Assembly: GCA_028713155.1 (NCBI GenBank)
Contig: JAQTPA010000005.1
Coordinates: 1-58,707, forward strand
DNA from: Candidatus Omnitrophota bacterium
GTDB taxonomy: Bacteria > Omnitrophota > Gorgyraeia > Gygaellales > Profunditerraquicolaceae
Direction: 5' to 3'
Length of the DNA stretch: 58,707 nt
In this document: piece by piece, positions 1 through 58,707 of the stretch
How positions within the stretch are numbered: the stretch's first letter is position 1
How the letters are laid out: every line of letters begins with the position of its first letter
Position numbers and translations under genes: made by a program
Notes under the pieces: generated by a model
Database searches by the model: none
What the model was told of the DNA's origin: nothing
Seen by the model: the letters and a program-made list of their open reading frames with translations, nothing else

Positions 1-480
1 GTTTTCAGGCAGGGCACCTTTGTTACCTGCCTGCCTTTTGATACCCGCAAGTCCATGCTGGATTTAGTCAAATACGCCGTGGAGATTGACATTGATTATC
101 CGGCTTTTCACCCGGTGGCTCCGGTCCCGGGAACGTATCTTTATCAGGAAACAAAGAAAAGCGGTCTTCTAGACGAAGATGATTTTTCAAAATATGACTG
201 GAGTACTCCGGTATTGAATTCAGAAACCGGGTTATCCAGGGCTGAATTCGCCAAACTGAATATTGAGCTGAACAAACGTTATGTGCTTTATCGGCCACAT
301 TGGTTGATCCGGGGATTGTTTTCCTCTCATCAGCACAAACGCAGATTATACCGGTGGTTTTTTATCAATACCCTGAAAGTTATGTTTACGCAAACCTGGG
401 GTATAATTATCGGCAAGGAAAAATATAAGGGTATTACCGGTTTTATGTATATGAAGAAACCGTCCTGGTATGATAAATGA
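1..480 (+). CDS. Cobalamin-binding radical SAM protein, C-terminal part (5'-truncated by window), BchE-like
   Basis: Frame 1 is open from base 1 (VFRQGTFVTCLPFDTRKSML...). It aligns by eye with the C-terminus of the 10308-11840 paralog (VFRQATF, DYPAFHP..PVPGT, YDWSTPV, KPxWYDK). Confidence 0.85.
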   Translation, partial: VFRQGTFVTCLPFDTRKSMLDLVKYAVEIDIDYPAFHPVAPVPGTYLYQETKKSGLLDEDDFSKYDWSTPVLNSETGLSRAEFAKLNIELNKRYVLYRPHWLIRGLFSSHQHKRRLYRWFFINTLKVMFTQTWGIIIGKEKYKGITGFMYMKKPSWYDK

Positions 481-1652
481 TTGAACTTATCCCTCCGACT
501 AATTTTGATGATGCCTTAATTGCTGAATTTAAGGCTATGGGGATAAGAGAGACATATGGAAAACTGGCGATCGATGCTTTGGGAGGAGGAAGGTTCGCCT
601 CGGGGCTCCCTAATATAAGCAGGAAAAGATTGGCCAAGCATGTCAAAAAACTCGACGATTCCGGTATAGATTTTAATTACATACTTAATTCCCCCTGTTA
701 TTCTGCTCAGGAATTTACCCGTTCAGGAAGGAAGGCTATTAGGGGATTGCTTGATTGGCTGGTTTCAAATGGCGTGAAAAAGGTTACCGTTACCATCCCC
801 TATATCCTGCAGATAATAAAAGATGCCTATCCTGGTTTGAAGGTTAGTGTTTCGACTTACGCCCAGGTTGATTCTTATCAAAAGGCCAGATATTGGCAGG
901 AGATCGGCGCTGATGAGATAACTTTGCTGGATACCTGCCTAAACAGGAATTTTAAATTGCTTAAAATTATCCGGGGCGGGATCAAGGTAAAATTACGGTT
1001 AATAGGCAATACCAGCTGCCTGCCCCATTGCCATCTTTTTCAATACCACGCATTGTTATCTGCCCACGGCTCACAAACAGCGTATTCAAATAAGGCTGGT
1101 TTTGCGGTAGATTATTGCGCGATTTATTGTAAATACCTGAGGCTGGCAAATCCCGTTAATTTTATATATTCGCAATGGATCAGGCCCGAGGACTTGGGGA
1201 TTTACGAAGAGGCCGGAATAGACGCGATAAAATTGATTGACCGCCGATGCTCAACCGCTACGCTAATCAATATCACCCGGAGTTACCATAAGAGAAGATA
1301 TGACGGAAACCTCCTGGATTTGCTTCCCGCTTTCCAGGGAAAATCACCTAAGAATCCGGGCAACCTTTTATTAAAAATAAAGTATTATTTCCATCCGTTT
1401 GAGAGCAATATTTTTAAGATAATGGAATTAGATAGGCAGATGAAAGGGCTGGATATCTATATCGACAATGCGAAGCTTAACGGTTTTGTCGCCGGCCTCA
1501 GGGATAAAGATTGTAATTACAGTTCTTGCCCGGAATGCGGTTACTGCAATAAAGTTGCCCTGGAAGTTATCCGCTGCGACAGCGGCTACCTGGAGAGGAC
1601 AGCCGGAATATACAAACGTATTCTTGAGAATATTATTAAAGGTAAAATTTAG
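477..1652 (+). CDS. Peptidase U32-family Fe-S protein (putative O2-independent hydroxylase), copy 1
   Basis: GGGR, FNYILN, NTSCLPHC..H..H..C, WIRPED, IKLIDR, YDGNLLDL and C-terminal CNYSSCPECGYC; ATGA overlap with the upstream gene. Confidence 0.85.
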   Translation: MIELIPPTNFDDALIAEFKAMGIRETYGKLAIDALGGGRFASGLPNISRKRLAKHVKKLDDSGIDFNYILNSPCYSAQEFTRSGRKAIRGLLDWLVSNGVKKVTVTIPYILQIIKDAYPGLKVSVSTYAQVDSYQKARYWQEIGADEITLLDTCLNRNFKLLKIIRGGIKVKLRLIGNTSCLPHCHLFQYHALLSAHGSQTAYSNKAGFAVDYCAIYCKYLRLANPVNFIYSQWIRPEDLGIYEEAGIDAIKLIDRRCSTATLINITRSYHKRRYDGNLLDLLPAFQGKSPKNPGNLLLKIKYYFHPFESNIFKIMELDRQMKGLDIYIDNAKLNGFVAGLRDKDCNYSSCPECGYCNKVALEVIRCDSGYLERTAGIYKRILENIIKGKI

Positions 1653-1675
1653 CCTGCTTAATCAGGAAAGATACC

Positions 1676-2698
1676 GTGATTAATATTGAAAGAGCGCTGG
1701 TAAGCAAACGTTTTATCAAAGCCGCAAGCCTATTCTTTCGTTATTCAACTATCCCGAAATTAATGAATCTACTCAAGGCCGAATACGAAAGGCTATTGCG
1801 CAGGTCAACCTTATCCAGCAGGCCTTATTTTATCAAGATTCAACCTACGAATATCTGTAATGCCGGATGCATGTACTGTTTGAAACAGGTAAAAGGCGAT
1901 GATTCGCCTCCGGGTAAAATGGCTTTAGGCGATTGTAAAAAAATCATCGATAGATTCAAGAAATACGCTTATCTCATAGGTTTCCAATATTCCGGGGAAC
2001 CTCTGGGCAATGAGTCCATATTTGAAATGGTTGAATATGCCCACCAATCCGGAATCGGCACTTATCTAAGCACTAACTTACAGGAAGTCAAAGACGGTGA
2101 TTGTGATAAATTGATTCTTTCGGGGTTGGATCTTTTAACTATTGCCATAGACGGCATTACGCAGGAGACTTATGGCAGATACCGCCAGAGAGGCGATATC
2201 GCTAAAGTAATCGAGAATATGCAAAACCTGATGTCAGCGAAAAAGAGGCTCAAAAAAATAAGCCCTTTCATCACCTTGCAATTTATCGTGCATAAATATA
2301 ACCAGCATGAAATCGAAGGCGTCAGGCAACTGGCTAAGAAAACCGAAGTGGATAATCTTGAGCTAAAGCCGATAGGGGCTATGGATAAAGCCATTCTCCC
2401 GGAGAACAAAAAACTATACCGAAGGATCTATGTTAAAAAGACCAGATTAAAGAGAAAAGCCTGCTGGTGGCTTTGGGGTGCGCTGGTTATTTTATGGAAC
2501 GGCAGGGTTCTTCCCTGTTGCCATATCGTAACGAGCAAGACAGAATTAAACGCTTTTACCGATGATATTTTTTCAATCATCAACAATCCTTTTAACCGGC
2601 AAGTCCGGGGGCAAAGCCGGCGGGAGGTACTTTCCGATGCTCACCCGTGTTACGGGTGTCTTGTCCCGTACGGAGGCATACTGCAACAAACGATTTAA
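1676..2698 (+). CDS. Radical SAM protein with SPASM/twitch domain
   Basis: PTNICNAGCMYC (Cx3Cx2C), GEP, STN; C-terminal CWWLW...PCC...CYGC. Confidence 0.9.
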   Translation: MINIERALVSKRFIKAASLFFRYSTIPKLMNLLKAEYERLLRRSTLSSRPYFIKIQPTNICNAGCMYCLKQVKGDDSPPGKMALGDCKKIIDRFKKYAYLIGFQYSGEPLGNESIFEMVEYAHQSGIGTYLSTNLQEVKDGDCDKLILSGLDLLTIAIDGITQETYGRYRQRGDIAKVIENMQNLMSAKKRLKKISPFITLQFIVHKYNQHEIEGVRQLAKKTEVDNLELKPIGAMDKAILPENKKLYRRIYVKKTRLKRKACWWLWGALVILWNGRVLPCCHIVTSKTELNAFTDDIFSIINNPFNRQVRGQSRREVLSDAHPCYGCLVPYGGILQQTI

Positions 2699-2721
2699 GA
2701 TTGAAATGAGGGAACAGGCGC

Positions 2722-3882
2722 ATGTCCTATAAGTTAAAAAATGACACTATTGAGGTAATGCTGGAGACCTGGAAAAACCTCTATGCTAAAGACGGATTAA
2801 GGCGCTGCAGCAGGTGTCTGCTTCCGGAGACCACGCCCTATATCGCATATGACGCAAAGGGCGTCTGTAATTATTGCAAAAGATATTTGAAGGTCAGTGT
2901 CAAAGGCGAAAAAGAGCTAGAAAAAATTATTGCGCCATTTCGCAATAATAACGCCAGGAATAATTGTATCGTAGCGTTAAGCGGAGGGCGGGATAGCTCG
3001 TTTGGTTTACATTATGTGAAGAGAGTGTTGCATTTGAATCCCATTGCCTATACTTATGATTGGGGTATGGCTACGGATCTAGCGCGCAGGAACCAGGCCA
3101 AGATGTGCAGCGCGCTGGGGATAGACCGGATCGTCATCAAGGCTGACGTTAATAAAAAGCGCCGGAATATAAGAAGGAACGTTGAGGCTTGGTTAAAAAG
3201 CCCGGACTTGGGGCTGGTCCCGATATTTATGTCAGGGGATAAGCAGGTTATCTATAATGCCCGGAGGGTAAAGAGGCAGGCTGATATTAAATTGATGTTC
3301 CATGGTTTAGGCAATACCTTTGAGGATAGCCTTTTTAAAACAGGTTTTAGCAACGTTACTTTAGAGTCACCGATGATATATTGCGATATCTCGCTGCGTA
3401 GTAAGGTTAAATTGGGGTTATATTATGCGCAACGGTTTATGCAGAATCCGGGATTTATCAATAGTGCATTAATCGATGCTTTCCTGGGATATCTTTCTCT
3501 ATTTTTTCTTAAGCGGGATTATTATGATATCTTTCTGTATCATTTTATAAAATGGGATGAACAGGCAATAACTAAAACGCTAATCGAGGAGTATGCTTGG
3601 GAAGCCCCAACCGATACCTGCCTTACTTGGAGGGTTGATGACGGGACTGCGGCATTCTACAACTATATCTATATGGCGGTTGCCGGTTTTACTGAAAATG
3701 ATACTTTTCGCAGCTGCCAGGTTAGGGAAGGCCTGCTTTCGCGGGATCAGGCCATTAAGATTATAGAGAATGAGAATAAGCCGCGGATTGAAACTTTAGA
3801 ATGGTACGGCCGGACAGTTGGTTTTGATTGCGATGAAACTATACGGATTATAAATAGGATGCCTAAGCTATATAAAATATGA
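2722..3882 (+). CDS. N-acetyl-sugar amidotransferase-like PP-loop ATPase (WbuX/WbpG type)
   Basis: N-terminal CSRC...CNYC pair followed by the PP-loop SGGRDSS. Confidence 0.8.
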   Translation: MSYKLKNDTIEVMLETWKNLYAKDGLRRCSRCLLPETTPYIAYDAKGVCNYCKRYLKVSVKGEKELEKIIAPFRNNNARNNCIVALSGGRDSSFGLHYVKRVLHLNPIAYTYDWGMATDLARRNQAKMCSALGIDRIVIKADVNKKRRNIRRNVEAWLKSPDLGLVPIFMSGDKQVIYNARRVKRQADIKLMFHGLGNTFEDSLFKTGFSNVTLESPMIYCDISLRSKVKLGLYYAQRFMQNPGFINSALIDAFLGYLSLFFLKRDYYDIFLYHFIKWDEQAITKTLIEEYAWEAPTDTCLTWRVDDGTAAFYNYIYMAVAGFTENDTFRSCQVREGLLSRDQAIKIIENENKPRIETLEWYGRTVGFDCDETIRIINRMPKLYKI

Positions 3883-5057
3883 GATATTCGATACCGACGA
3901 ACTGGCAGGATAATCTAATCGACGGATTAATTGATTGCCAGGGTTCGGAATTATACGGAAAATTAAATAATGATATAATCGGCGGCGGCCGCGCATCAGC
4001 AATCCTGCCCCAGGTTTCCTTAAAGAAGGCCGAGCGCCATATCCTTAGCGCGCATCAAAAAGGGCTTAAATTCAATTATCTTCTCAATGGCACATGCCTA
4101 GGCGATATGCAATACCTGCAATCGCAAAAAAATAATATTTTAAAGATGTTGGATTGGCTTGTTTCGGCGGAGGTTGACTCTGTTACAATCTCTTCTGCCT
4201 ACCTTTACCGCCTGATAAGGGAGCGCGCCCCGAGGCTGAATATTTATGTTTCGGTCCAGGATAGCGTCAATAATGAATTGCAGATAAGACGATGGGATGA
4301 AATCGGCGTTGACAAAATAACTCTTTCCGTGCTGGATGCTAACAGGGATTTTAAACTGCTTAGAAGAATCAAGGGCAGGATAAAATGTGATCTACAATTG
4401 ATTGCTAATTTGAAATGCCTGCTGGGATGCCCTGCTTACCATTGCCATAGTAATTTGAATGCGCACAGCTCTCAATCGCAGCACATGCTTAAGGGCTACT
4501 TAATCGACTACTATACGCTCAAGTGCAATTATATACGTTTAAACGATCCGGTGGAATTAATCAAGAGTCTTTGGATCAGGCCTGAAGACGTGCATTACTA
4601 TGAAGAAACAGGCATCCATTGGCTTAAATTAGTCGGAAGGGAGATGGATTCAGCAAAGATCCACCTAATATTTAACGCCTATAGGAAAAGACGCTATGAT
4701 GGGAATTTGCTGGATTTACTACCGAATACCAAAAAAAGACTTTTTAGCTATAAAAAAATAAAGACCATTTTTAAATACTTTTTCCGGCCTGAGTATATTA
4801 ATCCGTTTATTCTGCTGCAGGCGCGCAATGTCTTTAAGGAGGAAGGGGTATATATTGATAACCGGGGCCTAGACGGCTTCCTGGACTATTTTTGGGAAGA
4901 AAAGTGCAATTTTATGTGCGGCCGGCAGTGTAGCTATTGCCATAAGATTGCCGGTCAGGTAATGACTATAGACCATAAGCATCTGGATAAAAGGATAAAA
5001 AACAGCAAGGTTTTTCTGGAGAATTTAATAAGCGGCCGGTTGTTTGATTATTTTTAA
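3879..5057 (+). CDS. Peptidase U32-family Fe-S protein, copy 2
   Basis: GGGR, FNYLLNGTC, NLKCLLGC..H..H..C, WIRPED, LKLVGR, C-terminal CNFMCGRQCSYC; ATGA overlap with the upstream gene. Confidence 0.85.
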   Translation: MRYSIPTNWQDNLIDGLIDCQGSELYGKLNNDIIGGGRASAILPQVSLKKAERHILSAHQKGLKFNYLLNGTCLGDMQYLQSQKNNILKMLDWLVSAEVDSVTISSAYLYRLIRERAPRLNIYVSVQDSVNNELQIRRWDEIGVDKITLSVLDANRDFKLLRRIKGRIKCDLQLIANLKCLLGCPAYHCHSNLNAHSSQSQHMLKGYLIDYYTLKCNYIRLNDPVELIKSLWIRPEDVHYYEETGIHWLKLVGREMDSAKIHLIFNAYRKRRYDGNLLDLLPNTKKRLFSYKKIKTIFKYFFRPEYINPFILLQARNVFKEEGVYIDNRGLDGFLDYFWEEKCNFMCGRQCSYCHKIAGQVMTIDHKHLDKRIKNSKVFLENLISGRLFDYF

Positions 5058-5074
5058 GGTGTAAGAGTCCTATT

Positions 5075-6097
5075 ATGAATATCAATAAGATTAAATTGTC
5101 TATCCCCGTTGATCGGAATTCTGACGCCGGACACTTTTTATCAGACGATAATATCGTCAATATATACGCTAAAATACCCGGTAATTTTTTGGAGAGCACG
5201 GGGGTCAAGGATAGTATTAACAGGTATGTCAATGCAGCGCATAATCATGGTATCAGTTTCACCTTTTTAATGGACGTTACCTGTTTGAATAACCTGGAGT
5301 GGACAAGGAGCGGTCAAAGGCGGATCAGGGTATTTCTGGATAATTTGGTATCTTGGGGAGTGGACGCGGTATCGGTTAGTATGCCGTATTTTGTGGAGTT
5401 AATAAAAAAACAATACCCTAAGGTAACTATTGAGATATCATCAAACGCCGAGGTTGATAATATTCAGCGTGCAAAGCGCTGGGAAGACTTGGGTGCCGAT
5501 ATAATCACTTTGGCGTCTTACAAGGTAAACCGTAATTTCGCTTTATTGGAAGGGGTCCGTAGTAATGTAAAATGTGACTTACAGTTAGTGGCAAACCACT
5601 GTTGCCTGAATAACTGCGTTAATCACGGTTTTCATGCAAATCTTGCAGCGCACCTGACCGGGCAATCTTTTGCGGTGGACAATGCCGGTATTTTTTATGG
5701 CCTTAAATGCCTGGAAGAGCGTTCCAGAACGGGGTTCGATATTATTTCTTCCCAATGGATCCGGCCGGAAGATATTAAGTATTATGAAGGAATCGGCATT
5801 AATAGATTGCAGCTACTCGGAGATAGTTTAAATAGCGGGGATTCCGTTGAAATTATTAATGCGTATAGCAAAAGATGCTACGCGGGGAACTTGATAAAAC
5901 TATTTCCTGATTTTCCCCGGTGCGCGCTACACCATGAAGGCGGAGCAAGCCCGGGGGTCTTTATCAATAATTCTGATTTAGACGGTTTTATGGAGCATTT
6001 TCTGGAAGGAAAATGCCGCGGGCTGTGCGGCGAATGCAGGTATTGTGAGGATATAGCCGGCAAAGTGGTTCATTTTGCAGGAGCACGGAATGGATAA
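5075..6097 (+). CDS. Peptidase U32-family Fe-S protein, copy 3 (shortened, divergent)
   Basis: NHCCLNNC..H..H..C, WIRPED and C-terminal CRGLCGECRYC retained; GGGR segment absent and the K..GR motif replaced by LQLLGD. Confidence 0.8.
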   Translation: MNINKIKLSIPVDRNSDAGHFLSDDNIVNIYAKIPGNFLESTGVKDSINRYVNAAHNHGISFTFLMDVTCLNNLEWTRSGQRRIRVFLDNLVSWGVDAVSVSMPYFVELIKKQYPKVTIEISSNAEVDNIQRAKRWEDLGADIITLASYKVNRNFALLEGVRSNVKCDLQLVANHCCLNNCVNHGFHANLAAHLTGQSFAVDNAGIFYGLKCLEERSRTGFDIISSQWIRPEDIKYYEGIGINRLQLLGDSLNSGDSVEIINAYSKRCYAGNLIKLFPDFPRCALHHEGGASPGVFINNSDLDGFMEHFLEGKCRGLCGECRYCEDIAGKVVHFAGARNG

Positions 6098-7142
6098 TCC
6101 AAAAAATATTCTTATTACCGGCGGCGTAGGATACCTGGGGGTTTACCTGGCGAATTATTTCTTGAAAAGAGGGTATGGCATACGTATTTTTGATATTTGC
6201 GATTATGCAGCAAGCGATTATACCGGCGCGGTTGAATACTTTAAAGGAGATATAAGAGATTATGAATCCCTCTTTCAGGCGGTCTGCGGTACGGATTTCA
6301 TCATCCATGCCGCTTCCGAGCTTCCGTTTAAAAAAAGGCGGGATATATTTTCTACTGGCGTTAAGGGTACAGAAAACCTTCTGAGAGCGGCTAAAGAAAA
6401 TAAAACTAACCGGTTGATTTATATGTCTTCAACTGCGGTATACGGCCTGCATAAAAATATGCCGATAGGCGAAGAGGCAACTTTCCGCGGCATTACTGAT
6501 CACGCCCGCAGCAAAATCTTAGCAGAACAATCCTGTGCATTATGCAGAAAGCAGGGCATGAATGTCACTATTCTAAGGCCAGCCCCTATTATCGGAGAAG
6601 GAAAATTAGGTTTTTTTCAGATTCTTTACGATTGGATTAAGGAAAATAGAAAGATCCCGGTTGTCGGATCCGGCCAAAACCGCTTTCAAATGTTAGAAGC
6701 CCAAGACTTATGCGAAGCAATCCAGGCAATAATAAATGCCCCCGCATATTTAGTAAATACTGATTTTAATGTTGGCGCTGCGGTATTTGGCACGATTAAT
6801 GAAGATTTAAATAATTTTATAAAAGAAGTAGGGAGTAAATCAAGGTTAATCCATTTCCCCGCTAATGGTATTAAGATTATATTGAAGATTTTTGAAAAAA
6901 TAAAAATCTCCTCTATCTATGAAGGAGTTTATGGCGTTATCGATAAGGATCTATATTTCTCGATTGAAAAGATAAACAGGGAATTAGGGTGTTTTCCTAA
7001 AAAAAGCAATGTTGACGCTTTAGTTAAAGGTTATCGCTGGTATATTGACAATAAAAATAAAAGAATAAAGCTATTTAGCAACGCGAATAATAGGAGTGTT
7101 TTTAAACAGGGGGCAGTTAATCTGATAAAAAAAGCCTTTTAG
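6090..7142 (+). CDS. Extended SDR, NAD-dependent epimerase/dehydratase family
   Basis: TGGVGYLG, GDIRD, HAAS, SSTAVYG; HARSK at the YxxxK position. Start moved from 6075 to ATG 6090 because AGGAG lies at 6079-6083. Confidence 0.85.
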   Translation: MDNPKNILITGGVGYLGVYLANYFLKRGYGIRIFDICDYAASDYTGAVEYFKGDIRDYESLFQAVCGTDFIIHAASELPFKKRRDIFSTGVKGTENLLRAAKENKTNRLIYMSSTAVYGLHKNMPIGEEATFRGITDHARSKILAEQSCALCRKQGMNVTILRPAPIIGEGKLGFFQILYDWIKENRKIPVVGSGQNRFQMLEAQDLCEAIQAIINAPAYLVNTDFNVGAAVFGTINEDLNNFIKEVGSKSRLIHFPANGIKIILKIFEKIKISSIYEGVYGVIDKDLYFSIEKINRELGCFPKKSNVDALVKGYRWYIDNKNKRIKLFSNANNRSVFKQGAVNLIKKAF

Positions 7143-7143
7143 C

Positions 7144-8589
7144 TCAGATCCGATTGAAAGATATTTTGATATGCAAAAGCAGCAACTTGAATTGCCTTAA
7201 GAGAATATGGGGGAAGTATTTATATTTGGCCATGCGCAGAAAATATCCCGGCCGTAAGTAAAAGCTTCTATACGCTTTCTTGGCCCAGTGAGTTAATTCT
7301 CCCGCCGATAAGCAGGTATCCTGCGGCTTGCACATTTCGGCCGTTATTTTTTTACCTTTATATGACTCGAGCCAGATGTCATACCCCAGTGTTTTTAGCG
7401 AGTTTATATATATGTTACTCGGCGGCACGGGAAAAGCGACGTTAAATTGCGCGATATCTAAGGGCAGCGATTGGGCAAAACGGATAGTGTTGCTAATTGT
7501 CTGCGGTGTTTCGCCGGTATTGCCGATCATGAAAAAACCGAGCGTTTCCAGGCCGTTTCGCGAAGTCATTTCTAAGGCTTGTTGAATGGTTTTTAAGGTA
7601 TTATTTCTTTTCAGGTTATCCAGTATTTGTTGGTCGCCGGATTCTATCCCGTAATGGATACTCACGCATCCGGCTTTTGCCAGTAAAGATATTAATTCGT
7701 TATCGACGCGGTCCGGGCGAGTGCGGATTGTCCACTTAAACTTTAGGCCTTGCTTAATGATTTCTTCGCATAATTGTATGGTCCGGGTTTTATCAACGGT
7801 GAAAGTTGAATCCAGAAAAGTAATTTCTTTTATCCCGAAATTATCAATACAATCTTTGATCTCGGCAATTATATTTTCAATACTTCGGGTTTGGTAGGGG
7901 ATATGTCTGTCGACACAATAAGTGCAAGAGTAAGGACAGCCTATACTTGTGGTTATAGTCGTAAATAGATCGTACTTAGTTAAAGCGGTTGTATAGACGG
8001 TATTATCTATTAATTCCCGGGCGGGATAAGGTAGAGTATTAAAATCATAAGGTTCTTCGGAACCGGTTTTTACTATTTCATTCCGGTTATTTTTAAAAAT
8101 AATCCCTTTTATTTCTTCCAGGGGGGTATGATGCTCAACGGCCCTGGTTAAATTTAGTATCGTCTTAAATCCTTTCCCCGTTAGGGCGCAGTCGATTCCT
8201 TTGTTGCAGATGCTTTCTTCGGGATAAAGTTGGGGGAAATGGCCTCGGGCGGCTATAAAGCATCCCAGGTTATTTTTTAACTTTGATAAAAAATCAAATT
8301 CAGCCCTGGGATTATATATATTGACCGTTGCGAAAATAATATCGGGGTTATATTCTTTAGCCTGGAAGAGGGTCTTATTGAAAGAAGATCCGGTTAATTC
8401 TCCGTCTATAAGCTTAACTGTGTGGCCGTTTTTCTTAAGTATCGATCCGTAATAAAGAAGCCCGAGCGGCGGATAACGGACAAGCCACTCGCAGTATAAC
8501 CTGGAGGAAAGATACCCGCCAGGCGATAATAAGCTTGAGATAGACGAAGCGCCGTAGGCTATCGGTAATCTTAATAAAAGGATTTTCAT
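7144..8589 (-). CDS. Cobalamin-binding radical SAM protein
   Basis: YPPLGLLY N-terminal B12-binding-type domain, SIGCPYSCTYC, FLDSTF, TRPD, YGIESG. Confidence 0.9.
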   Translation of the reverse strand: MKILLLRLPIAYGASSISSLLSPGGYLSSRLYCEWLVRYPPLGLLYYGSILKKNGHTVKLIDGELTGSSFNKTLFQAKEYNPDIIFATVNIYNPRAEFDFLSKLKNNLGCFIAARGHFPQLYPEESICNKGIDCALTGKGFKTILNLTRAVEHHTPLEEIKGIIFKNNRNEIVKTGSEEPYDFNTLPYPARELIDNTVYTTALTKYDLFTTITTSIGCPYSCTYCVDRHIPYQTRSIENIIAEIKDCIDNFGIKEITFLDSTFTVDKTRTIQLCEEIIKQGLKFKWTIRTRPDRVDNELISLLAKAGCVSIHYGIESGDQQILDNLKRNNTLKTIQQALEMTSRNGLETLGFFMIGNTGETPQTISNTIRFAQSLPLDIAQFNVAFPVPPSNIYINSLKTLGYDIWLESYKGKKITAEMCKPQDTCLSAGELTHWAKKAYRSFYLRPGYFLRMAKYKYFPHILLRQFKLLLLHIKISFNRI

Positions 8590-8648
8590 CGGCTGAAGAT
8601 CATAGAGTGGTAAAAAATTACATATATATTATAAATATAATTTATTAT

Positions 8649-8677
8649 ATAATAGTCTTTAGAGCTTTATTAGTCAA
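8649..8677 (-). promoter_or_regulatory. Putative sigma70 promoter for the minus-strand radical SAM gene
   Basis: Minus strand reads TTGACT (8677-8672), a 17-nt spacer, then TATTAT (8654-8649), in an AT-rich divergent gap that also holds the perfect palindrome TATTATATAATA (8643-8654). Confidence 0.45.
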
Positions 8678-8732
8678 TGTTAATTTTACCGGTAACTAAT
8701 AGCCCCTAAGCATTATTTAATCCGGATTTATT

Positions 8733-10091
8733 ATGGCTAAGATAACCCTTATTGATCCCCTCGGCAGCGAAAGCGGTTTATTCAGGCATAAACATTTTTT
8801 CAGGGATTGGAGCGGAGCTTATACTCTGGGTTATGTTCCTTTTGTGCCCCTGGATTTACTTTACGCTGCTTCTTACCTGGTAAAATTCGGTTACCGGGCC
8901 GAGGTCATAGAGGCGAGTATTAAACACCTCGAGCATAGGAAAGTCATAAATTTACTCAAGGTAGACCCTCCGGATTTTGTTTTTATCCCTTCAAATTATT
9001 TTAGCCTGAACGATGATAGGCATTTGGCTTGGCTTATCCGGGAATCGTTTCCTAAGGTCAAGATTATTTTTGGGGGGGCGCCGGTTACCTATAATCCTTC
9101 GCTTGTTTTAGCCGATGGTTTAGCAGATTTTGTCGCCTTAGGAGAAATAGAGTTGCCGCTCCTGGGTATAATTAAGGGCGATAATTCAAGAAATATCGCC
9201 CTTAATAAGGGAGGAGGAGTTATCGCCAGCGGTAAGCGGGAATTGATTAATTTAGACGATTTGCCGATACCGGCAAGAAATTTAATAGATAACCAGGCAT
9301 ATCGGTACGCCTTTTTTAATAAAAGGAATCCTGTTACGGCAATGTCTATCAGCAGGGGTTGCCCGCATGGCAAGTGTAAATTTTGCAACGCCGCATTATA
9401 TACCTTAGGGCAAATGAGATACAGGAATATTGCCTCGATAACGGAAGAATTGAACGAGATCGCCTTTAAGTATAATATAAAAGAAGTATTTTTCCGGGAT
9501 CAGACATTTACGGCCAGCAGGGAATTAGTTTACGCTTTTTGTGAGGAGATCATCCGCAATAATGTTGATATTTCGTGGCGGGCTAATACCAGGGTTGATT
9601 TAGTGGATGAAGAGTTGTTGGCATTGATGCGCAAGGCAGGATGCTATCAATTATCCTTTGGTTTCGAAAGCTCATCGCAAAAAGCATTGGATACCAATGA
9701 AAAAGGCATAACCATAGAACAATCTAAACAGGCTGCCCGATGGTGCAGGCAATCCGGCATAGAGGTGCTCGGTAATTTTATGCTGGGAGGGCTGGGTGAT
9801 ACGGTTGATACGGCTAGAGATCTTTTTAAATTTGTTTTGGACTTAGGCGTAGATTACGCGAATTTTAATAATTATATTCATCTGCCCGGCACGGCTATTT
9901 ACGATGAATACCGCGATAATAAATTGCCGGTTATTCCCGGGAGTATGGCTAAAAAATACGCAACATTACTCAATCTGAAATTCTATTTTCGCCCGCGGAT
10001 AATTTCAAGGCAATTGAAAAAAATAAGATCTTTCGCTGATCTGCGTTTTTTATTTAGTATGCTAATAAATACGGCGTTGCCGCGTCTTTGA
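8733..10091 (+). CDS. Cobalamin-binding radical SAM protein
   Basis: PLDLLYAASYL, GEIE, SRGCPHGKCKFC (Cx4Cx2C), FRDQTF, TRVD, FGFESS. Confidence 0.9.
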   Translation: MAKITLIDPLGSESGLFRHKHFFRDWSGAYTLGYVPFVPLDLLYAASYLVKFGYRAEVIEASIKHLEHRKVINLLKVDPPDFVFIPSNYFSLNDDRHLAWLIRESFPKVKIIFGGAPVTYNPSLVLADGLADFVALGEIELPLLGIIKGDNSRNIALNKGGGVIASGKRELINLDDLPIPARNLIDNQAYRYAFFNKRNPVTAMSISRGCPHGKCKFCNAALYTLGQMRYRNIASITEELNEIAFKYNIKEVFFRDQTFTASRELVYAFCEEIIRNNVDISWRANTRVDLVDEELLALMRKAGCYQLSFGFESSSQKALDTNEKGITIEQSKQAARWCRQSGIEVLGNFMLGGLGDTVDTARDLFKFVLDLGVDYANFNNYIHLPGTAIYDEYRDNKLPVIPGSMAKKYATLLNLKFYFRPRIISRQLKKIRSFADLRFLFSMLINTALPRL

Positions 10092-10307
10092 CTACGGGAA
10101 AAGTAATTTTTTCCGCATCTTATTTTTAAAGAAGCGAGGGAGACTTATTTTCTACTTAGGCGGCTTAGGGTATGGTTTACGCGGCGCAGGGCGCCAATTG
10201 ACGGTTTTCATAAGTATCATTTTATATGGTTGCGGTTTGTATTCATATATAATTATGGCACCCGCTGTAAATCTTGTCAAGCTGTATTTACTTTCAGGTA
10301 TCAGAAA

Positions 10308-11840
10308 ATGAAAACAAAATTCATTCTCATCAGGCCCCCGCGTTATTATTGGCCCTTTATCAATGAATACGATAATTTTATATTGCCTCAATCCCTGGCC
10401 TGTTTAGCGGCAGTATTAAGAAGGGCCGGTATATCGGTCAAGGTTATTGACTGCATGCCCATGAAAATGGGCTGGAAGACATTGGGGAAGGTTATCCGGG
10501 ATGAAAACCCGGATATAATCGGCATAGGTGACAGCGAATCATTGTATTCTCACGAAGCCGTAAAAGCGCTTAATCTGGCTAAGGAAATAAATAAAGATAT
10601 AATTACGGTAGCCGGAGGGGCGCATTTTTCTAACCTTGCCGAAGATTGCCTGAAGAATTACCCTATTGATTTTATCGTAAGGGGGGAGGGGGAAGAAACG
10701 ATAGTTGAGCTGGCCAGTAAGATAATTAACAGGGATAAGGATTTTGAGATGGTGAACGGAATCGTTTTTAAGCGTGACGGCCATATCGTAGAGACAGCTC
10801 CGCGCAGGCTGATAGATAATTTGGATGACCTGCCATTACCCGCTTATGATATAATGCCGATGGATAAATACGGCAGGGCAAAATTCCTTTTTACTCCTGG
10901 AGGGATTACCATTCATCACAGCAGAGGATGCGTTAATAGCTGTGATTTTTGCGTGTGGTGGGTGCAGATGGCTGAGCGCTCGGCAGACCACGGTAAGCTG
11001 GTTTTAAAACCGAGGTGGAGGACCAAGAGCGTCAAGCGCACGATTGAAGAAATCGAGCTCTTACATTATAAATACCATCAGAAATTCTTGATTTTCGTTG
11101 ACGATTCCTGGAATATCAATCCTGACTGGAGTAACGAATTCGCAGAGTCCATCATCAAAAAAAAGATAAAGGTTAAGTGGTTTGCATTTATGCGGGCGGA
11201 TTTAATGGTCAGGGATGATAAATTAGGGATTATGAAAAAGCTGGTTAAAGCCGGATTATCCCATGTCTCCATAGGCGCAGAAAGGGCTGATAACGGGGAT
11301 TTAAGTAATATGGGTAAAAATTTCTATAAAACGGAGATTGTCAGAGAGGCTATGGGTATATTATCCGGGAAATATCCGCAGGTTTTCAGGCAGGCTACTT
11401 TTATCGTGGGGGTAAGGAATGAGACAAAAGAATCAATGCTGAGCCAGTTAGAATACGCCAGAGAGTTGAAAGCGGATTACCCGGCTTTTCACCCCATAAC
11501 CCCCGTGCCGGGCACCAAGCTCTGGGATGAGGCTAATAAAAAGGGCTGGCTTGAAGTTAAGGATTTTTCTTACTATGACTGGTCAACTCCGGTTATGGCT
11601 TCAGAACATCTTTCCCGCAGTGAAATTGATTACCTGCTTTACTTTATGAATAAAAAATATGCCAGTTTTACCTGGCTATTAAAAGGGATTTTTAATCCCT
11701 ATACGCACAAAAGAAATATGTATATATGGTGTTTGATAGTCGCCGTAAAGATGTTCTTGGATTCGGTGTTTAATTTGATTAATCCTTTTCGCTTTAAAGA
11801 ATATAACCGGTTAATGAAACCTAAGTGGTACGATAAATAA
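10308..11840 (+). CDS. Cobalamin-binding radical SAM protein, BchE-like
   Basis: GGAHF, RGEGE, SRGCVNSCDFC, GLSHVSIGAE, TFIVGVRNETKES, YDWSTPVM. Start set at ATG 10308 (MKTKFILIRPP) rather than the TTG at 10230. Confidence 0.9.
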   Translation: MKTKFILIRPPRYYWPFINEYDNFILPQSLACLAAVLRRAGISVKVIDCMPMKMGWKTLGKVIRDENPDIIGIGDSESLYSHEAVKALNLAKEINKDIITVAGGAHFSNLAEDCLKNYPIDFIVRGEGEETIVELASKIINRDKDFEMVNGIVFKRDGHIVETAPRRLIDNLDDLPLPAYDIMPMDKYGRAKFLFTPGGITIHHSRGCVNSCDFCVWWVQMAERSADHGKLVLKPRWRTKSVKRTIEEIELLHYKYHQKFLIFVDDSWNINPDWSNEFAESIIKKKIKVKWFAFMRADLMVRDDKLGIMKKLVKAGLSHVSIGAERADNGDLSNMGKNFYKTEIVREAMGILSGKYPQVFRQATFIVGVRNETKESMLSQLEYARELKADYPAFHPITPVPGTKLWDEANKKGWLEVKDFSYYDWSTPVMASEHLSRSEIDYLLYFMNKKYASFTWLLKGIFNPYTHKRNMYIWCLIVAVKMFLDSVFNLINPFRFKEYNRLMKPKWYDK

Positions 11841-11849
11841 AGGTTGGAT

Positions 11850-13271
11850 ATGAGAGTTTTATTGATAAACCCCGGCATGGATTTCAGCAAATTCGGCAGT
11901 TTTAAAAGGTATATGCAGCCAATGCCGCCGATAGGCCTGGCATATTTAGCCGCAGCCTTAAAGAAAGAGGGTTTGGATTTTAAGGTCATTGACGATTTTG
12001 CCGACCGGGTTGGCATCAGGGGCATTATCGATCTCCTTAAAGATTACCCCGCGGATATAGTCGGCATATCCTGTTTAACGCCTTCAGCGCTTTACGTCCT
12101 GCAGATTGCCGATGCGGTTCGGCAGTATAATAAAAAGATAAAAATAATCTTAGGAAATATACACGCTTCTATTTTTTACGAATCAATACTAAGACAGGGG
12201 CTGGTTGATGTGATAGTGCACGGCGAAGGCGAGCTTACCTTCCCCGAGGTTGTGAATGCTTTGGCGCAGAAAAAAGAATTGAGGACTATTCCGGGGATTT
12301 CATTTATGCTTGAAGGAAAAGTAATAAAAACAGAAGAGAGGGCGCCCCTAGGCGAAATAGATTATCTGTCCTATCCGGCCTGGGAATATTTTCCGGTCAA
12401 AAAATATGGATTTTTGCCTTTTATGGATATCGCTAAGCCCGCCCTGAGCGTCCTTGCCTCCAGGGGGTGCGCCTATAAATGCAGTTATTGTTCGCTTGTG
12501 TATATGAATAATCATTACCGCCAAAGGGATCCCTTGAGAGTCGTTGATGAGATAGAATACCTGGTAGATAAATTTAACGTTAAGCAGGTCGGTTTTGTCG
12601 ACCCCATTTTTCCTCTATACAAAAAATCCGGCATAGCTTTCAGCACGGAGATGATTAAGCGGGGTTTAAACAAAAAGCTGGTCTGGATCTGCGAGACCAG
12701 GGTAGATAGTGTTGATAAGGAGCTTTTGGGGTTTATGAAAGAGGCCGGGTGTAAAAGAATACTTTATGGAATAGAATCCGGCAATCAGGAAACTCTGGAT
12801 GGGGTTAATAAAGATACCTCCTTGGACCTGATAAGGAAGAATATCAGCGATACCAGGAAATTGAAGATTGAGGCAACCGGCCTGTTTATGATAGGTTTTC
12901 CTCAGGAGACCAGGCCGATGATGGAAGATACGATTAAACTGGCAAGAGAACTGGATCTGGATTTCGCCAAGTTTGCCATTACCATACCCTTTCCCGGAAG
13001 CGAATTATACGTAAAACTTACGCAGGCTGGCAAGCTAAGGCGCCAGGACTGGGATAATTTTGTGACTTTCAATCCGGACCCCAAGAAATTAGTTTCTATT
13101 AATGAGCATGTTTCGGCCAGAGATTTGATTGCTTTACAGAGAAGGGCCCACCGGGAATTCTATTTACGGCCGCGCTTAATCTGGAGACATTTATTCCAGA
13201 TAAAAAGTATAAAGAAAATGGATATGCTGAACAGCCTGGTGAGTTTTGTTTTTCACGGCAGGCTTAATTAG
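11850..13271 (+). CDS. Cobalamin-binding radical SAM protein
   Basis: MRVLLINP, PPIGLAYLAA, GNIHAS, GEGE, SRGCAYKCSYC, ETRVD, YGIESG, PFPGS. Confidence 0.9.
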   Translation: MRVLLINPGMDFSKFGSFKRYMQPMPPIGLAYLAAALKKEGLDFKVIDDFADRVGIRGIIDLLKDYPADIVGISCLTPSALYVLQIADAVRQYNKKIKIILGNIHASIFYESILRQGLVDVIVHGEGELTFPEVVNALAQKKELRTIPGISFMLEGKVIKTEERAPLGEIDYLSYPAWEYFPVKKYGFLPFMDIAKPALSVLASRGCAYKCSYCSLVYMNNHYRQRDPLRVVDEIEYLVDKFNVKQVGFVDPIFPLYKKSGIAFSTEMIKRGLNKKLVWICETRVDSVDKELLGFMKEAGCKRILYGIESGNQETLDGVNKDTSLDLIRKNISDTRKLKIEATGLFMIGFPQETRPMMEDTIKLARELDLDFAKFAITIPFPGSELYVKLTQAGKLRRQDWDNFVTFNPDPKKLVSINEHVSARDLIALQRRAHREFYLRPRLIWRHLFQIKSIKKMDMLNSLVSFVFHGRLN

Positions 13272-13305
13272 TCAGGAGAACGGCCAAAAGTTAGCCGGAT
13301 ATTAA

Positions 13306-14337
13306 ATGCTTAATATTGAAAGCAGGTTAATCCTAAACAGGCTTATATGCGGTTTAACCTTGCTGGCAAGATACGCTAATTTTAAAAAGGTTAGCAATAT
13401 GATTAAGGTTGAGCGAGACAGGATATTCCGGAAATTATTAATCAGCGGGAGGCCTTATTTTATCAAAATAGATACGACAAATCAATGTGATGCCGGCTGC
13501 GCATATTGTTCCAGGGATAATATTGCCTATCCGTCAGGGGAGATGGGCCTGGATAATTTTAAGAAGGTAATCGATATAAATAAAGATTATGCTTTTATGG
13601 TAGCTTTACATTTTACGGGTGAACCCCTGTTGAACGAAGGTATCTACGATATGATAAATTACGCGCATTTAAATAAGATTGCTACCTATTTAAGCAGTAA
13701 TTTCCAGCATTTTAAAAAAGAAGATGCCTGCAGGATAGTCTCCAGCGGCTTAGACTTATTGACTGTTTCGATAGACGGCGCATCTCAGGAAACCTATCGG
13801 CGGTATAGGCAAAAAGGCGAGCTAGCTGGTATCTTCCAGAATATTCAGGCAGTAATTAACGCCAAAAGGGAGCTTAAAGTCTCTTGGCCTACAGTCAACC
13901 TGCAGTTTTTAGTCATGGATCACAATGAACATGAAATACCGGGTATAAAAAATATAGCTAAAGACTTAGGCGTAGATACTTTAGAGCTTAAACCGCTCGG
14001 TTTATGCCCGATAAATAAATATCTTCTGCCCAAAAACCCCAAGTATATCAGAAGGGCTTACCGGAAAACTGATATGAAGAGAAAACCCTGTTGGTGGCTC
14101 TGGTCTTCCCTGGTAGTCTTATGGAATGCTGAGGTTGTTCCTTGTTGCAGTCCCTACCGCAAGATTGATATAGAAAGTTGTATGGGTAATATAATAGAGG
14201 AGGATATTATTAAAATAAGGAATTCCAATATCCCTGTAAAATTAAGGAGGCAGTTTTTAGAGGGGATAATGGCCGGCGAAGAGGGGTGCGTTAAATGCCC
14301 GATACCTTATGGGAATATGCTAGGCCATACAGTTTAA
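13306..14337 (+). CDS. Radical SAM protein with SPASM/twitch domain (paralog of 1676-2698)
   Basis: RPYFIKIDTTNQCDAGCAYC, GEPLL, LELKPLG, CWWLW...PCC...CVKC. Confidence 0.9.
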   Translation: MLNIESRLILNRLICGLTLLARYANFKKVSNMIKVERDRIFRKLLISGRPYFIKIDTTNQCDAGCAYCSRDNIAYPSGEMGLDNFKKVIDINKDYAFMVALHFTGEPLLNEGIYDMINYAHLNKIATYLSSNFQHFKKEDACRIVSSGLDLLTVSIDGASQETYRRYRQKGELAGIFQNIQAVINAKRELKVSWPTVNLQFLVMDHNEHEIPGIKNIAKDLGVDTLELKPLGLCPINKYLLPKNPKYIRRAYRKTDMKRKPCWWLWSSLVVLWNAEVVPCCSPYRKIDIESCMGNIIEEDIIKIRNSNIPVKLRRQFLEGIMAGEEGCVKCPIPYGNMLGHTV

Positions 14338-14461
14338 GAAATATCCAGTTTAAAAGTGCGCGTTCATTTTCTTGAGCCATAATAAATATTCTACTTTTAA
14401 GATATATAGTATATAATTGTAATAGACATATAGGTTCATTTAATAACCAAGGAGGCCATAT

Positions 14462-15142
14462 ATGCATAACCGAGCGCTGCATATCCTAGTTACGGTATTT
14501 TTGGCATTACAATGCGTATCTACTTTTTGTTTTGCCGACACCCTGGTGTTAAAAGACGGAACGGTAATAAATGGCACAATAGCCGAAGAGGCTCCCGAAT
14601 ATGTGGTAGTAGATTCTGAGGGTATGTCTAGCAAATATTTTTCGGAAGAAATAGAAAAGATCGATAAAGATGTAGTTCTTACAAGTGAGAAGTCAGCTAT
14701 AAAGAGCGAATTAGCTTTTGCTCATTTTAAAAAAGCCAAGGATTTTAGGAAGGAAAATAAATATGAAGATGCAATAGCAGAATTAAAAAAGGCTATAGAG
14801 ATTGATCCTGCCAATTCCATATATAGCAATCATATTGCCGAGTTATATTATAATTTAGGCCAGTATGATCAAGCGCTAAAATATGGCCAGGAGACTTTAA
14901 GTCTGAATCCTAATAACAAATATATCCTGGCTTGTATGGCGCTGGCTTATTATCAAATAGGCGAATATAAAAAAGGCAGGGAGACCTTTCGGAAATTTAG
15001 AAAAAGTTTTCAGAGGAAAGAATTATCGGATGAAAGATATTTTGACAGAGTAGAAAAAAAGGTAAAATTATTAGAACGGTTAGTGGAGAACAAGGATACG
15101 CCGGACAGAGAGTACATTAAAGAAGCTACCAGTCAATTTTGA
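14462..15142 (+). CDS. Exported TPR-repeat protein
   Basis: Signal-peptide-like N-terminus ending CFA|D; TPR motifs (YEDAIAELKKAIEIDP, LGQYDQALKYGQETLSLNP); strong SD AAGGAGG at 14449-14455. Confidence 0.8.
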   Translation: MHNRALHILVTVFLALQCVSTFCFADTLVLKDGTVINGTIAEEAPEYVVVDSEGMSSKYFSEEIEKIDKDVVLTSEKSAIKSELAFAHFKKAKDFRKENKYEDAIAELKKAIEIDPANSIYSNHIAELYYNLGQYDQALKYGQETLSLNPNNKYILACMALAYYQIGEYKKGRETFRKFRKSFQRKELSDERYFDRVEKKVKLLERLVENKDTPDREYIKEATSQF

Positions 15143-15193
15143 GCTACCTATAGTCTAGGCAATCCAGCGGATTATTCATCATAACGACAGGTC

Positions 15194-16789
15194 ATGCATC
15201 ATCAAAATATCAACAAGAAAATATTCTGCTCTCATTATATCCAGATCGTTATTATCGGATTATTAGCTCTGTTGCTCAGGATAATTAATTTAACCAAGTA
15301 TGACCTTTGGTTTGACGAAGTAACCAGTTTAGTAGAAGTAAAATTAAATAATTTTTGGTATTTAAGCACTAATTTCACCTTTCAACCACTCTATAACTTA
15401 CTGGTACAGTATTGGCAGGACTTTGGCGATAGCCTGTTCATATTAAGATTGCCTTCCGTAATATTCGGGGTCGCTTCAGTTATCCTAATTTATTTTACCG
15501 GGGAATCGGTATTTAACAGAAAAGCAGGCATTATTTCCGCATTTTTACTAAGCCTTTCTCCCTTTTCCATACATTATTCCCAAGAGTTACGCCCTTTTTC
15601 ATTATTAATTTTTCTCGTACTTTTGTCTACTTACGCTTATTTTAAATTATTAAATAAAAGGTCATTTCCATTGTGGTCAATAAATATTATAGCTAACCTA
15701 TTAAGCGTATATTTGGTCTGTACTTCGGCCCCCATACTTCTAGTCCAGGCGTTATTCATGATTTTTAATCTCAGAAAAAACCGGTTAAGAGAAGTATTGC
15801 TGTTTCAATCGGTACAGTTCTTTTTTTTGCTGCCCTGGATCTATATAACTATTAAACATTTTTTACTTATGCTGGATATTACCAGGGTCTATTGTCAATT
15901 CTCGCCATTTATCAATTCTATTTCGGCGGCCAATCTATTCTATAGCTTTAAAAATTTTATATCAGGTTATTATGCTTCGGATATTGTCCGGAACATCAGT
16001 TCTGTTTTTTTTGCACTGCTGATTTTAAAAGGAACAAAAGATTCATTCGCTCACTATAAAAAAAAATGGTATATGTTGTTATCGTTTTTATTGATTCCCG
16101 TGCTAACCTTATTCATTTTTTCAAAATTCCGGCCTTTCTACGCTGAAAGATACTTCTCTTTTGCCATCATATTTTTATTTCTTATGGCGGGATTTACCCT
16201 AAGCAATTTAGGTAGAAAAATGATTATGCTTTGCCTTGGAGCATACTGTTTTATATCCATACCTTCTTTAAATAATTATTATTCCAATCGTATTACTTGT
16301 AATTTCATAGAGAGGCAGGGGACTAATCCCAAAAAAGAACTTAAAAAAGCAGCGTATTTCTTGAAGGCTAATTATAAAAATGGGGATTTAGTTCTGCATA
16401 CTTCTGAAGTCTCTACGTTGCCTTTAGAATATTATCTGAATGAAAGGGGCAGCAATTATTTTCTTAAAGAAGATGCAATGTTAACTTATAAGTTTATTAT
16501 GGATTCACAGGTTAAAAATAGGGTAAATAGATTTTTAATCATTCATGAGCCAAACCAACATAGATTCTATTTTTACAAAGACATAGGGGTATTTACGGCG
16601 CAGCCGGATGACCCGTTATTCAATAATCATGAAAGGATCTGGTTGATTCTCTCCCACTGGGAGGATCCGGCTCAATTTAAGTTTATTAATAACTGGTTTG
16701 CGGATAAACATATACTGGAAAAAAGCGCAAAATTTTCCGGAATAGATGTGTATTTATACGCGAATAATAGAGTATTGAATCATAGTTAA
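15194..16789 (+). CDS. GT-C fold membrane glycosyltransferase (PMT_2/GT39-83-like)
   Basis: Multiple TM segments, first-loop DLWFDE, LRLPSVIFG, HYSQELRPF, ERY. Confidence 0.8.
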   Translation: MHHQNINKKIFCSHYIQIVIIGLLALLLRIINLTKYDLWFDEVTSLVEVKLNNFWYLSTNFTFQPLYNLLVQYWQDFGDSLFILRLPSVIFGVASVILIYFTGESVFNRKAGIISAFLLSLSPFSIHYSQELRPFSLLIFLVLLSTYAYFKLLNKRSFPLWSINIIANLLSVYLVCTSAPILLVQALFMIFNLRKNRLREVLLFQSVQFFFLLPWIYITIKHFLLMLDITRVYCQFSPFINSISAANLFYSFKNFISGYYASDIVRNISSVFFALLILKGTKDSFAHYKKKWYMLLSFLLIPVLTLFIFSKFRPFYAERYFSFAIIFLFLMAGFTLSNLGRKMIMLCLGAYCFISIPSLNNYYSNRITCNFIERQGTNPKKELKKAAYFLKANYKNGDLVLHTSEVSTLPLEYYLNERGSNYFLKEDAMLTYKFIMDSQVKNRVNRFLIIHEPNQHRFYFYKDIGVFTAQPDDPLFNNHERIWLILSHWEDPAQFKFINNWFADKHILEKSAKFSGIDVYLYANNRVLNHS

Positions 16790-16794
16790 ATAAT

Positions 16795-17508
16795 ATGCCA
16801 GCAAAGAAGTTAAGTATTATCTGCCCGTTCTATAACGAAAAAGATAATCTGGAAGAACTGGTAGAAAGAATTTTTGGGGTTTTAAATAAGCTTTACCACA
16901 TGGACGAAATAGAGCTGATTATGGTAAACGATGGCAGTAGCGATAATAGCAGCATTATTATGTGTAAGTTAACCGAAAGATACGGAAATATAAAGCCGAT
17001 AATCCACAATAAAAAGATAGGTCAGGCCGCGGCCCTAAGCTCCGGATTCCATTCGGCCAGCGGCAGCATAGTTATTACTATGGATTCGGATCTGCAGGTT
17101 TTTCCGGAAGATCTGCCCCTCTTTCTAGATAAAATTAATCAAGGCTATGACCTTGTAAACGGGATAAGATTAAACAGAAAAGACCCGTTATTTTTGACAT
17201 TATCTTCTAAGTTTTTTAGTTTTCTGGTAAGTGTTTTTTTGAATGTCCGGATTAAAGACGCAGCCAGTAATTTTACCGCAGTGAAAAAGGAGTTCATCAA
17301 AAAGCTCAATCTGATGGCTAACGACCATCGTTATATTGTCCCTATCCTTAAGAAACGAGGCGCGCTTAAGATTGCCGAAGTCAAAGTCCGGCATGCTAAG
17401 AGACAGAAAGGTAGATCAAAGTATAGATTAGCGAAAGTAGTATCAGCTGTGCCAGAATTTTTTTCGTTTTATTTTAGGTTCAAAAGAGGCGATTACGACT
17501 TAAATTGA
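16795..17508 (+). CDS. GT2 polyprenol-phosphate glycosyltransferase (ArnC/DPM1-like)
   Basis: ICPFYNE, VNDGSSD, GQAAAL, MDSDLQ, GRSKY. Confidence 0.85.
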   Translation: MPAKKLSIICPFYNEKDNLEELVERIFGVLNKLYHMDEIELIMVNDGSSDNSSIIMCKLTERYGNIKPIIHNKKIGQAAALSSGFHSASGSIVITMDSDLQVFPEDLPLFLDKINQGYDLVNGIRLNRKDPLFLTLSSKFFSFLVSVFLNVRIKDAASNFTAVKKEFIKKLNLMANDHRYIVPILKKRGALKIAEVKVRHAKRQKGRSKYRLAKVVSAVPEFFSFYFRFKRGDYDLN

Positions 17509-17513
17509 TTAAT

Positions 17514-18482
17514 ATGGATACAGTGTTGATTACAGGAGGAGCAGGTTTCATAGGTAGATACCTGGCGAGGGATATTTTGAAGGCGGGGATGAAGGTTATT
17601 ATTTTTGATAATTTTATGGCTAAATCAGTTTTTTATCAGGATTTATATAGACAAGAGCCAACGCGTATCAGTATAAGAGGCGATGTTAGAGACTATAGTT
17701 TACTTAAAGAAGTATTTTTGAGATACCAACCTGGTATTGTTATCCATCTGGCGGCTATCTCGGATGCAAACATGGCCTTACAAGCCCCCCAAGAATGCCT
17801 GAGTATCAATGTGGATGGGTTAAATAACCTGTTTAGCGTAATAAGCCAAGCAGCTAAAGTCAGGAGATTTATTTTTGTTTCTTCCAGCTATGTTTATGGC
17901 AACTTTCACTATGAACCGGCGGATGAATTACACCCTTTGGATTCTCAGCATATATATGGCATAACCAAGATAAGAGGGGAGAGGATAACGGCTGATTTTT
18001 GCGTGAAAAGTAATATCGATTATACGATAGTCAGGCCTACAGCTGTCTATGGGCTTGGGAGCAGTTTAGGAAGGATCTGTTGCAGGATGATAATCGATGC
18101 CTTAACCAAGAAAGAAATAATTGTCCATAACGACGGTAACCAAAAACTTGATTTTACCCAGATCGATGATTTAATCCAGGGTTTTTTAAAGGTCATAAAT
18201 AACAGCAACGCTAAAAACCAGGTTTTTAATCTATCCAGGGGTAAGTCTAGGACCATAGCTGAATTAGCAGGATTAATCGCAAAAAACATACCCGGAGTAA
18301 AGATCATCAATCGAACCGCAGGATTTAAAAAGCCGCTAAGAGGCGCTTTGGATATTTCTAAAGCTAGAGATATGTTGGGTTTTAGTCCGTTCGTAGACAT
18401 AGAAGAGGGGATCCCGGTTTTAATAAATGATTTGATAAGGATAAAGGATGAGTATGATTTATCTATCCCGTCCATGTATTGA
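17514..18482 (+). CDS. Extended SDR, NDP-sugar epimerase/dehydratase
   Basis: TGGAGFIG, GDVRD, HLAA, SSSYVYG, YGITK, DFTQIDDL. Confidence 0.9.
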   Translation: MDTVLITGGAGFIGRYLARDILKAGMKVIIFDNFMAKSVFYQDLYRQEPTRISIRGDVRDYSLLKEVFLRYQPGIVIHLAAISDANMALQAPQECLSINVDGLNNLFSVISQAAKVRRFIFVSSSYVYGNFHYEPADELHPLDSQHIYGITKIRGERITADFCVKSNIDYTIVRPTAVYGLGSSLGRICCRMIIDALTKKEIIVHNDGNQKLDFTQIDDLIQGFLKVINNSNAKNQVFNLSRGKSRTIAELAGLIAKNIPGVKIINRTAGFKKPLRGALDISKARDMLGFSPFVDIEEGIPVLINDLIRIKDEYDLSIPSMY

Positions 18483-19584
18483 TTATCGGGAGATACGTTC
18501 GGTAGTTCGGGTTTTGAAGTCCGGATGGTTGTCGGGCGGAGAAAAAGTCAAAGAATTTGAAAATAAATTTGCGGAGTTTATCGGCGTTAAATATGCTATT
18601 TCACTTAATTCCTGCGCTTCAGCTTTGCAGTTAGCCATACAAGCCCAGAAGTTAAAGGGGGAGATTATACTGCCCAGCTTTACTTTTGTAGCTTCGGCAA
18701 ATGCCGTAATCAATGCCGGTTGTACGCCTCGTTTTGCGGATATCGAGTATGGATCCTGTAACATTGACCCACAGAAAATTGAAGCGTTGATTAATAAAAA
18801 AACCGTAGCCATAATGCCGGTGCATTATGCCGGGCAAAGTTGTGATATGGCCAGAATACTTGCTATAGCAAGGAAGTATGGCCTTAGCGTCATTGAGGAT
18901 TCGGCCGAATCATTAGGCGCCAGGTTTAAAAACAAAAAAACCGGATCTTTCGGAACCGGCTGTTTTTCATTTTTTTCTACTAAAAATATCACCTGCGGAG
19001 AAGGGGGCATGGTGACGACGAATAGCAGGTATGTTTGGAATAAGGTCTTAGCTTATTCTTCACATGGGGTCGAAAGAAGATCGTCTTCGAAAAGAAATCC
19101 AAATTGGCTTAGAGAGGCAAAATATCCGGGATATAACTATAGAATGGCTAATATATTAGCAGCCATAGCAGTTACTCAGCTTGCTAAAATAGAGGTTATG
19201 AATAATCAAAGGCGCGAGTTGGCCCGGTATCTTAGCGAGAATTTAAAAGAGTGCGGGGAGTTAAGGCTACCTTTTGAAGAGGCGCGATGTTACCATGTCT
19301 ATCAAATGTATACGATTAAGCTGAAGCCTGGTTATGGGCCAAAAAGGGATTTATTCGTAGATTATCTCAGGAAAAAAGGAATCGAGGCGAGCGTCCATTT
19401 TTATCCTCCTCTGCATAAGCAGAAATTATACCGGGGTTATCTGTACCCCCGGGATTGCCTTCCTATTACCGAAGAGGTTTCATCCAATATTGTTACTTTA
19501 CCTCTGTATCCCAAGATTTTAAAAAGAGATTTAAATTATATAATCGCAAAGATAAAAGAGGCCTTGACGAGAAACAGAGGATAA
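18448..19584 (+). CDS. DegT/DnrJ/EryC1/StrS PLP-dependent sugar aminotransferase
   Basis: FTFVASAN, PVHYAG, IEDSAES, SFFSTKNITCGEGG, GYNYRM, LPLYP. Confidence 0.93.
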   Translation: MSMIYLSRPCIDYREIRSVVRVLKSGWLSGGEKVKEFENKFAEFIGVKYAISLNSCASALQLAIQAQKLKGEIILPSFTFVASANAVINAGCTPRFADIEYGSCNIDPQKIEALINKKTVAIMPVHYAGQSCDMARILAIARKYGLSVIEDSAESLGARFKNKKTGSFGTGCFSFFSTKNITCGEGGMVTTNSRYVWNKVLAYSSHGVERRSSSKRNPNWLREAKYPGYNYRMANILAAIAVTQLAKIEVMNNQRRELARYLSENLKECGELRLPFEEARCYHVYQMYTIKLKPGYGPKRDLFVDYLRKKGIEASVHFYPPLHKQKLYRGYLYPRDCLPITEEVSSNIVTLPLYPKILKRDLNYIIAKIKEALTRNRG

Positions 19585-19593
19585 GACCGGATA

Positions 19594-20976
19594 ATGAGCT
19601 ATCGGATATTGCCAGAAGCAGTTGTTTTTCTCAACCCGCCTTACAAATATATTATTCAAAGAAAACTGCGCTGTTCGCCTCGGCGTTGCGCGTATGTATT
19701 TCCGCCCCCTGAACTTCTTTCTCTGGCTTCCGCAATAGCAAACCTAAACGATATAAAGTTGATTTTTATCGATGCGATAGCGGAAAGGCTATCTCTGAAA
19801 AAAGTGGTAAATAAATTGAAGGGATACCGGATTAGGGAGCTGGTTTTTATGCCGGGATTTGAATCCTTTGAAGAAGACCTAAAAACTATATCTAAAATCA
19901 GGGAAAATTTGAATGAAGATTGCCGGATAATCAGTTTTGGTTATTTGCCGACTTTGTATTATAAGGATATCTTTCAAAAGTTCCCTCTGGTAAATTATAT
20001 TATTATGGGAGAGCCGGAAGCGACATTTATGGAATTATCTGCCGCTATTTTGGCCGGTAATAAGGATTTGAGCCATATAAGGGGGCTGGCTATAAATGAG
20101 AGCAGCGGGATTACGGTAAGCAAAAACAGGGAAAATAGTATTGATTTGGATTCTTTTCCGCTTCCCGACAGAAGATTGTTAAGGAATGATCGTTATGCCG
20201 ACCCTTTTTTGAAAAAACCCATGACCAGTGTGGTTACTTCTAGGGGTTGTCCTTATGATTGTGCTTTTTGTGTTAATTTCTATGGCCGGGCTTTTCGGCA
20301 ACGTTCTTCCGAAAATGTTATCCGGGAATTAAAACAAATTGTTACTGACCATAATATCCGTAGTATCAGGTTTATGGATGATAATTTTACCGTAGATAAA
20401 GATAGAATTATCGAGATCTGCAAAGGCATAATTGACAATAAATTAAGATTGAATTGGACCTGTTTGAGCAGGATTGATACCCTGGATAGAGAAACGCTGG
20501 CCTGGATGTCCGAATCAGGCTGCAGGGCTGTTTTCTTGGGAATTGAGAGCGGTTCACAGAAGGTCCTTGACTATTATAAAAAAGGGTATACGGTTGATTT
20601 AATAAAAAGGCAGTGCCGGCTGATTAAAGAGTCCGGCATAGATATCGTCTCCTGGTTTATTATCGGCGCTCCTGTAGAAACCGCCGAGGATGTCAAATTG
20701 AGCCTGAAATTATCCTTGGAAATTGATTCTGATTTTGTCTGTATTAATGAATTACAGCTAATGCCTACTACTGCTCTTTTTAGAATCAGCCGCGGGTCAT
20801 TTCGTTTAAGCCCTGTAGAAATTTCCCGTTTACGCAGAAAATTTTATTTAGGTTTTTATTTTAATCCAAAAATTATCCGGAAAACATTGTTACGCTTGGC
20901 GAAAAAACCTGAAGGGTCAGTATTTTTTATTAAAGAATTTTTTTCCGCGATCCGGGCAAAGTATATTGAGAAATAG
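19594..20976 (+). CDS. Cobalamin-binding radical SAM protein
   Basis: PPPELLSLAS, GEPE, TSRGCPYDCAFC, FMDDNF, SRID, LGIESG. Confidence 0.9.
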   Translation: MSYRILPEAVVFLNPPYKYIIQRKLRCSPRRCAYVFPPPELLSLASAIANLNDIKLIFIDAIAERLSLKKVVNKLKGYRIRELVFMPGFESFEEDLKTISKIRENLNEDCRIISFGYLPTLYYKDIFQKFPLVNYIIMGEPEATFMELSAAILAGNKDLSHIRGLAINESSGITVSKNRENSIDLDSFPLPDRRLLRNDRYADPFLKKPMTSVVTSRGCPYDCAFCVNFYGRAFRQRSSENVIRELKQIVTDHNIRSIRFMDDNFTVDKDRIIEICKGIIDNKLRLNWTCLSRIDTLDRETLAWMSESGCRAVFLGIESGSQKVLDYYKKGYTVDLIKRQCRLIKESGIDIVSWFIIGAPVETAEDVKLSLKLSLEIDSDFVCINELQLMPTTALFRISRGSFRLSPVEISRLRRKFYLGFYFNPKIIRKTLLRLAKKPEGSVFFIKEFFSAIRAKYIEK

Positions 20977-20983
20977 TCGGGCT

Positions 20984-22060
20984 ATGGACATTAAGAAATT
21001 CAGTTTTAACCGGCCTTTAGGGTTAAGGGATATATGGGGATTACGCGCTATTTTCTCTATCATATTTACCCGGCTCTGCAGGCCAAAGATAATCATAAAT
21101 TTACTGCTTTTTTTATATAATGGTATCTTCAAATGCGAAAAGGTTTCGAATATGCCGTTATACCTGATGCTTGAACCGAGCTCCCGATGCAATCTCAAGT
21201 GCAAAATGTGCTGGAGGACATTATATAAATTTAACAGGCCGGAAGGCGATATGCCCTACGCTGAATTTAAAGAAATAATCGATAAGATCGGCGATTGCTT
21301 GATTTTCGTAGGATTGTGGAATTATGGCGAGCCCCTGTTGAATCCCGAGCTAAATAAGATGATTGCGTATTGTTCGAAGAAGGGTATAGTTACGGTTCTG
21401 AGTACTAACGGGACTTTGCTGGACCGGGCAAAGAGCCTGGATTTATTCGCCGCCGGGTTAAAATACTTAATCATTTGTGTTGACGGAGTTACCGAGGAGG
21501 TCTACCAGGAATACAGAAATACGGCAAAACTAGCAGAGGTAGAGAATAATGTAAGGCAGGTGTGTGATTTAAAGAAAGAAAAGAGGTCCAAATTTCCTGT
21601 CATAGAATTGCAGTTTATCGTTATGAAAGGCAATGAACATCAGGTTGACGAATTTTTCCCCCTGGCCTATTCCTGGGGATTAGACAGGGCAGTATTAAAA
21701 AAAGTTAGTATGCTTAAAGATATTAAGTTAGCGGATGATTTTTTGCCCCGCAACGGTAATTATCTGTTAGATTGTTATAAAAATACAGGGAAGTCTATCC
21801 CCAAGGGTTTTTGCGATATCCCCTGGCAAACCATGGTTGTTAATTCTGATGGATGGGTTGTCCCTTGTTGTTCTGATTATTTTTCTCTTGAGAAAACAGG
21901 GAATGTATTTGTGGATAGCATAGATAAAATATGGAACAATAATAATTATATTAAGCTTCGTAGCCGGATGAAGAATGATATTAATCCCCTAGGGGTATGC
22001 AATAATTGCCCGCATCACTCGGGGCATACAGGTTCTTTTATTTCGGCAAGGAATTTTTAG
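20984..22060 (+). CDS. Radical SAM protein with SPASM/twitch domain
   Basis: EPSSRCNLKCKMC, NYGEPLL, STNG, CDIPW...DGWVVPCC...CNNC. Confidence 0.9.
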   Translation: MDIKKFSFNRPLGLRDIWGLRAIFSIIFTRLCRPKIIINLLLFLYNGIFKCEKVSNMPLYLMLEPSSRCNLKCKMCWRTLYKFNRPEGDMPYAEFKEIIDKIGDCLIFVGLWNYGEPLLNPELNKMIAYCSKKGIVTVLSTNGTLLDRAKSLDLFAAGLKYLIICVDGVTEEVYQEYRNTAKLAEVENNVRQVCDLKKEKRSKFPVIELQFIVMKGNEHQVDEFFPLAYSWGLDRAVLKKVSMLKDIKLADDFLPRNGNYLLDCYKNTGKSIPKGFCDIPWQTMVVNSDGWVVPCCSDYFSLEKTGNVFVDSIDKIWNNNNYIKLRSRMKNDINPLGVCNNCPHHSGHTGSFISARNF

Positions 22061-22071
22061 TTAAAAATAAA

Positions 22072-23472
22072 ATGAAAAAAAGATTAATCTTCGGATTATC
22101 TATAATCCTCCTATTGGCCTATTTAACAAGTTTTAGTAAAGATACTTTCATTTTTATTTTAGCTTTGAATATTTCTTTATGGTTATTGTTTACAAGTTTA
22201 CTGGCAGTAGCCTTATTTAACCTAGCGAAAATAATACCGCGCAGCAAAAGGCCCGCTAGTCGTATGCCCATCTTTGCCGTAATAATTTTCATAGCGGTTG
22301 TTTGTTCGTTGGTGATTTTTCGCCAGGGTGTCCACAATAGCATCCAATTATCACCGTATGAATCGCTTAAGTCTTTGCCCTATTTGACTTGGAGCCCGGC
22401 AAAAGCAGGGGATATACAGAAAGCCGGTGTTACCAGATATAACCGGAATTTATCCTATACCGGGGTAAATATATATAACTCTCGTAATTTATCAACAGCC
22501 TACCTTATGGATATGTCGGGAGGTATATTGCATGAATGGTCGCATAAAATAGATAAGACGGATAGCTGGCAGGATATAAAACTATGCGAAAACGGCGACT
22601 TACTGGCAATTGTCAAGGACAAAATGCTTATATGCCTTGATTGGGATTCTAATATTAAATGGATTAAAAGAATGCGTTTCCACCACGATGTTGCTGTGGC
22701 AAAAGATAAAAGAATCTGGGCTTTGGCCTGGAAAGACGAAGTGGTCTTTGTATATGGCCTACCCCTGCCTATATTGAATGAATATATTGTAGTTTTGTCT
22801 GCGGATGGTGAAGTCGAGAAGGAGCTTTCGCTTTTTAAAATACTTAAAGGTGAGATAGCCTTCGGAAGTATAATCAGTATCTACCGGAATATGGTTAAGC
22901 CGGATTTTATAAGGCTGGTATTAATGCGTAAGATGTCCGGAAGGCCTATCTTAGACGAGGATGCTTATTATTTTGATGTCTTTCATAATAATACCGTTGA
23001 GATAATCAACCGGGATATCGCGGGTTTATGCAAAGATGGCGACATCCTGATTTCTCCCCGTAATCTGGATTTAATCGGAATAGTGGATGTTAAGAGAGAA
23101 AAACTGATTTGGAGTTGGGGAAAAAACAATTTAAGCAGGCAGCACCATCCCGCCCTCCTGGATAATCAGAATATCCTGGTTTTTGATAATGGGGTTGGGA
23201 GAGGATACTCGCGCTTGGTGGAAATTAATCCTTATGAAAATAAGATCGTGTGGGAATATAAAACTAGCCCTCCCGGGAGGCTTTATTCGGCAGGAAGCAG
23301 CTCAGGGCAGCGGTTACCAAACGGAAACAGTCTTATCACAGACAGTGACGCCGGTTATGCGTTTGAGATCACGCAAGAAGGCGAAGTTGTCTGGGAATTT
23401 TATAATCCGCAAGTACGCAAGGGATCTAACTTAAGAGCCGTTATCGCCAGCATGGAGCGGATACCTGCATAA
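22072..23472 (+). CDS. Membrane-anchored arylsulfotransferase (ASST)-like beta-propeller protein
   Basis: About 3 N-terminal TM helices, then FHHD, FHNN, QHH, VFDNG, QRLPNGNSLIT, GEVVWEF motifs typical of arylsulfotransferase-like proteins. Confidence 0.75.
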   Translation: MKKRLIFGLSIILLLAYLTSFSKDTFIFILALNISLWLLFTSLLAVALFNLAKIIPRSKRPASRMPIFAVIIFIAVVCSLVIFRQGVHNSIQLSPYESLKSLPYLTWSPAKAGDIQKAGVTRYNRNLSYTGVNIYNSRNLSTAYLMDMSGGILHEWSHKIDKTDSWQDIKLCENGDLLAIVKDKMLICLDWDSNIKWIKRMRFHHDVAVAKDKRIWALAWKDEVVFVYGLPLPILNEYIVVLSADGEVEKELSLFKILKGEIAFGSIISIYRNMVKPDFIRLVLMRKMSGRPILDEDAYYFDVFHNNTVEIINRDIAGLCKDGDILISPRNLDLIGIVDVKREKLIWSWGKNNLSRQHHPALLDNQNILVFDNGVGRGYSRLVEINPYENKIVWEYKTSPPGRLYSAGSSSGQRLPNGNSLITDSDAGYAFEITQEGEVVWEFYNPQVRKGSNLRAVIASMERIPA

Positions 23473-23485
23473 TCCTTATCTAAAA

Positions 23486-25642
23486 ATGGTCTCTATGGCT
23501 TTAGAAAGATTATTCAAAAACAGGGCTATAGTTATATTTCTGATTGTTTTATTTTTTATTTTTATCCGTGTAACGATAATGCTGTCTGCGGAACGCTTAA
23601 TCCGTCAGGGAGAAGAGCCTTATGTGGGGACGATTGCCTTAGGGCTTATGGAAGGCTGGGCAATCCCGCCCTGGGACTTCCAGGTTGTTTCTTATAACGG
23701 CGGCTCGGTGGCAGCGGCAGCCCTGGCCTTGCCGTTCTTTATCGTATTCGGCCCTAAGATAATAGCTTTAATTCTGTCTTCTGTTTTCCTTCATTCCCTA
23801 GGTTTAATCTTTATCTTTTTACTGGTTGAAAAATATTTTAATAGGAGAGCGGCGGTATTGACCTCTACTTTCTATATCCTTTCGCCGCCTTTATTCATGG
23901 TCCGTTCGCTTATAATTGCCGGCTCCCATACCGAAGCCGCTGCCTTTAGCGTTATACTTTTTTTAATTTTCCTGAACCTGATTTATTGTAGGCCTTCTAT
24001 GGCTAATTATCTATTGCTGGGTTTTTTAAGCGGTTTTTCTTTGTGGTATTCCCATCTGATCATTATAGCCATAATTACTTATTCATTCATCTGGTTTATC
24101 AGGGATAAGATTTTCTTCCTTAGAAAAAAATATTTTTTATATTTATTATCGCTGGTTTTAGGTTTCCTGCCCTGGTATGTATATAATACCAGGAATAGTT
24201 TTAAGGGGGTAGAGATCGTAAGCCACGGGATTCTTTATCTGAAAGGCATAAAATTCACCAGTATATTTTCGGATTTACTGCACTTTTTTCAAAACGGATA
24301 TAAGATTTTTATTTTTGATGACTACGCGAATATCTTCGGGCAACTTTTTAATCTAATTTACTATGTGCTTTTCGCGGTTTCTTTTTTCTACCTGTTATTT
24401 TTTATAGTAAGGAAATTTATCTATAGTCATTCATCTCCCCAAAAAGATAGTACAAAGGGGTCGCCTGGGCCCGGTTATCTTAAATATGCATTAATTGTGG
24501 CGTTTCCCTGTTTTTATCTGTTAGTATATATTTTAAGCTTTTTCAGGTATGGAAATTCCGGCCGGGGCATGAGTGATTACCGGTATGCGGTTATTCTTTT
24601 TCCGTGTATTTTTATAAGTATCGCATTATTTATAGATAAGTTGCTTGGCATGAAGAGTGCCCTGGCTAGAGGTGCCGGAGTTGCAGTGTTGGTTTTGATA
24701 ATTATTATCGGGTTTATCGGAAATGGCAGGTTAGTTTATTCTTTAGATTTTAAAAATAACTATTTAAATACTCCAGCTGTTTATTATGATTTAGTTGGTC
24801 GGGTAGCTATGGATAGGCACGGGTTAGATATGCTTAAGGTCAGCGGCCTGATAAATAAGATTAAAGTAAGGTATGGCATTCGGAATGCTTACGAGGGTTA
24901 CGGTTTTAATTTAAGTCAACGGTTTTTCATTGGCAGCAGTCTTGATAGATATATTGAGTTAACCAGGATTATCGATATGCCGGAAGATATCCGCAAGGGT
25001 TTTTATAGGGGCGTAGGCAGGGGGATGGCGGATTCTTTTTACCAGGCCAGGCTTAAGAATATACCAGGCAGCCCTTTCAATATTGAACAGTTTTTCAAGG
25101 AATGCGATAAAACGGAAGTCCCGGGGGGCTACCGCGACTTTTTGTATCTGGGAGCAATCGAGGGCCTATTAACAGAAAGGTGGAAAGGAGAGTTTAATTC
25201 TCTTAACCTGGGAATAGATGATTTGGCCGGTAGCTTACCTTCCGGGGAGCGGTATTTAGCTTATCTTTTTTACGGCGTTGCCGTAGGCAATGAAATCCCT
25301 GGAAAGGTATATTTGAATAATTTTCCGGCATTACCTTACAGGTTCAACCCGGATTATCTACAGTATTATTATATCGGAATAGGCGCAAGCGTCGCTAATT
25401 TCTTCTCCGGAGATGCCCGGAAAAGCGTAAAATTATTAAATAGATATAGCGGCCCTATCCGGGAATATTTATTTACGGGTATGGGGCTGTATTTTTGCTT
25501 ACTAAACGAATTTAGCGATGATTGTACCGGAAAAAATTACGCCTATAGTCTTCCGAGAGAATATAGGGTATACTATCGTAAGGCCAGAGAATTATTTAAA
25601 GATACTCCCCTTAACGGGCTAAATTTTTTAATTGGTAAATAA
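23486..25642 (+). CDS. GT-C fold membrane glycosyltransferase-like protein with C-terminal helical repeats
   Basis: More than 10 TM segments, acidic first loop (GEE), HTE, DYRY; soluble C-terminus with repeated (F/Y)xGxG units. Confidence 0.65.
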   Translation: MVSMALERLFKNRAIVIFLIVLFFIFIRVTIMLSAERLIRQGEEPYVGTIALGLMEGWAIPPWDFQVVSYNGGSVAAAALALPFFIVFGPKIIALILSSVFLHSLGLIFIFLLVEKYFNRRAAVLTSTFYILSPPLFMVRSLIIAGSHTEAAAFSVILFLIFLNLIYCRPSMANYLLLGFLSGFSLWYSHLIIIAIITYSFIWFIRDKIFFLRKKYFLYLLSLVLGFLPWYVYNTRNSFKGVEIVSHGILYLKGIKFTSIFSDLLHFFQNGYKIFIFDDYANIFGQLFNLIYYVLFAVSFFYLLFFIVRKFIYSHSSPQKDSTKGSPGPGYLKYALIVAFPCFYLLVYILSFFRYGNSGRGMSDYRYAVILFPCIFISIALFIDKLLGMKSALARGAGVAVLVLIIIIGFIGNGRLVYSLDFKNNYLNTPAVYYDLVGRVAMDRHGLDMLKVSGLINKIKVRYGIRNAYEGYGFNLSQRFFIGSSLDRYIELTRIIDMPEDIRKGFYRGVGRGMADSFYQARLKNIPGSPFNIEQFFKECDKTEVPGGYRDFLYLGAIEGLLTERWKGEFNSLNLGIDDLAGSLPSGERYLAYLFYGVAVGNEIPGKVYLNNFPALPYRFNPDYLQYYYIGIGASVANFFSGDARKSVKLLNRYSGPIREYLFTGMGLYFCLLNEFSDDCTGKNYAYSLPREYRVYYRKARELFKDTPLNGLNFLIGK

Positions 25643-25663
25643 CCTACTTTTTACAATGTTCTC

Positions 25664-27289
25664 ATGAAATTATCAGTAAAAAATACGCCTAATGCGTTAA
25701 TGCAAAAAAAATATATCAATAGACTCATTGTCCTCGGATTAATTATTGCCGCGGCGCTAACCCTCAGAGTATATAAACTGGATAGCTATACCCTTTGGCA
25801 TGACGAGGCGACTAGCGTCCTCGACAGCCGGGGTTTAGGCCAGCTGCACTCTTTAGGCAAGTTATTTGACCGGGGCTTTACGGCGAATCACCAGGATTAT
25901 TTAACCCTCTACGACCATGGTTTCATATATTACTGGCAGAAATTATTCGGAAGGTCGGAATTTGCCTTAAGATTTTCTTCGGTTATATTTGCAATTTTGT
26001 CCGTTTTCTTTATATACCTCTTGGCAAAAAAATTCCTTAATATCAAGGTAGCTTGCCTGACAAGCTTTATACTGGCAATTTCGCCATTCCATATATATTA
26101 TTCGCAGGAATTAAGGCCGTATGCCGCAACCTGCCTTTTGACCTTAATTTCCGCCTACTTATTGCTAAAGATATTGGAGGATAACAGGGGAAGATATTGG
26201 TTGGCATATGCTTTGGTTAACGTTCTAAATGTCTATTTTCTTTATACAAATTTAATCATTTTATTTTCTTCGTTCGTTTTCATGGCCTGGAAAGCAAGAA
26301 AAGAGAGAGGCCTGTTAAAATCGGTTATTTTTACCCATTTTGTAATCCTGTTTTTACTGGCTCCTCTCCTTTTAACCTTATACCAGAATTTTAAACTTAT
26401 CATTCATAGTAGTTTTATCTACGGTCACATTTATTCTTATCCCTGGGTGGAGAAAGCCGGTTTCATGAATTTATTATATACTTTCAAAAATTTCAGCATT
26501 GGTTATAATACGGATTATTATTCCCTTACCGGTAAATTTGCTACTTTGGTCTGTTTCTGTTTTTTTATAGCCGGTATTTATAAATATCGCAAAAACAACC
26601 TGGCGCAATTAGCTGTCTTTTTCACGGTCATTCCGGTTCTTTTATTATTTTTTCTTTCTAGGATTAAGGCTTGCTATGTTTACAGGTACTTTTTCCCGGT
26701 ATTGCCATTTTACCTGTTAGGCGTAGGCGCAGGCCTGGGCAGTTTTAAAAGAAGATTTCTATTAATTTTATTAATATCGGCACTATTTTTTTTAGGCCTG
26801 AAGAATTACTATTTGAATAGTTTGCCTTGGGATTATAGCCAGCATATCGGAGTATCAAAAAAGCAGGACCTTAAAGGTATCTTTAAAATTATCCTAGGGA
26901 ATTATCAAAAAGGTGATAAAATCTTTCATACCTCCAAAAGCACGGTTTTTCCTTTTAAATTCTACACTGATCGGATCCCTCTAAGCCATGATTTACGCAT
27001 GGAAATAGACAGGGGCAGGGTTATCTATTTCTCCGGGCAAGATGAAGGGTTATTAATTTACGAGAATAGATGGATGCATCCGGCAATGTTTTTTCCCGAA
27101 AAATTATATCCTTTAAAAGACTCAGGCATTAATAAAAGGCTATGGTTATTTTTTTCCAGCTTCGGCGGGCTCAAAAAGGGCAGCGAAGAAGATATGGCTC
27201 TTGAGAAGCTCCGGAAGCAATACGGGCAAAAGATGCTTACTAAATCAGAGGGTGCTAACCTGTATTTATTTACCAAAACAGATGGTTAA
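25664..27289 (+). CDS. GT-C fold membrane glycosyltransferase (paralog of 15194-16789)
   Basis: TLWHDE, SEFALRFSSVIF, HIYYSQELRPY, YRY. Confidence 0.82.
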   Translation: MKLSVKNTPNALMQKKYINRLIVLGLIIAAALTLRVYKLDSYTLWHDEATSVLDSRGLGQLHSLGKLFDRGFTANHQDYLTLYDHGFIYYWQKLFGRSEFALRFSSVIFAILSVFFIYLLAKKFLNIKVACLTSFILAISPFHIYYSQELRPYAATCLLTLISAYLLLKILEDNRGRYWLAYALVNVLNVYFLYTNLIILFSSFVFMAWKARKERGLLKSVIFTHFVILFLLAPLLLTLYQNFKLIIHSSFIYGHIYSYPWVEKAGFMNLLYTFKNFSIGYNTDYYSLTGKFATLVCFCFFIAGIYKYRKNNLAQLAVFFTVIPVLLLFFLSRIKACYVYRYFFPVLPFYLLGVGAGLGSFKRRFLLILLISALFFLGLKNYYLNSLPWDYSQHIGVSKKQDLKGIFKIILGNYQKGDKIFHTSKSTVFPFKFYTDRIPLSHDLRMEIDRGRVIYFSGQDEGLLIYENRWMHPAMFFPEKLYPLKDSGINKRLWLFFSSFGGLKKGSEEDMALEKLRKQYGQKMLTKSEGANLYLFTKTDG

Positions 27290-27307
27290 ACTATCCGTAG
27301 TGAAAAT

Positions 27308-28825
27308 ATGAAAGTTTTATTAATCAATCCGAATTCATCTTTAATCAATAAGAACTGGGCCTATAAGAAATTTTTTACACCGATTGCCCCGCTGGGATTA
27401 GCCTACTTAGCCGGTGTCCTGAAAAAGAACGGCTTTGAAGTTGCTATTATTGACCAGTTTGCCGATAAGATGCCGGATGCGTCGTTGTTGAATATAATCA
27501 AGGACCAGAAGCCTGATTTGATAGGTTTTTCCGCCTTAACCCCCGTAATCAAAGATGTCAAAAGATTAGCCTTGGCGGTAAAAGAATTTAGCGGAAAGAG
27601 TAAAATTGTTTTGGGGAACATCCATGCTACTTGTTTTCCGCAGGAAGTCCTTAGTGAAGGCATCGCCGATATCGTAGTCAGGGGGGAGGGGGAGAGTACG
27701 CTGGTGGAATTATGCCAGCGGTTAAGCTGTAAGAAAGGGCTTGAAGGCTTACCGGGTATAAGTTTTAAGATAGACGGGCAGATTATCCATAATCCCGAAA
27801 GAGAGGTTATTGCTGACCTGGATTCTTTGCCGTATCCGGCCTGGGAAGAACTTAACCTGGATAACTACACGGAAGTTCCTTTAGTGGCGATCAAAAAGGC
27901 CAGGGCTTTTCCCATAATAGCCTCCCGCGGGTGTAATTTCAGATGTTATTACTGTTCGCAGGATAAAATTTACAAGCAGGTAAGGTATAGGAACTTGAAT
28001 AAAGTAGTCGATGAGATGGAGTATTTTTATAATAATCACGGTATAAAAATTTTTGGGTTCAGCGACGCCTATTTTCCTTTTGATGAAACAAGTGGATTAG
28101 AATTCTGTAATTCCTTAATCAAGCGCAATCTGCATAAAAAAATAAAATGGTGTACGGAAACCCGGGTAGACAAGGTAACGCCGAGATTGTTGGAGGCGAT
28201 GAAGGAGGCTGGCGTGCACCTGATAATGTACGGCGTAGAAGTAGGAAACCAGCGGATAATGGATTCTTTGAATAAAGGGACTACCTTGGAACAGGCAAGG
28301 TTTGCTCTTCAACAAACCAAAAAGGCGGGAATCTTAAGCCAGGGCCTATTCATCCTGGGGTTGCCCGGGGAGACCATAAAGACCTGCAAGGATACTATAA
28401 ATTTTGCTAAAAAGCTGGACTGTGATCTTGTAAAGTTTAACGTTGCTATGCCCTATCCGGGTTCACGCTTCTTCGAAGATTATAAAAGGATGAACAAAAT
28501 CAGTAATCCCGAAAGATTTACCAGTTGGTTTGATTGGGTCAATTTTTCAGAAGATTTTATCTATACGCCGCAAGGTATGGACAGCAATATTTTACGTTAT
28601 TTACAGAGAAGGGCAATGTTGGAATTTTACGCCAGGCCGAAAGTCATACTTCGCCATCTTCTTAGGGGCACGATAAGGTATGAAAATATTTTGTACGGAG
28701 GATTTTGGCTGATTTCGCTTTTTTACTCGGGAATCTTGAAGAGATTAAAATTATCGATAATCAATAAGTATCCCAGAGGGAAAAAATGGAATTTTCTGTT
28801 CCCACGAATTGGCAGAAAGAGCTAA
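27308..28825 (+). CDS. Cobalamin-binding radical SAM protein (paralog of 11850-13271)
   Basis: MKVLLINP, PLGLAYLAG, GNIHAT, GEGE, SRGCNFRCYYC, ETRVD, YGVEVG, PYPGS. Confidence 0.9.
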   Translation: MKVLLINPNSSLINKNWAYKKFFTPIAPLGLAYLAGVLKKNGFEVAIIDQFADKMPDASLLNIIKDQKPDLIGFSALTPVIKDVKRLALAVKEFSGKSKIVLGNIHATCFPQEVLSEGIADIVVRGEGESTLVELCQRLSCKKGLEGLPGISFKIDGQIIHNPEREVIADLDSLPYPAWEELNLDNYTEVPLVAIKKARAFPIIASRGCNFRCYYCSQDKIYKQVRYRNLNKVVDEMEYFYNNHGIKIFGFSDAYFPFDETSGLEFCNSLIKRNLHKKIKWCTETRVDKVTPRLLEAMKEAGVHLIMYGVEVGNQRIMDSLNKGTTLEQARFALQQTKKAGILSQGLFILGLPGETIKTCKDTINFAKKLDCDLVKFNVAMPYPGSRFFEDYKRMNKISNPERFTSWFDWVNFSEDFIYTPQGMDSNILRYLQRRAMLEFYARPKVILRHLLRGTIRYENILYGGFWLISLFYSGILKRLKLSIINKYPRGKKWNFLFPRIGRKS

Positions 28826-29970
28826 CCGATAAGATTAGCTTAGCTAATACAACCGAGGAAATCAAGGAGGTGTACGGTAAGCTTACCTTTGATGATATCG
28901 GCGGCGGCAGGCCGGCTTCTTCATTAGCGCTTATTTCGAAAAAGAAGGCCAAAAAGCAGATAATAAATTTACGCAATAAGGGCTTCAAGTTTAATTATCT
29001 CCTGAACGCTTTATGCCTGGATAACCTGGAATTAACAAGGGAGGGGCAAAAAAAATTCAGGCGTTTATTAGGCTGGATAGTGGATGCCGGGGTTGATGCG
29101 GTCACTGTTGCGGTGCCCTATCTGGCAATGTGGGTTAAGAAGAACTACCCTTCGCTCTCAATTACGGTTTCGGCATTGGCGAATGTCGATTCCCTGAGCA
29201 AGGCTATATTTTGGGATGATCTAGGCGTAGAAAAAATAACTTTTCCGGGCCCGGTGATAAATCGTAATTTCTCACTGATCCGGGAGCTTAAAAAAACTAT
29301 CAAATCCAAGGTCCAGTTAATAGCCAATAATGCCTGTTTAGCTAACTGCCCGGAATATATCAATCATGCGCTCATGAATTCCCACGCTTCCCAGGGCTGG
29401 CATAGCTGCAGGGGGTATATGTTTGATTACCATCTTATTATGTGCCGGTTGAAACGCCTTGAGGATCCGGTAAATTTTATCCGTTCGGATTGGATAAGGC
29501 CGGAAGACATTGATTTTTATGAAGGATTAGGAGTGGATAGCATTAAGCTTGTAGACAGGCGCTTACCCAGCGACATGCTGGCCAGGATAATCAATGCTTA
29601 TGTCCAGAGGTCTTACTCGGGTAATTTATTGGATTTATTCCATACCTTCCAGGGGAAGAGTTTTAGCGCTCACAAAGGGTGGATTTATAAGTTATTCCAT
29701 TTGTCCCTGTCTTTGCCTGCGGATGCCTTCAGGTTATTGAAATTTTCTCGATTACTCTCTAAACTTGAAGTTTATATTGATAACAAGCAATTAGATGGTT
29801 TTATTGAAAATATTCCCGGTAAATGCGATTTGATTTCCTGCGCTCCCTGCGGGTACTGCAGGAGAGCAGCCGTCAGGGCGGTTAAGATTGATCCTGTCTA
29901 CCGGAAGGCCATGCTGGATAAATATGCTGCGGCAATGCACGATATTTTTCGCGGCAGCTTTATTTTCTAA
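28786..29970 (+). CDS. Peptidase U32-family Fe-S protein, copy 4
   Basis: GGGR, FNYLLNALC, NNACLANC..H..H..C, WIRPED, IKLVDR, C-terminal CDLISCAPCGYC; 40-bp overlap with the upstream radical SAM gene. Confidence 0.85.
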   Translation: MEFSVPTNWQKELTDKISLANTTEEIKEVYGKLTFDDIGGGRPASSLALISKKKAKKQIINLRNKGFKFNYLLNALCLDNLELTREGQKKFRRLLGWIVDAGVDAVTVAVPYLAMWVKKNYPSLSITVSALANVDSLSKAIFWDDLGVEKITFPGPVINRNFSLIRELKKTIKSKVQLIANNACLANCPEYINHALMNSHASQGWHSCRGYMFDYHLIMCRLKRLEDPVNFIRSDWIRPEDIDFYEGLGVDSIKLVDRRLPSDMLARIINAYVQRSYSGNLLDLFHTFQGKSFSAHKGWIYKLFHLSLSLPADAFRLLKFSRLLSKLEVYIDNKQLDGFIENIPGKCDLISCAPCGYCRRAAVRAVKIDPVYRKAMLDKYAAAMHDIFRGSFIF

Positions 29971-30005
29971 GTTTGGGATCCGTTATTCTTCGCTTTAACC
30001 CATAA

Positions 30006-30716
30006 ATGTTTAAAGGAAATAAAATATCCCTGGTTATTCCGGCTTTTAATGAGCAAGAGTGCATCGGCACCTTATTGCCGGGAATTCCTGGTTTTGTAGA
30101 TGAGGTTATTGTCGTCGATAACGGGTCTACCGATAAAACCGCCGAAATATCCAAGCTTAACGGAGCTTCGGTTATCTACGAGAAGCGCAGGGGTTACGGA
30201 GTTTCTTTGAAAACCGGAATTTTAACCGCGCAGGGAGATATTATAATTTGTCTGGACGCCGACGGCAGCTATCCTTTGACTGTCATAGAAGATTTCTTAA
30301 AGCTTTTAACAGATAATGAATATGATTTTATAAGCGGGCAACGTATTAATCTGAACATCAATAATGCGATGCCCTTAATAAACAGGATTGGAAATAAAAT
30401 AATCTCATGTTTAATAAATCTTTTTTTTGGCATCCATTTAAAAGATTCTCAATCCGGGATGTGGGCCCTTAAGAGAGAGATATTCAATAAGATAGCTCCG
30501 GCAAGCCCGGGTATGGGATTTTCCCAGGAAATTAAGATAAGGGCATGGTTAAATCCGGATATCGCCTGTTACGAGACGAACATTCCCTATGATAGACGCC
30601 TTGGCGGTAGAAGTAAGTTTAACAGGATCCAGGACAGCGTTACGATTTTATATGATGTTTTTTACATATTAAAAGAACACTATGGCCTTCTACAATATAA
30701 AAAGAATAATCTCTAA
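30006..30716 (+). CDS. GT2 glycosyltransferase (DPM1-like)
   Basis: VIPAFNE, VDNGSTD, GYGVSL, LDADGSY, DSQSG, GRSK. Confidence 0.88.
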   Translation: MFKGNKISLVIPAFNEQECIGTLLPGIPGFVDEVIVVDNGSTDKTAEISKLNGASVIYEKRRGYGVSLKTGILTAQGDIIICLDADGSYPLTVIEDFLKLLTDNEYDFISGQRINLNINNAMPLINRIGNKIISCLINLFFGIHLKDSQSGMWALKREIFNKIAPASPGMGFSQEIKIRAWLNPDIACYETNIPYDRRLGGRSKFNRIQDSVTILYDVFYILKEHYGLLQYKKNNL

Positions 30717-31692
30717 AAAGCCATATTGGGGGATGCTGTTGCCTTTAATGAAAATCAGGATTCCCCATCCGGTATTTATCTTGCTGCATATTACTTTGAA
30801 ATGTAACAGAAATTGCGCCTGGTGTTATCAAAAACAGGATTCATTTTATCGGCAGCATTCAGGAGATATGCGGCTGGAGGCGTTCGAGAAGATCCTCGCG
30901 GAAGCAAAACCCGGATTTTTCTTAAGGACGCATATTCACTTATTCGGCGGAGAACCATTAACGCATCCTGAATTTCCCGTTTTTTTAAAAATATGCAAAA
31001 AATATAATTACTCGCCTACGATTACGACTAACGGCGATTATTTAAGAGAATATATGGAAATAATAAAAAGCAGTACTATTTCCCAGTTAAATATCTCCCT
31101 AAACAGGCCGGGCTATGATTCATTAGAAAAAACTTATGAAGGGCTGCTAAAATGCATTGCTCTTTTAGCGAAGGAGAAGGTTATTAACCTTAATTTTGCT
31201 TTGACCCCCGGGGATTATCACTTATTGGAGCAAGTAACCCTTTTTTTCAGCAGTAAATTTAAAAAAGGTGCGATAAATTCTTTTACCTGCCAGCATTTTT
31301 TTTCAAGAAATGGGCCTTCTGGTGGAAAGATTAAAGGGATTAATGTATATCTCCTGGAGGAACAAATAAAAAAATTACAAAAAGAAAAAATCAATTTTAA
31401 GTTATTATTTTTACCGCATATCGGACTAAAGGATATACGGAAATATTATTATTCCGAATTTAGCTTCCGGAATAAATGTTATATACCCTGGTTAGGTTTA
31501 AATATTTACCCTGATTTGACCGTGACAGCAGGGGGCGGAGTCCTGGGCTGCAATAGAATATTAGGCGATTTAAACGTAACTTCGATACGGGAAATATGGC
31601 GGGGGGAAAAACTGGGTAGTTTCCGCGACAGCTTACTATCCCAGGGTTTAGAGTCCCGGTGCAACCGGTGTTGCCATAAATTATATTATTGA
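30682..31692 (+). CDS. Radical SAM protein with SPASM/twitch domain
   Basis: ITLKCNRNCAWC, GGEPL, TTNG, CYIPW...C...CNRCC. Confidence 0.88.
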   Translation: MAFYNIKRIISKKPYWGMLLPLMKIRIPHPVFILLHITLKCNRNCAWCYQKQDSFYRQHSGDMRLEAFEKILAEAKPGFFLRTHIHLFGGEPLTHPEFPVFLKICKKYNYSPTITTNGDYLREYMEIIKSSTISQLNISLNRPGYDSLEKTYEGLLKCIALLAKEKVINLNFALTPGDYHLLEQVTLFFSSKFKKGAINSFTCQHFFSRNGPSGGKIKGINVYLLEEQIKKLQKEKINFKLLFLPHIGLKDIRKYYYSEFSFRNKCYIPWLGLNIYPDLTVTAGGGVLGCNRILGDLNVTSIREIWRGEKLGSFRDSLLSQGLESRCNRCCHKLYY

Positions 31693-31693
31693 T

Positions 31694-33703
31694 ATGCTAA
31701 ACAGGAAATTTGATTGGCGTCCTTATCTTATCCTAGTAGTATTGTGGATGACCGTCACTATCGGTAATTGGGCAGCGCTATCCGGTTACCGCTGCCCGTG
31801 GCCGCATCCTACCTGGGGATGCCTGCGGACAGATATTGAAAAAATAAGAATGGACCGTTCACTCTCCGCAGCAATAAACAGCGGCGGGAGATTTCGCGAT
31901 AAGCTTATAATGGCGACAGACCTGTTAAAAACCCCTCTCCAAAGGCCCAGGATGGTCCATCTCATTGCAGCTTTAGGCGATTCGGTATTCGGCGAGAAAT
32001 ATTCCAGGATTATTATATCCTCAATGTATTATTTAATCCTGATTCTGGGGACCTATTTTTTTAGCAGGAAATTCTACGGCAAGAAGATAGGAATGTTATC
32101 GGCGGCACTAGTTTCTTCGTATCCGGAAATTTTTCATTTTTCTAAGACATACGAACTGGACTTCCCATTGACAGCTTTTTTTATATTTACAATGTATTTA
32201 TTAATTAATACAAAAAATTTTAGAAGTAGTATGTTGTCGGTCATTTTCGGAATTTTCCTAGGAATCGGAATTCTAATAAAGGGTTCCATTCTCTTATTTT
32301 TAATCACTCCCTTTTTATTTTCTCTCTATTATGCCTTCAGGGATTATAAAGGTTCCGGTTATAAATTACCTAAAATGATATTAAATATTCTAATCGCGGT
32401 ATTTATATCAGCGGCAATTTCTTCATTATGGTGGGCAGGTAATTTCAACGCAATCTTATTTAAATTCCCCCTCTATTTAAGCGGCAAGGTAAAAGCTTTG
32501 ATGAGTACCCCGTATATGTTGCCCGATGTACCAACGATTTTCTTCAGCAAAATATTATATAATATATTCCTGTTAGTCGCGCAGGTAATTAAGGCTTCTT
32601 CGGTTGAATTATTTTCCCTTTTTATAGTTTTTGTTTTTTTCTTCCTCAAAAAAAAGCCAAGGAACAATATTTTAATTTTTTCGTTATTAGTGCCCCTCAT
32701 TATTCTTTATTTTTCGGCACTAAAAACGCCAAGGTATTTTATGCCGCTGCTTCCTTTATTTGCCATCGTAATTTCAGCAGGTATATTTGAGATACGTAAT
32801 GCTAGGCTAAAGAGGATTACTATAACATTGGCCTGTGTAATTGTTTTTAACCATCTTTTATTTTATATGTTTTTCAATCCGGAAAATAAAATGGCCGTAT
32901 CTAAAAACCATATTTACGCTAAATGCAGCGAGATTGCCGAAAAATTTCTACATTTGATTGAAAAGAGTAATTCTAAACCTGCGTTTATGACCTTTATTTC
33001 CGAAGCATCTAATAGGGACAGTGAACCAATGGTTATTATTCAATATTTCATGGAAAAGCAGCGCGGAAACGATATTATCTTGGATTTCGGATTAAATAAT
33101 ATAGATAAAAGCAATTTTATTTTATTATTATTTGATAGAAAATATTATTTTAGAGTAGCAGCTTTTTTAAACGCAGGAAGGGAGAGTATAAATAAAAGAT
33201 CATATCTTAATTTATGCAATGAGTATCTAATAAGCGATGGATCCTTCTGCATGAATCTCATGAACCCTAAGACGTTTAATAAGTATTTATATAATATCCA
33301 ACAAAAGGTCCGCAATAGCGAAGTCAGCCAGTTTGAAATTTTTGAGAAATTACTGGTCTTGGAAGCTATTAAAAAAGGGCTGTTAAGTATTAAAGAAGTA
33401 TCCAAGGGGCGTAGATGGTTGGCTAGGGATATCTCTATCTGGTCGGATATCTACAATCATCGGGGGACCGAGGGGTTAATTCAGGAGTTAACTATTACTT
33501 ATCCGGAACTTAGATCCTGGCTGGAAACAGGCGTTTTAAACAAACCGTTGGTTAACGATGTAAGATGGAGATGGCTTTATAGACAACTTACCGTTAACAA
33601 ATTTGTTATAATCGGCCATGAGGAGATTCAACAACTGGGGATAGATTTTTATTTATTGGAAAGAGCAGGTAACAATAAGGAGGCTGGATTAAATGCGGAT
33701 TAA
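31694..33703 (+). CDS. ArnT-like GT-C membrane glycosyltransferase
   Basis: Multiple TM segments, SKTYELDFPLTA, LIKG, PRYFMPLLP; long soluble C-terminus. Confidence 0.72.
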   Translation: MLNRKFDWRPYLILVVLWMTVTIGNWAALSGYRCPWPHPTWGCLRTDIEKIRMDRSLSAAINSGGRFRDKLIMATDLLKTPLQRPRMVHLIAALGDSVFGEKYSRIIISSMYYLILILGTYFFSRKFYGKKIGMLSAALVSSYPEIFHFSKTYELDFPLTAFFIFTMYLLINTKNFRSSMLSVIFGIFLGIGILIKGSILLFLITPFLFSLYYAFRDYKGSGYKLPKMILNILIAVFISAAISSLWWAGNFNAILFKFPLYLSGKVKALMSTPYMLPDVPTIFFSKILYNIFLLVAQVIKASSVELFSLFIVFVFFFLKKKPRNNILIFSLLVPLIILYFSALKTPRYFMPLLPLFAIVISAGIFEIRNARLKRITITLACVIVFNHLLFYMFFNPENKMAVSKNHIYAKCSEIAEKFLHLIEKSNSKPAFMTFISEASNRDSEPMVIIQYFMEKQRGNDIILDFGLNNIDKSNFILLLFDRKYYFRVAAFLNAGRESINKRSYLNLCNEYLISDGSFCMNLMNPKTFNKYLYNIQQKVRNSEVSQFEIFEKLLVLEAIKKGLLSIKEVSKGRRWLARDISIWSDIYNHRGTEGLIQELTITYPELRSWLETGVLNKPLVNDVRWRWLYRQLTVNKFVIIGHEEIQQLGIDFYLLERAGNNKEAGLNAD

Positions 33704-35723
33704 AAGAAACGTTGTTATCTGTTTATTAATTTTAGCGTTGTTTCATCTTGTAAATAACTATATCTGGCTGAAAAACGATTCTTTAAGTTTTCATAAAGAT
33801 GTAATTAGCCATTTAAGTAATCAACTCGACATTTTTTTAAATGCTAAAACAATACTGCATTCAGACGCCGGGATAATAGGTAAAATCAGCGCTATTATTG
33901 TTTCGGTAAATAAGCTGACTACCCTATATTGTTCGTCATTCTTCTATTCCAGCGGCCTAATAATAAATTTATTGTTCGGATATACTCCGATAATTGCCCG
34001 CTTTTTTAACAATACGATATATTTTATTATTCTTGTTTTTTCTGTTTTTTCCCTGGGCAAGAAATTAAAAAATCAAGAGGCCGGCTTGGTAGCAGCTTTT
34101 ATCGTTTCTTTTTTCCCGGGGATTTTCGGCAGTTCCAGGATGTACGGCCTGGATTTTCCTCTTACGGCAATGGTTTCGTTATCGTTATTGCTGCTTATTT
34201 TAACTGCAAACTTCAAGAAGACAGGATATTCCCTGGCCTTAGGGATGATTGCCGGGATTTGTTTTGTTATTAAGGCTCAAGGGGTTTTATTCTTTATCGG
34301 GCCGTTCATTTATATTTTATATCGAACTTTTACGGAAGATAATTGCGTGTTAAAAAGAAAAAGGGTATTCAATCTGGCCGCGTTTTTATTAATCATTTCC
34401 CTGATTATAACCCTATTCTATCAACGCCATATATTATTATTGTTATCCCATTTTATCAGCCATATTCGGGGAGAAATGATTGTCCCCTCGGTGACAGAAG
34501 CAAGACCGTTTAGCCTGGGGTGGGTTACTTTTTATGCCGCTGTTATTAAGAATAATATCTCTTGGCCTTATTTTTGTTTATTTCTAATATATTTAGCCCT
34601 GTTCATAAAGTCCAGGAGAATAAGAGATATCTTTTTCCCGCTATTATGGCTGGGAGTGCCTTATATCCTATTAACAGTGATTCTATTAAAAGATGAGAGT
34701 TATTTTTTCCCGGGATTACCAGCAGTTGCTTTGATTATATCCTTAGGTATAACCAGTTATGGGAAGAAGATAAGAAAGTTCTTATATTATTCATTATTTG
34801 GCATATCCATGCTTAACTTTTTAGTATTATCTTATTATGGATACCGTAGCGGACAGGTCTGGCAGAATTTTATGCCTGTAAAAATAGCTAAATTTATGGC
34901 CGGTAGCCAGTGGGCGCATCCCCCGGCAGAGGCAAGGTACGCTATAGTCGCCAGTGATTTTGTCGATATCATCAAAAAGAATCAAAATCCTAATAGGATA
35001 ATCAAAATAGGTATTATTGAAGAGCGCTATTTTAAGGGCGATTTTGCAAAATGCCTGGCGTATTTCTTAAAATTACGCTACCCGGAAATCAAAACTTATT
35101 TAAGCTGTACAGGCGATTGGCCGTTTTTTCTGAACGCCCAGTTTTTATCCCAAGCCAGTGATTTCGATTATATTATTGCTTTTAAAGAATGTTCTTCCTG
35201 CGGTAACCCCGACTTTAGCGGACTGAAATATTTTAAATTACCTAAAAATCGGCAGAAGGAATATTCTTCCGAAGAAGTAGACAGATTAATAAAGAGACTT
35301 AAGGAGTATACGATAATCCGGAGAAACTTTATTGGCGGCAGTTGCATGAGCGTATTCTTAATGTCTAAGCAAAAGCTTAAACCGCTAGATAAGCCTGCCG
35401 CAGAGTGCAGGCAAGTCATCAATTTATTAGATGGAAAAGTTATCGCCATAGAACCTTTATTTTCCCGGCTGGTAATAGGATACAGGGATATTTTCAGCCA
35501 ATACAAAGAGGAAATATTCTATGTCGTCAACGGCGTAACTTCTTACGAAAATGTTTTATCCATATCCGATTTAAAATTAAATGATAGTATTATCGTGGAC
35601 TATTATATTGACAGGCAGAATAGAAAAGTCATATTGAATATGAGCGTCGATAATATTTCAGAAATTCCGCATTTTTTAATTGAGGAGCCGTCGGGTAATT
35701 TAAGAAACGATAGGTTCAAATAA
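33693..35723 (+). CDS. ArnT-like GT-C membrane glycosyltransferase with extra C-terminal beta domain
   Basis: SRMYGLDFPLTA, VIKAQG, YFFPGLP; tandem paralog of 31694-33703. Confidence 0.72.
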   Translation: MRIKRNVVICLLILALFHLVNNYIWLKNDSLSFHKDVISHLSNQLDIFLNAKTILHSDAGIIGKISAIIVSVNKLTTLYCSSFFYSSGLIINLLFGYTPIIARFFNNTIYFIILVFSVFSLGKKLKNQEAGLVAAFIVSFFPGIFGSSRMYGLDFPLTAMVSLSLLLLILTANFKKTGYSLALGMIAGICFVIKAQGVLFFIGPFIYILYRTFTEDNCVLKRKRVFNLAAFLLIISLIITLFYQRHILLLLSHFISHIRGEMIVPSVTEARPFSLGWVTFYAAVIKNNISWPYFCLFLIYLALFIKSRRIRDIFFPLLWLGVPYILLTVILLKDESYFFPGLPAVALIISLGITSYGKKIRKFLYYSLFGISMLNFLVLSYYGYRSGQVWQNFMPVKIAKFMAGSQWAHPPAEARYAIVASDFVDIIKKNQNPNRIIKIGIIEERYFKGDFAKCLAYFLKLRYPEIKTYLSCTGDWPFFLNAQFLSQASDFDYIIAFKECSSCGNPDFSGLKYFKLPKNRQKEYSSEEVDRLIKRLKEYTIIRRNFIGGSCMSVFLMSKQKLKPLDKPAAECRQVINLLDGKVIAIEPLFSRLVIGYRDIFSQYKEEIFYVVNGVTSYENVLSISDLKLNDSIIVDYYIDRQNRKVILNMSVDNISEIPHFLIEEPSGNLRNDRFK

Positions 35724-35747
35724 CCGGGCTTCTGAGCGGGGGGAGAG

Positions 35748-36719
35748 ATGCGCGATCCCGACATATCGAATAGTTTAGTGAGTATTATTATAGTGACTGC
35801 CGGCATGAAGGATTATATTCTATCTTGCCTGGATTCGTTAAGAAAGCAGAGCCACCCTTTACTGGAAGTTATTGTAATTGATAATTCGCTACGCCCGGAA
35901 TTGAAATCCCGGATTTCCCGGGAATTCCCTTCAGTTAAAATATGCCCAGGCATAAGGAAAATATCTTACTGTGAATCCCTTAATCAGGGTGTAGGCTTAA
36001 GTAAAGGGGAATACATACTCTGCCTTAATGATGATGTAATATTGAACAAAGATTTTGTGCAAAATGGACTGCGGGGGTTTGATCTAAATAGCAAAATCGG
36101 GATAGTTAGCGGGAAAGTTTTACGTTTTGGCGGCAAGCTAATTGATAGTACGGGTTTATTCTTAAGTCCCTGGCTGACAGCCGGGGAAAGAGGCTACGGC
36201 AAGCTTGACCGGGGGCAATTTGAGGAAGCAGGGTATGTTTTTGGAGCTACCGGCGCAGTTGCCTTTTATCGTCGAAGTATGTTAGAGGATATTAAAACCG
36301 GGCAGGATTACTTTGATTCTGATTTCGGGATCTTTTATGAAGACCTGGATATTACCTGGAGAGCTAATAATAACGGTTGGAAAGGCTATTATTTGCCTTT
36401 AGCCATTGCTTATCATTTAAGGGGCGGCACGGTCAGAATAGAAAAGAATGGGCTTGATAAGAGATGCGCCAGGTTCTATTTAAATGACGAATTATATTTC
36501 AATTTGGTTAAAAACAGGTATCTTGCTATCGCCAAAAACGAAAAACTTATAGACTTTTTACTTCGGTTACCCTGGATTATTATTTATGAAATTGCTACCT
36601 GGTTCCTGATTATTTTTTCCCGCCCGAAGTTATTAAGTAAATTTCTTACTCTGCCCTCCTTGGTGGTGTCTGCGTTTGAAAAAAAGTCCAGGAAGGGCAT
36701 TTCTAAGCTCCTCTGCTAG
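35748..36719 (+). CDS. GT2 glycosyltransferase (WbbL/rhamnosyltransferase-like)
   Basis: VIDN, LNDD, GAVAFYRR, FYEDLDITWRA, YHLRG. Confidence 0.85.
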   Translation: MRDPDISNSLVSIIIVTAGMKDYILSCLDSLRKQSHPLLEVIVIDNSLRPELKSRISREFPSVKICPGIRKISYCESLNQGVGLSKGEYILCLNDDVILNKDFVQNGLRGFDLNSKIGIVSGKVLRFGGKLIDSTGLFLSPWLTAGERGYGKLDRGQFEEAGYVFGATGAVAFYRRSMLEDIKTGQDYFDSDFGIFYEDLDITWRANNNGWKGYYLPLAIAYHLRGGTVRIEKNGLDKRCARFYLNDELYFNLVKNRYLAIAKNEKLIDFLLRLPWIIIYEIATWFLIIFSRPKLLSKFLTLPSLVVSAFEKKSRKGISKLLC

Positions 36720-36746
36720 ATTCTCCCTCTTAAGTTGAGCTAGGCA

Positions 36747-36774
36747 TTGCATTTGCAATAGAGAGTGATATAAT
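36747..36774 (+). promoter_or_regulatory. Putative sigma70 promoter (extended -10)
   Basis: TTGCAT (36747-36752), 16-nt spacer, TGnTATAAT (TATAAT at 36769-36774) upstream of the 36823 gene. Confidence 0.5.
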
Positions 36775-36822
36775 TAAGCGGGATATTATTTTTAATTCCA
36801 GCGTAAGAAAAATGGTGAGAAA

Positions 36823-37329
36823 GTGACAGAAAAGTACAATCTTACGGGTGAAACCGGAATCGTAAAAAGAGTGAAAATATCCAAAGGAATAATAATTTTT
36901 AGTATTTTAATCATTATCTATTCCTTGCATGGCCTGCCCACCGTTAATTTTAATACCTATTACACCAAGTTTTATCCTTCGCCGGAAAAGGCAATTCTGG
37001 CTCGCTATATTTTCTCTATAGCCCTGAGAATAGTCTTGGTTATTTCAGGCGTAGGAATTTTATTCCGCAGGGATATTTTCCGGAAAATCATTCTGGGTAT
37101 CAGTTTTTTTACCGTTGCCACTGTTTACTGGAAACACCCGGTTATTTGTTTCAAAAGAGTCCTGATATGGAAGATTAACCAAGGCGTACTTCCTATTGAT
37201 GTGCTGCCAAAAATTGATATGCTATCCCGGGTTAGCGCTATAATTTGCTCTAGCGTTGATATTGGTTTTGCTCTTTGTTTAGTATATTATTTTACCCGTC
37301 CTAAGGTAAAGCAACAGTTTATGCGATAA
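36823..37329 (+). CDS. Hypothetical small membrane protein (about 4 TM)
   Basis: 168-aa ORF with hydrophobic segments behind a plausible promoter; GTG start position uncertain. Confidence 0.65.
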   Translation: MTEKYNLTGETGIVKRVKISKGIIIFSILIIIYSLHGLPTVNFNTYYTKFYPSPEKAILARYIFSIALRIVLVISGVGILFRRDIFRKIILGISFFTVATVYWKHPVICFKRVLIWKINQGVLPIDVLPKIDMLSRVSAIICSSVDIGFALCLVYYFTRPKVKQQFMR

Positions 37330-37572
37330 TCGATAAAAGTAGCAGCGCTAGAATTGTTTTTTTATTTTTATTATTCTTACTATATCCCTGCGAGTATATA
37401 ATGTAAAAATTAAGATAGCTGGGATATATACGATATGTTAATAAATATAAATATTGGCTCAGCAGCTATTCTTGCTATTTACCATAGATAAAATTAAAAA
37501 GTTATCTACGGAGCTTTAAAATCCGCTATCTTCTTAATAACAAATCATCATAATTAAATATGATACCGATAG

Positions 37573-37914
37573 CTAGATTTACCAGAAGCTAACTGGGCAG
37601 AAAGAATATACGCTCGAAGATATATAGAGCAACGTATTAAGTTATGTGCTAAGAAGGGGTTGTGGGAAGTGACTTTTATTACTCTATTGAGGGATAATTA
37701 TACCAGGATTAAGGGCGGTAAAAGGGGAGTAGGCCAATGCGTTATTGGAAATAAATGACCAGGAATATCCCTGGAGTATGAAGGAGTTACAGACAATGCA
37801 AACATTTTATTGGATGTAGGGTGATGTTTTACTTATATGTATTTGAAAAACGGCGTTTTTTACGCTAACTGTGTTGATAAAAATTCAATGGGCTTTTGTC
37901 TTATTATCTGGTAA
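37573..37914 (+). pseudogene. Possible decayed gene, methyltransferase-like fragment
   Basis: 114-codon frame without a start codon, interrupted only by TGA at 37756 and 37822; includes ILLDVG*C...LKNG...VD, resembling class I MTase motif I. Confidence 0.3.
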
Positions 37915-37989
37915 ATTTATTAGACTATAAAAATAGCTTCTAAGCAGCAAGAAGCGCGGCAGTTTTAACCATTGTTTTATAATTTCAAA

Positions 37990-38646
37990 ATGAATTTATT
38001 AGACCAAAGGGTATTGATTAATAAGATGTATGCTTCAAAACCAGCGGATTACTATTTTAAACAGATGCATTTACCAGGTTTGCGGGGCGCATGGTTCAGG
38101 GCAAGGCAGAAAACTACCACGAGGCTTGTAAAGGAGTATTTTAAAGGAGGCATAATTGCCGATATAGGTTGCGGGAACTGCCTATGGAATAATATGAATA
38201 TGCCTACCATAGGGATTGATATTTGCGAACCAATGCTAAGTTATAATCTAGGTAATATTCCTTCTTTTTTTCCCTTAAAGTCGGATATAGCTAGGGGGTT
38301 ACCTTTAAAGGATAACAGTATTGGTATAGTAGTTGTTACCGAATTATTGGAGCATTTTATCTCTTACGATTTCCTATTTAAAGAAATCTTCAGGGTCTTG
38401 AAAAGCGGAGGAGTTGTCATAGGTTCAGTCCCATATGGCGCATTTCCGGGGGTCTGGGGTTTTGTGTTCCCGCTTTGGTGTAAATATAAGGTCTGGAGAG
38501 ATAAAGATGAGTATTATTCGCATGACTGTGGTCATAAAATACAATTTAATGCTAAAAAAATAAATTTGGGATTATCAGATTTCAATCTCCTGGAATTATT
38601 CAGTTTATACTACTTAACCTTATTTTTTGTAGCTAGAAAGAAATAG
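37990..38646 (+). CDS. Class I SAM-dependent methyltransferase
   Basis: IADIGCG, GIDI, ELLEHF, VLKSGG. Confidence 0.85.
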   Translation: MNLLDQRVLINKMYASKPADYYFKQMHLPGLRGAWFRARQKTTTRLVKEYFKGGIIADIGCGNCLWNNMNMPTIGIDICEPMLSYNLGNIPSFFPLKSDIARGLPLKDNSIGIVVVTELLEHFISYDFLFKEIFRVLKSGGVVIGSVPYGAFPGVWGFVFPLWCKYKVWRDKDEYYSHDCGHKIQFNAKKINLGLSDFNLLELFSLYYLTLFFVARKK

Positions 38647-38647
38647 A

Positions 38648-39580
38648 ATGCTAGAGTTTATTAGGTATATCGACATAATTAAGCGAAAGCCCTCTGTTAT
38701 TTACCCGGCGTTAAGAGCGTTCCTAAAGACTAACCTTTTGAACAAAAAGATATTGCGCGGAGTAGACATCGCCGTTACTTATCGCTGTCAAGGAAAGTGC
38801 AAAAAATGCTCCTGTCAGAATCTAATAGAGAATGGCCGGCCAGAAATGTCGAAAGAAGAAATTATTAATATATCTAAGCAGATTATTTCTGTTGGAGGGA
38901 TATTGGTAAATTTAACGGGTGGCGAACTTTTACTACGTCCAGATATAAAGGATATTATTTTTAGTCTGGATAAAATGCCCGTGATTATTTCGATTTCGAC
39001 AAATGCGGTATTACTGGATGAAAAGTTATTAAGAGATTTAAAGCAGAGCGGGCTACATGTCCTTCAGCTTAATCTTAGTAGCCCTTATCCTGAAGAGCAC
39101 GATGCGGAGATGGGTATTGTCGGTAGTTATAAAAATGTAATTTCTGCCATGAGAATAGCGAAGGAGATCGGAATAAGCGTATTGCTTAATACCGTGATTA
39201 CTAAAGAAATAATTTATTCCTACAGGATTAAAGCTTTAGTCGGTTTGGCTAGAGAGAACAATGCCTATCTCTCTTTAGTTTTACCAGCAGCAGTAGGCAG
39301 GTGGAAGGGGAATTATGACTCGGTTTTGAACCGGGAAGATTATAATCTTCTAAAGAGTTGGCTTAGGTTAAAATTTGTCACTATAGATACTAAAACTTGT
39401 TATAAAAAAGGAGCATGTCCAGCAGGCACAGAAAAGATATATGTAAGCCCTTACGGCGATGTTTACCCGTGTCCTTTCATACATCTGAAAATGGGCAACC
39501 TTTTGAAAGATACTCTTTCGCAATTAAAACAGAATATCGCTGGCCGGCAAAATTTCACCAATTGTATTAATATAAAGTGA
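38648..39580 (+). CDS. Radical SAM protein with SPASM/twitch domain
   Basis: VTYRCQGKCKKC, TGGE, STNA, CPAG...YGDVYPCPF. Confidence 0.87.
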   Translation: MLEFIRYIDIIKRKPSVIYPALRAFLKTNLLNKKILRGVDIAVTYRCQGKCKKCSCQNLIENGRPEMSKEEIINISKQIISVGGILVNLTGGELLLRPDIKDIIFSLDKMPVIISISTNAVLLDEKLLRDLKQSGLHVLQLNLSSPYPEEHDAEMGIVGSYKNVISAMRIAKEIGISVLLNTVITKEIIYSYRIKALVGLARENNAYLSLVLPAAVGRWKGNYDSVLNREDYNLLKSWLRLKFVTIDTKTCYKKGACPAGTEKIYVSPYGDVYPCPFIHLKMGNLLKDTLSQLKQNIAGRQNFTNCINIK

Positions 39581-39669
39581 TAATCCCGCCTCAGGACAGG
39601 AAGCTATTATTAGTAAATCCTAATATTTACTTTTTGCAAAAAAGCGGCATCGAAACAAAGGTCTTTTAA
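39577..39669 (+). pseudogene. Relic of a cobalamin-binding radical SAM gene (internally deleted N-terminus)
   Basis: GTG overlapping the upstream TGA (GTGA) opens MIIPPQDRKLLLVNPNIYFLQKSGIETKVF*, matching the family N-terminal pattern (LLINP...LKKNGFEV) with the middle missing. Confidence 0.45.
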
Positions 39670-39743
39670 TTCTGGGCCGGCATCGAGAGAATATACGATG
39701 CTTAAGGAAGGGTAAAAAATGGAGTGCTGTGGGAAAGCCGGTA

Positions 39744-41405
39744 ATGGATAAAAAAATCAATATCGCAATTGTCGCCATAATTCTTCTTTCCGGGATACTT
39801 CTGCGGGTGCACGCTATTAATAAGTATGATTTATGGTACGACGAATTGATCTCTAACCGCTATTCAGCAGAGATATTTAACAAAACTATGGCGCTCCGGG
39901 GGAATACATTCATACTCTCCAGGTCTTCTTATGATTGCCATTCATCTTTTTTGTATTATCCGTTAGTTTATATATATAGCTCTTTATTCGGTGGCGGTAA
40001 ATCCTTAAGGATTCTATCTGTATTTTTTGGTATTTTATCGCTTTTAATATTTTATAGGCTTTCTTTACTGTTTCTGAACCTTAAAGAGAGCCTGTATGCG
40101 CTGTTATTTTTAGCTCTTAGCCCTATTCAGATCTGGTATGCCCAGGAGGCAAGGGGGTACACAGTCTTTTTCTTTTTGTCCACACTCCTACTTTATTTTT
40201 ACATTAGAGCTTTAAGGAAAAATAAAAATTCGGATTGGGTTTATTTTACGATTTCAGGTATAGTTGCTTTTTACGCAACCTACTTTTCTATTTTACTACT
40301 GGCAGTTTCAGCTTTTCCTCTTTTATTTAGGAGTAACCGCCGGTGTATTAGGAAATGGTTTTTTTCAATTGTTATAATTTTTGCCGCCTCAATCCCACTT
40401 CTTGCTCTATTGATGGAACGGTTGCATCTTTTAGGGGGGTATTGGCTATGGAGACCGCAATTAAATGACCTTTTGCTTACTTTCTCCGTATTCAATCTCG
40501 GATACTCCGTTACTTCTTTACAGGCCGGTTTAGGGCTGGTATTATTCGGTGCTTTATTTATCTATGGAATTCATTCTTTTTATAAAGTTGAGAAAATAAA
40601 TATGACCACAATGCTTCTTTTTATTTTATTTCCTATTATTTTCATTTATGCTTTTTCCATTTTTTTCACTCCTATCTATATCCACAGGCAGCTTTTGATT
40701 TTTTCTCCCTTTTATTACCTATTTGTGGGGAAAGGGCTCCAGAATATCAAGAATAATATCTGTCGGAGGACGGCATTTGTCTTGGCGATAATTATTATCG
40801 GGTTCTCTTTAAACAATTATTACAGCGGGTTTATTACCCCTGCGCACGAGTACAGAAGAATAAATAATGAATTTTACGCCGGAATCCATCCTAAGAAGCG
40901 ATACGGCCGTATAGTTTCTTTATTAGATGATGAATTTAAGAAGCAGAATTTAATCTTCGCATTAGATTTGCCTTCTACGGTCTTCATCCTTTGCTATTTG
41001 ATGGATAAGCAGAGAGCAGACAGTGCTTCCGATACTAATAGTTTTGTAGGATTATTATTTTCCAGATATTCATTGGAACCGCATGAGTTAATGTATGTGG
41101 AAAAGAAGAAAGATATTACTCTCCAAAATTGTCGCTTTAATAAGGAAGAGTTATTTTGTTTTTCGATAGGCCCAGCAAAAGGCGTAAGAAAGATTAAAAT
41201 AGAGGATGTCCCTTCAGACAAGATTTGGTTTATTTCGTATAATTGGAGCCGGCAAGCAAAATTTCTAGGGGATGGATTTTATGGAAGGTCTACGGCAGGT
41301 ATAAAGATGAAGACGCACCTTATTTTTAAAAGAGAATTCAGGTTTTGTGAAGATGGAGTTTGCGCAGAACTTTTTAGGAGAAGAAGTCCTACGGATAAGA
41401 GATAA
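39744..41405 (+). CDS. GT-C fold membrane glycosyltransferase (third LWxDE paralog)
   Basis: DLWYDE, LRILSVFFG, QIWYAQEARGY, multiple TM segments. Confidence 0.82.
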   Translation: MDKKINIAIVAIILLSGILLRVHAINKYDLWYDELISNRYSAEIFNKTMALRGNTFILSRSSYDCHSSFLYYPLVYIYSSLFGGGKSLRILSVFFGILSLLIFYRLSLLFLNLKESLYALLFLALSPIQIWYAQEARGYTVFFFLSTLLLYFYIRALRKNKNSDWVYFTISGIVAFYATYFSILLLAVSAFPLLFRSNRRCIRKWFFSIVIIFAASIPLLALLMERLHLLGGYWLWRPQLNDLLLTFSVFNLGYSVTSLQAGLGLVLFGALFIYGIHSFYKVEKINMTTMLLFILFPIIFIYAFSIFFTPIYIHRQLLIFSPFYYLFVGKGLQNIKNNICRRTAFVLAIIIIGFSLNNYYSGFITPAHEYRRINNEFYAGIHPKKRYGRIVSLLDDEFKKQNLIFALDLPSTVFILCYLMDKQRADSASDTNSFVGLLFSRYSLEPHELMYVEKKKDITLQNCRFNKEELFCFSIGPAKGVRKIKIEDVPSDKIWFISYNWSRQAKFLGDGFYGRSTAGIKMKTHLIFKREFRFCEDGVCAELFRRRSPTDKR

Positions 41406-41432
41406 ATTATAGGAAGTTTCGTTAGTTTAAAT

Positions 41433-42779
41433 ATGAGAATATTGCTGATTTATCCGAATGTCTATCCATATGCTAATTATGTTCAGAAAATATATTTAGC
41501 TAAAAAGTTCCCCCTTGGCCTTATTAGCCTTGCTTCCTGTATTTTAAAAAATAAACATAAAGTAAAAATTTTTGATGCCTTGACTCTTAGGGCTTCCGAA
41601 AATGAGGTTAGCTCTGTGATAAAGGAATATAAGCCAGAACTTATTGGCATAGGTAATTTATCTTATTTTGACCTCGGTAGTGTCTTTAAGCTAGCAGATT
41701 TATCTAAGAAAATAAATTCAGAAGTTATCACGGTTGCCGGAGGCATCACAGAAACTTTTATGAGTAAGGAAATATTAGAATTCTGCCCTTCTTTGGATTT
41801 TATTATCAGGGGTGAAGGAGAATTGCCTTTTTTAGAGCTAATCGAAGCCTTAGAAAAAGGCAGCGGCCTAAAAGACATTAACGGCCTTGCCTATCGAAGT
41901 AACAGCGGGGTTGTAGTGCTTAAGAATACTTGTCAGTATAATGATTTCACCATTACCCCTTCGATGCTGAAAGATATTTTTATTAAACCGTATCGCCTCC
42001 CATATTTTTTGGGGAAAGTTAATTTGCTTATACAGGGTTCGAGGGGGTGCCCTTACAATTGTAGTTTCTGCATTGTGAATGAATTCTGCGGAAATCAAGT
42101 CAGATATAAAAAACCATCTCTTATAGCAGAAGAAATGGAAGCCTACTGTAATTATCTTAACGCCAAGAGATTTATTTTCGTTGATAGCACTTTTACTGTG
42201 AATAAAGATTTCGCGTATAGAGTAATGGAAGAAATATTAAAAAGAGGGCTGCATAAGAAGGTTAGATGGGGGTTTGGCACTCGTGTTGACTGCGTAGATA
42301 CCAAATTATTAAGAGCGTTAAAAAACTCCGGTTGTTACATCATAAGTTTCGGAGTAGAGTCTTCATTGCAAGAGGAGCTTAATGCATACAATAAGCGCAT
42401 CTTCCTGGATCAAACTATTGAAGCCTTTCGGCTAAGCAAGGAGAATGGCATTAAAACCAAAGCTACCGTAATTATTAATCAGTATAGATATAGGAAAATT
42501 AGCGAATTTGATAAGCATATAAAAAATACTATTTCGTTCCTGAACGTTCTTAAACCAATAAAAGTTGGTATCGCCCCATTAATACTGTATCCGCATAGCG
42601 AACTCTATTTTGATTATTTAAATCGAAAGCTTATCCAGCAAAATGGTTCAGATTTTCTCTTAAGGGGCCATCTTATTCCTTCAAAGTTTATAGCGGAGAA
42701 TTTAATTTTTAATAGAATCTTTAAAATGTACCTAAAAGTCCGTTTCAATATTTATCTGAATAGATTTAAAAATTTTTAG
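41433..42779 (+). CDS. Cobalamin-binding radical SAM protein
   Basis: MRILLIYP, PLGLISLAS, GEGE, SRGCPYNCSFC, FVDSTF, TRVD, FGVES. Confidence 0.9.
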   Translation: MRILLIYPNVYPYANYVQKIYLAKKFPLGLISLASCILKNKHKVKIFDALTLRASENEVSSVIKEYKPELIGIGNLSYFDLGSVFKLADLSKKINSEVITVAGGITETFMSKEILEFCPSLDFIIRGEGELPFLELIEALEKGSGLKDINGLAYRSNSGVVVLKNTCQYNDFTITPSMLKDIFIKPYRLPYFLGKVNLLIQGSRGCPYNCSFCIVNEFCGNQVRYKKPSLIAEEMEAYCNYLNAKRFIFVDSTFTVNKDFAYRVMEEILKRGLHKKVRWGFGTRVDCVDTKLLRALKNSGCYIISFGVESSLQEELNAYNKRIFLDQTIEAFRLSKENGIKTKATVIINQYRYRKISEFDKHIKNTISFLNVLKPIKVGIAPLILYPHSELYFDYLNRKLIQQNGSDFLLRGHLIPSKFIAENLIFNRIFKMYLKVRFNIYLNRFKNF

Positions 42780-42787
42780 ATAATATT

Positions 42788-43909
42788 ATGTGCGTTAAAG
42801 TCTTAGCAATAGCCAGGCATATCTTTGTAAATATTATCAGTCTTTTATTGCTAGCCTATGGAAAAAAGGCAGGTAGTAATACGATTGCTTATAAAACAAT
42901 CCGGCATACATTTCATAAGTTCATGAAGGGAGGAAGGTTACTCTTTGTTAAACTTGATCTTACCGAAAGATGCAATGGGAATTGCGAATATTGTTATTCA
43001 GAAAGAAGAGATATCGAGCCTTCTTTAGGTGAAATTGAAAAATTTTTTTCCCAGCTTAAAGGTCGGTTATGCGGGATAGATTTGATGGGTGGAGAGCCTA
43101 TGCTGAGAGAAGATATCAATGAAATTATAAAAGCAGCAAAAAAAATCGGTAAAATTTTTCGGGTCAGAATGTTTACGAATGGTACGCTAATCGATAGAAA
43201 GTCAGCAATTAACTTAAAAAATAATGGGCTGGGTGTCGCTTTCGTATCTTTTTATTCCAATGTTGCTTCTCTTCAGGATAGTGTTTCAGGATACGATGGA
43301 ACATTTGAGAAGAAAATAACCGCTATCAAAGAATTAGTCCGGGCTGGTATTAAAACTTACACATTTACTGTGCTGAATAAAAAAAATGTCAATCAAATAA
43401 CGTCAATTCGCACCTTAATAAGGGAACTCGGTGCAAGCCCTGTTTTTTCAAATCAAATACCCATCAATAATGAAATATCCAGTATTCAACTTACCCCTAA
43501 AGAAGTATATGGAGTCAAAGAGTCTTTAGGAAAAAATAGTAAAGCCCATATGACTATGGTTAATAATATGTTTGAGTTTGCGGAAAGAGTCTGCTTTGGA
43601 GGGTACTATCTTCTTTCAATTAAGGTCGATGGAGCAGTAACTCATTGCCCTTTTATATATGATATTGCTTTAGGCAATGCGTTTAAAGAGGATATTTTTG
43701 AGATATTTAAAAGAAGATTTTCTGTGAAGGCCTTCAGGGATGCCTATGGAATACCAGCTGAATGTTTACCTTGTGTATTCGTAAAATATTGCAAAGGAGG
43801 ATGTCGGGCTGGTAACGCCGATTACAGTAAGAAATCCTTTTCTTGTCAGGGGCCCTGGCAGGATGTTGAATTTGGGAAAATGTCATATTGTATCTCTCAT
43901 TGGTTTTAA
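42788..43909 (+). CDS. Radical SAM protein with full SPASM domain
   Basis: LTERCNGNCEYC, GGEPML, TNG, CFGG...HCPF...ECLPCVFVKYCKGGC. Confidence 0.9.
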   Translation: MCVKVLAIARHIFVNIISLLLLAYGKKAGSNTIAYKTIRHTFHKFMKGGRLLFVKLDLTERCNGNCEYCYSERRDIEPSLGEIEKFFSQLKGRLCGIDLMGGEPMLREDINEIIKAAKKIGKIFRVRMFTNGTLIDRKSAINLKNNGLGVAFVSFYSNVASLQDSVSGYDGTFEKKITAIKELVRAGIKTYTFTVLNKKNVNQITSIRTLIRELGASPVFSNQIPINNEISSIQLTPKEVYGVKESLGKNSKAHMTMVNNMFEFAERVCFGGYYLLSIKVDGAVTHCPFIYDIALGNAFKEDIFEIFKRRFSVKAFRDAYGIPAECLPCVFVKYCKGGCRAGNADYSKKSFSCQGPWQDVEFGKMSYCISHWF

Positions 43910-45193
43910 ATGTATAGAGACATTTTAACACCTTATTATTTATTAAAGGTATTTAAGCACCAGCGTTATTTAGGCAATGAACCTAAAAAAGCGCAGAATA
44001 AATTATTGTGCCGTTTAATAGCAGAGGCATATCAAAACTCGCCATTTTACCGGAAAATATTTGACGGGATAAAATTGACGTCAAAAGATATAAAAGAAAC
44101 TCAAGATTTAAAAAGACTGCCAGTTATTAATAGGAGGCAGGTAAGAGAAGCCCTGGAGCAAGGCAGTATATTAAATAGGAAATATCTAAAAGGTTCAATA
44201 TGCCGTAGCACTTCTGGTTCTTCCGGATTACCGCTTACAGTTGTATATGATATAAAGAGTTATGCGTATACTGATGCTATATATGTAAGGTCATTACTTA
44301 AGCAGGGAGTAAGAATAAATGACCGCATAGCCTATTTTTGGTATGAACCTTTTAGGAAAAGAAGCTTTTGGGAAAAAATGGGCATATTCAAAAAATTCGA
44401 AATTATATATACCGAAAACGAAAAATTACAATTTTCTCGATTAGAAAAAATCAAACCTTCGGTTATCATTTCTTTTCCTACCTTATTGTTGCCTTTATGC
44501 GAAAGAATAAAAAATAAGAAGGTTTCTTTTAAACCGAGAATCATAATTACCCATGGGGAGCTATTAACCGAAGATACAAGAAAGAGGATAGAAGAGGCAT
44601 TCAATGCCTGCGTTGTTGAACAATACGATTCCAATGAATTTAAAACGATAGCCTGGCAGTGTACGGAGGGCGGAAATTTTCATATAAATGACGACAGCGT
44701 TTTTATAGAAACTCTAAATGAAAATAACGAAGAAATAAAAGAAGGAGAATTAGGTAAGATTGTAATAACGGGTTTGTCTAATATAGCTATGCCGCTGATA
44801 AGATATTCAGTAGGAGATTATGGTATTAAGACAAACGAAATATGCCGGTGCGGAATAATTTCTTCTATGTTGAAGTCGATCGAAGGTAGAGGAGATGATT
44901 TTATAATTACTCCAGAAAAAGAAATAATTAGCCCGCGGCGCATAGGAGGGATTTTAGAGAAATTTGAAAGTATAAGAGAGTATAAATTTTTACAGGAAGA
45001 AATAACTAAATTTTCGTTGTTTATAATACCTTCCGGAAAATTTTCAAATGAGGATGAAATGAATATTCGCGAGGCATTAAGCAATGTCCTAAGTAAAGGC
45101 GCAAGATTATTTATCGAAAAAATACAATCTATGCCTAGAGGTAAAACAGGGAAGATAAAAGCGATTGAATCTAGAGTAAGCAGATATGGCTAA
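43910..45193 (+). CDS. Phenylacetate-CoA ligase-like (PaaK/CapK/F390 synthetase) adenylate-forming enzyme
   Basis: SPFYR, STSGSSG P-loop, HGELL, QYDSNE, MPLIRYSVGD, GRGDD, TGKIK. Confidence 0.85.
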   Translation: MYRDILTPYYLLKVFKHQRYLGNEPKKAQNKLLCRLIAEAYQNSPFYRKIFDGIKLTSKDIKETQDLKRLPVINRRQVREALEQGSILNRKYLKGSICRSTSGSSGLPLTVVYDIKSYAYTDAIYVRSLLKQGVRINDRIAYFWYEPFRKRSFWEKMGIFKKFEIIYTENEKLQFSRLEKIKPSVIISFPTLLLPLCERIKNKKVSFKPRIIITHGELLTEDTRKRIEEAFNACVVEQYDSNEFKTIAWQCTEGGNFHINDDSVFIETLNENNEEIKEGELGKIVITGLSNIAMPLIRYSVGDYGIKTNEICRCGIISSMLKSIEGRGDDFIITPEKEIISPRRIGGILEKFESIREYKFLQEEITKFSLFIIPSGKFSNEDEMNIREALSNVLSKGARLFIEKIQSMPRGKTGKIKAIESRVSRYG

Positions 45194-46121
45194 AAAGATA
45201 GAAGGCATAACTTTATATACCACTTCTGAGTGTAACCTGGATTGTATATATTGTTATGCCCGCGACCTGAGAGAATATAATAGTTGTTTTACGATGCCGG
45301 AATGGGAAGGTATTATTTCGCAGGCACGAACAATGGGAGCTAAATGGGTTATATTTGCCGGTCCAGGAGAGCCGTTATTGGATGATATGAACTTCAAATT
45401 GATCAAATACGCTAATGCTCTCGGAATGAAAAGCATACTTTTTACCAATGGTACATTGATTACCGAGCCTATCGCCGAAGATTTATTTTCAGCCAGTGTA
45501 GATATTACCGTTAAGATGCCTTCTTTTAATCCCCAAATATATAATTTATTATCAGGGTCTCAAAATTCCCTGCGATGGGTTGATTATGAATTTAAATATA
45601 AGGATACAGAACTAAAATATCCTATTCCGCTTTATCTGTATATTTTATTAAAAAAGTATAAAGGTGCCTCCAGGAGGAAGAAATGCTCTTTAAGAATAGA
45701 ATCCGTTATCACAAAATACAACCTTAGATGCCTGGTAGATATAGCTAAATTTATTCAGGCACATGGTTTGGGTTTTCTTTTTGAAACCCTGATTTTTAAT
45801 AATTCCAGGGATTTTGATAGGTTGATCCCTGGTGAAAAAGATTATCTGTTTCTTTTCCGGGAATTAAAAAAGTGCTTAGGCTGGAGGTTTATAGTTGGGC
45901 AAAATCAGTATAAATGCCGGATAAGAAGAAATCCCGTAATCCTGCAGAATGGCGATATTATGCTTTGCCTTGTTGAGGAGGGAAAGATAGGGAATATCCG
46001 GCAGAATAACTTAGGGGAGCTTTGGCAAAGAAGGTTATCTATAAAAGATGAAAGTTTAAAATATAAACGTTTTTGTGGGTTTCGGAACTGCTTGGGTAGA
46101 CAATCGTGTAATAAGAGGTAA
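45186..46121 (+). CDS. Radical SAM protein (twitch-like C-terminus)
   Basis: TTSECNLDCIYC, GPGEPLL, FTNG, C-terminal cysteines. Confidence 0.85.
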   Translation: MAKKIEGITLYTTSECNLDCIYCYARDLREYNSCFTMPEWEGIISQARTMGAKWVIFAGPGEPLLDDMNFKLIKYANALGMKSILFTNGTLITEPIAEDLFSASVDITVKMPSFNPQIYNLLSGSQNSLRWVDYEFKYKDTELKYPIPLYLYILLKKYKGASRRKKCSLRIESVITKYNLRCLVDIAKFIQAHGLGFLFETLIFNNSRDFDRLIPGEKDYLFLFRELKKCLGWRFIVGQNQYKCRIRRNPVILQNGDIMLCLVEEGKIGNIRQNNLGELWQRRLSIKDESLKYKRFCGFRNCLGRQSCNKR

Positions 46122-46132
46122 AAAACCATATT

Positions 46133-47515
46133 ATGAGCGGTACACCTTACGTTATACTTATTAATCCTCCTTTTGGATTTTCCTCTAATCCTGAACTTAC
46201 TGTTTCTTATCCGCTTGGTTTAATGTATATAGCATCCTTACTTGAAAAGAAAGGGGTAAAAGTAAAAATCATTGATTTTATTAATAATAGGGATACCCGG
46301 TTTATAGAAAATACCATAAAAAATAATAAAGCGGATATTTTTGGAATAAGTGTATTGACAAGTAATAGGTATGAAGCTTTTAAAATTGTAAAAATAATTA
46401 GAAAATTACATAAACAAAGTAAGGTTGTCTTAGGGGGGACGCATGCTACGCTTTTATACCAGCAGATCTTAGAAAACACAGATATTGATGCTATATTTTT
46501 GGGCGAGAGCGAACTTTCTTTTTTAGAATACTCAATGGCTTTTGGGCAAAATGGGGATGTTTCTCATATACCCGGCATCGCTTTTAAAAAAGCCAGCGGC
46601 GAAATAATAGCTAATCCTATTAAATGGGTAGAAGATATAGATACTATTCCTTTGCCTGCCTTTCATCTTGTAGATTTAGACAATTATAAGAATAAAAGGA
46701 ATGAAATAGACTTCCACATGCTTACTTCAAGAGGATGCCCTTTTTTTTGTAATTTCTGTAGCTTACCAGCGATACATAACGGTAGGTACAGGCTACATAG
46801 TGTAGCCAGGGTTCTGGAAGAGCTGGAATTAGTGAGCGGTTTCAAAAAGAATTGCCGGGTTATGCTGCATGATGATTTTCTCAGTGCGGCCGATAAGAGG
46901 ATGAGGGAACTATGCGAGGGGATAATAAAAAAAGGGATTAAACTAAAGTGGTCTATTCGTTCTAGGGTTGATACCGTAGATTTAGATACGCTTAAATTAA
47001 TGAGGAGTAGCGGTTGTGAGGAAATATTCTATGGGATAGAAAGCGGCAGTAGGGCAATTCTCCAGAGTATGAATAAAAGATTTAATATTGAAGATGCTAA
47101 AAATGCATTTAGTCTGACTAAAAAGAGCGGCATAAAAGCAATATGCTATATCATAGTGGGTTATCCGGGAGAGAATCACGGAACAGTAAAAGATACTCAA
47201 AAATTATTATTTTCTCTTGCTCCCGATAAAATATATTTCTCCCTGGCCGGAATTTTCCCCGGCACTACGTTGTATCAGCAAAGCATAAAAGACGGCGTAA
47301 TAAAAGATAGCTATTGGCTTAAGAACGGTAATCGGGTACCCCTATATACTAAAGATATGAGCTGTATTAATATGTTGATGTATGTTTATATAATAAGACT
47401 GTCTTTAGAAAGGGGGCTTATTAGAAAAATTATTTTTTTATTGAGGTCGATACCCCGAGAACTAAGTTTTGAATATAATGTATTAAAAAGCCTATTATTG
47501 GATAAAACTAATTAA
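46133..47515 (+). CDS. Cobalamin-binding radical SAM protein
   Basis: LINPP, YPLGLMYIAS, GGTHAT, GESE, SRGCPFFCNFC, SRVD, YGIESG, FPGT. Confidence 0.92.
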   Translation: MSGTPYVILINPPFGFSSNPELTVSYPLGLMYIASLLEKKGVKVKIIDFINNRDTRFIENTIKNNKADIFGISVLTSNRYEAFKIVKIIRKLHKQSKVVLGGTHATLLYQQILENTDIDAIFLGESELSFLEYSMAFGQNGDVSHIPGIAFKKASGEIIANPIKWVEDIDTIPLPAFHLVDLDNYKNKRNEIDFHMLTSRGCPFFCNFCSLPAIHNGRYRLHSVARVLEELELVSGFKKNCRVMLHDDFLSAADKRMRELCEGIIKKGIKLKWSIRSRVDTVDLDTLKLMRSSGCEEIFYGIESGSRAILQSMNKRFNIEDAKNAFSLTKKSGIKAICYIIVGYPGENHGTVKDTQKLLFSLAPDKIYFSLAGIFPGTTLYQQSIKDGVIKDSYWLKNGNRVPLYTKDMSCINMLMYVYIIRLSLERGLIRKIIFLLRSIPRELSFEYNVLKSLLLDKTN

Positions 47516-47518
47516 AAT

Positions 47519-48682
47519 ATGGCACTATTATTCCAACCTGCCTGTTTAGGTAAAATGAAATTGAAGAATCGCGTCATTAGGTCAGCGACCTTTGAAAATA
47601 TGGCGGATGCCGACGGCTCTCCGGACTTAGAGATATTAAATTTATACAAAGAATTAGCCGAAGGAGAACTAGGATTAATTATTACAGGCGCTGCTTATGT
47701 TAATAAAGAAGGCCAAATCCTGCCTTTACAAATTGGCGCGCATGACGATTATGTTATGGCAAAATGGGAAGCGACAATTAAATTAATGCATAGTTACGGG
47801 ACGAAGATAGCGGTTCAGGTTGCTCACGCAGGAAGATTGATTAATACTAGGTTTATGGACAGGCGCCATCTTCTATTTCCTTCTAAGGGAGCTAAATATT
47901 TAAGATTTTCTCCGGTTAGGGAGATGACAAAAGACCAGATATATAAAACGATCTCTGATTTCGCTAATGCAGCTAAACGTATAAAAAAGACTGGTTTTGA
48001 CGCCGTCCAGATTCACGCGGCGCACGGTTATTTGATTTCAAGCTTCCTTTCGCCTATAACTAACCGCCGCCTTGATGAATGGGGAGGGGATAGAGACGGA
48101 CGCTCCCGCTTCCTGCTAGAAATATATAAGGCCATGCGGGAAGCGGCGGGGGCAGATTTTCCAATTTTATGCAAATTAAGCGTAGACGATTTCGTAGAAG
48201 GAGGGATAGTCTTAGAAGAAATTATACCTGTTATCCAAAAGCTTTTTGAAAATGGACTTAATGCTCTGGAAATCAGCGGAGGCGAAATGTTTCAAATGTT
48301 TTTTCTTAGAGGTAAAGAGAAGTTAAATTTCGACTATTTCCTTGATTACGTAAAATACACTTTTATCAGCAAGATTTCTGGCTTAAAGAGAAAACCGATT
48401 TTTTTTCAGGAAGCCTATTTTTTAACTTATGCAAAAAGGATAAAACAAATAGTCAACATGCCATTGATACTTTCTGGCGGCATAAGGGACTTCTATGTTG
48501 CAGAGAAGATAATTGCTTCAGGATTGGCGGATTTTATCTCTCTTTCGCGTCCATTAATTTGTGAGCCTGGTTTGCCTAATAGATGGCAGGCGGGAGAGCG
48601 GCATCCGTCTGTATGCAGATCCTGTAACCGTTGCCTTTACGGATTAATAAAAGACAATAAGAAGTTAAAATGTTATTATTAA
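47519..48682 (+). CDS. NADH:flavin oxidoreductase (old yellow enzyme family)
   Basis: LKNRVIRSAT, QVAHAGR, QIHAAHGYLISSFLSP, NRRLDEWGG, C-terminal CRSCNRC. Confidence 0.92.
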   Translation: MALLFQPACLGKMKLKNRVIRSATFENMADADGSPDLEILNLYKELAEGELGLIITGAAYVNKEGQILPLQIGAHDDYVMAKWEATIKLMHSYGTKIAVQVAHAGRLINTRFMDRRHLLFPSKGAKYLRFSPVREMTKDQIYKTISDFANAAKRIKKTGFDAVQIHAAHGYLISSFLSPITNRRLDEWGGDRDGRSRFLLEIYKAMREAAGADFPILCKLSVDDFVEGGIVLEEIIPVIQKLFENGLNALEISGGEMFQMFFLRGKEKLNFDYFLDYVKYTFISKISGLKRKPIFFQEAYFLTYAKRIKQIVNMPLILSGGIRDFYVAEKIIASGLADFISLSRPLICEPGLPNRWQAGERHPSVCRSCNRCLYGLIKDNKKLKCYY

Positions 48683-49659
48683 ATTCTATTTCGGATAACC
48701 TTAAAAATTATTACCGGGTCAGAGTTCTCTCTAAAAAACCAATTCAAAAAATATTTTTAGTTCCGACATACCGCTGTAATTTAAAATGTGATTTCTGCTA
48801 TAGTAGGGGATTGGAGAATGAATTTAAAGAAGACATGAACAGAAAGAATTTGAATTCCGCTTTGAATTGGTTAAGATTAAATAGAATTAATGTTTTTGGA
48901 CTTCTTGGAGGCGAGCCCACAGAGTATCTTTATTTTGAAGAACTTATGGACTTGATTAAAATTTATAAGATGCGGGTTATTTTGCCTACTAATAATTTAT
49001 TTAATCCGTCTTTATTGAAGATTCTTCCCCGGAAATATATAGAGATTATGATCTTGAATTATAATAAAGAAATTTATAGCGAAGAACAACATAAAAGATT
49101 TAAAAATAATTTGGAAAGCCTAAAAAAAATTGGTTTTAAGCTAGGTTTAATGTTGAATATAAATAAAAATAATTATGACAAAGAAGCTATAGTTTTAGCG
49201 AAATATTTCAAATGCGATATCCGGTTTACTACTTCTTGTCCGGCCTATTTTAATAACATCTATGTTCCTTTAGATAAGTTGTCTACCTTCAAGGAAGTCA
49301 TGGTTAGTTTTGTAAAAGAATGCAAAGAGAATAAAGTCAAGGCAATGTTCTCTAGGCCCATAATTCCCTGCATGTTTAATAAACGAGATTTGAAAAACTT
49401 AAAGCCTTCTGCGGTAAGATATACCTGTAATATTATCCCTGTGGTTAATCCAGATTTATCTATTTTTGCCTGTCATAATATCTTTAAAAGATTTCCTAAT
49501 CTTTTGTCCTTTAAGAATCTGGGTGAACTTAATAAAAGGACCAATCTTTACGCAGAGCAATTAAGGAGAATACCGCTATTACCGGAATGCTTAGACTGTA
49601 AACTTTACTCAAACCATAAATGTCAAGGGGGCTGTCTTTCATATAAACAGTATCAATAA
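48670..49659 (+). CDS. Radical SAM protein with SPASM-like C-terminus
   Basis: PTYRCNLKCDFC, GGEP, ECLDC...CQGGC. Confidence 0.87.
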   Translation: MLLLNSISDNLKNYYRVRVLSKKPIQKIFLVPTYRCNLKCDFCYSRGLENEFKEDMNRKNLNSALNWLRLNRINVFGLLGGEPTEYLYFEELMDLIKIYKMRVILPTNNLFNPSLLKILPRKYIEIMILNYNKEIYSEEQHKRFKNNLESLKKIGFKLGLMLNINKNNYDKEAIVLAKYFKCDIRFTTSCPAYFNNIYVPLDKLSTFKEVMVSFVKECKENKVKAMFSRPIIPCMFNKRDLKNLKPSAVRYTCNIIPVVNPDLSIFACHNIFKRFPNLLSFKNLGELNKRTNLYAEQLRRIPLLPECLDCKLYSNHKCQGGCLSYKQYQ

Positions 49660-49742
49660 AGCAAGCAGATATTTTAAAAAGTCTTAGATTGAAAAACAGA
49701 AAATAAAATGGTAGAAAAAACAGAATTGTATTACAATAAGCT

Positions 49743-50531
49743 ATGGAAAAAATAGTTAGATTGGAACGTATTGGTATTCTCGGCGGTTATGACAAGAATG
49801 GCCAGCCGGAGCCGGTCCGGGAAGTAGAATTTAATATGGGACAGGTAGCTAGTATTGTAGGTGCTACCGGTTCAGGCAAGACAACCTTGATAAAGGATGT
49901 TGAGCTCCTGGCGAATAAAAATACGCCTTCAAACCGCACGATTACATTTAATGGCATAGTACCTTCTGAAGAATATTGCCCTGTACCTTCGGATCGGCTG
50001 ATCGCCTTGATTACCCAGCACACGAATTTCCTTTCCGATATGCGGGTCAAGGATTTTTTAGTAACCCATGCTTCTATACGTGGTTCCAGGGGAGAAAACT
50101 CGGTAGTGGATGAGACTCTTATGTTTGCAAACCAATTAACCGGAGAATCCATTGATACCGCTAATGTAATGACAGAACTATCTGGTGGTCAGACCCGCGC
50201 ACTTATGATTGCGGATGCGGTAGTAATCGGAGAATCACCGATAATTCTTTTAGACGAGATTGAGAATGCCGGTATCCATCGTATAAAAGTCTTGGAGCTC
50301 CTAAAGCAGTATAAAAAGATTTTTATTTTTGTTACTCACGATCCCCGTATTACGCTGCTTTCTGATTTTCGGATAGTTATGAAAAATGGCGCAATGCAGA
50401 AAGTTATTGCTACAAATGGAGAAGAGAAAAAAGTAGTTGAACAAGTCAAAAAGATTGATGATTTGTTATTAAGATTAAGGGCGTATATACGTAATGGAGA
50501 AATTATTACTGAGTTCCATCTAAAGGAATAA
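49743..50531 (+). CDS. ABC-type ATPase without adjacent permease
   Basis: Walker A GATGSGKT, signature LSGGQ, Walker B ILLDE, H-loop VTHD. Confidence 0.88.
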   Translation: MEKIVRLERIGILGGYDKNGQPEPVREVEFNMGQVASIVGATGSGKTTLIKDVELLANKNTPSNRTITFNGIVPSEEYCPVPSDRLIALITQHTNFLSDMRVKDFLVTHASIRGSRGENSVVDETLMFANQLTGESIDTANVMTELSGGQTRALMIADAVVIGESPIILLDEIENAGIHRIKVLELLKQYKKIFIFVTHDPRITLLSDFRIVMKNGAMQKVIATNGEEKKVVEQVKKIDDLLLRLRAYIRNGEIITEFHLKE

Positions 50532-50533
50532 TA

Positions 50534-51235
50534 ATGAAATTAGCGATTTGTTCAGGTCCTCCGACAAGCGGTAAAACTACCGTATTGAAACATGTCATAA
50601 AAAAACTTACAAATAAAGGCGAAAATACCGCTTTTGTTAAAACTGATGTTCAGTTTGCCTGTGAAGATGATTTCTTTGCGCAGGAGTTAAACATCCCGAC
50701 TAAAAAAATCTATTCCGGGGAACTATGCCCGGATCATTGCAATGTAATGATCCTGGGGGATGCGCTGGAATGGGCAGAGAAGGAAAGAGCTACTGTGCTT
50801 GTAGTAGAGACGGCAGGATTATGTCTCAGGTGTTCTCCTTATGTCGAAGGCGCGTTTGGAATGGTGGTGCTTGAGGCGACTAGCGGGATGAACCTACCGA
50901 AGAAGATCGGCCCGATGCTTTCGCTGGCCGATATCGCGGTAGTCACCAAAATTGATTTAATTTCCCAAGCTGAAAGAGAGGTCTTTCGGGCCAGGATATT
51001 AGAAGTTTGTCCGGGGATGCGGATTATCGAATCAGATGCCTTACATGGGATAGGTGTTGAACCGATTGTAAAAATGATTTATAATTCTTCTGATATGAAA
51101 GAACCTATTTATTTACGGGGTAACCCTCCTATTGGAACTTGCACTATATGTGTGGGTAAAAAGGAGATTGGCTGGAAGCAGCATTTTGGCATAGTCAGGC
51201 CTTTGGATAATCAGGTTTTTTATAGAGGTGAATGA
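50534..51235 (+). CDS. G3E-family (HypB/UreG/CobW-like) metal-chaperone GTPase
   Basis: GPPTSGKTT, ETAG, TKID; Cys motifs LCPDHC, LCLRC, CTIC. Confidence 0.82.
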   Translation: MKLAICSGPPTSGKTTVLKHVIKKLTNKGENTAFVKTDVQFACEDDFFAQELNIPTKKIYSGELCPDHCNVMILGDALEWAEKERATVLVVETAGLCLRCSPYVEGAFGMVVLEATSGMNLPKKIGPMLSLADIAVVTKIDLISQAEREVFRARILEVCPGMRIIESDALHGIGVEPIVKMIYNSSDMKEPIYLRGNPPIGTCTICVGKKEIGWKQHFGIVRPLDNQVFYRGE

Positions 51236-51851
51236 TATGAAAGACTGCGGAGGGTGTGGATCCCGTACTTGTGCTGAGTTTTATGAGAAATTAAAGGAAA
51301 ACCCGAGTTTAATTATTAATTGTATCTATATCCACAAAAGCAAAGAAGAAACAAAAGAAAAAATTGTTGAAAATAATAAGGTAACATTAAAGGATTCTTT
51401 AGGGAGAGAATTTGATTTTATCCTAGAGCATTTTCCTGAGGAACCCGGACCGCGGGAAATCATTATTCCTCATAATCCTACGCTTACCCGTGAAATGGAC
51501 CTTAAGGAGGGAGAAATAATTATCGGTAGGCCATTAGGGGTATCTTGCGGTTGCCCGGTGACTCATTCCGGGGTCATTAGGGATATCGATAAAAAAACAG
51601 GCGTGATTGTCTGGTGTGTTACCGGCCCGCTTACTGCGCGGCAAAACAGTTTCAAGGATTTAGGATATTATATCGCGTTAGCGTATGAAGGGTTAATCCA
51701 GGAGAGTCGTTGCGAAGTTAAAATAGGACTACGTTATTTTTTTCAACCGCGCAGATGTATGTTGCAGTGGAGACATAGCGGTTTAGTTAATTATCTCAAC
51801 AGTACTCCTGTTGGTTTGCAGGCGCGGTTGGAAGGCCTGTGGATTGGGTAA
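51228..51851 (+). CDS. Fe-S-binding domain protein
   Basis: N-terminal DCGGCGSRTC...NC (RnfB-type FeS domain pattern) plus CGCPVTH and further Cys/His residues. Confidence 0.75.
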   Translation: MNDMKDCGGCGSRTCAEFYEKLKENPSLIINCIYIHKSKEETKEKIVENNKVTLKDSLGREFDFILEHFPEEPGPREIIIPHNPTLTREMDLKEGEIIIGRPLGVSCGCPVTHSGVIRDIDKKTGVIVWCVTGPLTARQNSFKDLGYYIALAYEGLIQESRCEVKIGLRYFFQPRRCMLQWRHSGLVNYLNSTPVGLQARLEGLWIG

Positions 51852-51911
51852 TAAAATCCGATTAAGGCGAAGGGCTAGGTTGGCCTAGAGCCTAATACCT
51901 GGAGGATTAAG

Positions 51912-52412
51912 ATGAGAAAAATAATTTTAGTTTTAGCCTTTGCTTTAATGATTCAACCGGGATATGAGAATATTATTGTATTAGCTGAAGAAGGAATGGC
52001 ATCAGTGAGTCCAGTAACAGAAGAGAAAGATTCCGCAGAAATTAAAAAATTATTAGAAACTTATTTCTCGTGTGTTACTCGGCAGGATTTAGATTGTACA
52101 ATGAGTTTTGTTTCAAAAGAATTTTCGGCAGCATCCCAAGATAAAATCCTGGATTATGACAGCCTAAAGTTCTATTTTGAAGATGTATTTAAAAAGACGG
52201 TAAATAGGTCTTTTAGCAATCTGAACGTGCTTGAGTTAACTGTATCGGGTGATAAGGCGACTATTCTGATAGAATATAATTTAAAGTTCTTTAGTTTGGA
52301 CTTAGCCCGAGAGGCCAAGATGCCGCGAATGGCGCAGTATTCTTTAATTAAAGAAGGCGGCGCTTGGAAAATTGTATCTCTAGAGAGGTTCCAAAATCCA
52401 AATGATGTATAG
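51912..52412 (+). CDS. Exported NTF2-like (DUF4440/SnoaL-like) protein
   Basis: Signal peptide, GGAGG SD, IKKLLETYF...VSGDKAT...LIKEGGAWKI pattern. Confidence 0.7.
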   Translation: MRKIILVLAFALMIQPGYENIIVLAEEGMASVSPVTEEKDSAEIKKLLETYFSCVTRQDLDCTMSFVSKEFSAASQDKILDYDSLKFYFEDVFKKTVNRSFSNLNVLELTVSGDKATILIEYNLKFFSLDLAREAKMPRMAQYSLIKEGGAWKIVSLERFQNPNDV

Positions 52413-52506
52413 AGCAGGGGGTACAGTATATTACTCTTAGACAGAGTTATGCCAGGTTTATTTTTTTGCTAACCCCGTATCTAAATATCCAGACTTACCT
52501 TGTCCA

Positions 52507-52533
52507 TTGACAGCGGAATAGATATGCTATAAT
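52507..52533 (+). promoter_or_regulatory. Putative sigma70 promoter
   Basis: TTGACA (52507-52512) and TGnTATAAT (TATAAT at 52528-52533); the spacer is only 15 nt, so it may act as an extended -10. Confidence 0.5.
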
Positions 52534-52586
52534 ATATCCTATCGACGGAAGTCAGGCGGCTTACTTAAGCTGAGAGAGGAGCAAAG

Positions 52587-53927
52587 ATGGAAAGAGAAAG
52601 AATTACCATAGAAAACGAAATCCTGGAAAGGCTAGCCGGTAAGATTTTTTTGCTGCAGGATCTTGCCCGCAAGCGCGAAATCATATTCCAGACGTTTCTA
52701 GAAGTATACAATTCCGCGAGCGGCCAGAACCTGGTCAGCAAGTTGAAGAACCTGGACCTGGAGGCCTTATTTAATGAATTTCTTTCCTACGGCGTGATTG
52801 ATGAATTGCTGGCTGACCCCGATGTAGAAGATATCATGATAAATTATCTTTCTCCTATCTACGTGCATAAGACAAAATACGGCCTGGTCAAGACAGATAA
52901 AAAATTCGCATCTAGAGAGGAATTGGATTTATTTATTAAGAAATTAGTGATCTTTTCGGGTAGGAAAACGATAAATAAAATAAACAATGTTGAGCTGGTG
53001 GAAATAAAAGGAAGGGCGAACATCGTCTATTCTCCTTTTGGGCCGCAGGTCACCTTGACCCGCGCCAAAGAAAGGCCTTTAAGCATAATTGAATTGGTCG
53101 AGAACGGCACGCTTAACCCGGAAATTACCGCTCAATTATGGCTTTATGTTGAGGGCTTAAAGATCAAGCCGGCGAACGTTATCATATCCGGAGGACCGGG
53201 AACGGGAAAATCAACCCTGCTCAACGCGCTCTTTAGTTTTATTCCGCATAATGACCGGATTGTCGTTATCGAGGATACGTTAGAGTTGAATACTGACCTT
53301 GAAGAAAACTGTTCGCGCCTTGAGAGCGATGAGACTACTAGCCTTGCGGATTTAGTGAAGAATTCCCTGCGTATGCGGCCGGACAGGATAATCGTGGGCG
53401 AAGTCAGGGGCCAGGAGGCCCAGGATCTGATGACGGCGATGAACGTCGGAAAGTATTGCATGGGGACTTTACACGCCTCGACCGCGCGCGAAACAATCAT
53501 CCGCCTGGAGAATGAGCCGATGAACTCGCCGGAGATACTGGTGAACCTGGTGGATGTATTTATTATTATGCGGCGTTACGCCTTAAACGGGAAGATTACG
53601 CGGGTGGTCGGCGAGCTGGTAGAAACTGCCGGCATGACCGACAAGACCATACTTTTATCTTCGCTCTGGACTTATGATTTAGGGAGCGCTACGTTTCGTA
53701 AGTCGTCAGTAAGCAGCGAATACCGCGACAGGCTCGCCCAGGTAAGCGGTAAAACTACGGTTGCGATTATGGATGAGATTAAGGTGCGCTCTAATGTTAT
53801 CAGGCTCCTTATTAAACAGGGGATAAGAGGGACAAAAGAGGTAACCGAGTTCTGCCGTAAATATTCTGCTGACGCGCAGGCGGCAATCGAAGGGCTCGGC
53901 GTCAAGCGTCAGGATCTGCTAAAATAA
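52587..53927 (+). CDS. CpaF/TadA/VirB11-family secretion ATPase
   Basis: GGPGTGKST, IEDTLEL, LRMRPDRIIVGEVRG, GTLHA. Confidence 0.9.
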   Translation: MERERITIENEILERLAGKIFLLQDLARKREIIFQTFLEVYNSASGQNLVSKLKNLDLEALFNEFLSYGVIDELLADPDVEDIMINYLSPIYVHKTKYGLVKTDKKFASREELDLFIKKLVIFSGRKTINKINNVELVEIKGRANIVYSPFGPQVTLTRAKERPLSIIELVENGTLNPEITAQLWLYVEGLKIKPANVIISGGPGTGKSTLLNALFSFIPHNDRIVVIEDTLELNTDLEENCSRLESDETTSLADLVKNSLRMRPDRIIVGEVRGQEAQDLMTAMNVGKYCMGTLHASTARETIIRLENEPMNSPEILVNLVDVFIIMRRYALNGKITRVVGELVETAGMTDKTILLSSLWTYDLGSATFRKSSVSSEYRDRLAQVSGKTTVAIMDEIKVRSNVIRLLIKQGIRGTKEVTEFCRKYSADAQAAIEGLGVKRQDLLK

Positions 53928-53944
53928 GAAAGATTCATATATCC

Positions 53945-54018
53945 GCGCCCATAGCTCAACTGGATAGAGCATCAGCCTACGGAGCTGGTTGTTGCAGGTT
54001 CGAATCCTGCTGGGCGCA
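53945..54018 (+). tRNA. tRNA-Arg(ACG)
   Basis: Cloverleaf: acceptor GCGCCCA/TGGGCGC, D arm GCTC..GAGC, anticodon loop CTACGGA, T arm GCAGG-TTCGAAT-CCTGC; CCA not encoded. Confidence 0.95.
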
Positions 54019-54040
54019 ATTTGTATTTACCGGGTAGCTA

Positions 54041-54502
54041 ATGCCTAAAGCACACGAGTATTATATGCGGGAGGCCTTGAAAGAAGCTCAAAAGGCCTTG
54101 GCGGAAGATGAGGTCCCTGTAGGCGCAGTTATCGTTAACGGCGGAAAGGTCATTGCCCGCGGCCATAATCAAGTAGAATGTTTAAAAGACCCGACTGCCC
54201 ACGCGGAGATGCTGGCTCTTACTTCGGCTACGAATTTCCTGAATACAAAGTGGTTGAATGCGGCAATCCTCTATGTTACAATTGAACCGTGTAGTATGTG
54301 CGCCGGAGCATTGGTATTGGCGCGGATTAAAAATATATGCTTTGGCGCCAAAGACCCTAAAACCGGAGCCTGCGGTTCGGTAGTAAATATTGTCAATAAT
54401 AAGAGATTAAATCACCGGATTAAAGTTAAAAGCGGTATTCTGGAGGAAGAGTCTGCGTTTTTACTAAAGGAATTTTTTAAGAAGAAACGCGGTAAAAAAT
54501 AA
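54041..54502 (+). CDS. tadA: tRNA adenosine(34) deaminase
   Basis: DEVPVGAV, DPTAHAE, EPCSMC, DPKTGA, FFKKKR. Confidence 0.93.
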   Translation: MPKAHEYYMREALKEAQKALAEDEVPVGAVIVNGGKVIARGHNQVECLKDPTAHAEMLALTSATNFLNTKWLNAAILYVTIEPCSMCAGALVLARIKNICFGAKDPKTGACGSVVNIVNNKRLNHRIKVKSGILEEESAFLLKEFFKKKRGKK

Positions 54503-54510
54503 TCAGTTAT

Positions 54511-54602
54511 GGAGAGGTGGCTGAGCGGCCGAAAGCAACTCACTGCTAATGAGTTGTCCTGGGAAACTGGGACCCTGGGTTCGAATCCCAGCCTCTCCGC
54601 CA
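54511..54602 (+). tRNA. tRNA-Ser(GCT)
   Basis: Acceptor GGAGAGG/CCTCTCC, anticodon loop CTGCTAA, long variable arm with GAAA loop, T arm CTGGG-TTCGAAT-CCCAG, discriminator G, encoded CCA. Confidence 0.95.
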
Positions 54603-54616
54603 GTTGGGAATAAATA

Positions 54617-56173
54617 ATGCCATATACAGTCTTTGCCTTAAAATGGCGGCCGAATAATTTTGACGAAATAATCGGCCAAAAAAACGTCGTCACTACCTTA
54701 AAGAGCGCCCTGCAGAAAAACCGCCTGGCGCACGCTTACCTTTTTGCCGGCCCGCGGGGAATAGGTAAGACCTCTACGGCCAGGATTTTAGCCAAAGCCC
54801 TTAATTGTAAAAGTGGTCCTACCTTAGAACCCTGCGGTAAATGCAGCTCGTGCCTGGAAATATCCCAGAGCCGTTCGCTGGATGTGATTGAGATAGACGG
54901 AGCGTCCAATACCGGGGTAGAAGATGTGCGGACGCTGCGCGAAAACGTAAAATTTTCGCCTGCCTCGGGTAAATTCAAGGTCTACATTATTGACGAAGTG
55001 CACATGCTCTCGACGGCCGCGTTCAACGCTCTTCTTAAAACACTGGAAGAACCCCCGGATTTTGTTAAATTTATTTTCGCTACTACTCATCCGGATAAGA
55101 TCCCTTCTACGGTGCTTTCGCGCTGCCAGCGTCTGGATTTCCGCCGGATTTCGGTTATAGAAATCATCGGCCAACTGGAGAAGGTTGCTAAAACAGAAAA
55201 GATTAACGTAGATAGAGAAGTCCTATTCGCTATCGCTAAAGCCGGAGACGGGTCATTGCGCGATGCCGAATCAATATTAGACCAGTTAGTCGCATTCTCC
55301 AAAGACAAAGTTTCTTTGCAAGACGTTATTTCGGTGCTAGGGCTGGTTGAGCAGGACGCGTTATTTGAAATAACCGATAAGATAATCGAAAAAAATCCTA
55401 AAGCAGCGTTAGAGTTATTCAATAAACTTACCGAAGAAGGTAAGGATATAAGCGTTTTTTTAAACAACCTGATTGAACATTTCCGCAACCTGATGATTGC
55501 TAAGGTTACCAGGGGAGACGCGAAATTGATTGATTTACCGCAGGATATTTGCGAGAGATTATTGCGGCAGAGCCAGGCCTTAAGCCTGGAAGAGATATTC
55601 AGCGTTTTTAATATTTTAGCCAATACCCAGGAAATGGGCAGGCGCCTGGATTCGTTGCGTATTACCCTGGAGGTAAATTTAATCCGCCTGGCTAATCCTA
55701 AGAAGGCGGCGGCTAATCCAGGGATAAGGTTGGTATCTCCGAAAGAAACGTCTTCAAAGGAAAAACCGCCGGTAAAAGTAATCCCGCGGGAGGAAAAGAA
55801 AAATGACCCGCCACCGGAACCAGTGGCCAGCATCTCTTTAGACAATATTAAAAACGTCTGGCAGAATGTTATTGAGGGCTTAAGCAGGATAAAGATGTCG
55901 GTGGCTACTTATTTGAGCGAAGGAGAACTGTTAAGCCTGAAAGGGAGCTTACTGACGATTGCTTTCCCGAAGAGCCATTCGTTGCATAAAGAGTCGCTTG
56001 AGAAAAGAGAGAATAAGGAGATTATTGAGAAGAGTTTACTGGAGGCGTTGAGTACGCCTTTGCGGGTAAGCTTTATCCTCTCTGCCGAGTCTAAGCCCAA
56101 AGACGCTGAACAACCGGGCGGGCATTTTATTCAATCGGTCCTGGATACGTTCCATGGCCGGCTCATCAAATAA
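54617..56173 (+). CDS. dnaX: DNA polymerase III subunit gamma/tau
   Basis: ALKWRP, GPRGIGKT, CGKCSSC, EIDGAS, IIDEVHML, LLKTLEEPP, SRC. Confidence 0.97.
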   Translation: MPYTVFALKWRPNNFDEIIGQKNVVTTLKSALQKNRLAHAYLFAGPRGIGKTSTARILAKALNCKSGPTLEPCGKCSSCLEISQSRSLDVIEIDGASNTGVEDVRTLRENVKFSPASGKFKVYIIDEVHMLSTAAFNALLKTLEEPPDFVKFIFATTHPDKIPSTVLSRCQRLDFRRISVIEIIGQLEKVAKTEKINVDREVLFAIAKAGDGSLRDAESILDQLVAFSKDKVSLQDVISVLGLVEQDALFEITDKIIEKNPKAALELFNKLTEEGKDISVFLNNLIEHFRNLMIAKVTRGDAKLIDLPQDICERLLRQSQALSLEEIFSVFNILANTQEMGRRLDSLRITLEVNLIRLANPKKAAANPGIRLVSPKETSSKEKPPVKVIPREEKKNDPPPEPVASISLDNIKNVWQNVIEGLSRIKMSVATYLSEGELLSLKGSLLTIAFPKSHSLHKESLEKRENKEIIEKSLLEALSTPLRVSFILSAESKPKDAEQPGGHFIQSVLDTFHGRLIK

Positions 56174-56178
56174 AATTA

Positions 56179-56778
56179 ATGGCAAATTATACTGAATCCA
56201 TAGAAAAATTAATCAACGGATTAATCAAGCTTCCCGGCATAGGCCGGCGCAGCGCCGAACGCGTGGTCAGCTATATACTCGGGGCCCCTAAAGAGGAAAT
56301 AAGGTCCCTGGCCGAAGCCATAGGCAAGGTAAAGGAAAGCGTACGCTTTTGCAGCTTGTGCCATAATCTGAGCGAAGAAGAACTTTGCAAAATATGCCAG
56401 GATAGCCGGCGCCAGAAAGAGGTTATCTGTATTGTTGAAAAGCCTACGGATGTCACGGCCATAGAAAAATCCGGAAGTTTTAACGGCGTGTACCATGTTC
56501 TGCTGGGGGCGATATCGCCGCTGGAGGGCAAGGGGCCGGGAGATTTAAAAATAGACACATTAATGAGCCGCATAAAACAAAACAGTATTAAAGAAATCAT
56601 TATTGCTACCGACGCCGATACCGAAGGCGAAACCACAGCCTTGTACCTTACTAAGCTGATTAAGCCGCTGGGTGTAAAGTTAAGCCGCATCGGCTTAGGC
56701 TTGCCCGTGGGTTCAAACCTGGAGTACGCGGATTCCACCACTCTTTCCAAATCTTTAGAGTCCCGTCGCGCGATTTAA
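56179..56778 (+). CDS. recR: Recombination protein RecR
   Basis: LPGIGRRSAER, CSLC...CKIC zinc finger, YHVL, EGETTA, GSNLEYAD. Confidence 0.97.
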   Translation: MANYTESIEKLINGLIKLPGIGRRSAERVVSYILGAPKEEIRSLAEAIGKVKESVRFCSLCHNLSEEELCKICQDSRRQKEVICIVEKPTDVTAIEKSGSFNGVYHVLLGAISPLEGKGPGDLKIDTLMSRIKQNSIKEIIIATDADTEGETTALYLTKLIKPLGVKLSRIGLGLPVGSNLEYADSTTLSKSLESRRAI

Positions 56779-56781
56779 CCG

Positions 56782-58707
56782 ATGATTACCCTCAATAACC
56801 TATCCAAAAATTACGGCCGGAAAATCCTTTTTGAGAATATTTCCCTGAATATAAATAAAGGGGAGAAGATCGGCCTTATCGGCCCTAATGGCGCAGGCAA
56901 GACTACGCTTTTTGCACTTATCTTAGGAGAAATAGAATCTTCGTCGGGAGGGGCGAAGGTCAATAAGAATACGCATATCGGATATCTGCCCCAGGAGGCC
57001 AGCTTTAAATCCGAGCATACTGTTCTGGCAGAATTGATTGAGGGTGATGAGCGGATTATCAAATTGAAGCGGGAAAAGGAAGAACTGGAAAATAAAAATC
57101 TCGCTGGTTCCAGGCGCTACGGGGAAGTTTTACATGATTTAGAGACGCTGGACTTTTTTACGCTGGAGCATAAGGCCGAAAAGATCCTGATGGGGCTGGG
57201 TTTTAAAGAGAGGGATTTCAACCGGCCGATAAACCAGATGAGCGGAGGCTGGCAGATGCGTACTTTATTGGCCAAGCTCCTCACTTATCACTATGACCTT
57301 TTGCTGCTAGACGAGCCGACAAACTATTTGGATTTAAACGCCGCGCTTTGGCTTAAGGATTATCTGGCTTCTTTCCGGGGGACATTCATCATGATCTCCC
57401 ACGATCGGGCATTCCTGACCGATGTCACCAATTACACTTTAATCCTGGAGAACGGTTCCGTTACGAAGGTAGAAGGGAATTATGAGCATTACGAGCAGAT
57501 AAAAAGAGAGAGGCGCACGCACCTTGAGAAGCAATTTAAAGAGCAGGAGAAAAAAAGAGAGCAGCTGGAAAAATTCGTTGCACGTTTTCACGCCCAGCCA
57601 AACAAGGCGGCGGCAGTAAGGTCAAAACGCACGGCTTTGGAACGCCTGGAAAAAGAAGCGGTGGTTTTACCGGAAGACCCGCGGGAAAGTATAGGCGATT
57701 TCCGTTTTCCGGCGACCAGGAGAAGCGGGCACCGGATTGTTTCGCTGGAGAAAGCTGCCAAGGGCTACGGCGATATAAAGGTCTATCAGAATCTGGATTT
57801 TGAGATTACTCAGGGAGAGAAAGCGGTTCTGGCAGGAGAAAACGGAGCAGGAAAGTCCACGCTTTTAAAGATTTTATCCGGCGTGATTGATATTGACAGC
57901 GGCAGCCGCGTTGTCGGCCATAACGTAGATATCGGTTATTTTTCGCAGACGCGCACGGATGTCTTGAATGTGGAAAATACAGTTTTACAGGAGGCCTATT
58001 CTGCTGCGCCCGGCTATATGTCAGAAGAGACAATCCGGACCATACTCGGAGCGTTTTTATTTACCGGAGATGACGCGGATAAAAAAGTAAAAGTATTATC
58101 GGGGGGCGAGAAGAGCCGCTTGATCCTGGCTAAGCTTTTGATTGACCCGCCGAATTTTCTTCTGCTTGATGAGCCGACCACGCATTTAGATGTAGATGCG
58201 GTAGAGGCGTTAGTGGGGGCGCTTACAGATTATGAAGGGACGCTGGCATTTATCAGCCACGATATTTATTTTGTGCGTTCAGTCGCGAACGTCGTCTATG
58301 AGGTTAAGGAAGGCCGGATCAGGAAATTCCCCGGAAGTTTTGATTATTATCTGGAGAAAAAAGATACAGCTGAAATGTTGATTGAAAGGCCCAGGCAGAG
58401 AATTGACCCGCAAAAGCAAAAGCTGGAGCAGGATAGGCTCAAGGCGAAGGAAGAAGAGAAGCTAAGAAAGGAAGAAGAGAAGAAACGTAAGAGCATTAAT
58501 GTTTCTATAAGAGAAAGTATAACTAAATTAGAGAAGAAGAAAGAAAAGTTCCAGCTTGAAAGTTACGCCAAAGCGCGCGCTTTGTCTGATCCAAAAATTT
58601 ATCGGCGGGATGATGATATGGCGCGTGATTACGGCCGCCGGCTGAAAGAAATAGAAAAAGATATTTCCGGGATAGATATTCAAATAAAAGCACTTGAAGC
58701 TCAGATT
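56782..58707 (+). CDS. ABC-F family ATPase (Uup/YheS-like), 3'-truncated by window
   Basis: Not in the ORF track because no stop is reached. ATG 56782; two NBDs (GPNGAGKTT, SGGWQMR, LLDEPTN; GENGAGKST, SGGEKSR, LLDEPTT), no TM segments, C-terminal coiled coil. Confidence 0.93.
   Translation, partial: MITLNNLSKNYGRKILFENISLNINKGEKIGLIGPNGAGKTTLFALILGEIESSSGGAKVNKNTHIGYLPQEASFKSEHTVLAELIEGDERIIKLKREKEELENKNLAGSRRYGEVLHDLETLDFFTLEHKAEKILMGLGFKERDFNRPINQMSGGWQMRTLLAKLLTYHYDLLLLDEPTNYLDLNAALWLKDYLASFRGTFIMISHDRAFLTDVTNYTLILENGSVTKVEGNYEHYEQIKRERRTHLEKQFKEQEKKREQLEKFVARFHAQPNKAAAVRSKRTALERLEKEAVVLPEDPRESIGDFRFPATRRSGHRIVSLEKAAKGYGDIKVYQNLDFEITQGEKAVLAGENGAGKSTLLKILSGVIDIDSGSRVVGHNVDIGYFSQTRTDVLNVENTVLQEAYSAAPGYMSEETIRTILGAFLFTGDDADKKVKVLSGGEKSRLILAKLLIDPPNFLLLDEPTTHLDVDAVEALVGALTDYEGTLAFISHDIYFVRSVANVVYEVKEGRIRKFPGSFDYYLEKKDTAEMLIERPRQRIDPQKQKLEQDRLKAKEEEKLRKEEEKKRKSINVSIRESITKLEKKKEKFQLESYAKARALSDPKIYRRDDDMARDYGRRLKEIEKDISGIDIQIKALEAQI

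Follow-up and report, generated by a model that had tools for sequence, protein, structure and literature searches.

The question raised by this locus was what a Candidatus Omnitrophota bacterium might build with a dense array of radical enzymes encoded among glycosyltransferases. In the window (the whole stretch of 58,707 nucleotides analyzed), bases 1-49659 hold 40 genes (g01-g40, Table 1), namely 9 B12-type radical SAM genes (one cut by the edge), 8 SPASM/twitch radical SAM genes, 4 U32 genes, 5 certain and 1 probable GT-C genes, 3 GT2 and 2 SDR genes, and single DegT, WbuX-like amidotransferase, CapK/PaaK-like, OYE, methyltransferase and ASST-like genes. Pfam and NCBIfam searches, all-versus-all BLAST and motif inspection verified this content, and confirmed the radical SAM and U32 counts given by an earlier, sequence-only reading, together with its GT2, SDR, DegT, amidotransferase, sulfotransferase-like, methyltransferase, PaaK-like and OYE genes. 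Assuming, as a rough figure, that about 2% of bacterial genes encode radical SAM enzymes, 17 in 40 genes was an enrichment far above chance (binomial P ~1e-18).

Table 1. Features of the island, with window positions, strand and supporting evidence.
Feature	Position	Strand	Evidence
g01, 3' end of B12-binding radical SAM, edge-cut	1..480	+	frame open from base 1
g02, U32-family Fe-S protein, divergent subfamily	477..1652	+	Pfam PF01136, 36.5 bits
g03, twitch-type radical SAM	1676..2698	+	Radical_SAM + SPASM; Cx3Cx2C at residue 61
g04, WbuX-like N-acetyl-sugar amidotransferase (PP-loop)	2722..3882	+	NCBIfam TIGR03573, 125 bits vs 203-bit cut-off
g05, U32 paralog	3879..5057	+	Pfam PF01136; 39% identity to g02
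g06, U32 paralog, short form	5075..6097	+	Pfam PF01136
g07, extended SDR, 3beta-HSD/HpnA/OleD-like	6075..7142	+	Pfam Epimerase, 3Beta_HSD; NCBIfam all sub-cut-off
g08, class-B-like radical SAM	7144..8589	-	Radical_SAM; B12-binding sub-cut-off; HpnJ, BchE, PhpK, AprD4 139–150 bits, all sub-cut-off
g09, B12-binding radical SAM, Cx4Cx2C variant	8733..10091	+	Pfam, motif check
g10, B12-binding radical SAM	10230..11840	+	BchE 215 bits vs 481-bit cut-off
g11, B12-binding radical SAM	11844..13271	+	41% identity to g23
g12, twitch-type radical SAM	13306..14337	+	g03 paralog, 44%
g13, TPR protein, N-terminal hydrophobic anchor or signal	14462..15142	+	
g14, GT-C glycosyltransferase (PMT_2)	15194..16789	+	WFDE loop-1 motif
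g15, GT2, polyprenyl-phosphate sugar synthase-like	16795..17508	+	best NCBIfam ArnC, 138 bits, sub-cut-off
g16, NDP-sugar epimerase/4,6-dehydratase-type SDR	17505..18482	+	Pfam, NCBIfam
g17, DegT/PseC/ArnB-type sugar aminotransferase	18448..19584	+	Pfam 382 bits; PseC 307, ArnB 276, both sub-cut-off
g18, class-B radical SAM	19594..20976	+	HpnJ/BchE models, motif
g19, twitch-type radical SAM	20966..22060	+	auxiliary domain: best PDB match BtrN; DesII, BlsE too
g20, arylsulfotransferase (ASST)-like beta-propeller, N-terminal TM segments	22006..23472	+	Pfam
g21, 718-aa membrane protein, ~9 TM helices, probable GT-C	23486..25642	+	hhalign
g22, GT-C (PMT_2)	25664..27289	+	WHDE motif
g23, B12-binding radical SAM, directly upstream of U32 g24	27308..28825	+	Pfam
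g24, U32 paralog	28786..29970	+	Pfam, BLAST
g25, GT2, polyprenyl/dolichyl-phosphate hexose synthase-like	30006..30716	+	DPhHxTase 121, AglJ 112, PpgS 67 bits, all sub-cut-off
g26, twitch/SPASM radical SAM	30682..31692	+	Pfam
g27, GT-C (PMT_2), fast-diverging allele	31694..33703	+	62% aa identity, dS 1.66 vs relative
g28, GT-C (PMT_2), fast-diverging allele	33693..35723	+	
g29, GT2 (processive/EPS-type)	35748..36719	+	Pfam, NCBIfam
g30, small membrane protein, 3-4 TM helices	36823..37329	+	no Pfam match; conserved in the relative (84% identity in L029)
AT-rich non-coding gap, GC 0.32, splits island	37330..37971	.	no Rfam family
g31, SAM-dependent methyltransferase	37972..38646	+	Pfam
g32, radical SAM, partial SPASM domain	38648..39580	+	Pfam
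g33, GT-C (PMT_2)	39729..41405	+	WYDE motif
g34, B12-binding radical SAM	41433..42779	+	Pfam
g35, full SPASM radical SAM	42788..43909	+	7 C-terminal Cys
g36, CapK/PaaK-like adenylate-forming enzyme	43910..45193	+	NCBIfam all sub-cut-off; homologs with CapK_C, PF27533
g37, SPASM radical SAM	45186..46121	+	ortholog adjoins g36 ortholog in L087
g38, B12-binding radical SAM	46133..47515	+	58% ortholog in L087
g39, Old Yellow Enzyme-family flavin oxidoreductase	47519..48682	+	Pfam, NCBIfam
g40, radical SAM, Cys-rich C-terminus, island's last gene	48670..49659	+	Pfam, motif check

The organization was as that reading had described: all genes except g08 (39 genes) lie on the plus strand, 12 junctions overlap and the gaps are mostly below 40 bp. 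The island also continues past base 1, as it had proposed, with ~18 kb more leftward on near-identical and related contigs. This extension carries more of the same gene classes, along with GT4, GT2 and AsnB-type genes, an AsnB-type amidotransferase gene lying just upstream of the window. The whole island is about 70 kb, and its left end lies beyond the flank sampled. Its GC content is below that of the housekeeping flank; downstream of g40, an AT-rich 83-bp gap is followed by a rise in GC.

Eight B12-type radical SAM genes are full-length (g08, g09, g10, g11, g18, g23, g34, and g38), and all eight keep the three-Cys motif. The edge-cut g01 represents the C-terminal 160 codons of the ninth (45% identity to the g10 C-terminus), whose full 521-aa version is present in the related loci L002 and L009. 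The Pfam B12-binding domain exceeded the cut-off in six of the eight, being below it in g08 and absent from g18; both proteins give full-length alignments to their paralogs and to the models for HpnJ and BchE. The B12-type radical SAMs of related loci most frequently found g23 as their best match. A SPASM match was obtained in seven of the eight SPASM/twitch proteins (g03, g12, g19, g26, g32, g35, g37, and g40), g40 matching only Radical_SAM and Fer4_12; the C-terminal Cys of g03 are residues 263, 281, 325, and 328. All four U32 proteins (g02, g05, g06, and g24) exceeded the Pfam cut-off, and the AF2 model of g02 (pLDDT 93.8) gave the U32 structure 5d88 as top Foldseek match, showing the U32 fold. 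Invariant Cys and His positions were identified for g02, and g05 and g06 each have their own orthologs in other Omnitrophota.

The GT-C claim stood for five of six genes (g14, g22, g27, g28, and g33), which match PMT_2; the GT-C proteins have 7–9 TM helices and the WxDE loop-1 motif. The sixth, g21, is a probable GT-C: it gave no Pfam, NCBIfam or PDB match, and matched its GT-C paralogs weakly by hhalign (63% probability, E 7e-5). The carbohydrate and envelope context proposed earlier was supported by the NDP-sugar SDR and DegT genes, the polyprenyl-phosphate sugar synthase-like GT2 genes, the GT-C motif, the flanking GT4, GT2 and AsnB-type genes, and CapK_C. Furthermore, related loci contain polysaccharide deacetylase and UGM/amine-oxidase-like flavoprotein genes, and the locus L087 carries an epimerase gene and a phosphomannose-isomerase-domain gene (Pfam PMI_typeI_cat) adjoining the g36 homolog. 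Arguing against such a context, neither the window nor the flanks sampled showed an initiating phosphoglycosyltransferase, Wzx/Wzy, WaaL or Wzm/Wzt gene, nor could any GtrA/ArnEF-type flippase be recognized; g30 is only a candidate, a guess, for a lipid-sugar flippase.

On balance, these features somewhat favor an Omnitrophota-specific island of ~70 kb that would make a variable cell-envelope glycoconjugate anoxically, by polyprenyl-phosphate-sugar/GT-C glycosylation and cytoplasmic radical/U32 tailoring. Sequence supports a route in which an amino/deoxy nucleotide sugar would be made in the cytoplasm by g16 and g17, and amidated or acylated by g04, the AsnB-type amidotransferase and g36. The small GT2 enzymes g15 (best match ArnC) and g25 (Dol-P-hexose transferase, AglJ, and PpgS) would load sugars onto polyprenyl phosphate, for transfer by 5–7 GT-C enzymes onto an acceptor at the outer face of the inner membrane, the cytoplasmic part being built by GT4 and GT2 enzymes. 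Since the radical SAM enzymes and the four U32 proteins have no export signals, some 20 radical SAM and the 4 U32 enzymes would be cytoplasmic, working on intermediates linked to a nucleotide or a lipid. The class-B enzymes may perform C-methylation, deoxygenation or rearrangement, the twitch/SPASM enzymes oxidation or epimerization, and the U32 proteins O2-independent hydroxylation, probably in heteromeric complexes of the UbiU-UbiV kind. The proposed oxygen-independent chemistry is supported by both enzyme families.

A different reading, which we consider unlikely, is that of a glycolipid or phenolic lipid, in which the target of the radical SAM and U32 enzymes is a lipid or aromatic aglycone with scaffold genes elsewhere, modified by anaerobic hydroxylation, C-methylation, cyclization or reduction before the glycosyltransferases add sugars. 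All characterized U32 proteins are O2-independent, prephenate-dependent hydroxylases of aromatic or heteroaromatic rings, never sugars (PMC6747719, PMC10990095), and the island's U32 subfamily is linked to type III PKS and methyltransferase genes in other phyla. The best NCBIfam likenesses of the B12-type radical SAMs include BchE, HpnJ, HpnR and a "ladderane" lipid enzyme, g07 resembles HpnA, OleD and 3beta-HSD, the island encodes OYE g39 and ASST-like g20 (phenol sulfotransfer), and related loci contain phytoene-desaturase/amine-oxidase-like genes. Nevertheless, the lipid-family similarities are all far under cut-off, and among solved radical SAM structures the nearest are mostly those of sugar-modifying enzymes, with AprD4 (E 2e-50) and OxsB closest to the B12-type profile. 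Moreover, PKS, FAS/ACP, prenyltransferase and cyclase genes are absent from the window, the ~18 kb of left flank and the 25 Omnitrophota loci, none of which has a type III PKS; the sequence-only reading had likewise reported no NRPS, PKS or squalene-hopene cyclase, and no such domain was found in any window ORF of at least 100 aa. Counting against the envelope-glycan reading, the aromatic U32 substrates, the phenolic-lipid sister clade and the ASST-like and OYE genes suggest that the target of the U32 proteins, and of some radical SAM enzymes, may be something other than a sugar.

Recurrence was then considered. A B12-type radical SAM gene lies within 10 kb of a U32 gene in 23 of 25 Omnitrophota loci, and 17 also have a GT-C gene; the combination occurred in none of 41 loci from other phyla. 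The recurrence that the sequence-only reading had proposed to test for in anaerobes held within Omnitrophota; it is specific to them and not general to anaerobes. Between species, the order g02-g30 is kept, as is the U32 trio g02/g05/g06 across more distant Omnitrophota, and purifying selection (dN/dS 0.09–0.21) was found in all 22 genes compared. Nevertheless, the view of one cluster and one pathway proved too simple. The closest relative lacks g20 and has one extra B12-type radical SAM gene, its g26-g29 are a far more diverged allele (dS 1.0–1.9, against 0.26–0.53 elsewhere), and its g31-g40 are not recognizably conserved, apart from a GT-C of 47% identity that closes the locus. A g36-g38-type module occurs in L087 without any U32, and the Omnitrophota loci differ widely in gene content. 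A GC shift and a ~643-bp gap (37330-37971), the only sizeable non-coding stretch, with no ORF of at least 40 aa, divide g01-g30 from g31-g40. The island is a mosaic, though the genes compared are under purifying selection.

The same observations would suit a pile-up of several independent glycan-modification modules in a single hypervariable envelope locus, each made up of a GT2/GT-C pair and a small set of tailoring enzymes, and serving various acceptors (for example LPS, polymers linked to peptidoglycan, or proteins). We give this little credence, as the operon-like packing on one strand, the conserved order and the conserved trio speak against it, and it overlaps the envelope-glycan island without excluding it. 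Such mosaicism is typical of surface-glycan loci, and under the envelope-glycan reading segments swapped between lineages may yield differing surface structures.

A peptide or protein target was also weighed: SPASM and B12 radical SAMs, typical of RiPP pathways, would epimerize, C-methylate or cross-link a ribosomal peptide or large surface protein, with O-glycosylation by the GT-C enzymes, whose PMT_2 family takes in protein O-mannosyltransferases. Despite sub-threshold NCBIfam matches to RiPP maturases (ApyD, the rSAM_ocin_1 family, and sactipeptide maturases) and the giant surface proteins encoded by Omnitrophota (bioRxiv 10.64898/2026.06.07.730766), this is very improbable, because no intergenic gap holds a plausible precursor ORF, no PqqD/RRE domain was matched, the SPASM proteins are short (16–75 residues ahead of Cx3Cx2C), leader peptidase and RiPP exporter are absent, and the nucleotide-sugar and polyprenyl-phosphate-sugar genes are left unexplained.

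Compared with known systems, the island matches no characterized pathway, as had been claimed: no protein of the locus passed a curated NCBIfam threshold, and no published description was found in the literature. The specific activities proposed are therefore all assigned by superfamily membership, which weighs against the envelope-glycan reading, as does the finding that the B12-type radical SAMs most resemble BchE (tetrapyrrole) and HpnJ (hopanoid) among NCBIfam models. The sister U32 clade, tied to phenolic lipids, adjoins a type III PKS gene or lies within ~4 kb of one in 20 loci of other phyla, with the order methyltransferase-U32-type III PKS in Geomonas and Geobacter. This neighborhood argues for an O2-independent hydroxylase role of the island U32 subfamily. 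An FAD oxidoreductase stands at the corresponding place, the slot that the sister U32 clade occupies, in the aerobic hidABC-type alkylresorcinol operon (PMC10896814).

The first part of the contig was found to be occupied by a gene island of 40 tightly packed genes (g01 to g40), as determined by ORF listing and Pfam scans. It contained eight full-length class-B (B12-type) radical SAM genes and a ninth that is truncated at base 1 to its 3' part, eight SPASM/twitch radical SAM genes, four U32 genes, five PMT_2-type GT-C and three GT2 glycosyltransferase genes, two SDR genes, and single genes for a DegT protein, a WbuX-like amidotransferase, an ASST-like protein, a SAM methyltransferase, a PaaK/CapK-like adenylating enzyme, an OYE, a TPR protein and a small membrane protein. 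All genes except g08 were located on the plus strand, 12 of the junctions overlapped and the gaps were mostly shorter than 40 bp. Together with motif checks, these scans reproduced the inventory of the sequence-only reading almost item by item. The island paralogs shared just 22–45% identity, which indicates that they are old; hence, a recent tandem duplication was rejected. No riboswitch or other RNA was detected inside the island at the Rfam gathering thresholds, and the only matches were two tRNAs downstream.

That reading had also proposed that the locus continues past base 1, and the same gene classes were indeed found in the flanks of three related contigs. In a 99%-identical contig, g01 was a complete B12-type radical SAM enzyme of 521 aa, preceded by GT2, GT4, GT-C and SPASM radical SAM genes. 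A species-level relative of 92% identity, the Omnitrophota MAG STD1_150 from landfill, contributed an AsnB-type amidotransferase, a GT2 and a GT4 further to the left, and an 81% relative (L089) contributed upstream another B12-type radical SAM gene, a 1152-aa B12/radical SAM/SPASM fusion and an ABC_tran protein of more than 1139 aa. These additional cluster-type genes indicated that the island extends about 18 kb past its part in the window and contains at least 20 radical SAM genes, a size that is a lower bound on the left, since the three successive flanks all ended inside cluster-type genes. With about 20 such genes in about 70 kb, it is to our knowledge among the loci most densely populated with such genes. 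The homologs of g02 were labelled Candidatus Omnitrophica/Omnitrophota.

The right end of the island is probably at base 49659, where an AT-rich gap is followed by a rise in GC. Ordinary bacterial genes were found beyond this point, encoding an ABC ATPase, a CobW-type GTPase, an Fe-S-domain protein, a T2SSE ATPase, TadA, DnaX, RecR and an ABC-F protein, along with the two tRNAs. The ABC ATPase gene g41 had no adjoining permease gene, and g41 to g44 could supply metal, cobamide or Fe-S. A homolog of g44 (41%) also adjoined a related cluster on L087, a U32-free Omnitrophota contig. The tRNA-Arg(ACG) gene was located 22 bp upstream of tadA (g46), with tRNA-Ser(GCT) after it; enzymes of the TadA family deaminate A34 of exactly tRNA-Arg(ACG).

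Coordinates of the island, of features in and around it, and of two regions from related loci
Feature	Source	Coordinates	Content
Island, g01–g40	window	1–49659	40 genes
g09	window	8733–10091	B12-type radical SAM; Cx4Cx2C (CPHGKCKFC) in place of the canonical Cx3Cx2C
g20	window	22006–23472	ASST-like beta-propeller with N-terminal TM segments
g26–g29	window	30682–36719	block with two GT-C genes
Intergenic stretch	window	37330–37971	643 bp, AT-rich (GC 0.32); no ORF of 40 aa or more; no Rfam match
g41–g44	window	49743–52412	ABC ATPase, CobW/HypB/UreG-type GTPase, small Fe-S-domain protein, small membrane protein
tRNA-Arg(ACG), tadA, tRNA-Ser(GCT)	window	53945–54602	
Upstream region of the 81% relative	JGI 3300029288, contig Ga0265297_10001028 (L089)	1–7755	fusion (B12-binding, radical SAM, SPASM) and ABC_tran protein
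Geomonas propionica operon	JAEMHK010000009.1 (L008)	4452–10436	U32/type III PKS operon

The three-cysteine SAM-cluster motif was present in all eight full-length B12-type enzymes. The class-B B12-binding domain was detected above the cut-off in g09, g10, g11, g23, g34 and g38, below it in g08 and not at all in g18, these last two aligning over their full length with class-B paralogs and models. The best NCBIfam scores of the class-B enzymes, against BchE, HpnJ, PhpK and AprD4, were 139–231 bits for cut-offs of 481–750, and none of the enzymes belonged to a class-B equivalog (BchE, HpnJ, HpnR, PhpK, AprD4, GenK-type and others). The SPASM enzymes obtained their best NCBIfam scores with generic maturase models, and Pfam SPASM was matched by seven of the eight SPASM/twitch genes, all except g40. 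Cysteine maps showed a four-cysteine, twitch-like arrangement in g03, g12, g19 and g26 and a seven-cysteine SPASM in g35. The spacing of the four auxiliary cysteines was 18/44–48/3 in g03, g12 and g19, presumably close to that of BtrN. The nearest PDB matches, at low identity, were AprD4 and OxsB for the class-B profile and BtrN, DesII and BlsE for g19; most of these radical SAM enzymes modify sugars. As none of its roughly 20 radical SAM genes fits a characterised family, the island is a rich source of new enzymes for anaerobic C-H functionalisation.

None of the 30 island proteins compared with NCBIfam release 20 matched at or above any curated cut-off. Together with the PDB profile searches and the literature, in which no description of the locus was found, this agreed with the earlier view that no known pathway has such a makeup; nor is such a cluster described in the consulted passages of a survey of complete genomes of Omnitrophota from 2026 (bioRxiv 10.64898/2026.06.07.730766). 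A ladderane, hopanoid or GDGT lipid cluster was rejected, since the scaffold genes were absent and the similarities sub-threshold. A RiPP cluster was also rejected: the intergenic gaps of the island contained no candidate precursor ORF, and no PqqD/RRE domain was matched in the Pfam scans of the island ORFs.

The four U32 proteins scored above the Pfam PF01136 cut-off of 22.4 bits (g02, 36.5; g05, 37.8; g06, 32.5; g24, 39.7), with a match spanning just about 64 of the 233 profile positions in three of them. The U32 TIM-barrel fold was recovered by a sequence profile search (PDB 5d88, E 3e-17) and by the AF2 model of g02 (pLDDT 93.8), whose top Foldseek match was the same structure (E 4e-11, target-normalised TM 0.76). 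The canonical [4Fe-4S] motif of four cysteines described for most U32 families, Cx6Cx15Cx3/4C (PMC6747719), was absent from this subfamily, which carried instead the pattern C74...C181x3C185...C218 and an extra C-terminal Cx4Cx2Cx2C. Among 63 sequences, C181, C218, C346, C354 and C357 were invariant and C74, C185 and C351 were present in at least 90%; H191 and H197 were also invariant in the subfamily. The conserved cysteines are suited to Fe-S binding. The subfamily, which may be the poorly characterised 'PepU32#6' group, was small, numbering 841 members at E ≤ 1e-30 in a set of 1.84 billion cluster representatives, and an exact-sequence look-up of g02 gave no match. The gene found most often directly beside these U32 genes was a B12-type radical SAM gene, and in some loci, such as L046, the two alternated three times. 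In a neighbour-joining tree, indicative only as it carries no support values, g02, g05, g06 and g24 each had their own orthologs in other Omnitrophota. The tandem trio g02/g05/g06 was kept in relatives at 57–73% identity, and this suggests distinct roles or a heteromer.

The recurrence of the locus was analyzed with a profile built from the four U32 paralogs and distant hits, scanned against one genome per GTDB species. This yielded 503 relatives, from which 78 loci (≤21 kb) were kept and their ORFs classed with HMMs derived from the paralogs in the window. The 25 Omnitrophota-labelled loci contained B12-type radical SAM genes in 23 cases, GT-C genes in 18, both in 17 and a type III PKS in none. 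The 41 loci from other phyla (Desulfuromonadales including four cultured Geomonas species, Planctomycetota, Myxococcota, Armatimonadota and others) contained B12-type radical SAM genes in 21 cases and a type III PKS in 19, and none had GT-C. The expected recurrence of U32, B12-type radical SAM and GT-C genes together was thus observed in Omnitrophota and failed beyond them. A single 21-kb locus window held up to eight B12-type radical SAM genes. The other 12 loci were labelled 'Planctomycetales' or 'Paceibacterota', and those with B12-type radical SAM genes mostly looked Omnitrophota-type, labels that may reflect mis-binning or coarse taxonomy. Typical Omnitrophota-type U32/B12-type radical SAM/GT-C loci were L026 and L028 (JAVHQB010000093.1, labelled Paceibacterota) and L013, L016, L018, L025, L032 and L044 (labelled uncultured Planctomycetales).

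In the nearest species represented by a long contig, JBAZOC010000003.1 (L029, L085), the order of g04 to g30 was identical, except for an extra B12-type radical SAM gene after g11 and the absence of the ASST-like g20, g19 being followed directly by g21. Past g30, the sole recognisable match before the end of the locus was a GT-C 47% identical to g33, and g31 to g40 appear not to be conserved there. The dN/dS of 22 ortholog pairs (Nei-Gojobori) was 0.09–0.21, and the genes are therefore functional. Against L029, dS was 0.26–0.53 for g02 to g25 and 1.0–1.9 for g26 to g29, which indicates that the latter are an exchanged, more distant allele inside a collinear locus. The GC of the island was lower than that of the housekeeping flank, and the AT-rich intergenic stretch divided g01 to g30 from the lower-GC block g31 to g40; the promoter-like and terminator-like patterns within it were uninformative. 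The dS jump, the low GC, this gap and the differences in content together form a picture typical of a surface-structure locus that recombines. Hence, the description of the locus as one cluster was only partly right.

The PKS-linked U32 proteins of the other phyla formed one clade in the tree. In Geomonas propionica the gene order was B12-type radical SAM, methyltransferase, U32, type III PKS and B12-type radical SAM, with overlapping stops and starts. A like operon was observed in L054, L057, L058, L060, L061, L084 and about 13 more loci, from cultured Geomonas species and many anaerobe MAGs. Of 20 loci of this kind, about 12 had the U32 and type III PKS genes as direct neighbours and the remainder had them within about 4 kb of each other; no description of a U32/type III PKS operon was found in the literature. 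In cyanobacteria and Planctomycetota, an aerobic hidABC-type operon with the order methyltransferase, FAD oxidoreductase and type III PKS makes alkylresorcinol derivatives (PMC10896814). The sister-clade operons (Geomonas, Geobacter, others) had the same order as hidABC/srsABC with U32 replacing the flavin oxidoreductase, and by this analogy the Geomonas-type operon looks like their oxygen-independent counterpart. In ubiquinone synthesis, UbiU and UbiV likewise take over from flavin hydroxylases (PMC6747719, PMC10990095). From this parallel we infer, on good indirect evidence, that the subfamily would be an O2-independent hydroxylase; the 20 other-phyla loci where U32 stands in for the FAD oxidoreductase of hidABC-type operons point indirectly to a prephenate-dependent reaction. 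A small uncharacterised U32 subfamily thereby gains an assignable role, as an apparent anaerobic replacement of flavin hydroxylases, testable in cultured Geomonas. The type III PKS was missing from the window and from all 25 Omnitrophota loci, and the hidABC analogy would bear on the chemistry of the U32 subfamily, not on the product of the island.

Several of the other genes point to a glycan. An NDP-sugar SDR (g16) and a PseC/ArnB-like aminotransferase (g17) followed g15, a GT2 whose best match was ArnC, and the best matches of another GT2, g25, were dolichyl/polyprenyl-phosphate hexose synthases. PMT_2 was above the cut-off in g14, g22, g27, g28 and g33, with 7–9 predicted TM helices; the acidic WxDE motif of the first outer loop (WFDE, WHDE, WYDE) was found in g14, g22 and g33 and was not clear in g27 and g28. 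In addition, g21 (718 aa, about nine TM helices) was weakly GT-C-like by comparison with the GT-C paralogs, its PDB sequence search giving no match. The amidotransferase g04 was WbuX-like. Homologs of g36 carried a CapK_C domain and occurred on L087 amid GT-C, GT2, epimerase and PMI_typeI_cat (phosphomannose-isomerase-domain) genes and more B12-type radical SAM genes; a metagenome scan using g36 alone found no relatives. The left flank contributed GT4, GT2 and AsnB genes, and related loci a polysaccharide deacetylase and a UGM/amine-oxidase-like flavoprotein. No initiating phosphoglycosyltransferase, flippase/polymerase, Wzm/Wzt or ligase was present in the Pfam matches of the 48 window ORFs and the sampled left flank, and the locus did not qualify as a Wzx/Wzy- or ABC-dependent O-antigen or capsule locus.

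On balance, and with modest confidence, we read the locus as an Omnitrophota-specific mosaic envelope-glycoconjugate island, in which polyprenyl-phosphate-sugar/GT-C glycosylation is combined with an unprecedented load of anaerobic radical SAM/U32 tailoring. The radical SAM and U32 proteins had no predicted export signal or TM anchor and need SAM and low-potential reductants, so tailoring would take place in the cytoplasm, before GT-C transfer. More tentatively, the paired class-B radical SAM and U32 enzymes might form a general toolkit for O2-free C-H methylation and hydroxylation of lipid- or nucleotide-linked sugars or an attached aromatic group, the product being a new Omnitrophota-specific class of glycoconjugate. 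If so, a complex envelope polymer would be made without oxygen by a strategy not seen before, U32 hydroxylases would extend past quinone and RNA substrates, and the product would be heavily C-methylated, hydroxylated and deoxygenated, with lineages exchanging segments of the island in the manner of serotype determinants. The Omnitrophota, widespread and ultra-small anaerobes that are largely uncultured, include predatory or host-dependent members, and the island is probably a major determinant of their surface chemistry.

The main alternative, which we consider unlikely, is that the radical SAM and U32 enzymes act on an aglycone, either a lipid or an aromatic one. In its favour are the fact that every known U32 enzyme has an aromatic substrate, the PKS linkage of the sister U32 clade and the ASST-like and OYE genes of the island. 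A pile-up of several independent modules, to which the mosaic structure could be related, is somewhat less likely still, given the packed, operon-like order. A peptide or protein target is highly improbable, as neither a precursor ORF nor an RRE was found.

Among known systems, the sugar-tailoring radical SAM enzymes from the biosynthesis of aminoglycoside and nucleoside antibiotics (BtrN, AprD4/AprD3, OxsB, DesII, BlsE and GenK/GenD1) showed low identity to the island enzymes, and no equivalog threshold was reached. The tail-to-tail arrangement of g08 and the SDR gene g07 is reminiscent of the AprD4/AprD3 pair, whereas pathways of the BtrN/AprD4 type belong to the secondary metabolism of aerobic actinomycetes and have no GT-C enzymes or lipid-linked donors. 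The hopanoid side-chain enzymes HpnJ, HpnR and HpnA and the BChl enzyme BchE were the top NCBIfam similarities of the class-B enzymes and g07, and anaerobic radical C-H functionalisation is the chemistry shared with HpnJ, HpnR and BchE; nevertheless, the scores were 80–231 bits for cut-offs of 481–650, and the island lacks squalene-hopene cyclase, HpnH and tetrapyrrole genes. With the O2-independent hydroxylases UbiU-UbiV, TrhP and RlhA the window U32 proteins share the TIM-barrel fold, conserved cysteines and an anaerobic setting and, like the UbiU/UbiV heterodimer, they are multiple and encoded side by side. They differ in the cysteine motif, the two invariant histidines and the short Pfam match, and their context is a glycan cluster instead of quinone or RNA modification. 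In glycan logic there was a likeness to the three-component periplasmic glycosylation systems Gtr (GtrA/GtrB/GtrC) and Arn (ArnC-ArnE/F-ArnT with ArnA/ArnB), the latter serving lipid A modification, which share the pairing of a GT2 polyprenyl-phosphate sugar synthase with a GT-C. The g14 to g17 order of GT-C, GT2, SDR and DegT mirrors the ArnA(C-terminal domain)/ArnB/ArnC/ArnT logic. No family match to a GtrA or ArnE/F flippase was found in the island, which encodes a small protein with 3–4 TM helices and no Pfam match (g30). The similarities were all below the NCBIfam cut-offs, and the island has six or seven GT-C enzymes where those systems have one. Furthermore, we know of no Gtr or Arn system that contains radical SAM or U32 genes, whereas the island interleaves about 20 radical SAM genes and four U32 genes with its glycosylation machinery.

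Follow-up and report, generated by a model that had tools for sequence, protein, structure and literature searches.

In our reading, to which we assign a probability of roughly 0.58, the seven genes at positions 41,433-49,659 of the window (the whole 58,707-nucleotide stretch of DNA from an uncultured Candidatus Omnitrophota bacterium analysed here) form the cytoplasmic tailoring part of a GT2/GT-C sugar-decoration module of ~35.7-49.7 kb, which is located in a large and variable envelope-glycan island. Judged from its genes, the module probably decorates the cell surface with a sugar of unusual chemistry.

Gene content of the cassette and the surrounding island

The seven genes are co-directional and tightly packed (ORF calls, Table 1), with spacings of 8, 0, -8, 11, 3 and -13 nt from gene 1 to gene 7. 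They encode five radical SAM proteins (rSAMs), two with a B12-binding domain and three of the SPASM/twitch type; the other two products are a PaaK/CapK-like ligase and an Old Yellow Enzyme (OYE) carrying an Fe-S motif. The seven-gene content and the domain calls of a preliminary description (B12-rSAMs, SPASM rSAM, ligase and OYE) are borne out by the ORFs and Pfam, and so is the abutting or overlapping arrangement (spacings of -13 to 11 nt). None of the seven genes reaches the curated cut-off of any named NCBIfam family. That description had also seen neither a carrier protein nor a precursor peptide, and searches of the contig, the genome and the gaps agree: the contig lacks a PP-binding domain, the genome yielded no PqqD/RRE domain, a precursor ORF is absent from the cassette and its vicinity, the intergenic gaps being too small for one, and the window is free of His-x-Ser repeats in every frame.

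Table 1. Features of the module and its flanks, with positions in the window
Feature	Position	Strand	Length (aa)	Evidence
GT2 glycosyltransferase, hydrophobic C-terminus	35748-36719	+	323	Pfam Glycos_transf_2, E 1e-16
Membrane ORF	36823-37329		168	no family match
Class I SAM methyltransferase	37972-38646	+	224	Pfam Methyltransf_11
rSAM/SPASM protein, 1 nt 3' of the methyltransferase	38648-39580	+	310	Pfam Radical_SAM + SPASM
PMT2_e, GT-C (PMT_2, ArnT/PMT-like) membrane glycosyltransferase	39729-41405	+		Pfam PMT_2
Gene 1, B12-binding-domain radical SAM	41433-42779	+	448	Pfam B12-binding + Radical_SAM
Gene 2, rSAM/SPASM	42788-43909	+	373	Pfam Radical_SAM + SPASM
Gene 3, PaaK/CapK-like adenylate-forming ligase	43910-45193	+	427	PDB 4R1L match, CapK_C label
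Gene 4, twitch-type radical SAM	45186-46121	+	311	Pfam Radical_SAM, weak SPASM
Gene 5, B12-binding-domain radical SAM	46133-47515	+	460	Pfam B12-binding + Radical_SAM
Gene 6, short Old Yellow Enzyme with Fe-S motif	47519-48682	+	387	Pfam Oxidored_FMN
Gene 7, radical SAM	48670-49659	+	329	Pfam Radical_SAM
ABC ATPase, CobW/G3E GTPase and Fe-S protein trio	49743-51851	+		Pfam matches

The label 'glycosyltransferase-free' that had been given to the cassette holds inside 41,433-49,659 but fails just beyond it, as the GT-C gene PMT2_e ends 27 nt upstream, at 41,405; the cassette boundary at 41,433 is arbitrary. PMT2_e has a YDE motif after its first hydrophobic segment (read from the sequence) and is the candidate transferase partner of the flagged genes. 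The GT2 gene at 35,748-36,719, the nearest one upstream of the module, gives only weak PgaC/HpsN-type matches in NCBIfam, where it resembles EPS-type GT2s more than the ArnC/GtrB type. Two other GT2 genes of the island come closest to polyprenyl-phosphate sugar synthases, with scores below the NCBIfam cut-offs (at 16,795, ArnC 138 bits against 529; at 30,006, dolichyl-P hexose transferase 121 bits against 375). The methyltransferase has homologues of 30-36% identity inside three related modules (L055, L056 and L057), and the rSAM/SPASM protein next to it has no NCBIfam match at cut-off. Sugar-nucleotide enzymes (SDR, DegT) are among the context genes.

The island itself is low in GC, species-specific and absent from genomes of the same genus at the same site. 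The trio downstream of the cassette shows 81, 86 and 77% identity to its counterparts in G272, a genome of the same family and another genus, where it lies directly 3' of a differently composed rSAM/GT-C island; the trio is a conserved anchor downstream of variable cassettes.

Co-occurrence in related loci

Orthologues of genes 4 and 5 occur together in all five related contigs (L001, L005, L055, L056 and L057), gene 5 being the constant partner of gene 4 at 49-58% identity. A ligase orthologue goes with the pair in three of the five and a PMT2_e orthologue in four; GT2 genes are found in all five, with one or two per related module. The order is PMT2_e (34%), ligase (53%), gene 4 (48%), gene 5 (58%) and GT2 in L001; ligase (48%), gene 4 (39%), gene 7 (45%, the one orthologue found of this gene), gene 5 (53%), GT2 and a Wzx-type flippase in L005; and GT2, ligase (47%), GT2, methyltransferase, gene 5 (49%), gene 4 (46%) and PMT2_e (34%) in L057. 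In L055 and L056 the order is GT2, GT2, gene 5 (53-56%), PMT2_e (34%) and gene 4 (48-51%), and the ligase is absent. Since the pair recurs there without a ligase, the latter is not obligatory for the function of genes 4 and 5. The PMT2_e orthologues (34-40% identity over ~540 aa) adjoin gene 4/gene 5 orthologues in L001, L055, L056 and L057; in two further loci, L058 and L060, they adjoin rSAMs related to gene 7 at 31-33% identity.

The remaining genes are less widely shared. Gene 2 has orthologues of 50-58% identity in two genomes of the phylum, G272 and G150; in G150 they adjoin gene 7-like rSAMs at 6-7 kb from a PMT2_e orthologue, and no ligase or OYE was seen near them in either genome. 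Orthologues of gene 1 and of gene 6 were found in none of the related loci examined, and the OYE appears to have been recruited only in this lineage. The expectation that all seven genes would travel together elsewhere was therefore not borne out by the co-occurrence check, as related loci share just two to four of them.

Orthologues of genes 3, 4 and 5 are thus interleaved with GT2 and GT-C genes in the related contigs, and all related contigs of the ligase family have GT2, GT-C, SDR or flippase neighbours. This co-occurrence indicates that the cassette belongs to a GT2/GT-C module for decoration with a lipid-linked sugar. Between the two fates that the preliminary description had left side by side, attachment to a glycoconjugate and a separate small molecule, it favours the former.

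Assignment of the cassette proteins and alternative explanations

The ligase is a single-copy gene in the genome. It aligns with the PaaK structure 4R1L (E 4e-23), its TSGSSGLP, YDSNE, RYSVGD and GRGDD segments falling on PaaK motifs, and a GKTGKIK segment is read from the sequence at its C-terminus; the ANL/PaaK-like core motif set is intact, including the catalytic lysine. It has no match in the Pfam copy searched, which lacks PF27533, but gene 3 and its relatives carry the precomputed Pfam label PF27533 (CapK_C), which together with the glycan locus places the enzyme in the CapK/VpsH type. NCBIfam matches to PaaK, FlxY, DVU_1553 and F390-synthetase are all below cut-off, including those to the PaaK equivalogs TIGR02155 (100.7 against 646.3 bits) and NF041878 (113.2 against 700 bits). 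With PaaK (4R1L, 2Y27/2Y4N) the protein shares the fold family and the core motifs (P-loop, YxxxE, YxxGD and GRxDD), but no paa genes lie near gene 3 and its context is glycan synthesis.

For ligase homologues with at least 35% identity, an rSAM gene lies within 1.1 kb in seven of seven cases and abuts or overlaps in five, whereas at 25-32% identity (BLAST) an rSAM neighbour is present in 8/21, or in 10/21 if two neighbours with only a CxxxCxxC motif are counted, as in the tree labels. In the ligase tree, gene 3 belongs to a seven-member clade (UFboot 97, aLRT 91) drawn from the seven ligases of at least 35% identity plus the window's own, and every member has an adjacent rSAM gene.

In function, the nearest precedent for such a ligase couples an amino acid to a sugar acid through an amide: in V. 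cholerae, the lipid-linked VPS disaccharide loses its glycine amide when the PaaK/CapK-like VpsH is deleted, which is genetic evidence for a role of VpsH in placing amide-linked glycine on a lipid-linked sugar acid (PMC13463779). Family label and context liken gene 3 to VpsH/CapK, as each is a PaaK-like adenylate-forming enzyme encoded within a glycan locus. The two differ in that gene 3 is translationally coupled to an rSAM gene, the start of gene 4 overlapping the ligase end by 8 nt, while the VPS paper describes no such coupling (PMC13463779). Nothing points to an aromatic substrate, and the aromatic substituent suggested earlier is not upheld.

Gene 6 is an OYE by its PF00724 (Oxidored_FMN) match of 197 bits, is present as a single copy in the genome and falls in a short family (~390 aa) that is widespread but uncharacterised, in which H166, H169, C366, C369, C372 and C385 are invariant and Y171 nearly so; the His pair and the Tyr proton donor of OYEs are thereby accounted for. 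It matches 3GR7, 1Z41 and 1PS9 in the PDB and shares an FMN TIM barrel with HxxHGY active site with YqjM-type OYEs and with the FMN/[4Fe-4S] domain of 2,4-dienoyl-CoA reductase (FadH) and trimethylamine dehydrogenase (TMADH). Its invariant CxxCxxCx12C motif has a spacing that we take to resemble the cluster motif of TMADH/FadH, but unlike these multidomain enzymes the short protein ends at 387 aa, without their NAD(P)H/FAD domains; alignment is confined to positions 2-243 of the mycofactocin OYE-2 profile, which is 645 positions long, and to residues 5-241 of chain 1PS9 (671 aa). Its closest relatives, at ~48-50% identity, occur in unrelated gene contexts.

These general metabolic contexts of the OYE relatives would also suit a separate natural-product or cofactor pathway inside the island, in which an acyl-CoA or acyl-adenylate made by the ligase is elaborated by the rSAMs and the OYE into a diffusible metabolite. 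CoA thioesters are the usual product of PaaK-type ligases, to which the PDB relatives of gene 3 belong, the PaaK-like relatives BagE/FevW and AjiA1 work in natural-product pathways, and 41,433-49,659 itself is without any glycosyltransferase. We consider such a pathway unlikely, however, given the GT2 and GT-C genes among which the conserved genes 3, 4 and 5 are interleaved in related contigs, the same-strand GT-C gene 27 nt upstream, and a cassette that is without transporter, regulator, carrier protein and acyltransferase.

Genes 1 and 5 have class B architecture, namely an N-terminal B12-binding domain (PF02310; 1e-12 and 1e-18, respectively) followed by a CxxxCxxC radical SAM core (PF04055; 2e-17 and 8e-21). 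In NCBIfam both score best with BchE (167 and 176 bits; cut-off 481); the QCMT model reaches 128 bits against 360, and none of the named class B models (BchE, HpnR, HpnJ, PhpK, QCMT, BzaD and ladderane-type) is at cut-off for either gene. Gene 1, a 27-30% paralogue of the other B12-rSAMs of the island, has OxsB, AprD4 and QCMT as PDB relatives (~1e-12). Among solved structures, those nearest to gene 5 belong to the MCR glutamine C-methyltransferase QCMT (9CCB, 1e-21) and to AprD4 (2e-19), the latter being a B12-independent look-alike of class B radical SAM enzymes. Both proteins share the succession of a Rossmann/B12-binding domain and an rSAM core with QCMT (9CCB) and with GenK-type sugar C-methyltransferases, enzymes that act on sp3 carbons; sequence identity is low, however, and the scores stay under every equivalog threshold. 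CobS, CbiB and PduO-type genes were not found in the 90%-complete genome.

That the rSAMs and the OYE act on a lipid, either the polyprenyl carrier or a membrane lipid, is in our view as improbable as the separate small-molecule pathway. Such an action could be methylation, the formation of C-C or ether cross-links, or the saturation of double bonds. Genes 5 and 1 do match the lipid-type B12-rSAM model TIGR04072 and HpnR/HpnJ, gene 2 is weakly similar to the tetraether synthase Tes, and saturation of an isoprenoid double bond is within the reach of an ene-reductase. Yet the lipid-type scores are all far below cut-off and no better than the BchE, PhpK and QCMT matches, the best solved relative of gene 5 methylates an amino-acid carbon, and both the close linkage with a CapK-type ligase and that with sugar-nucleotide enzymes (SDR, DegT) fit sugars better.

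All three non-B12 rSAMs (genes 2, 4 and 7) have Cys-rich, twitch/SPASM-like C-terminal tails. Gene 2 has a SPASM match of 27.5 bits in Pfam and NCBIfam matches that are all far below cut-off. Gene 4 belongs to a small family (~10 clusters at 45-65% identity, followed by a drop to 32%) with invariant C16/C20/C23 and, as auxiliary-cluster cysteines, C244/C261/C302. A search with its AF2 model (mean pLDDT 87.8) gives similarly good matches to peptide maturases, viperin, MoaA, BlsE and DesII; a sugar substrate is therefore not indicated by the fold. Gene 7, which overlaps the OYE gene by 13 nt, ends in a CxxCx8Cx3C tail of the SPASM/twitch kind (read from the sequence).

SPASM/twitch rSAMs are typical peptide maturases, and SuiB, YydG, SkfB and anSME are among the matches of proteins 2 and 7 and of the model of gene 4; since GT-C PMT_2 enzymes can glycosylate proteins, the rSAMs might cross-link or epimerise a small peptide that the GT-C enzyme then glycosylates. 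We rate RiPP or peptide maturation of this kind as less probable still than the two preceding alternatives: the precursor gene and the RRE/PqqD domain of a RiPP system were not found, nor was a His-x-Ser repeat, the weak HxsC/HxsB matches in NCBIfam amount to 57 bits against 268 for HxsC, and nucleotides and sugars are substrates of such folds as well (viperin, MoaA, BlsE and DesII). Identity with the alternative heme/heme d1 (Ahb/NirJ) or mycofactocin pathways, which the preliminary description had singled out for checking, is refuted as far as sequence comparison reaches, because no cassette gene attains any named-family cut-off: the weak NCBIfam matches to AhbD, NirJ1/2, AhbC and the mycofactocin rSAM and OYE lie far below threshold (AhbD 97.5 against 500 bits, NirJ2 86 and 72 against 500, the AhbC/AhbD/NirJ range 37-98 against 500-650, mycofactocin rSAM 64 against 265, mycofactocin OYE-2 200 against 793), the genome yielded no PqqD-type MftB, a precursor ORF of the MftA kind was not found in or near the cassette, and the window holds no siroheme decarboxylase or precursor gene.

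Proposed pathway and comparison with known glycosylation systems

For the sugar-decoration module, the sequences allow a tentative route to be drawn; its substrate, the way round in which the ligase joins its partners and the kind of radical chemistry are predictions. A GT2 enzyme would load a sugar onto polyprenyl phosphate, or the sugar may still be nucleotide-bound at this stage. The CapK/VpsH-like ligase would then use ATP to convert a carboxylate into an acyl-adenylate and form an amide or ester bond, linking a sugar uronic acid to an amino acid or amine, or else an amino sugar to a small acid; by analogy with what genetics suggests for VpsH, an amide- or ester-linked group may thus be added where the ligase is present. 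Next, the conserved pair of genes 4 (twitch rSAM) and 5 (B12-rSAM) would perform radical chemistry on unactivated carbons of the sugar or its appendage, most likely C-methylation plus oxidation, dehydration or epimerisation. Because the pair recurs without a nearby ligase, its action would be independent of the ligase step. Genes 1, 2 and 7 and the FMN/[4Fe-4S] ene-reductase may add further steps peculiar to this genome, including reduction of an activated C=C bond. Finally, the lipid-linked sugar would be flipped and transferred by PMT2_e to an envelope acceptor.

Systems of three components (GT2, flippase and GT-C) are an established route for single-sugar addition outside the cell (PMC11127046). 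Like the ArnC/ArnEF/ArnT and GtrA/GtrB/Gtr-type GT-C systems and the pentofuranose systems of PMC11127046, the module combines a GT2 and a PMT_2/GT-C gene in an operon-like block, with the GT-C gene adjacent to the tailoring genes. As in the Arn pathway, where ArnA, ArnB and ArnD have this role, sugar-modifying enzymes are encoded between the GT2 and the GT-C. It differs from the three-component systems in its tailoring enzymes, which are five rSAMs, an adenylating ligase and an OYE instead of enzymes for formyl or amino transfer, in its named-family scores, which are all below cut-off, and in the flippase, as no GtrA/ArnEF-like small flippase was recognised among the annotated ORFs of the window. 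Wzx-type flippases are encoded on the L005 and P0006 contigs.

Enzyme content of the flagged stretch

We read the flagged genes (41433-49659) as the tailoring half of a GT2/GT-C module for single-sugar decoration, with a probability of about 0.58; its substrate, reaction types and step order are our interpretation of the gene content, motifs and synteny. The window is one complete contig of 58,707 bp from an assembly that measures 1.23 Mb and is 90% complete, and dnaX, recR and tadA at 54-57 kb of the window mark the DNA as bacterial. As the preliminary description stated, seven genes abut or overlap here; all are on the plus strand, with spacings of 8, 0, -8, 11, 3 and -13 nt. Judged from their sequences, the enzymes have intact catalytic motifs and look active. 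A promoter and terminator scan of the window gave counts at chance level and no operon boundary, and Rfam returned two tRNAs only, with no cobalamin or SAM riboswitch in the window.

Features of the flagged stretch, its surroundings and related loci (L, fetched loci; C29, another contig of the window genome)
Feature	Locus	Position	Strand	Length (aa)	Content
PMT2_e	window	39729-41405	+		GT-C (PMT_2) membrane glycosyltransferase
Gene 1	window		+	448	B12-binding + radical SAM
Gene 2	window		+	373	radical SAM + SPASM
Gene 3	window	43910-45193	+	427	PaaK/CapK-like adenylating ligase
Gene 4	window		+	311	radical SAM, twitch-like tail
Gene 5	window		+	460	B12-binding + radical SAM
Gene 6	window		+	387	Old Yellow Enzyme (OYE)
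Gene 7	window		+	329	radical SAM, CxxCx8Cx3C at C-terminus
Trio	window	49743-51851			ABC ATPase / CobW-type G3E GTPase / Fe-S protein
Trio	L060	3063-5172			as in window
NTF2-like protein	window	51912-52412			
CpaF/TadA-like ATPase	window	52587			
~245-aa family	L001	16129-16863		~245	
~245-aa family	L003	14761-15552		~245	
~245-aa family	L043	8680-9420		~245	
~245-aa family	L055	14358-15095		~245	
~245-aa family	L056	10945-11682		~245	
~245-aa family	L057	12566-13294		~245	
SynChlorMet-type set	L044	9817-12052			ScmC / PqqD / rSAM-SPASM
Acyl carrier protein	C29	24695-24892			
B12-rSAM paralogue	C29	~25152-26408			B12-binding + radical SAM

Residues H166, H169, C366, C369, C372 and C385 are invariant in the OYE family and Y171 is nearly so, together forming an FMN ene-reductase site and a CxxCxxCx12C Fe-S motif; unlike FadH and TMADH, the gene 6 enzyme has no NAD(P)H-binding domain. 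Gene 1 has many paralogues, which would obscure orthology in a phylum-wide comparison. The aminoglycoside diol dehydratase AprD4 is one of the two closest solved relatives of gene 5 (E 2e-19). The other (9CCB, E 1e-21) is QCMT, the methyl-coenzyme M reductase glutamine C-methyltransferase (PMC12931638).

Six cysteines are invariant across the gene 4 family: C16, C20 and C23 of the SAM cluster and C244, C261 and C302 of an auxiliary cluster. The family is small: among 5.8 billion proteins, about ten 90%-identity clusters match gene 4 at 45-65% identity and the next match lies at 32%, which is also the best identity among 400 sampled genomes of the phylum. When gene 4 was searched against the PDB with phmmer, WD40 proteins and designed repeat proteins came up with zero passing stretches, and these hits were treated as spurious.

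Recurrence of the genes in related loci

Contigs carrying ligase or gene 4 homologues were fetched and all their ORFs were compared with the window proteins. The preliminary description proposed to test whether the seven genes travel together, and in these contigs they do not: genes 4 and 5 are the sole invariant pair (5/5 contigs). Since the GC content of the five contigs spans 34-49%, they probably derive from different organisms. In the window itself, PMT2_e ends 27 nt before the first of the flagged genes.

Identity (%) to window proteins on the five contigs carrying gene 4 orthologues
Contig	Ligase	Gene 4	Gene 5	Gene 7	PMT2_e	GT2 genes
L001	53	48	58	none	34	1
L005	48	39	53	45	none seen	1, plus Wzx flippase
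L057	47	46	49	none	34	2
L055	none within 10 kb	51	56	none	34, 36	2
L056	none within 10 kb	48	53	none	34	2

Orthologues of gene 1 and the OYE were found in none of the related loci examined. The closest OYE relatives (48-50% identity) occur in MAGs named Syntrophobacteraceae, Desulfomonilia and similar, next to TetR/hydrolase or SDR/Ldh genes, and radical SAM and glycan genes are absent there. A separate small-molecule pathway, independent of any glycan, is unlikely; such neighbourhoods are compatible with it for the OYE, and the recurrence of genes 4 and 5 beside GT2 and PMT2_e genes argues for glycan tailoring. Gene 2 has orthologues at 50-58% identity in two genomes of the phylum. In one (G150) they adjoin gene 7-like radical SAM genes, and a PMT2_e orthologue (40%) lies 6-7 kb away; in the other (G272) the orthologue lies beside a weak gene 7-like radical SAM gene and GT2 genes, and a different contig carries a PMT2_e orthologue (39%) with gene 7-like radical SAM genes. 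This mixed co-occurrence indicates that parts are shuffled among islands. The seven-gene order is unique to the window genome among the loci and genomes examined, and the seven genes in their original delimitation do not constitute a unit; the well-defined core consists of gene 4, gene 5 and the GT-C, with or without the ligase.

Six related modules also encode a family of about 245 aa that matches no Pfam entry, has members 28-56% identical to each other and carries the motifs GTxYEY, AGLPExYGYSxD, SCEVxQR, PNGDN and DMPPWPPG; tblastn found no match to it in the window.

The gene 3 ligase matches the PaaK structure 4R1L (E 4e-23), keeps the P-loop, YxxxE, YxxGD and GRxDD motifs and has, as read from its sequence, a C-terminal GKTGK lysine motif. 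It and its relatives carry the protein-database label CapK_C (PF27533); the ligase had no match in a Pfam scan with a set lacking this entry, and a search of genome contigs with the single ligase sequence gave no confirmed relative. One homologue (45% identity) lies on a 183-kb contig labelled Candidatus Omnitrophota. All seven homologues with at least 35% identity have a radical SAM gene within 1.1 kb, which abuts or overlaps the ligase 3' end in five of the seven. At 25-32% identity, BLAST identified a radical SAM neighbour for 8 of 21 homologues; two more, whose neighbour has only a CxxxCxxC motif, were counted as adjacent in the tree labels. In a maximum-likelihood tree, the window ligase falls inside a seven-member clade (UFboot 97, SH-aLRT 91) with an adjacent radical SAM gene in every member.

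The nearest functional precedent is VpsH of V. cholerae, a protein described as PaaK/CapK-like; when it is deleted from a vpsI strain, the lipid-linked disaccharide lacks glycine (PMC13463779). Literature searches on CapK biochemistry and on clusters of radical SAM and GT-C genes gave nothing specific beyond this paper and PMC11127046.

In several Omnitrophota glycan loci (L030, L035 and L042, from genomes G140, G397 and G294), CapK-like ligase paralogues stand in tandem groups of two or three, in some cases separated by radical SAM genes, which suggests serial amide or ester decorations. In locus L044, a peptide-like SynChlorMet-type set lies directly 3' of a ligase / B12-rSAM / rSAM / PMT_2 module.

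Island setting and proposed chemistry

The first 50 kb of the window (1-50 kb) form a low-GC glycan island, with 33-39% GC at 32-50 kb versus 44-48% at the housekeeping end. It encodes six PMT_2 GT-C enzymes, several GT2s, four U32 proteins, more than a dozen radical SAM enzymes, and SDR and DegT sugar-nucleotide enzymes. DNA synteny with two genomes of the same genus (G197 and G199, 77-79% identity) begins only at 52,574, exactly with the CpaF/TadA-like ATPase gene. The 40 kb upstream of this point in G197 hold no homologue of any island gene, and the island is therefore species-specific at that site; in G199, 3.4 kb can be read before the contig ends. The ligase is absent from both genomes.

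The trio just downstream of the flagged genes is 81, 86 and 77% identical in G272, of the same family and another genus, where it directly follows a radical SAM/GT-C island of different composition with tailoring genes 25-40% identical to those of the window. Constant beside variable cassettes, the trio has the look of a service unit or conserved anchor for them. The NTF2-like protein has homologues (41% and 34%) beside or within the glycan loci of L001 and L042.

Two island GT2s resemble polyprenyl-phosphate sugar synthases, namely ArnC and dolichyl-P hexose transferase/AglJ (both below cut-off). The GT2 nearest to the module is not clearly of this type, and no flippase was recognised among the annotated ORFs of the window. 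Modification of a lipid or carrier, instead of the sugar, has a low probability; a sugar target accords better with the CapK-type ligase and the sugar-nucleotide enzymes (SDR, DegT). In its logic, the proposed module is comparable to the Arn pathway and to Gtr-type three-component systems (for three-component systems, PMC11127046).

As part of a sugar-tailoring module, the ligase would most likely decorate the sugar with an amide or ester via an acyl-adenylate, by analogy with VpsH. Genes 4 and 5 would carry out radical reactions at unactivated carbons, e.g. C-methylation, oxidation, dehydration or epimerisation, and the ligase step would be optional, since they recur without it (L055 and L056). 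Genes 1, 2 and 7 and the OYE may add further lineage-specific steps in the window genome. The initial interpretation is partly right: attachment to the glycoconjugate is favoured by synteny, and the seven genes do not form a single unit. More tentatively, genes 4 and 5, often with a CapK-type ligase, could be a dedicated, undescribed radical tailoring unit acting before the GT-C on a lipid- or nucleotide-linked sugar, with C-methylated and/or amino-acid-amidated sugars unreported in bacterial glycans as products; if so, the Omnitrophota islands would amount to combinatorial libraries made up of these units.

Antibiotic pathways (e.g. GenK, AprD4, DesII, BtrN, BlsE) account for most known cases of radical SAM chemistry on sugars, and such chemistry is, to our knowledge, essentially unexplored in cell-envelope glycans. 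The locus offers three handles: a small, sharply bounded gene 4 family and its B12-rSAM partner, genetically tied to one GT-C lineage; one CapK-type ligase clade coupled to radical SAM genes; and a 1.2-Mb genome with about 4% of its DNA in such modules. Together they supply sets of enzymes that can be tested for novel modifications of sugars, and may help explain surface variation in ultra-small, probably host-attached Omnitrophota.

Peptide and cofactor pathways as unlikely alternatives

Maturation of a ribosomal peptide (RiPP) is improbable. A Foldseek search of the PDB with an AF2 model for gene 4 (pLDDT 87.8) retrieved the peptide maturases SuiB, SkfB, anSME and CteB together with viperin, MoaA, BlsE and DesII, all with similar TM of about 0.6, so that this predicted fold does not separate peptide-acting from sugar- or nucleotide-acting enzymes. 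The reported lack of a carrier protein and of a precursor peptide held up: no acyl or peptidyl carrier domain was found on the contig, and the gaps between the genes are too small for any small ORF. PqqD/RRE domains were not found in the genome. A His-x-Ser peptide was rejected as precursor, as the repeat occurs in no frame of the window.

A known cofactor pathway such as Ahb/heme d1 or mycofactocin is very improbable: all NCBIfam matches lie far under the curated cut-offs (BchE, 167 and 176 bits versus 481; AhbD, 97.5 versus 500; NirJ2, 86 and 72 versus 500; mycofactocin rSAM, 64 versus 265; mycofactocin OYE-2, 200 versus 793; PaaK, 101 versus 646).

CobS, CobD/CbiB and a PduO-type adenosyltransferase were not found in the genome (1.23 Mb, 90% complete), which nevertheless encodes many radical SAM enzymes with B12-binding domains; cobalamin, if used, must be imported. 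Probably the organism is auxotrophic for cobamides, or else part of the domains, like that of AprD4, bind no cobalamin. Contig C29 of the same genome carries a B12-rSAM paralogue with a gene for an acyl carrier protein beside it, at about 24.7-26.4 kb.
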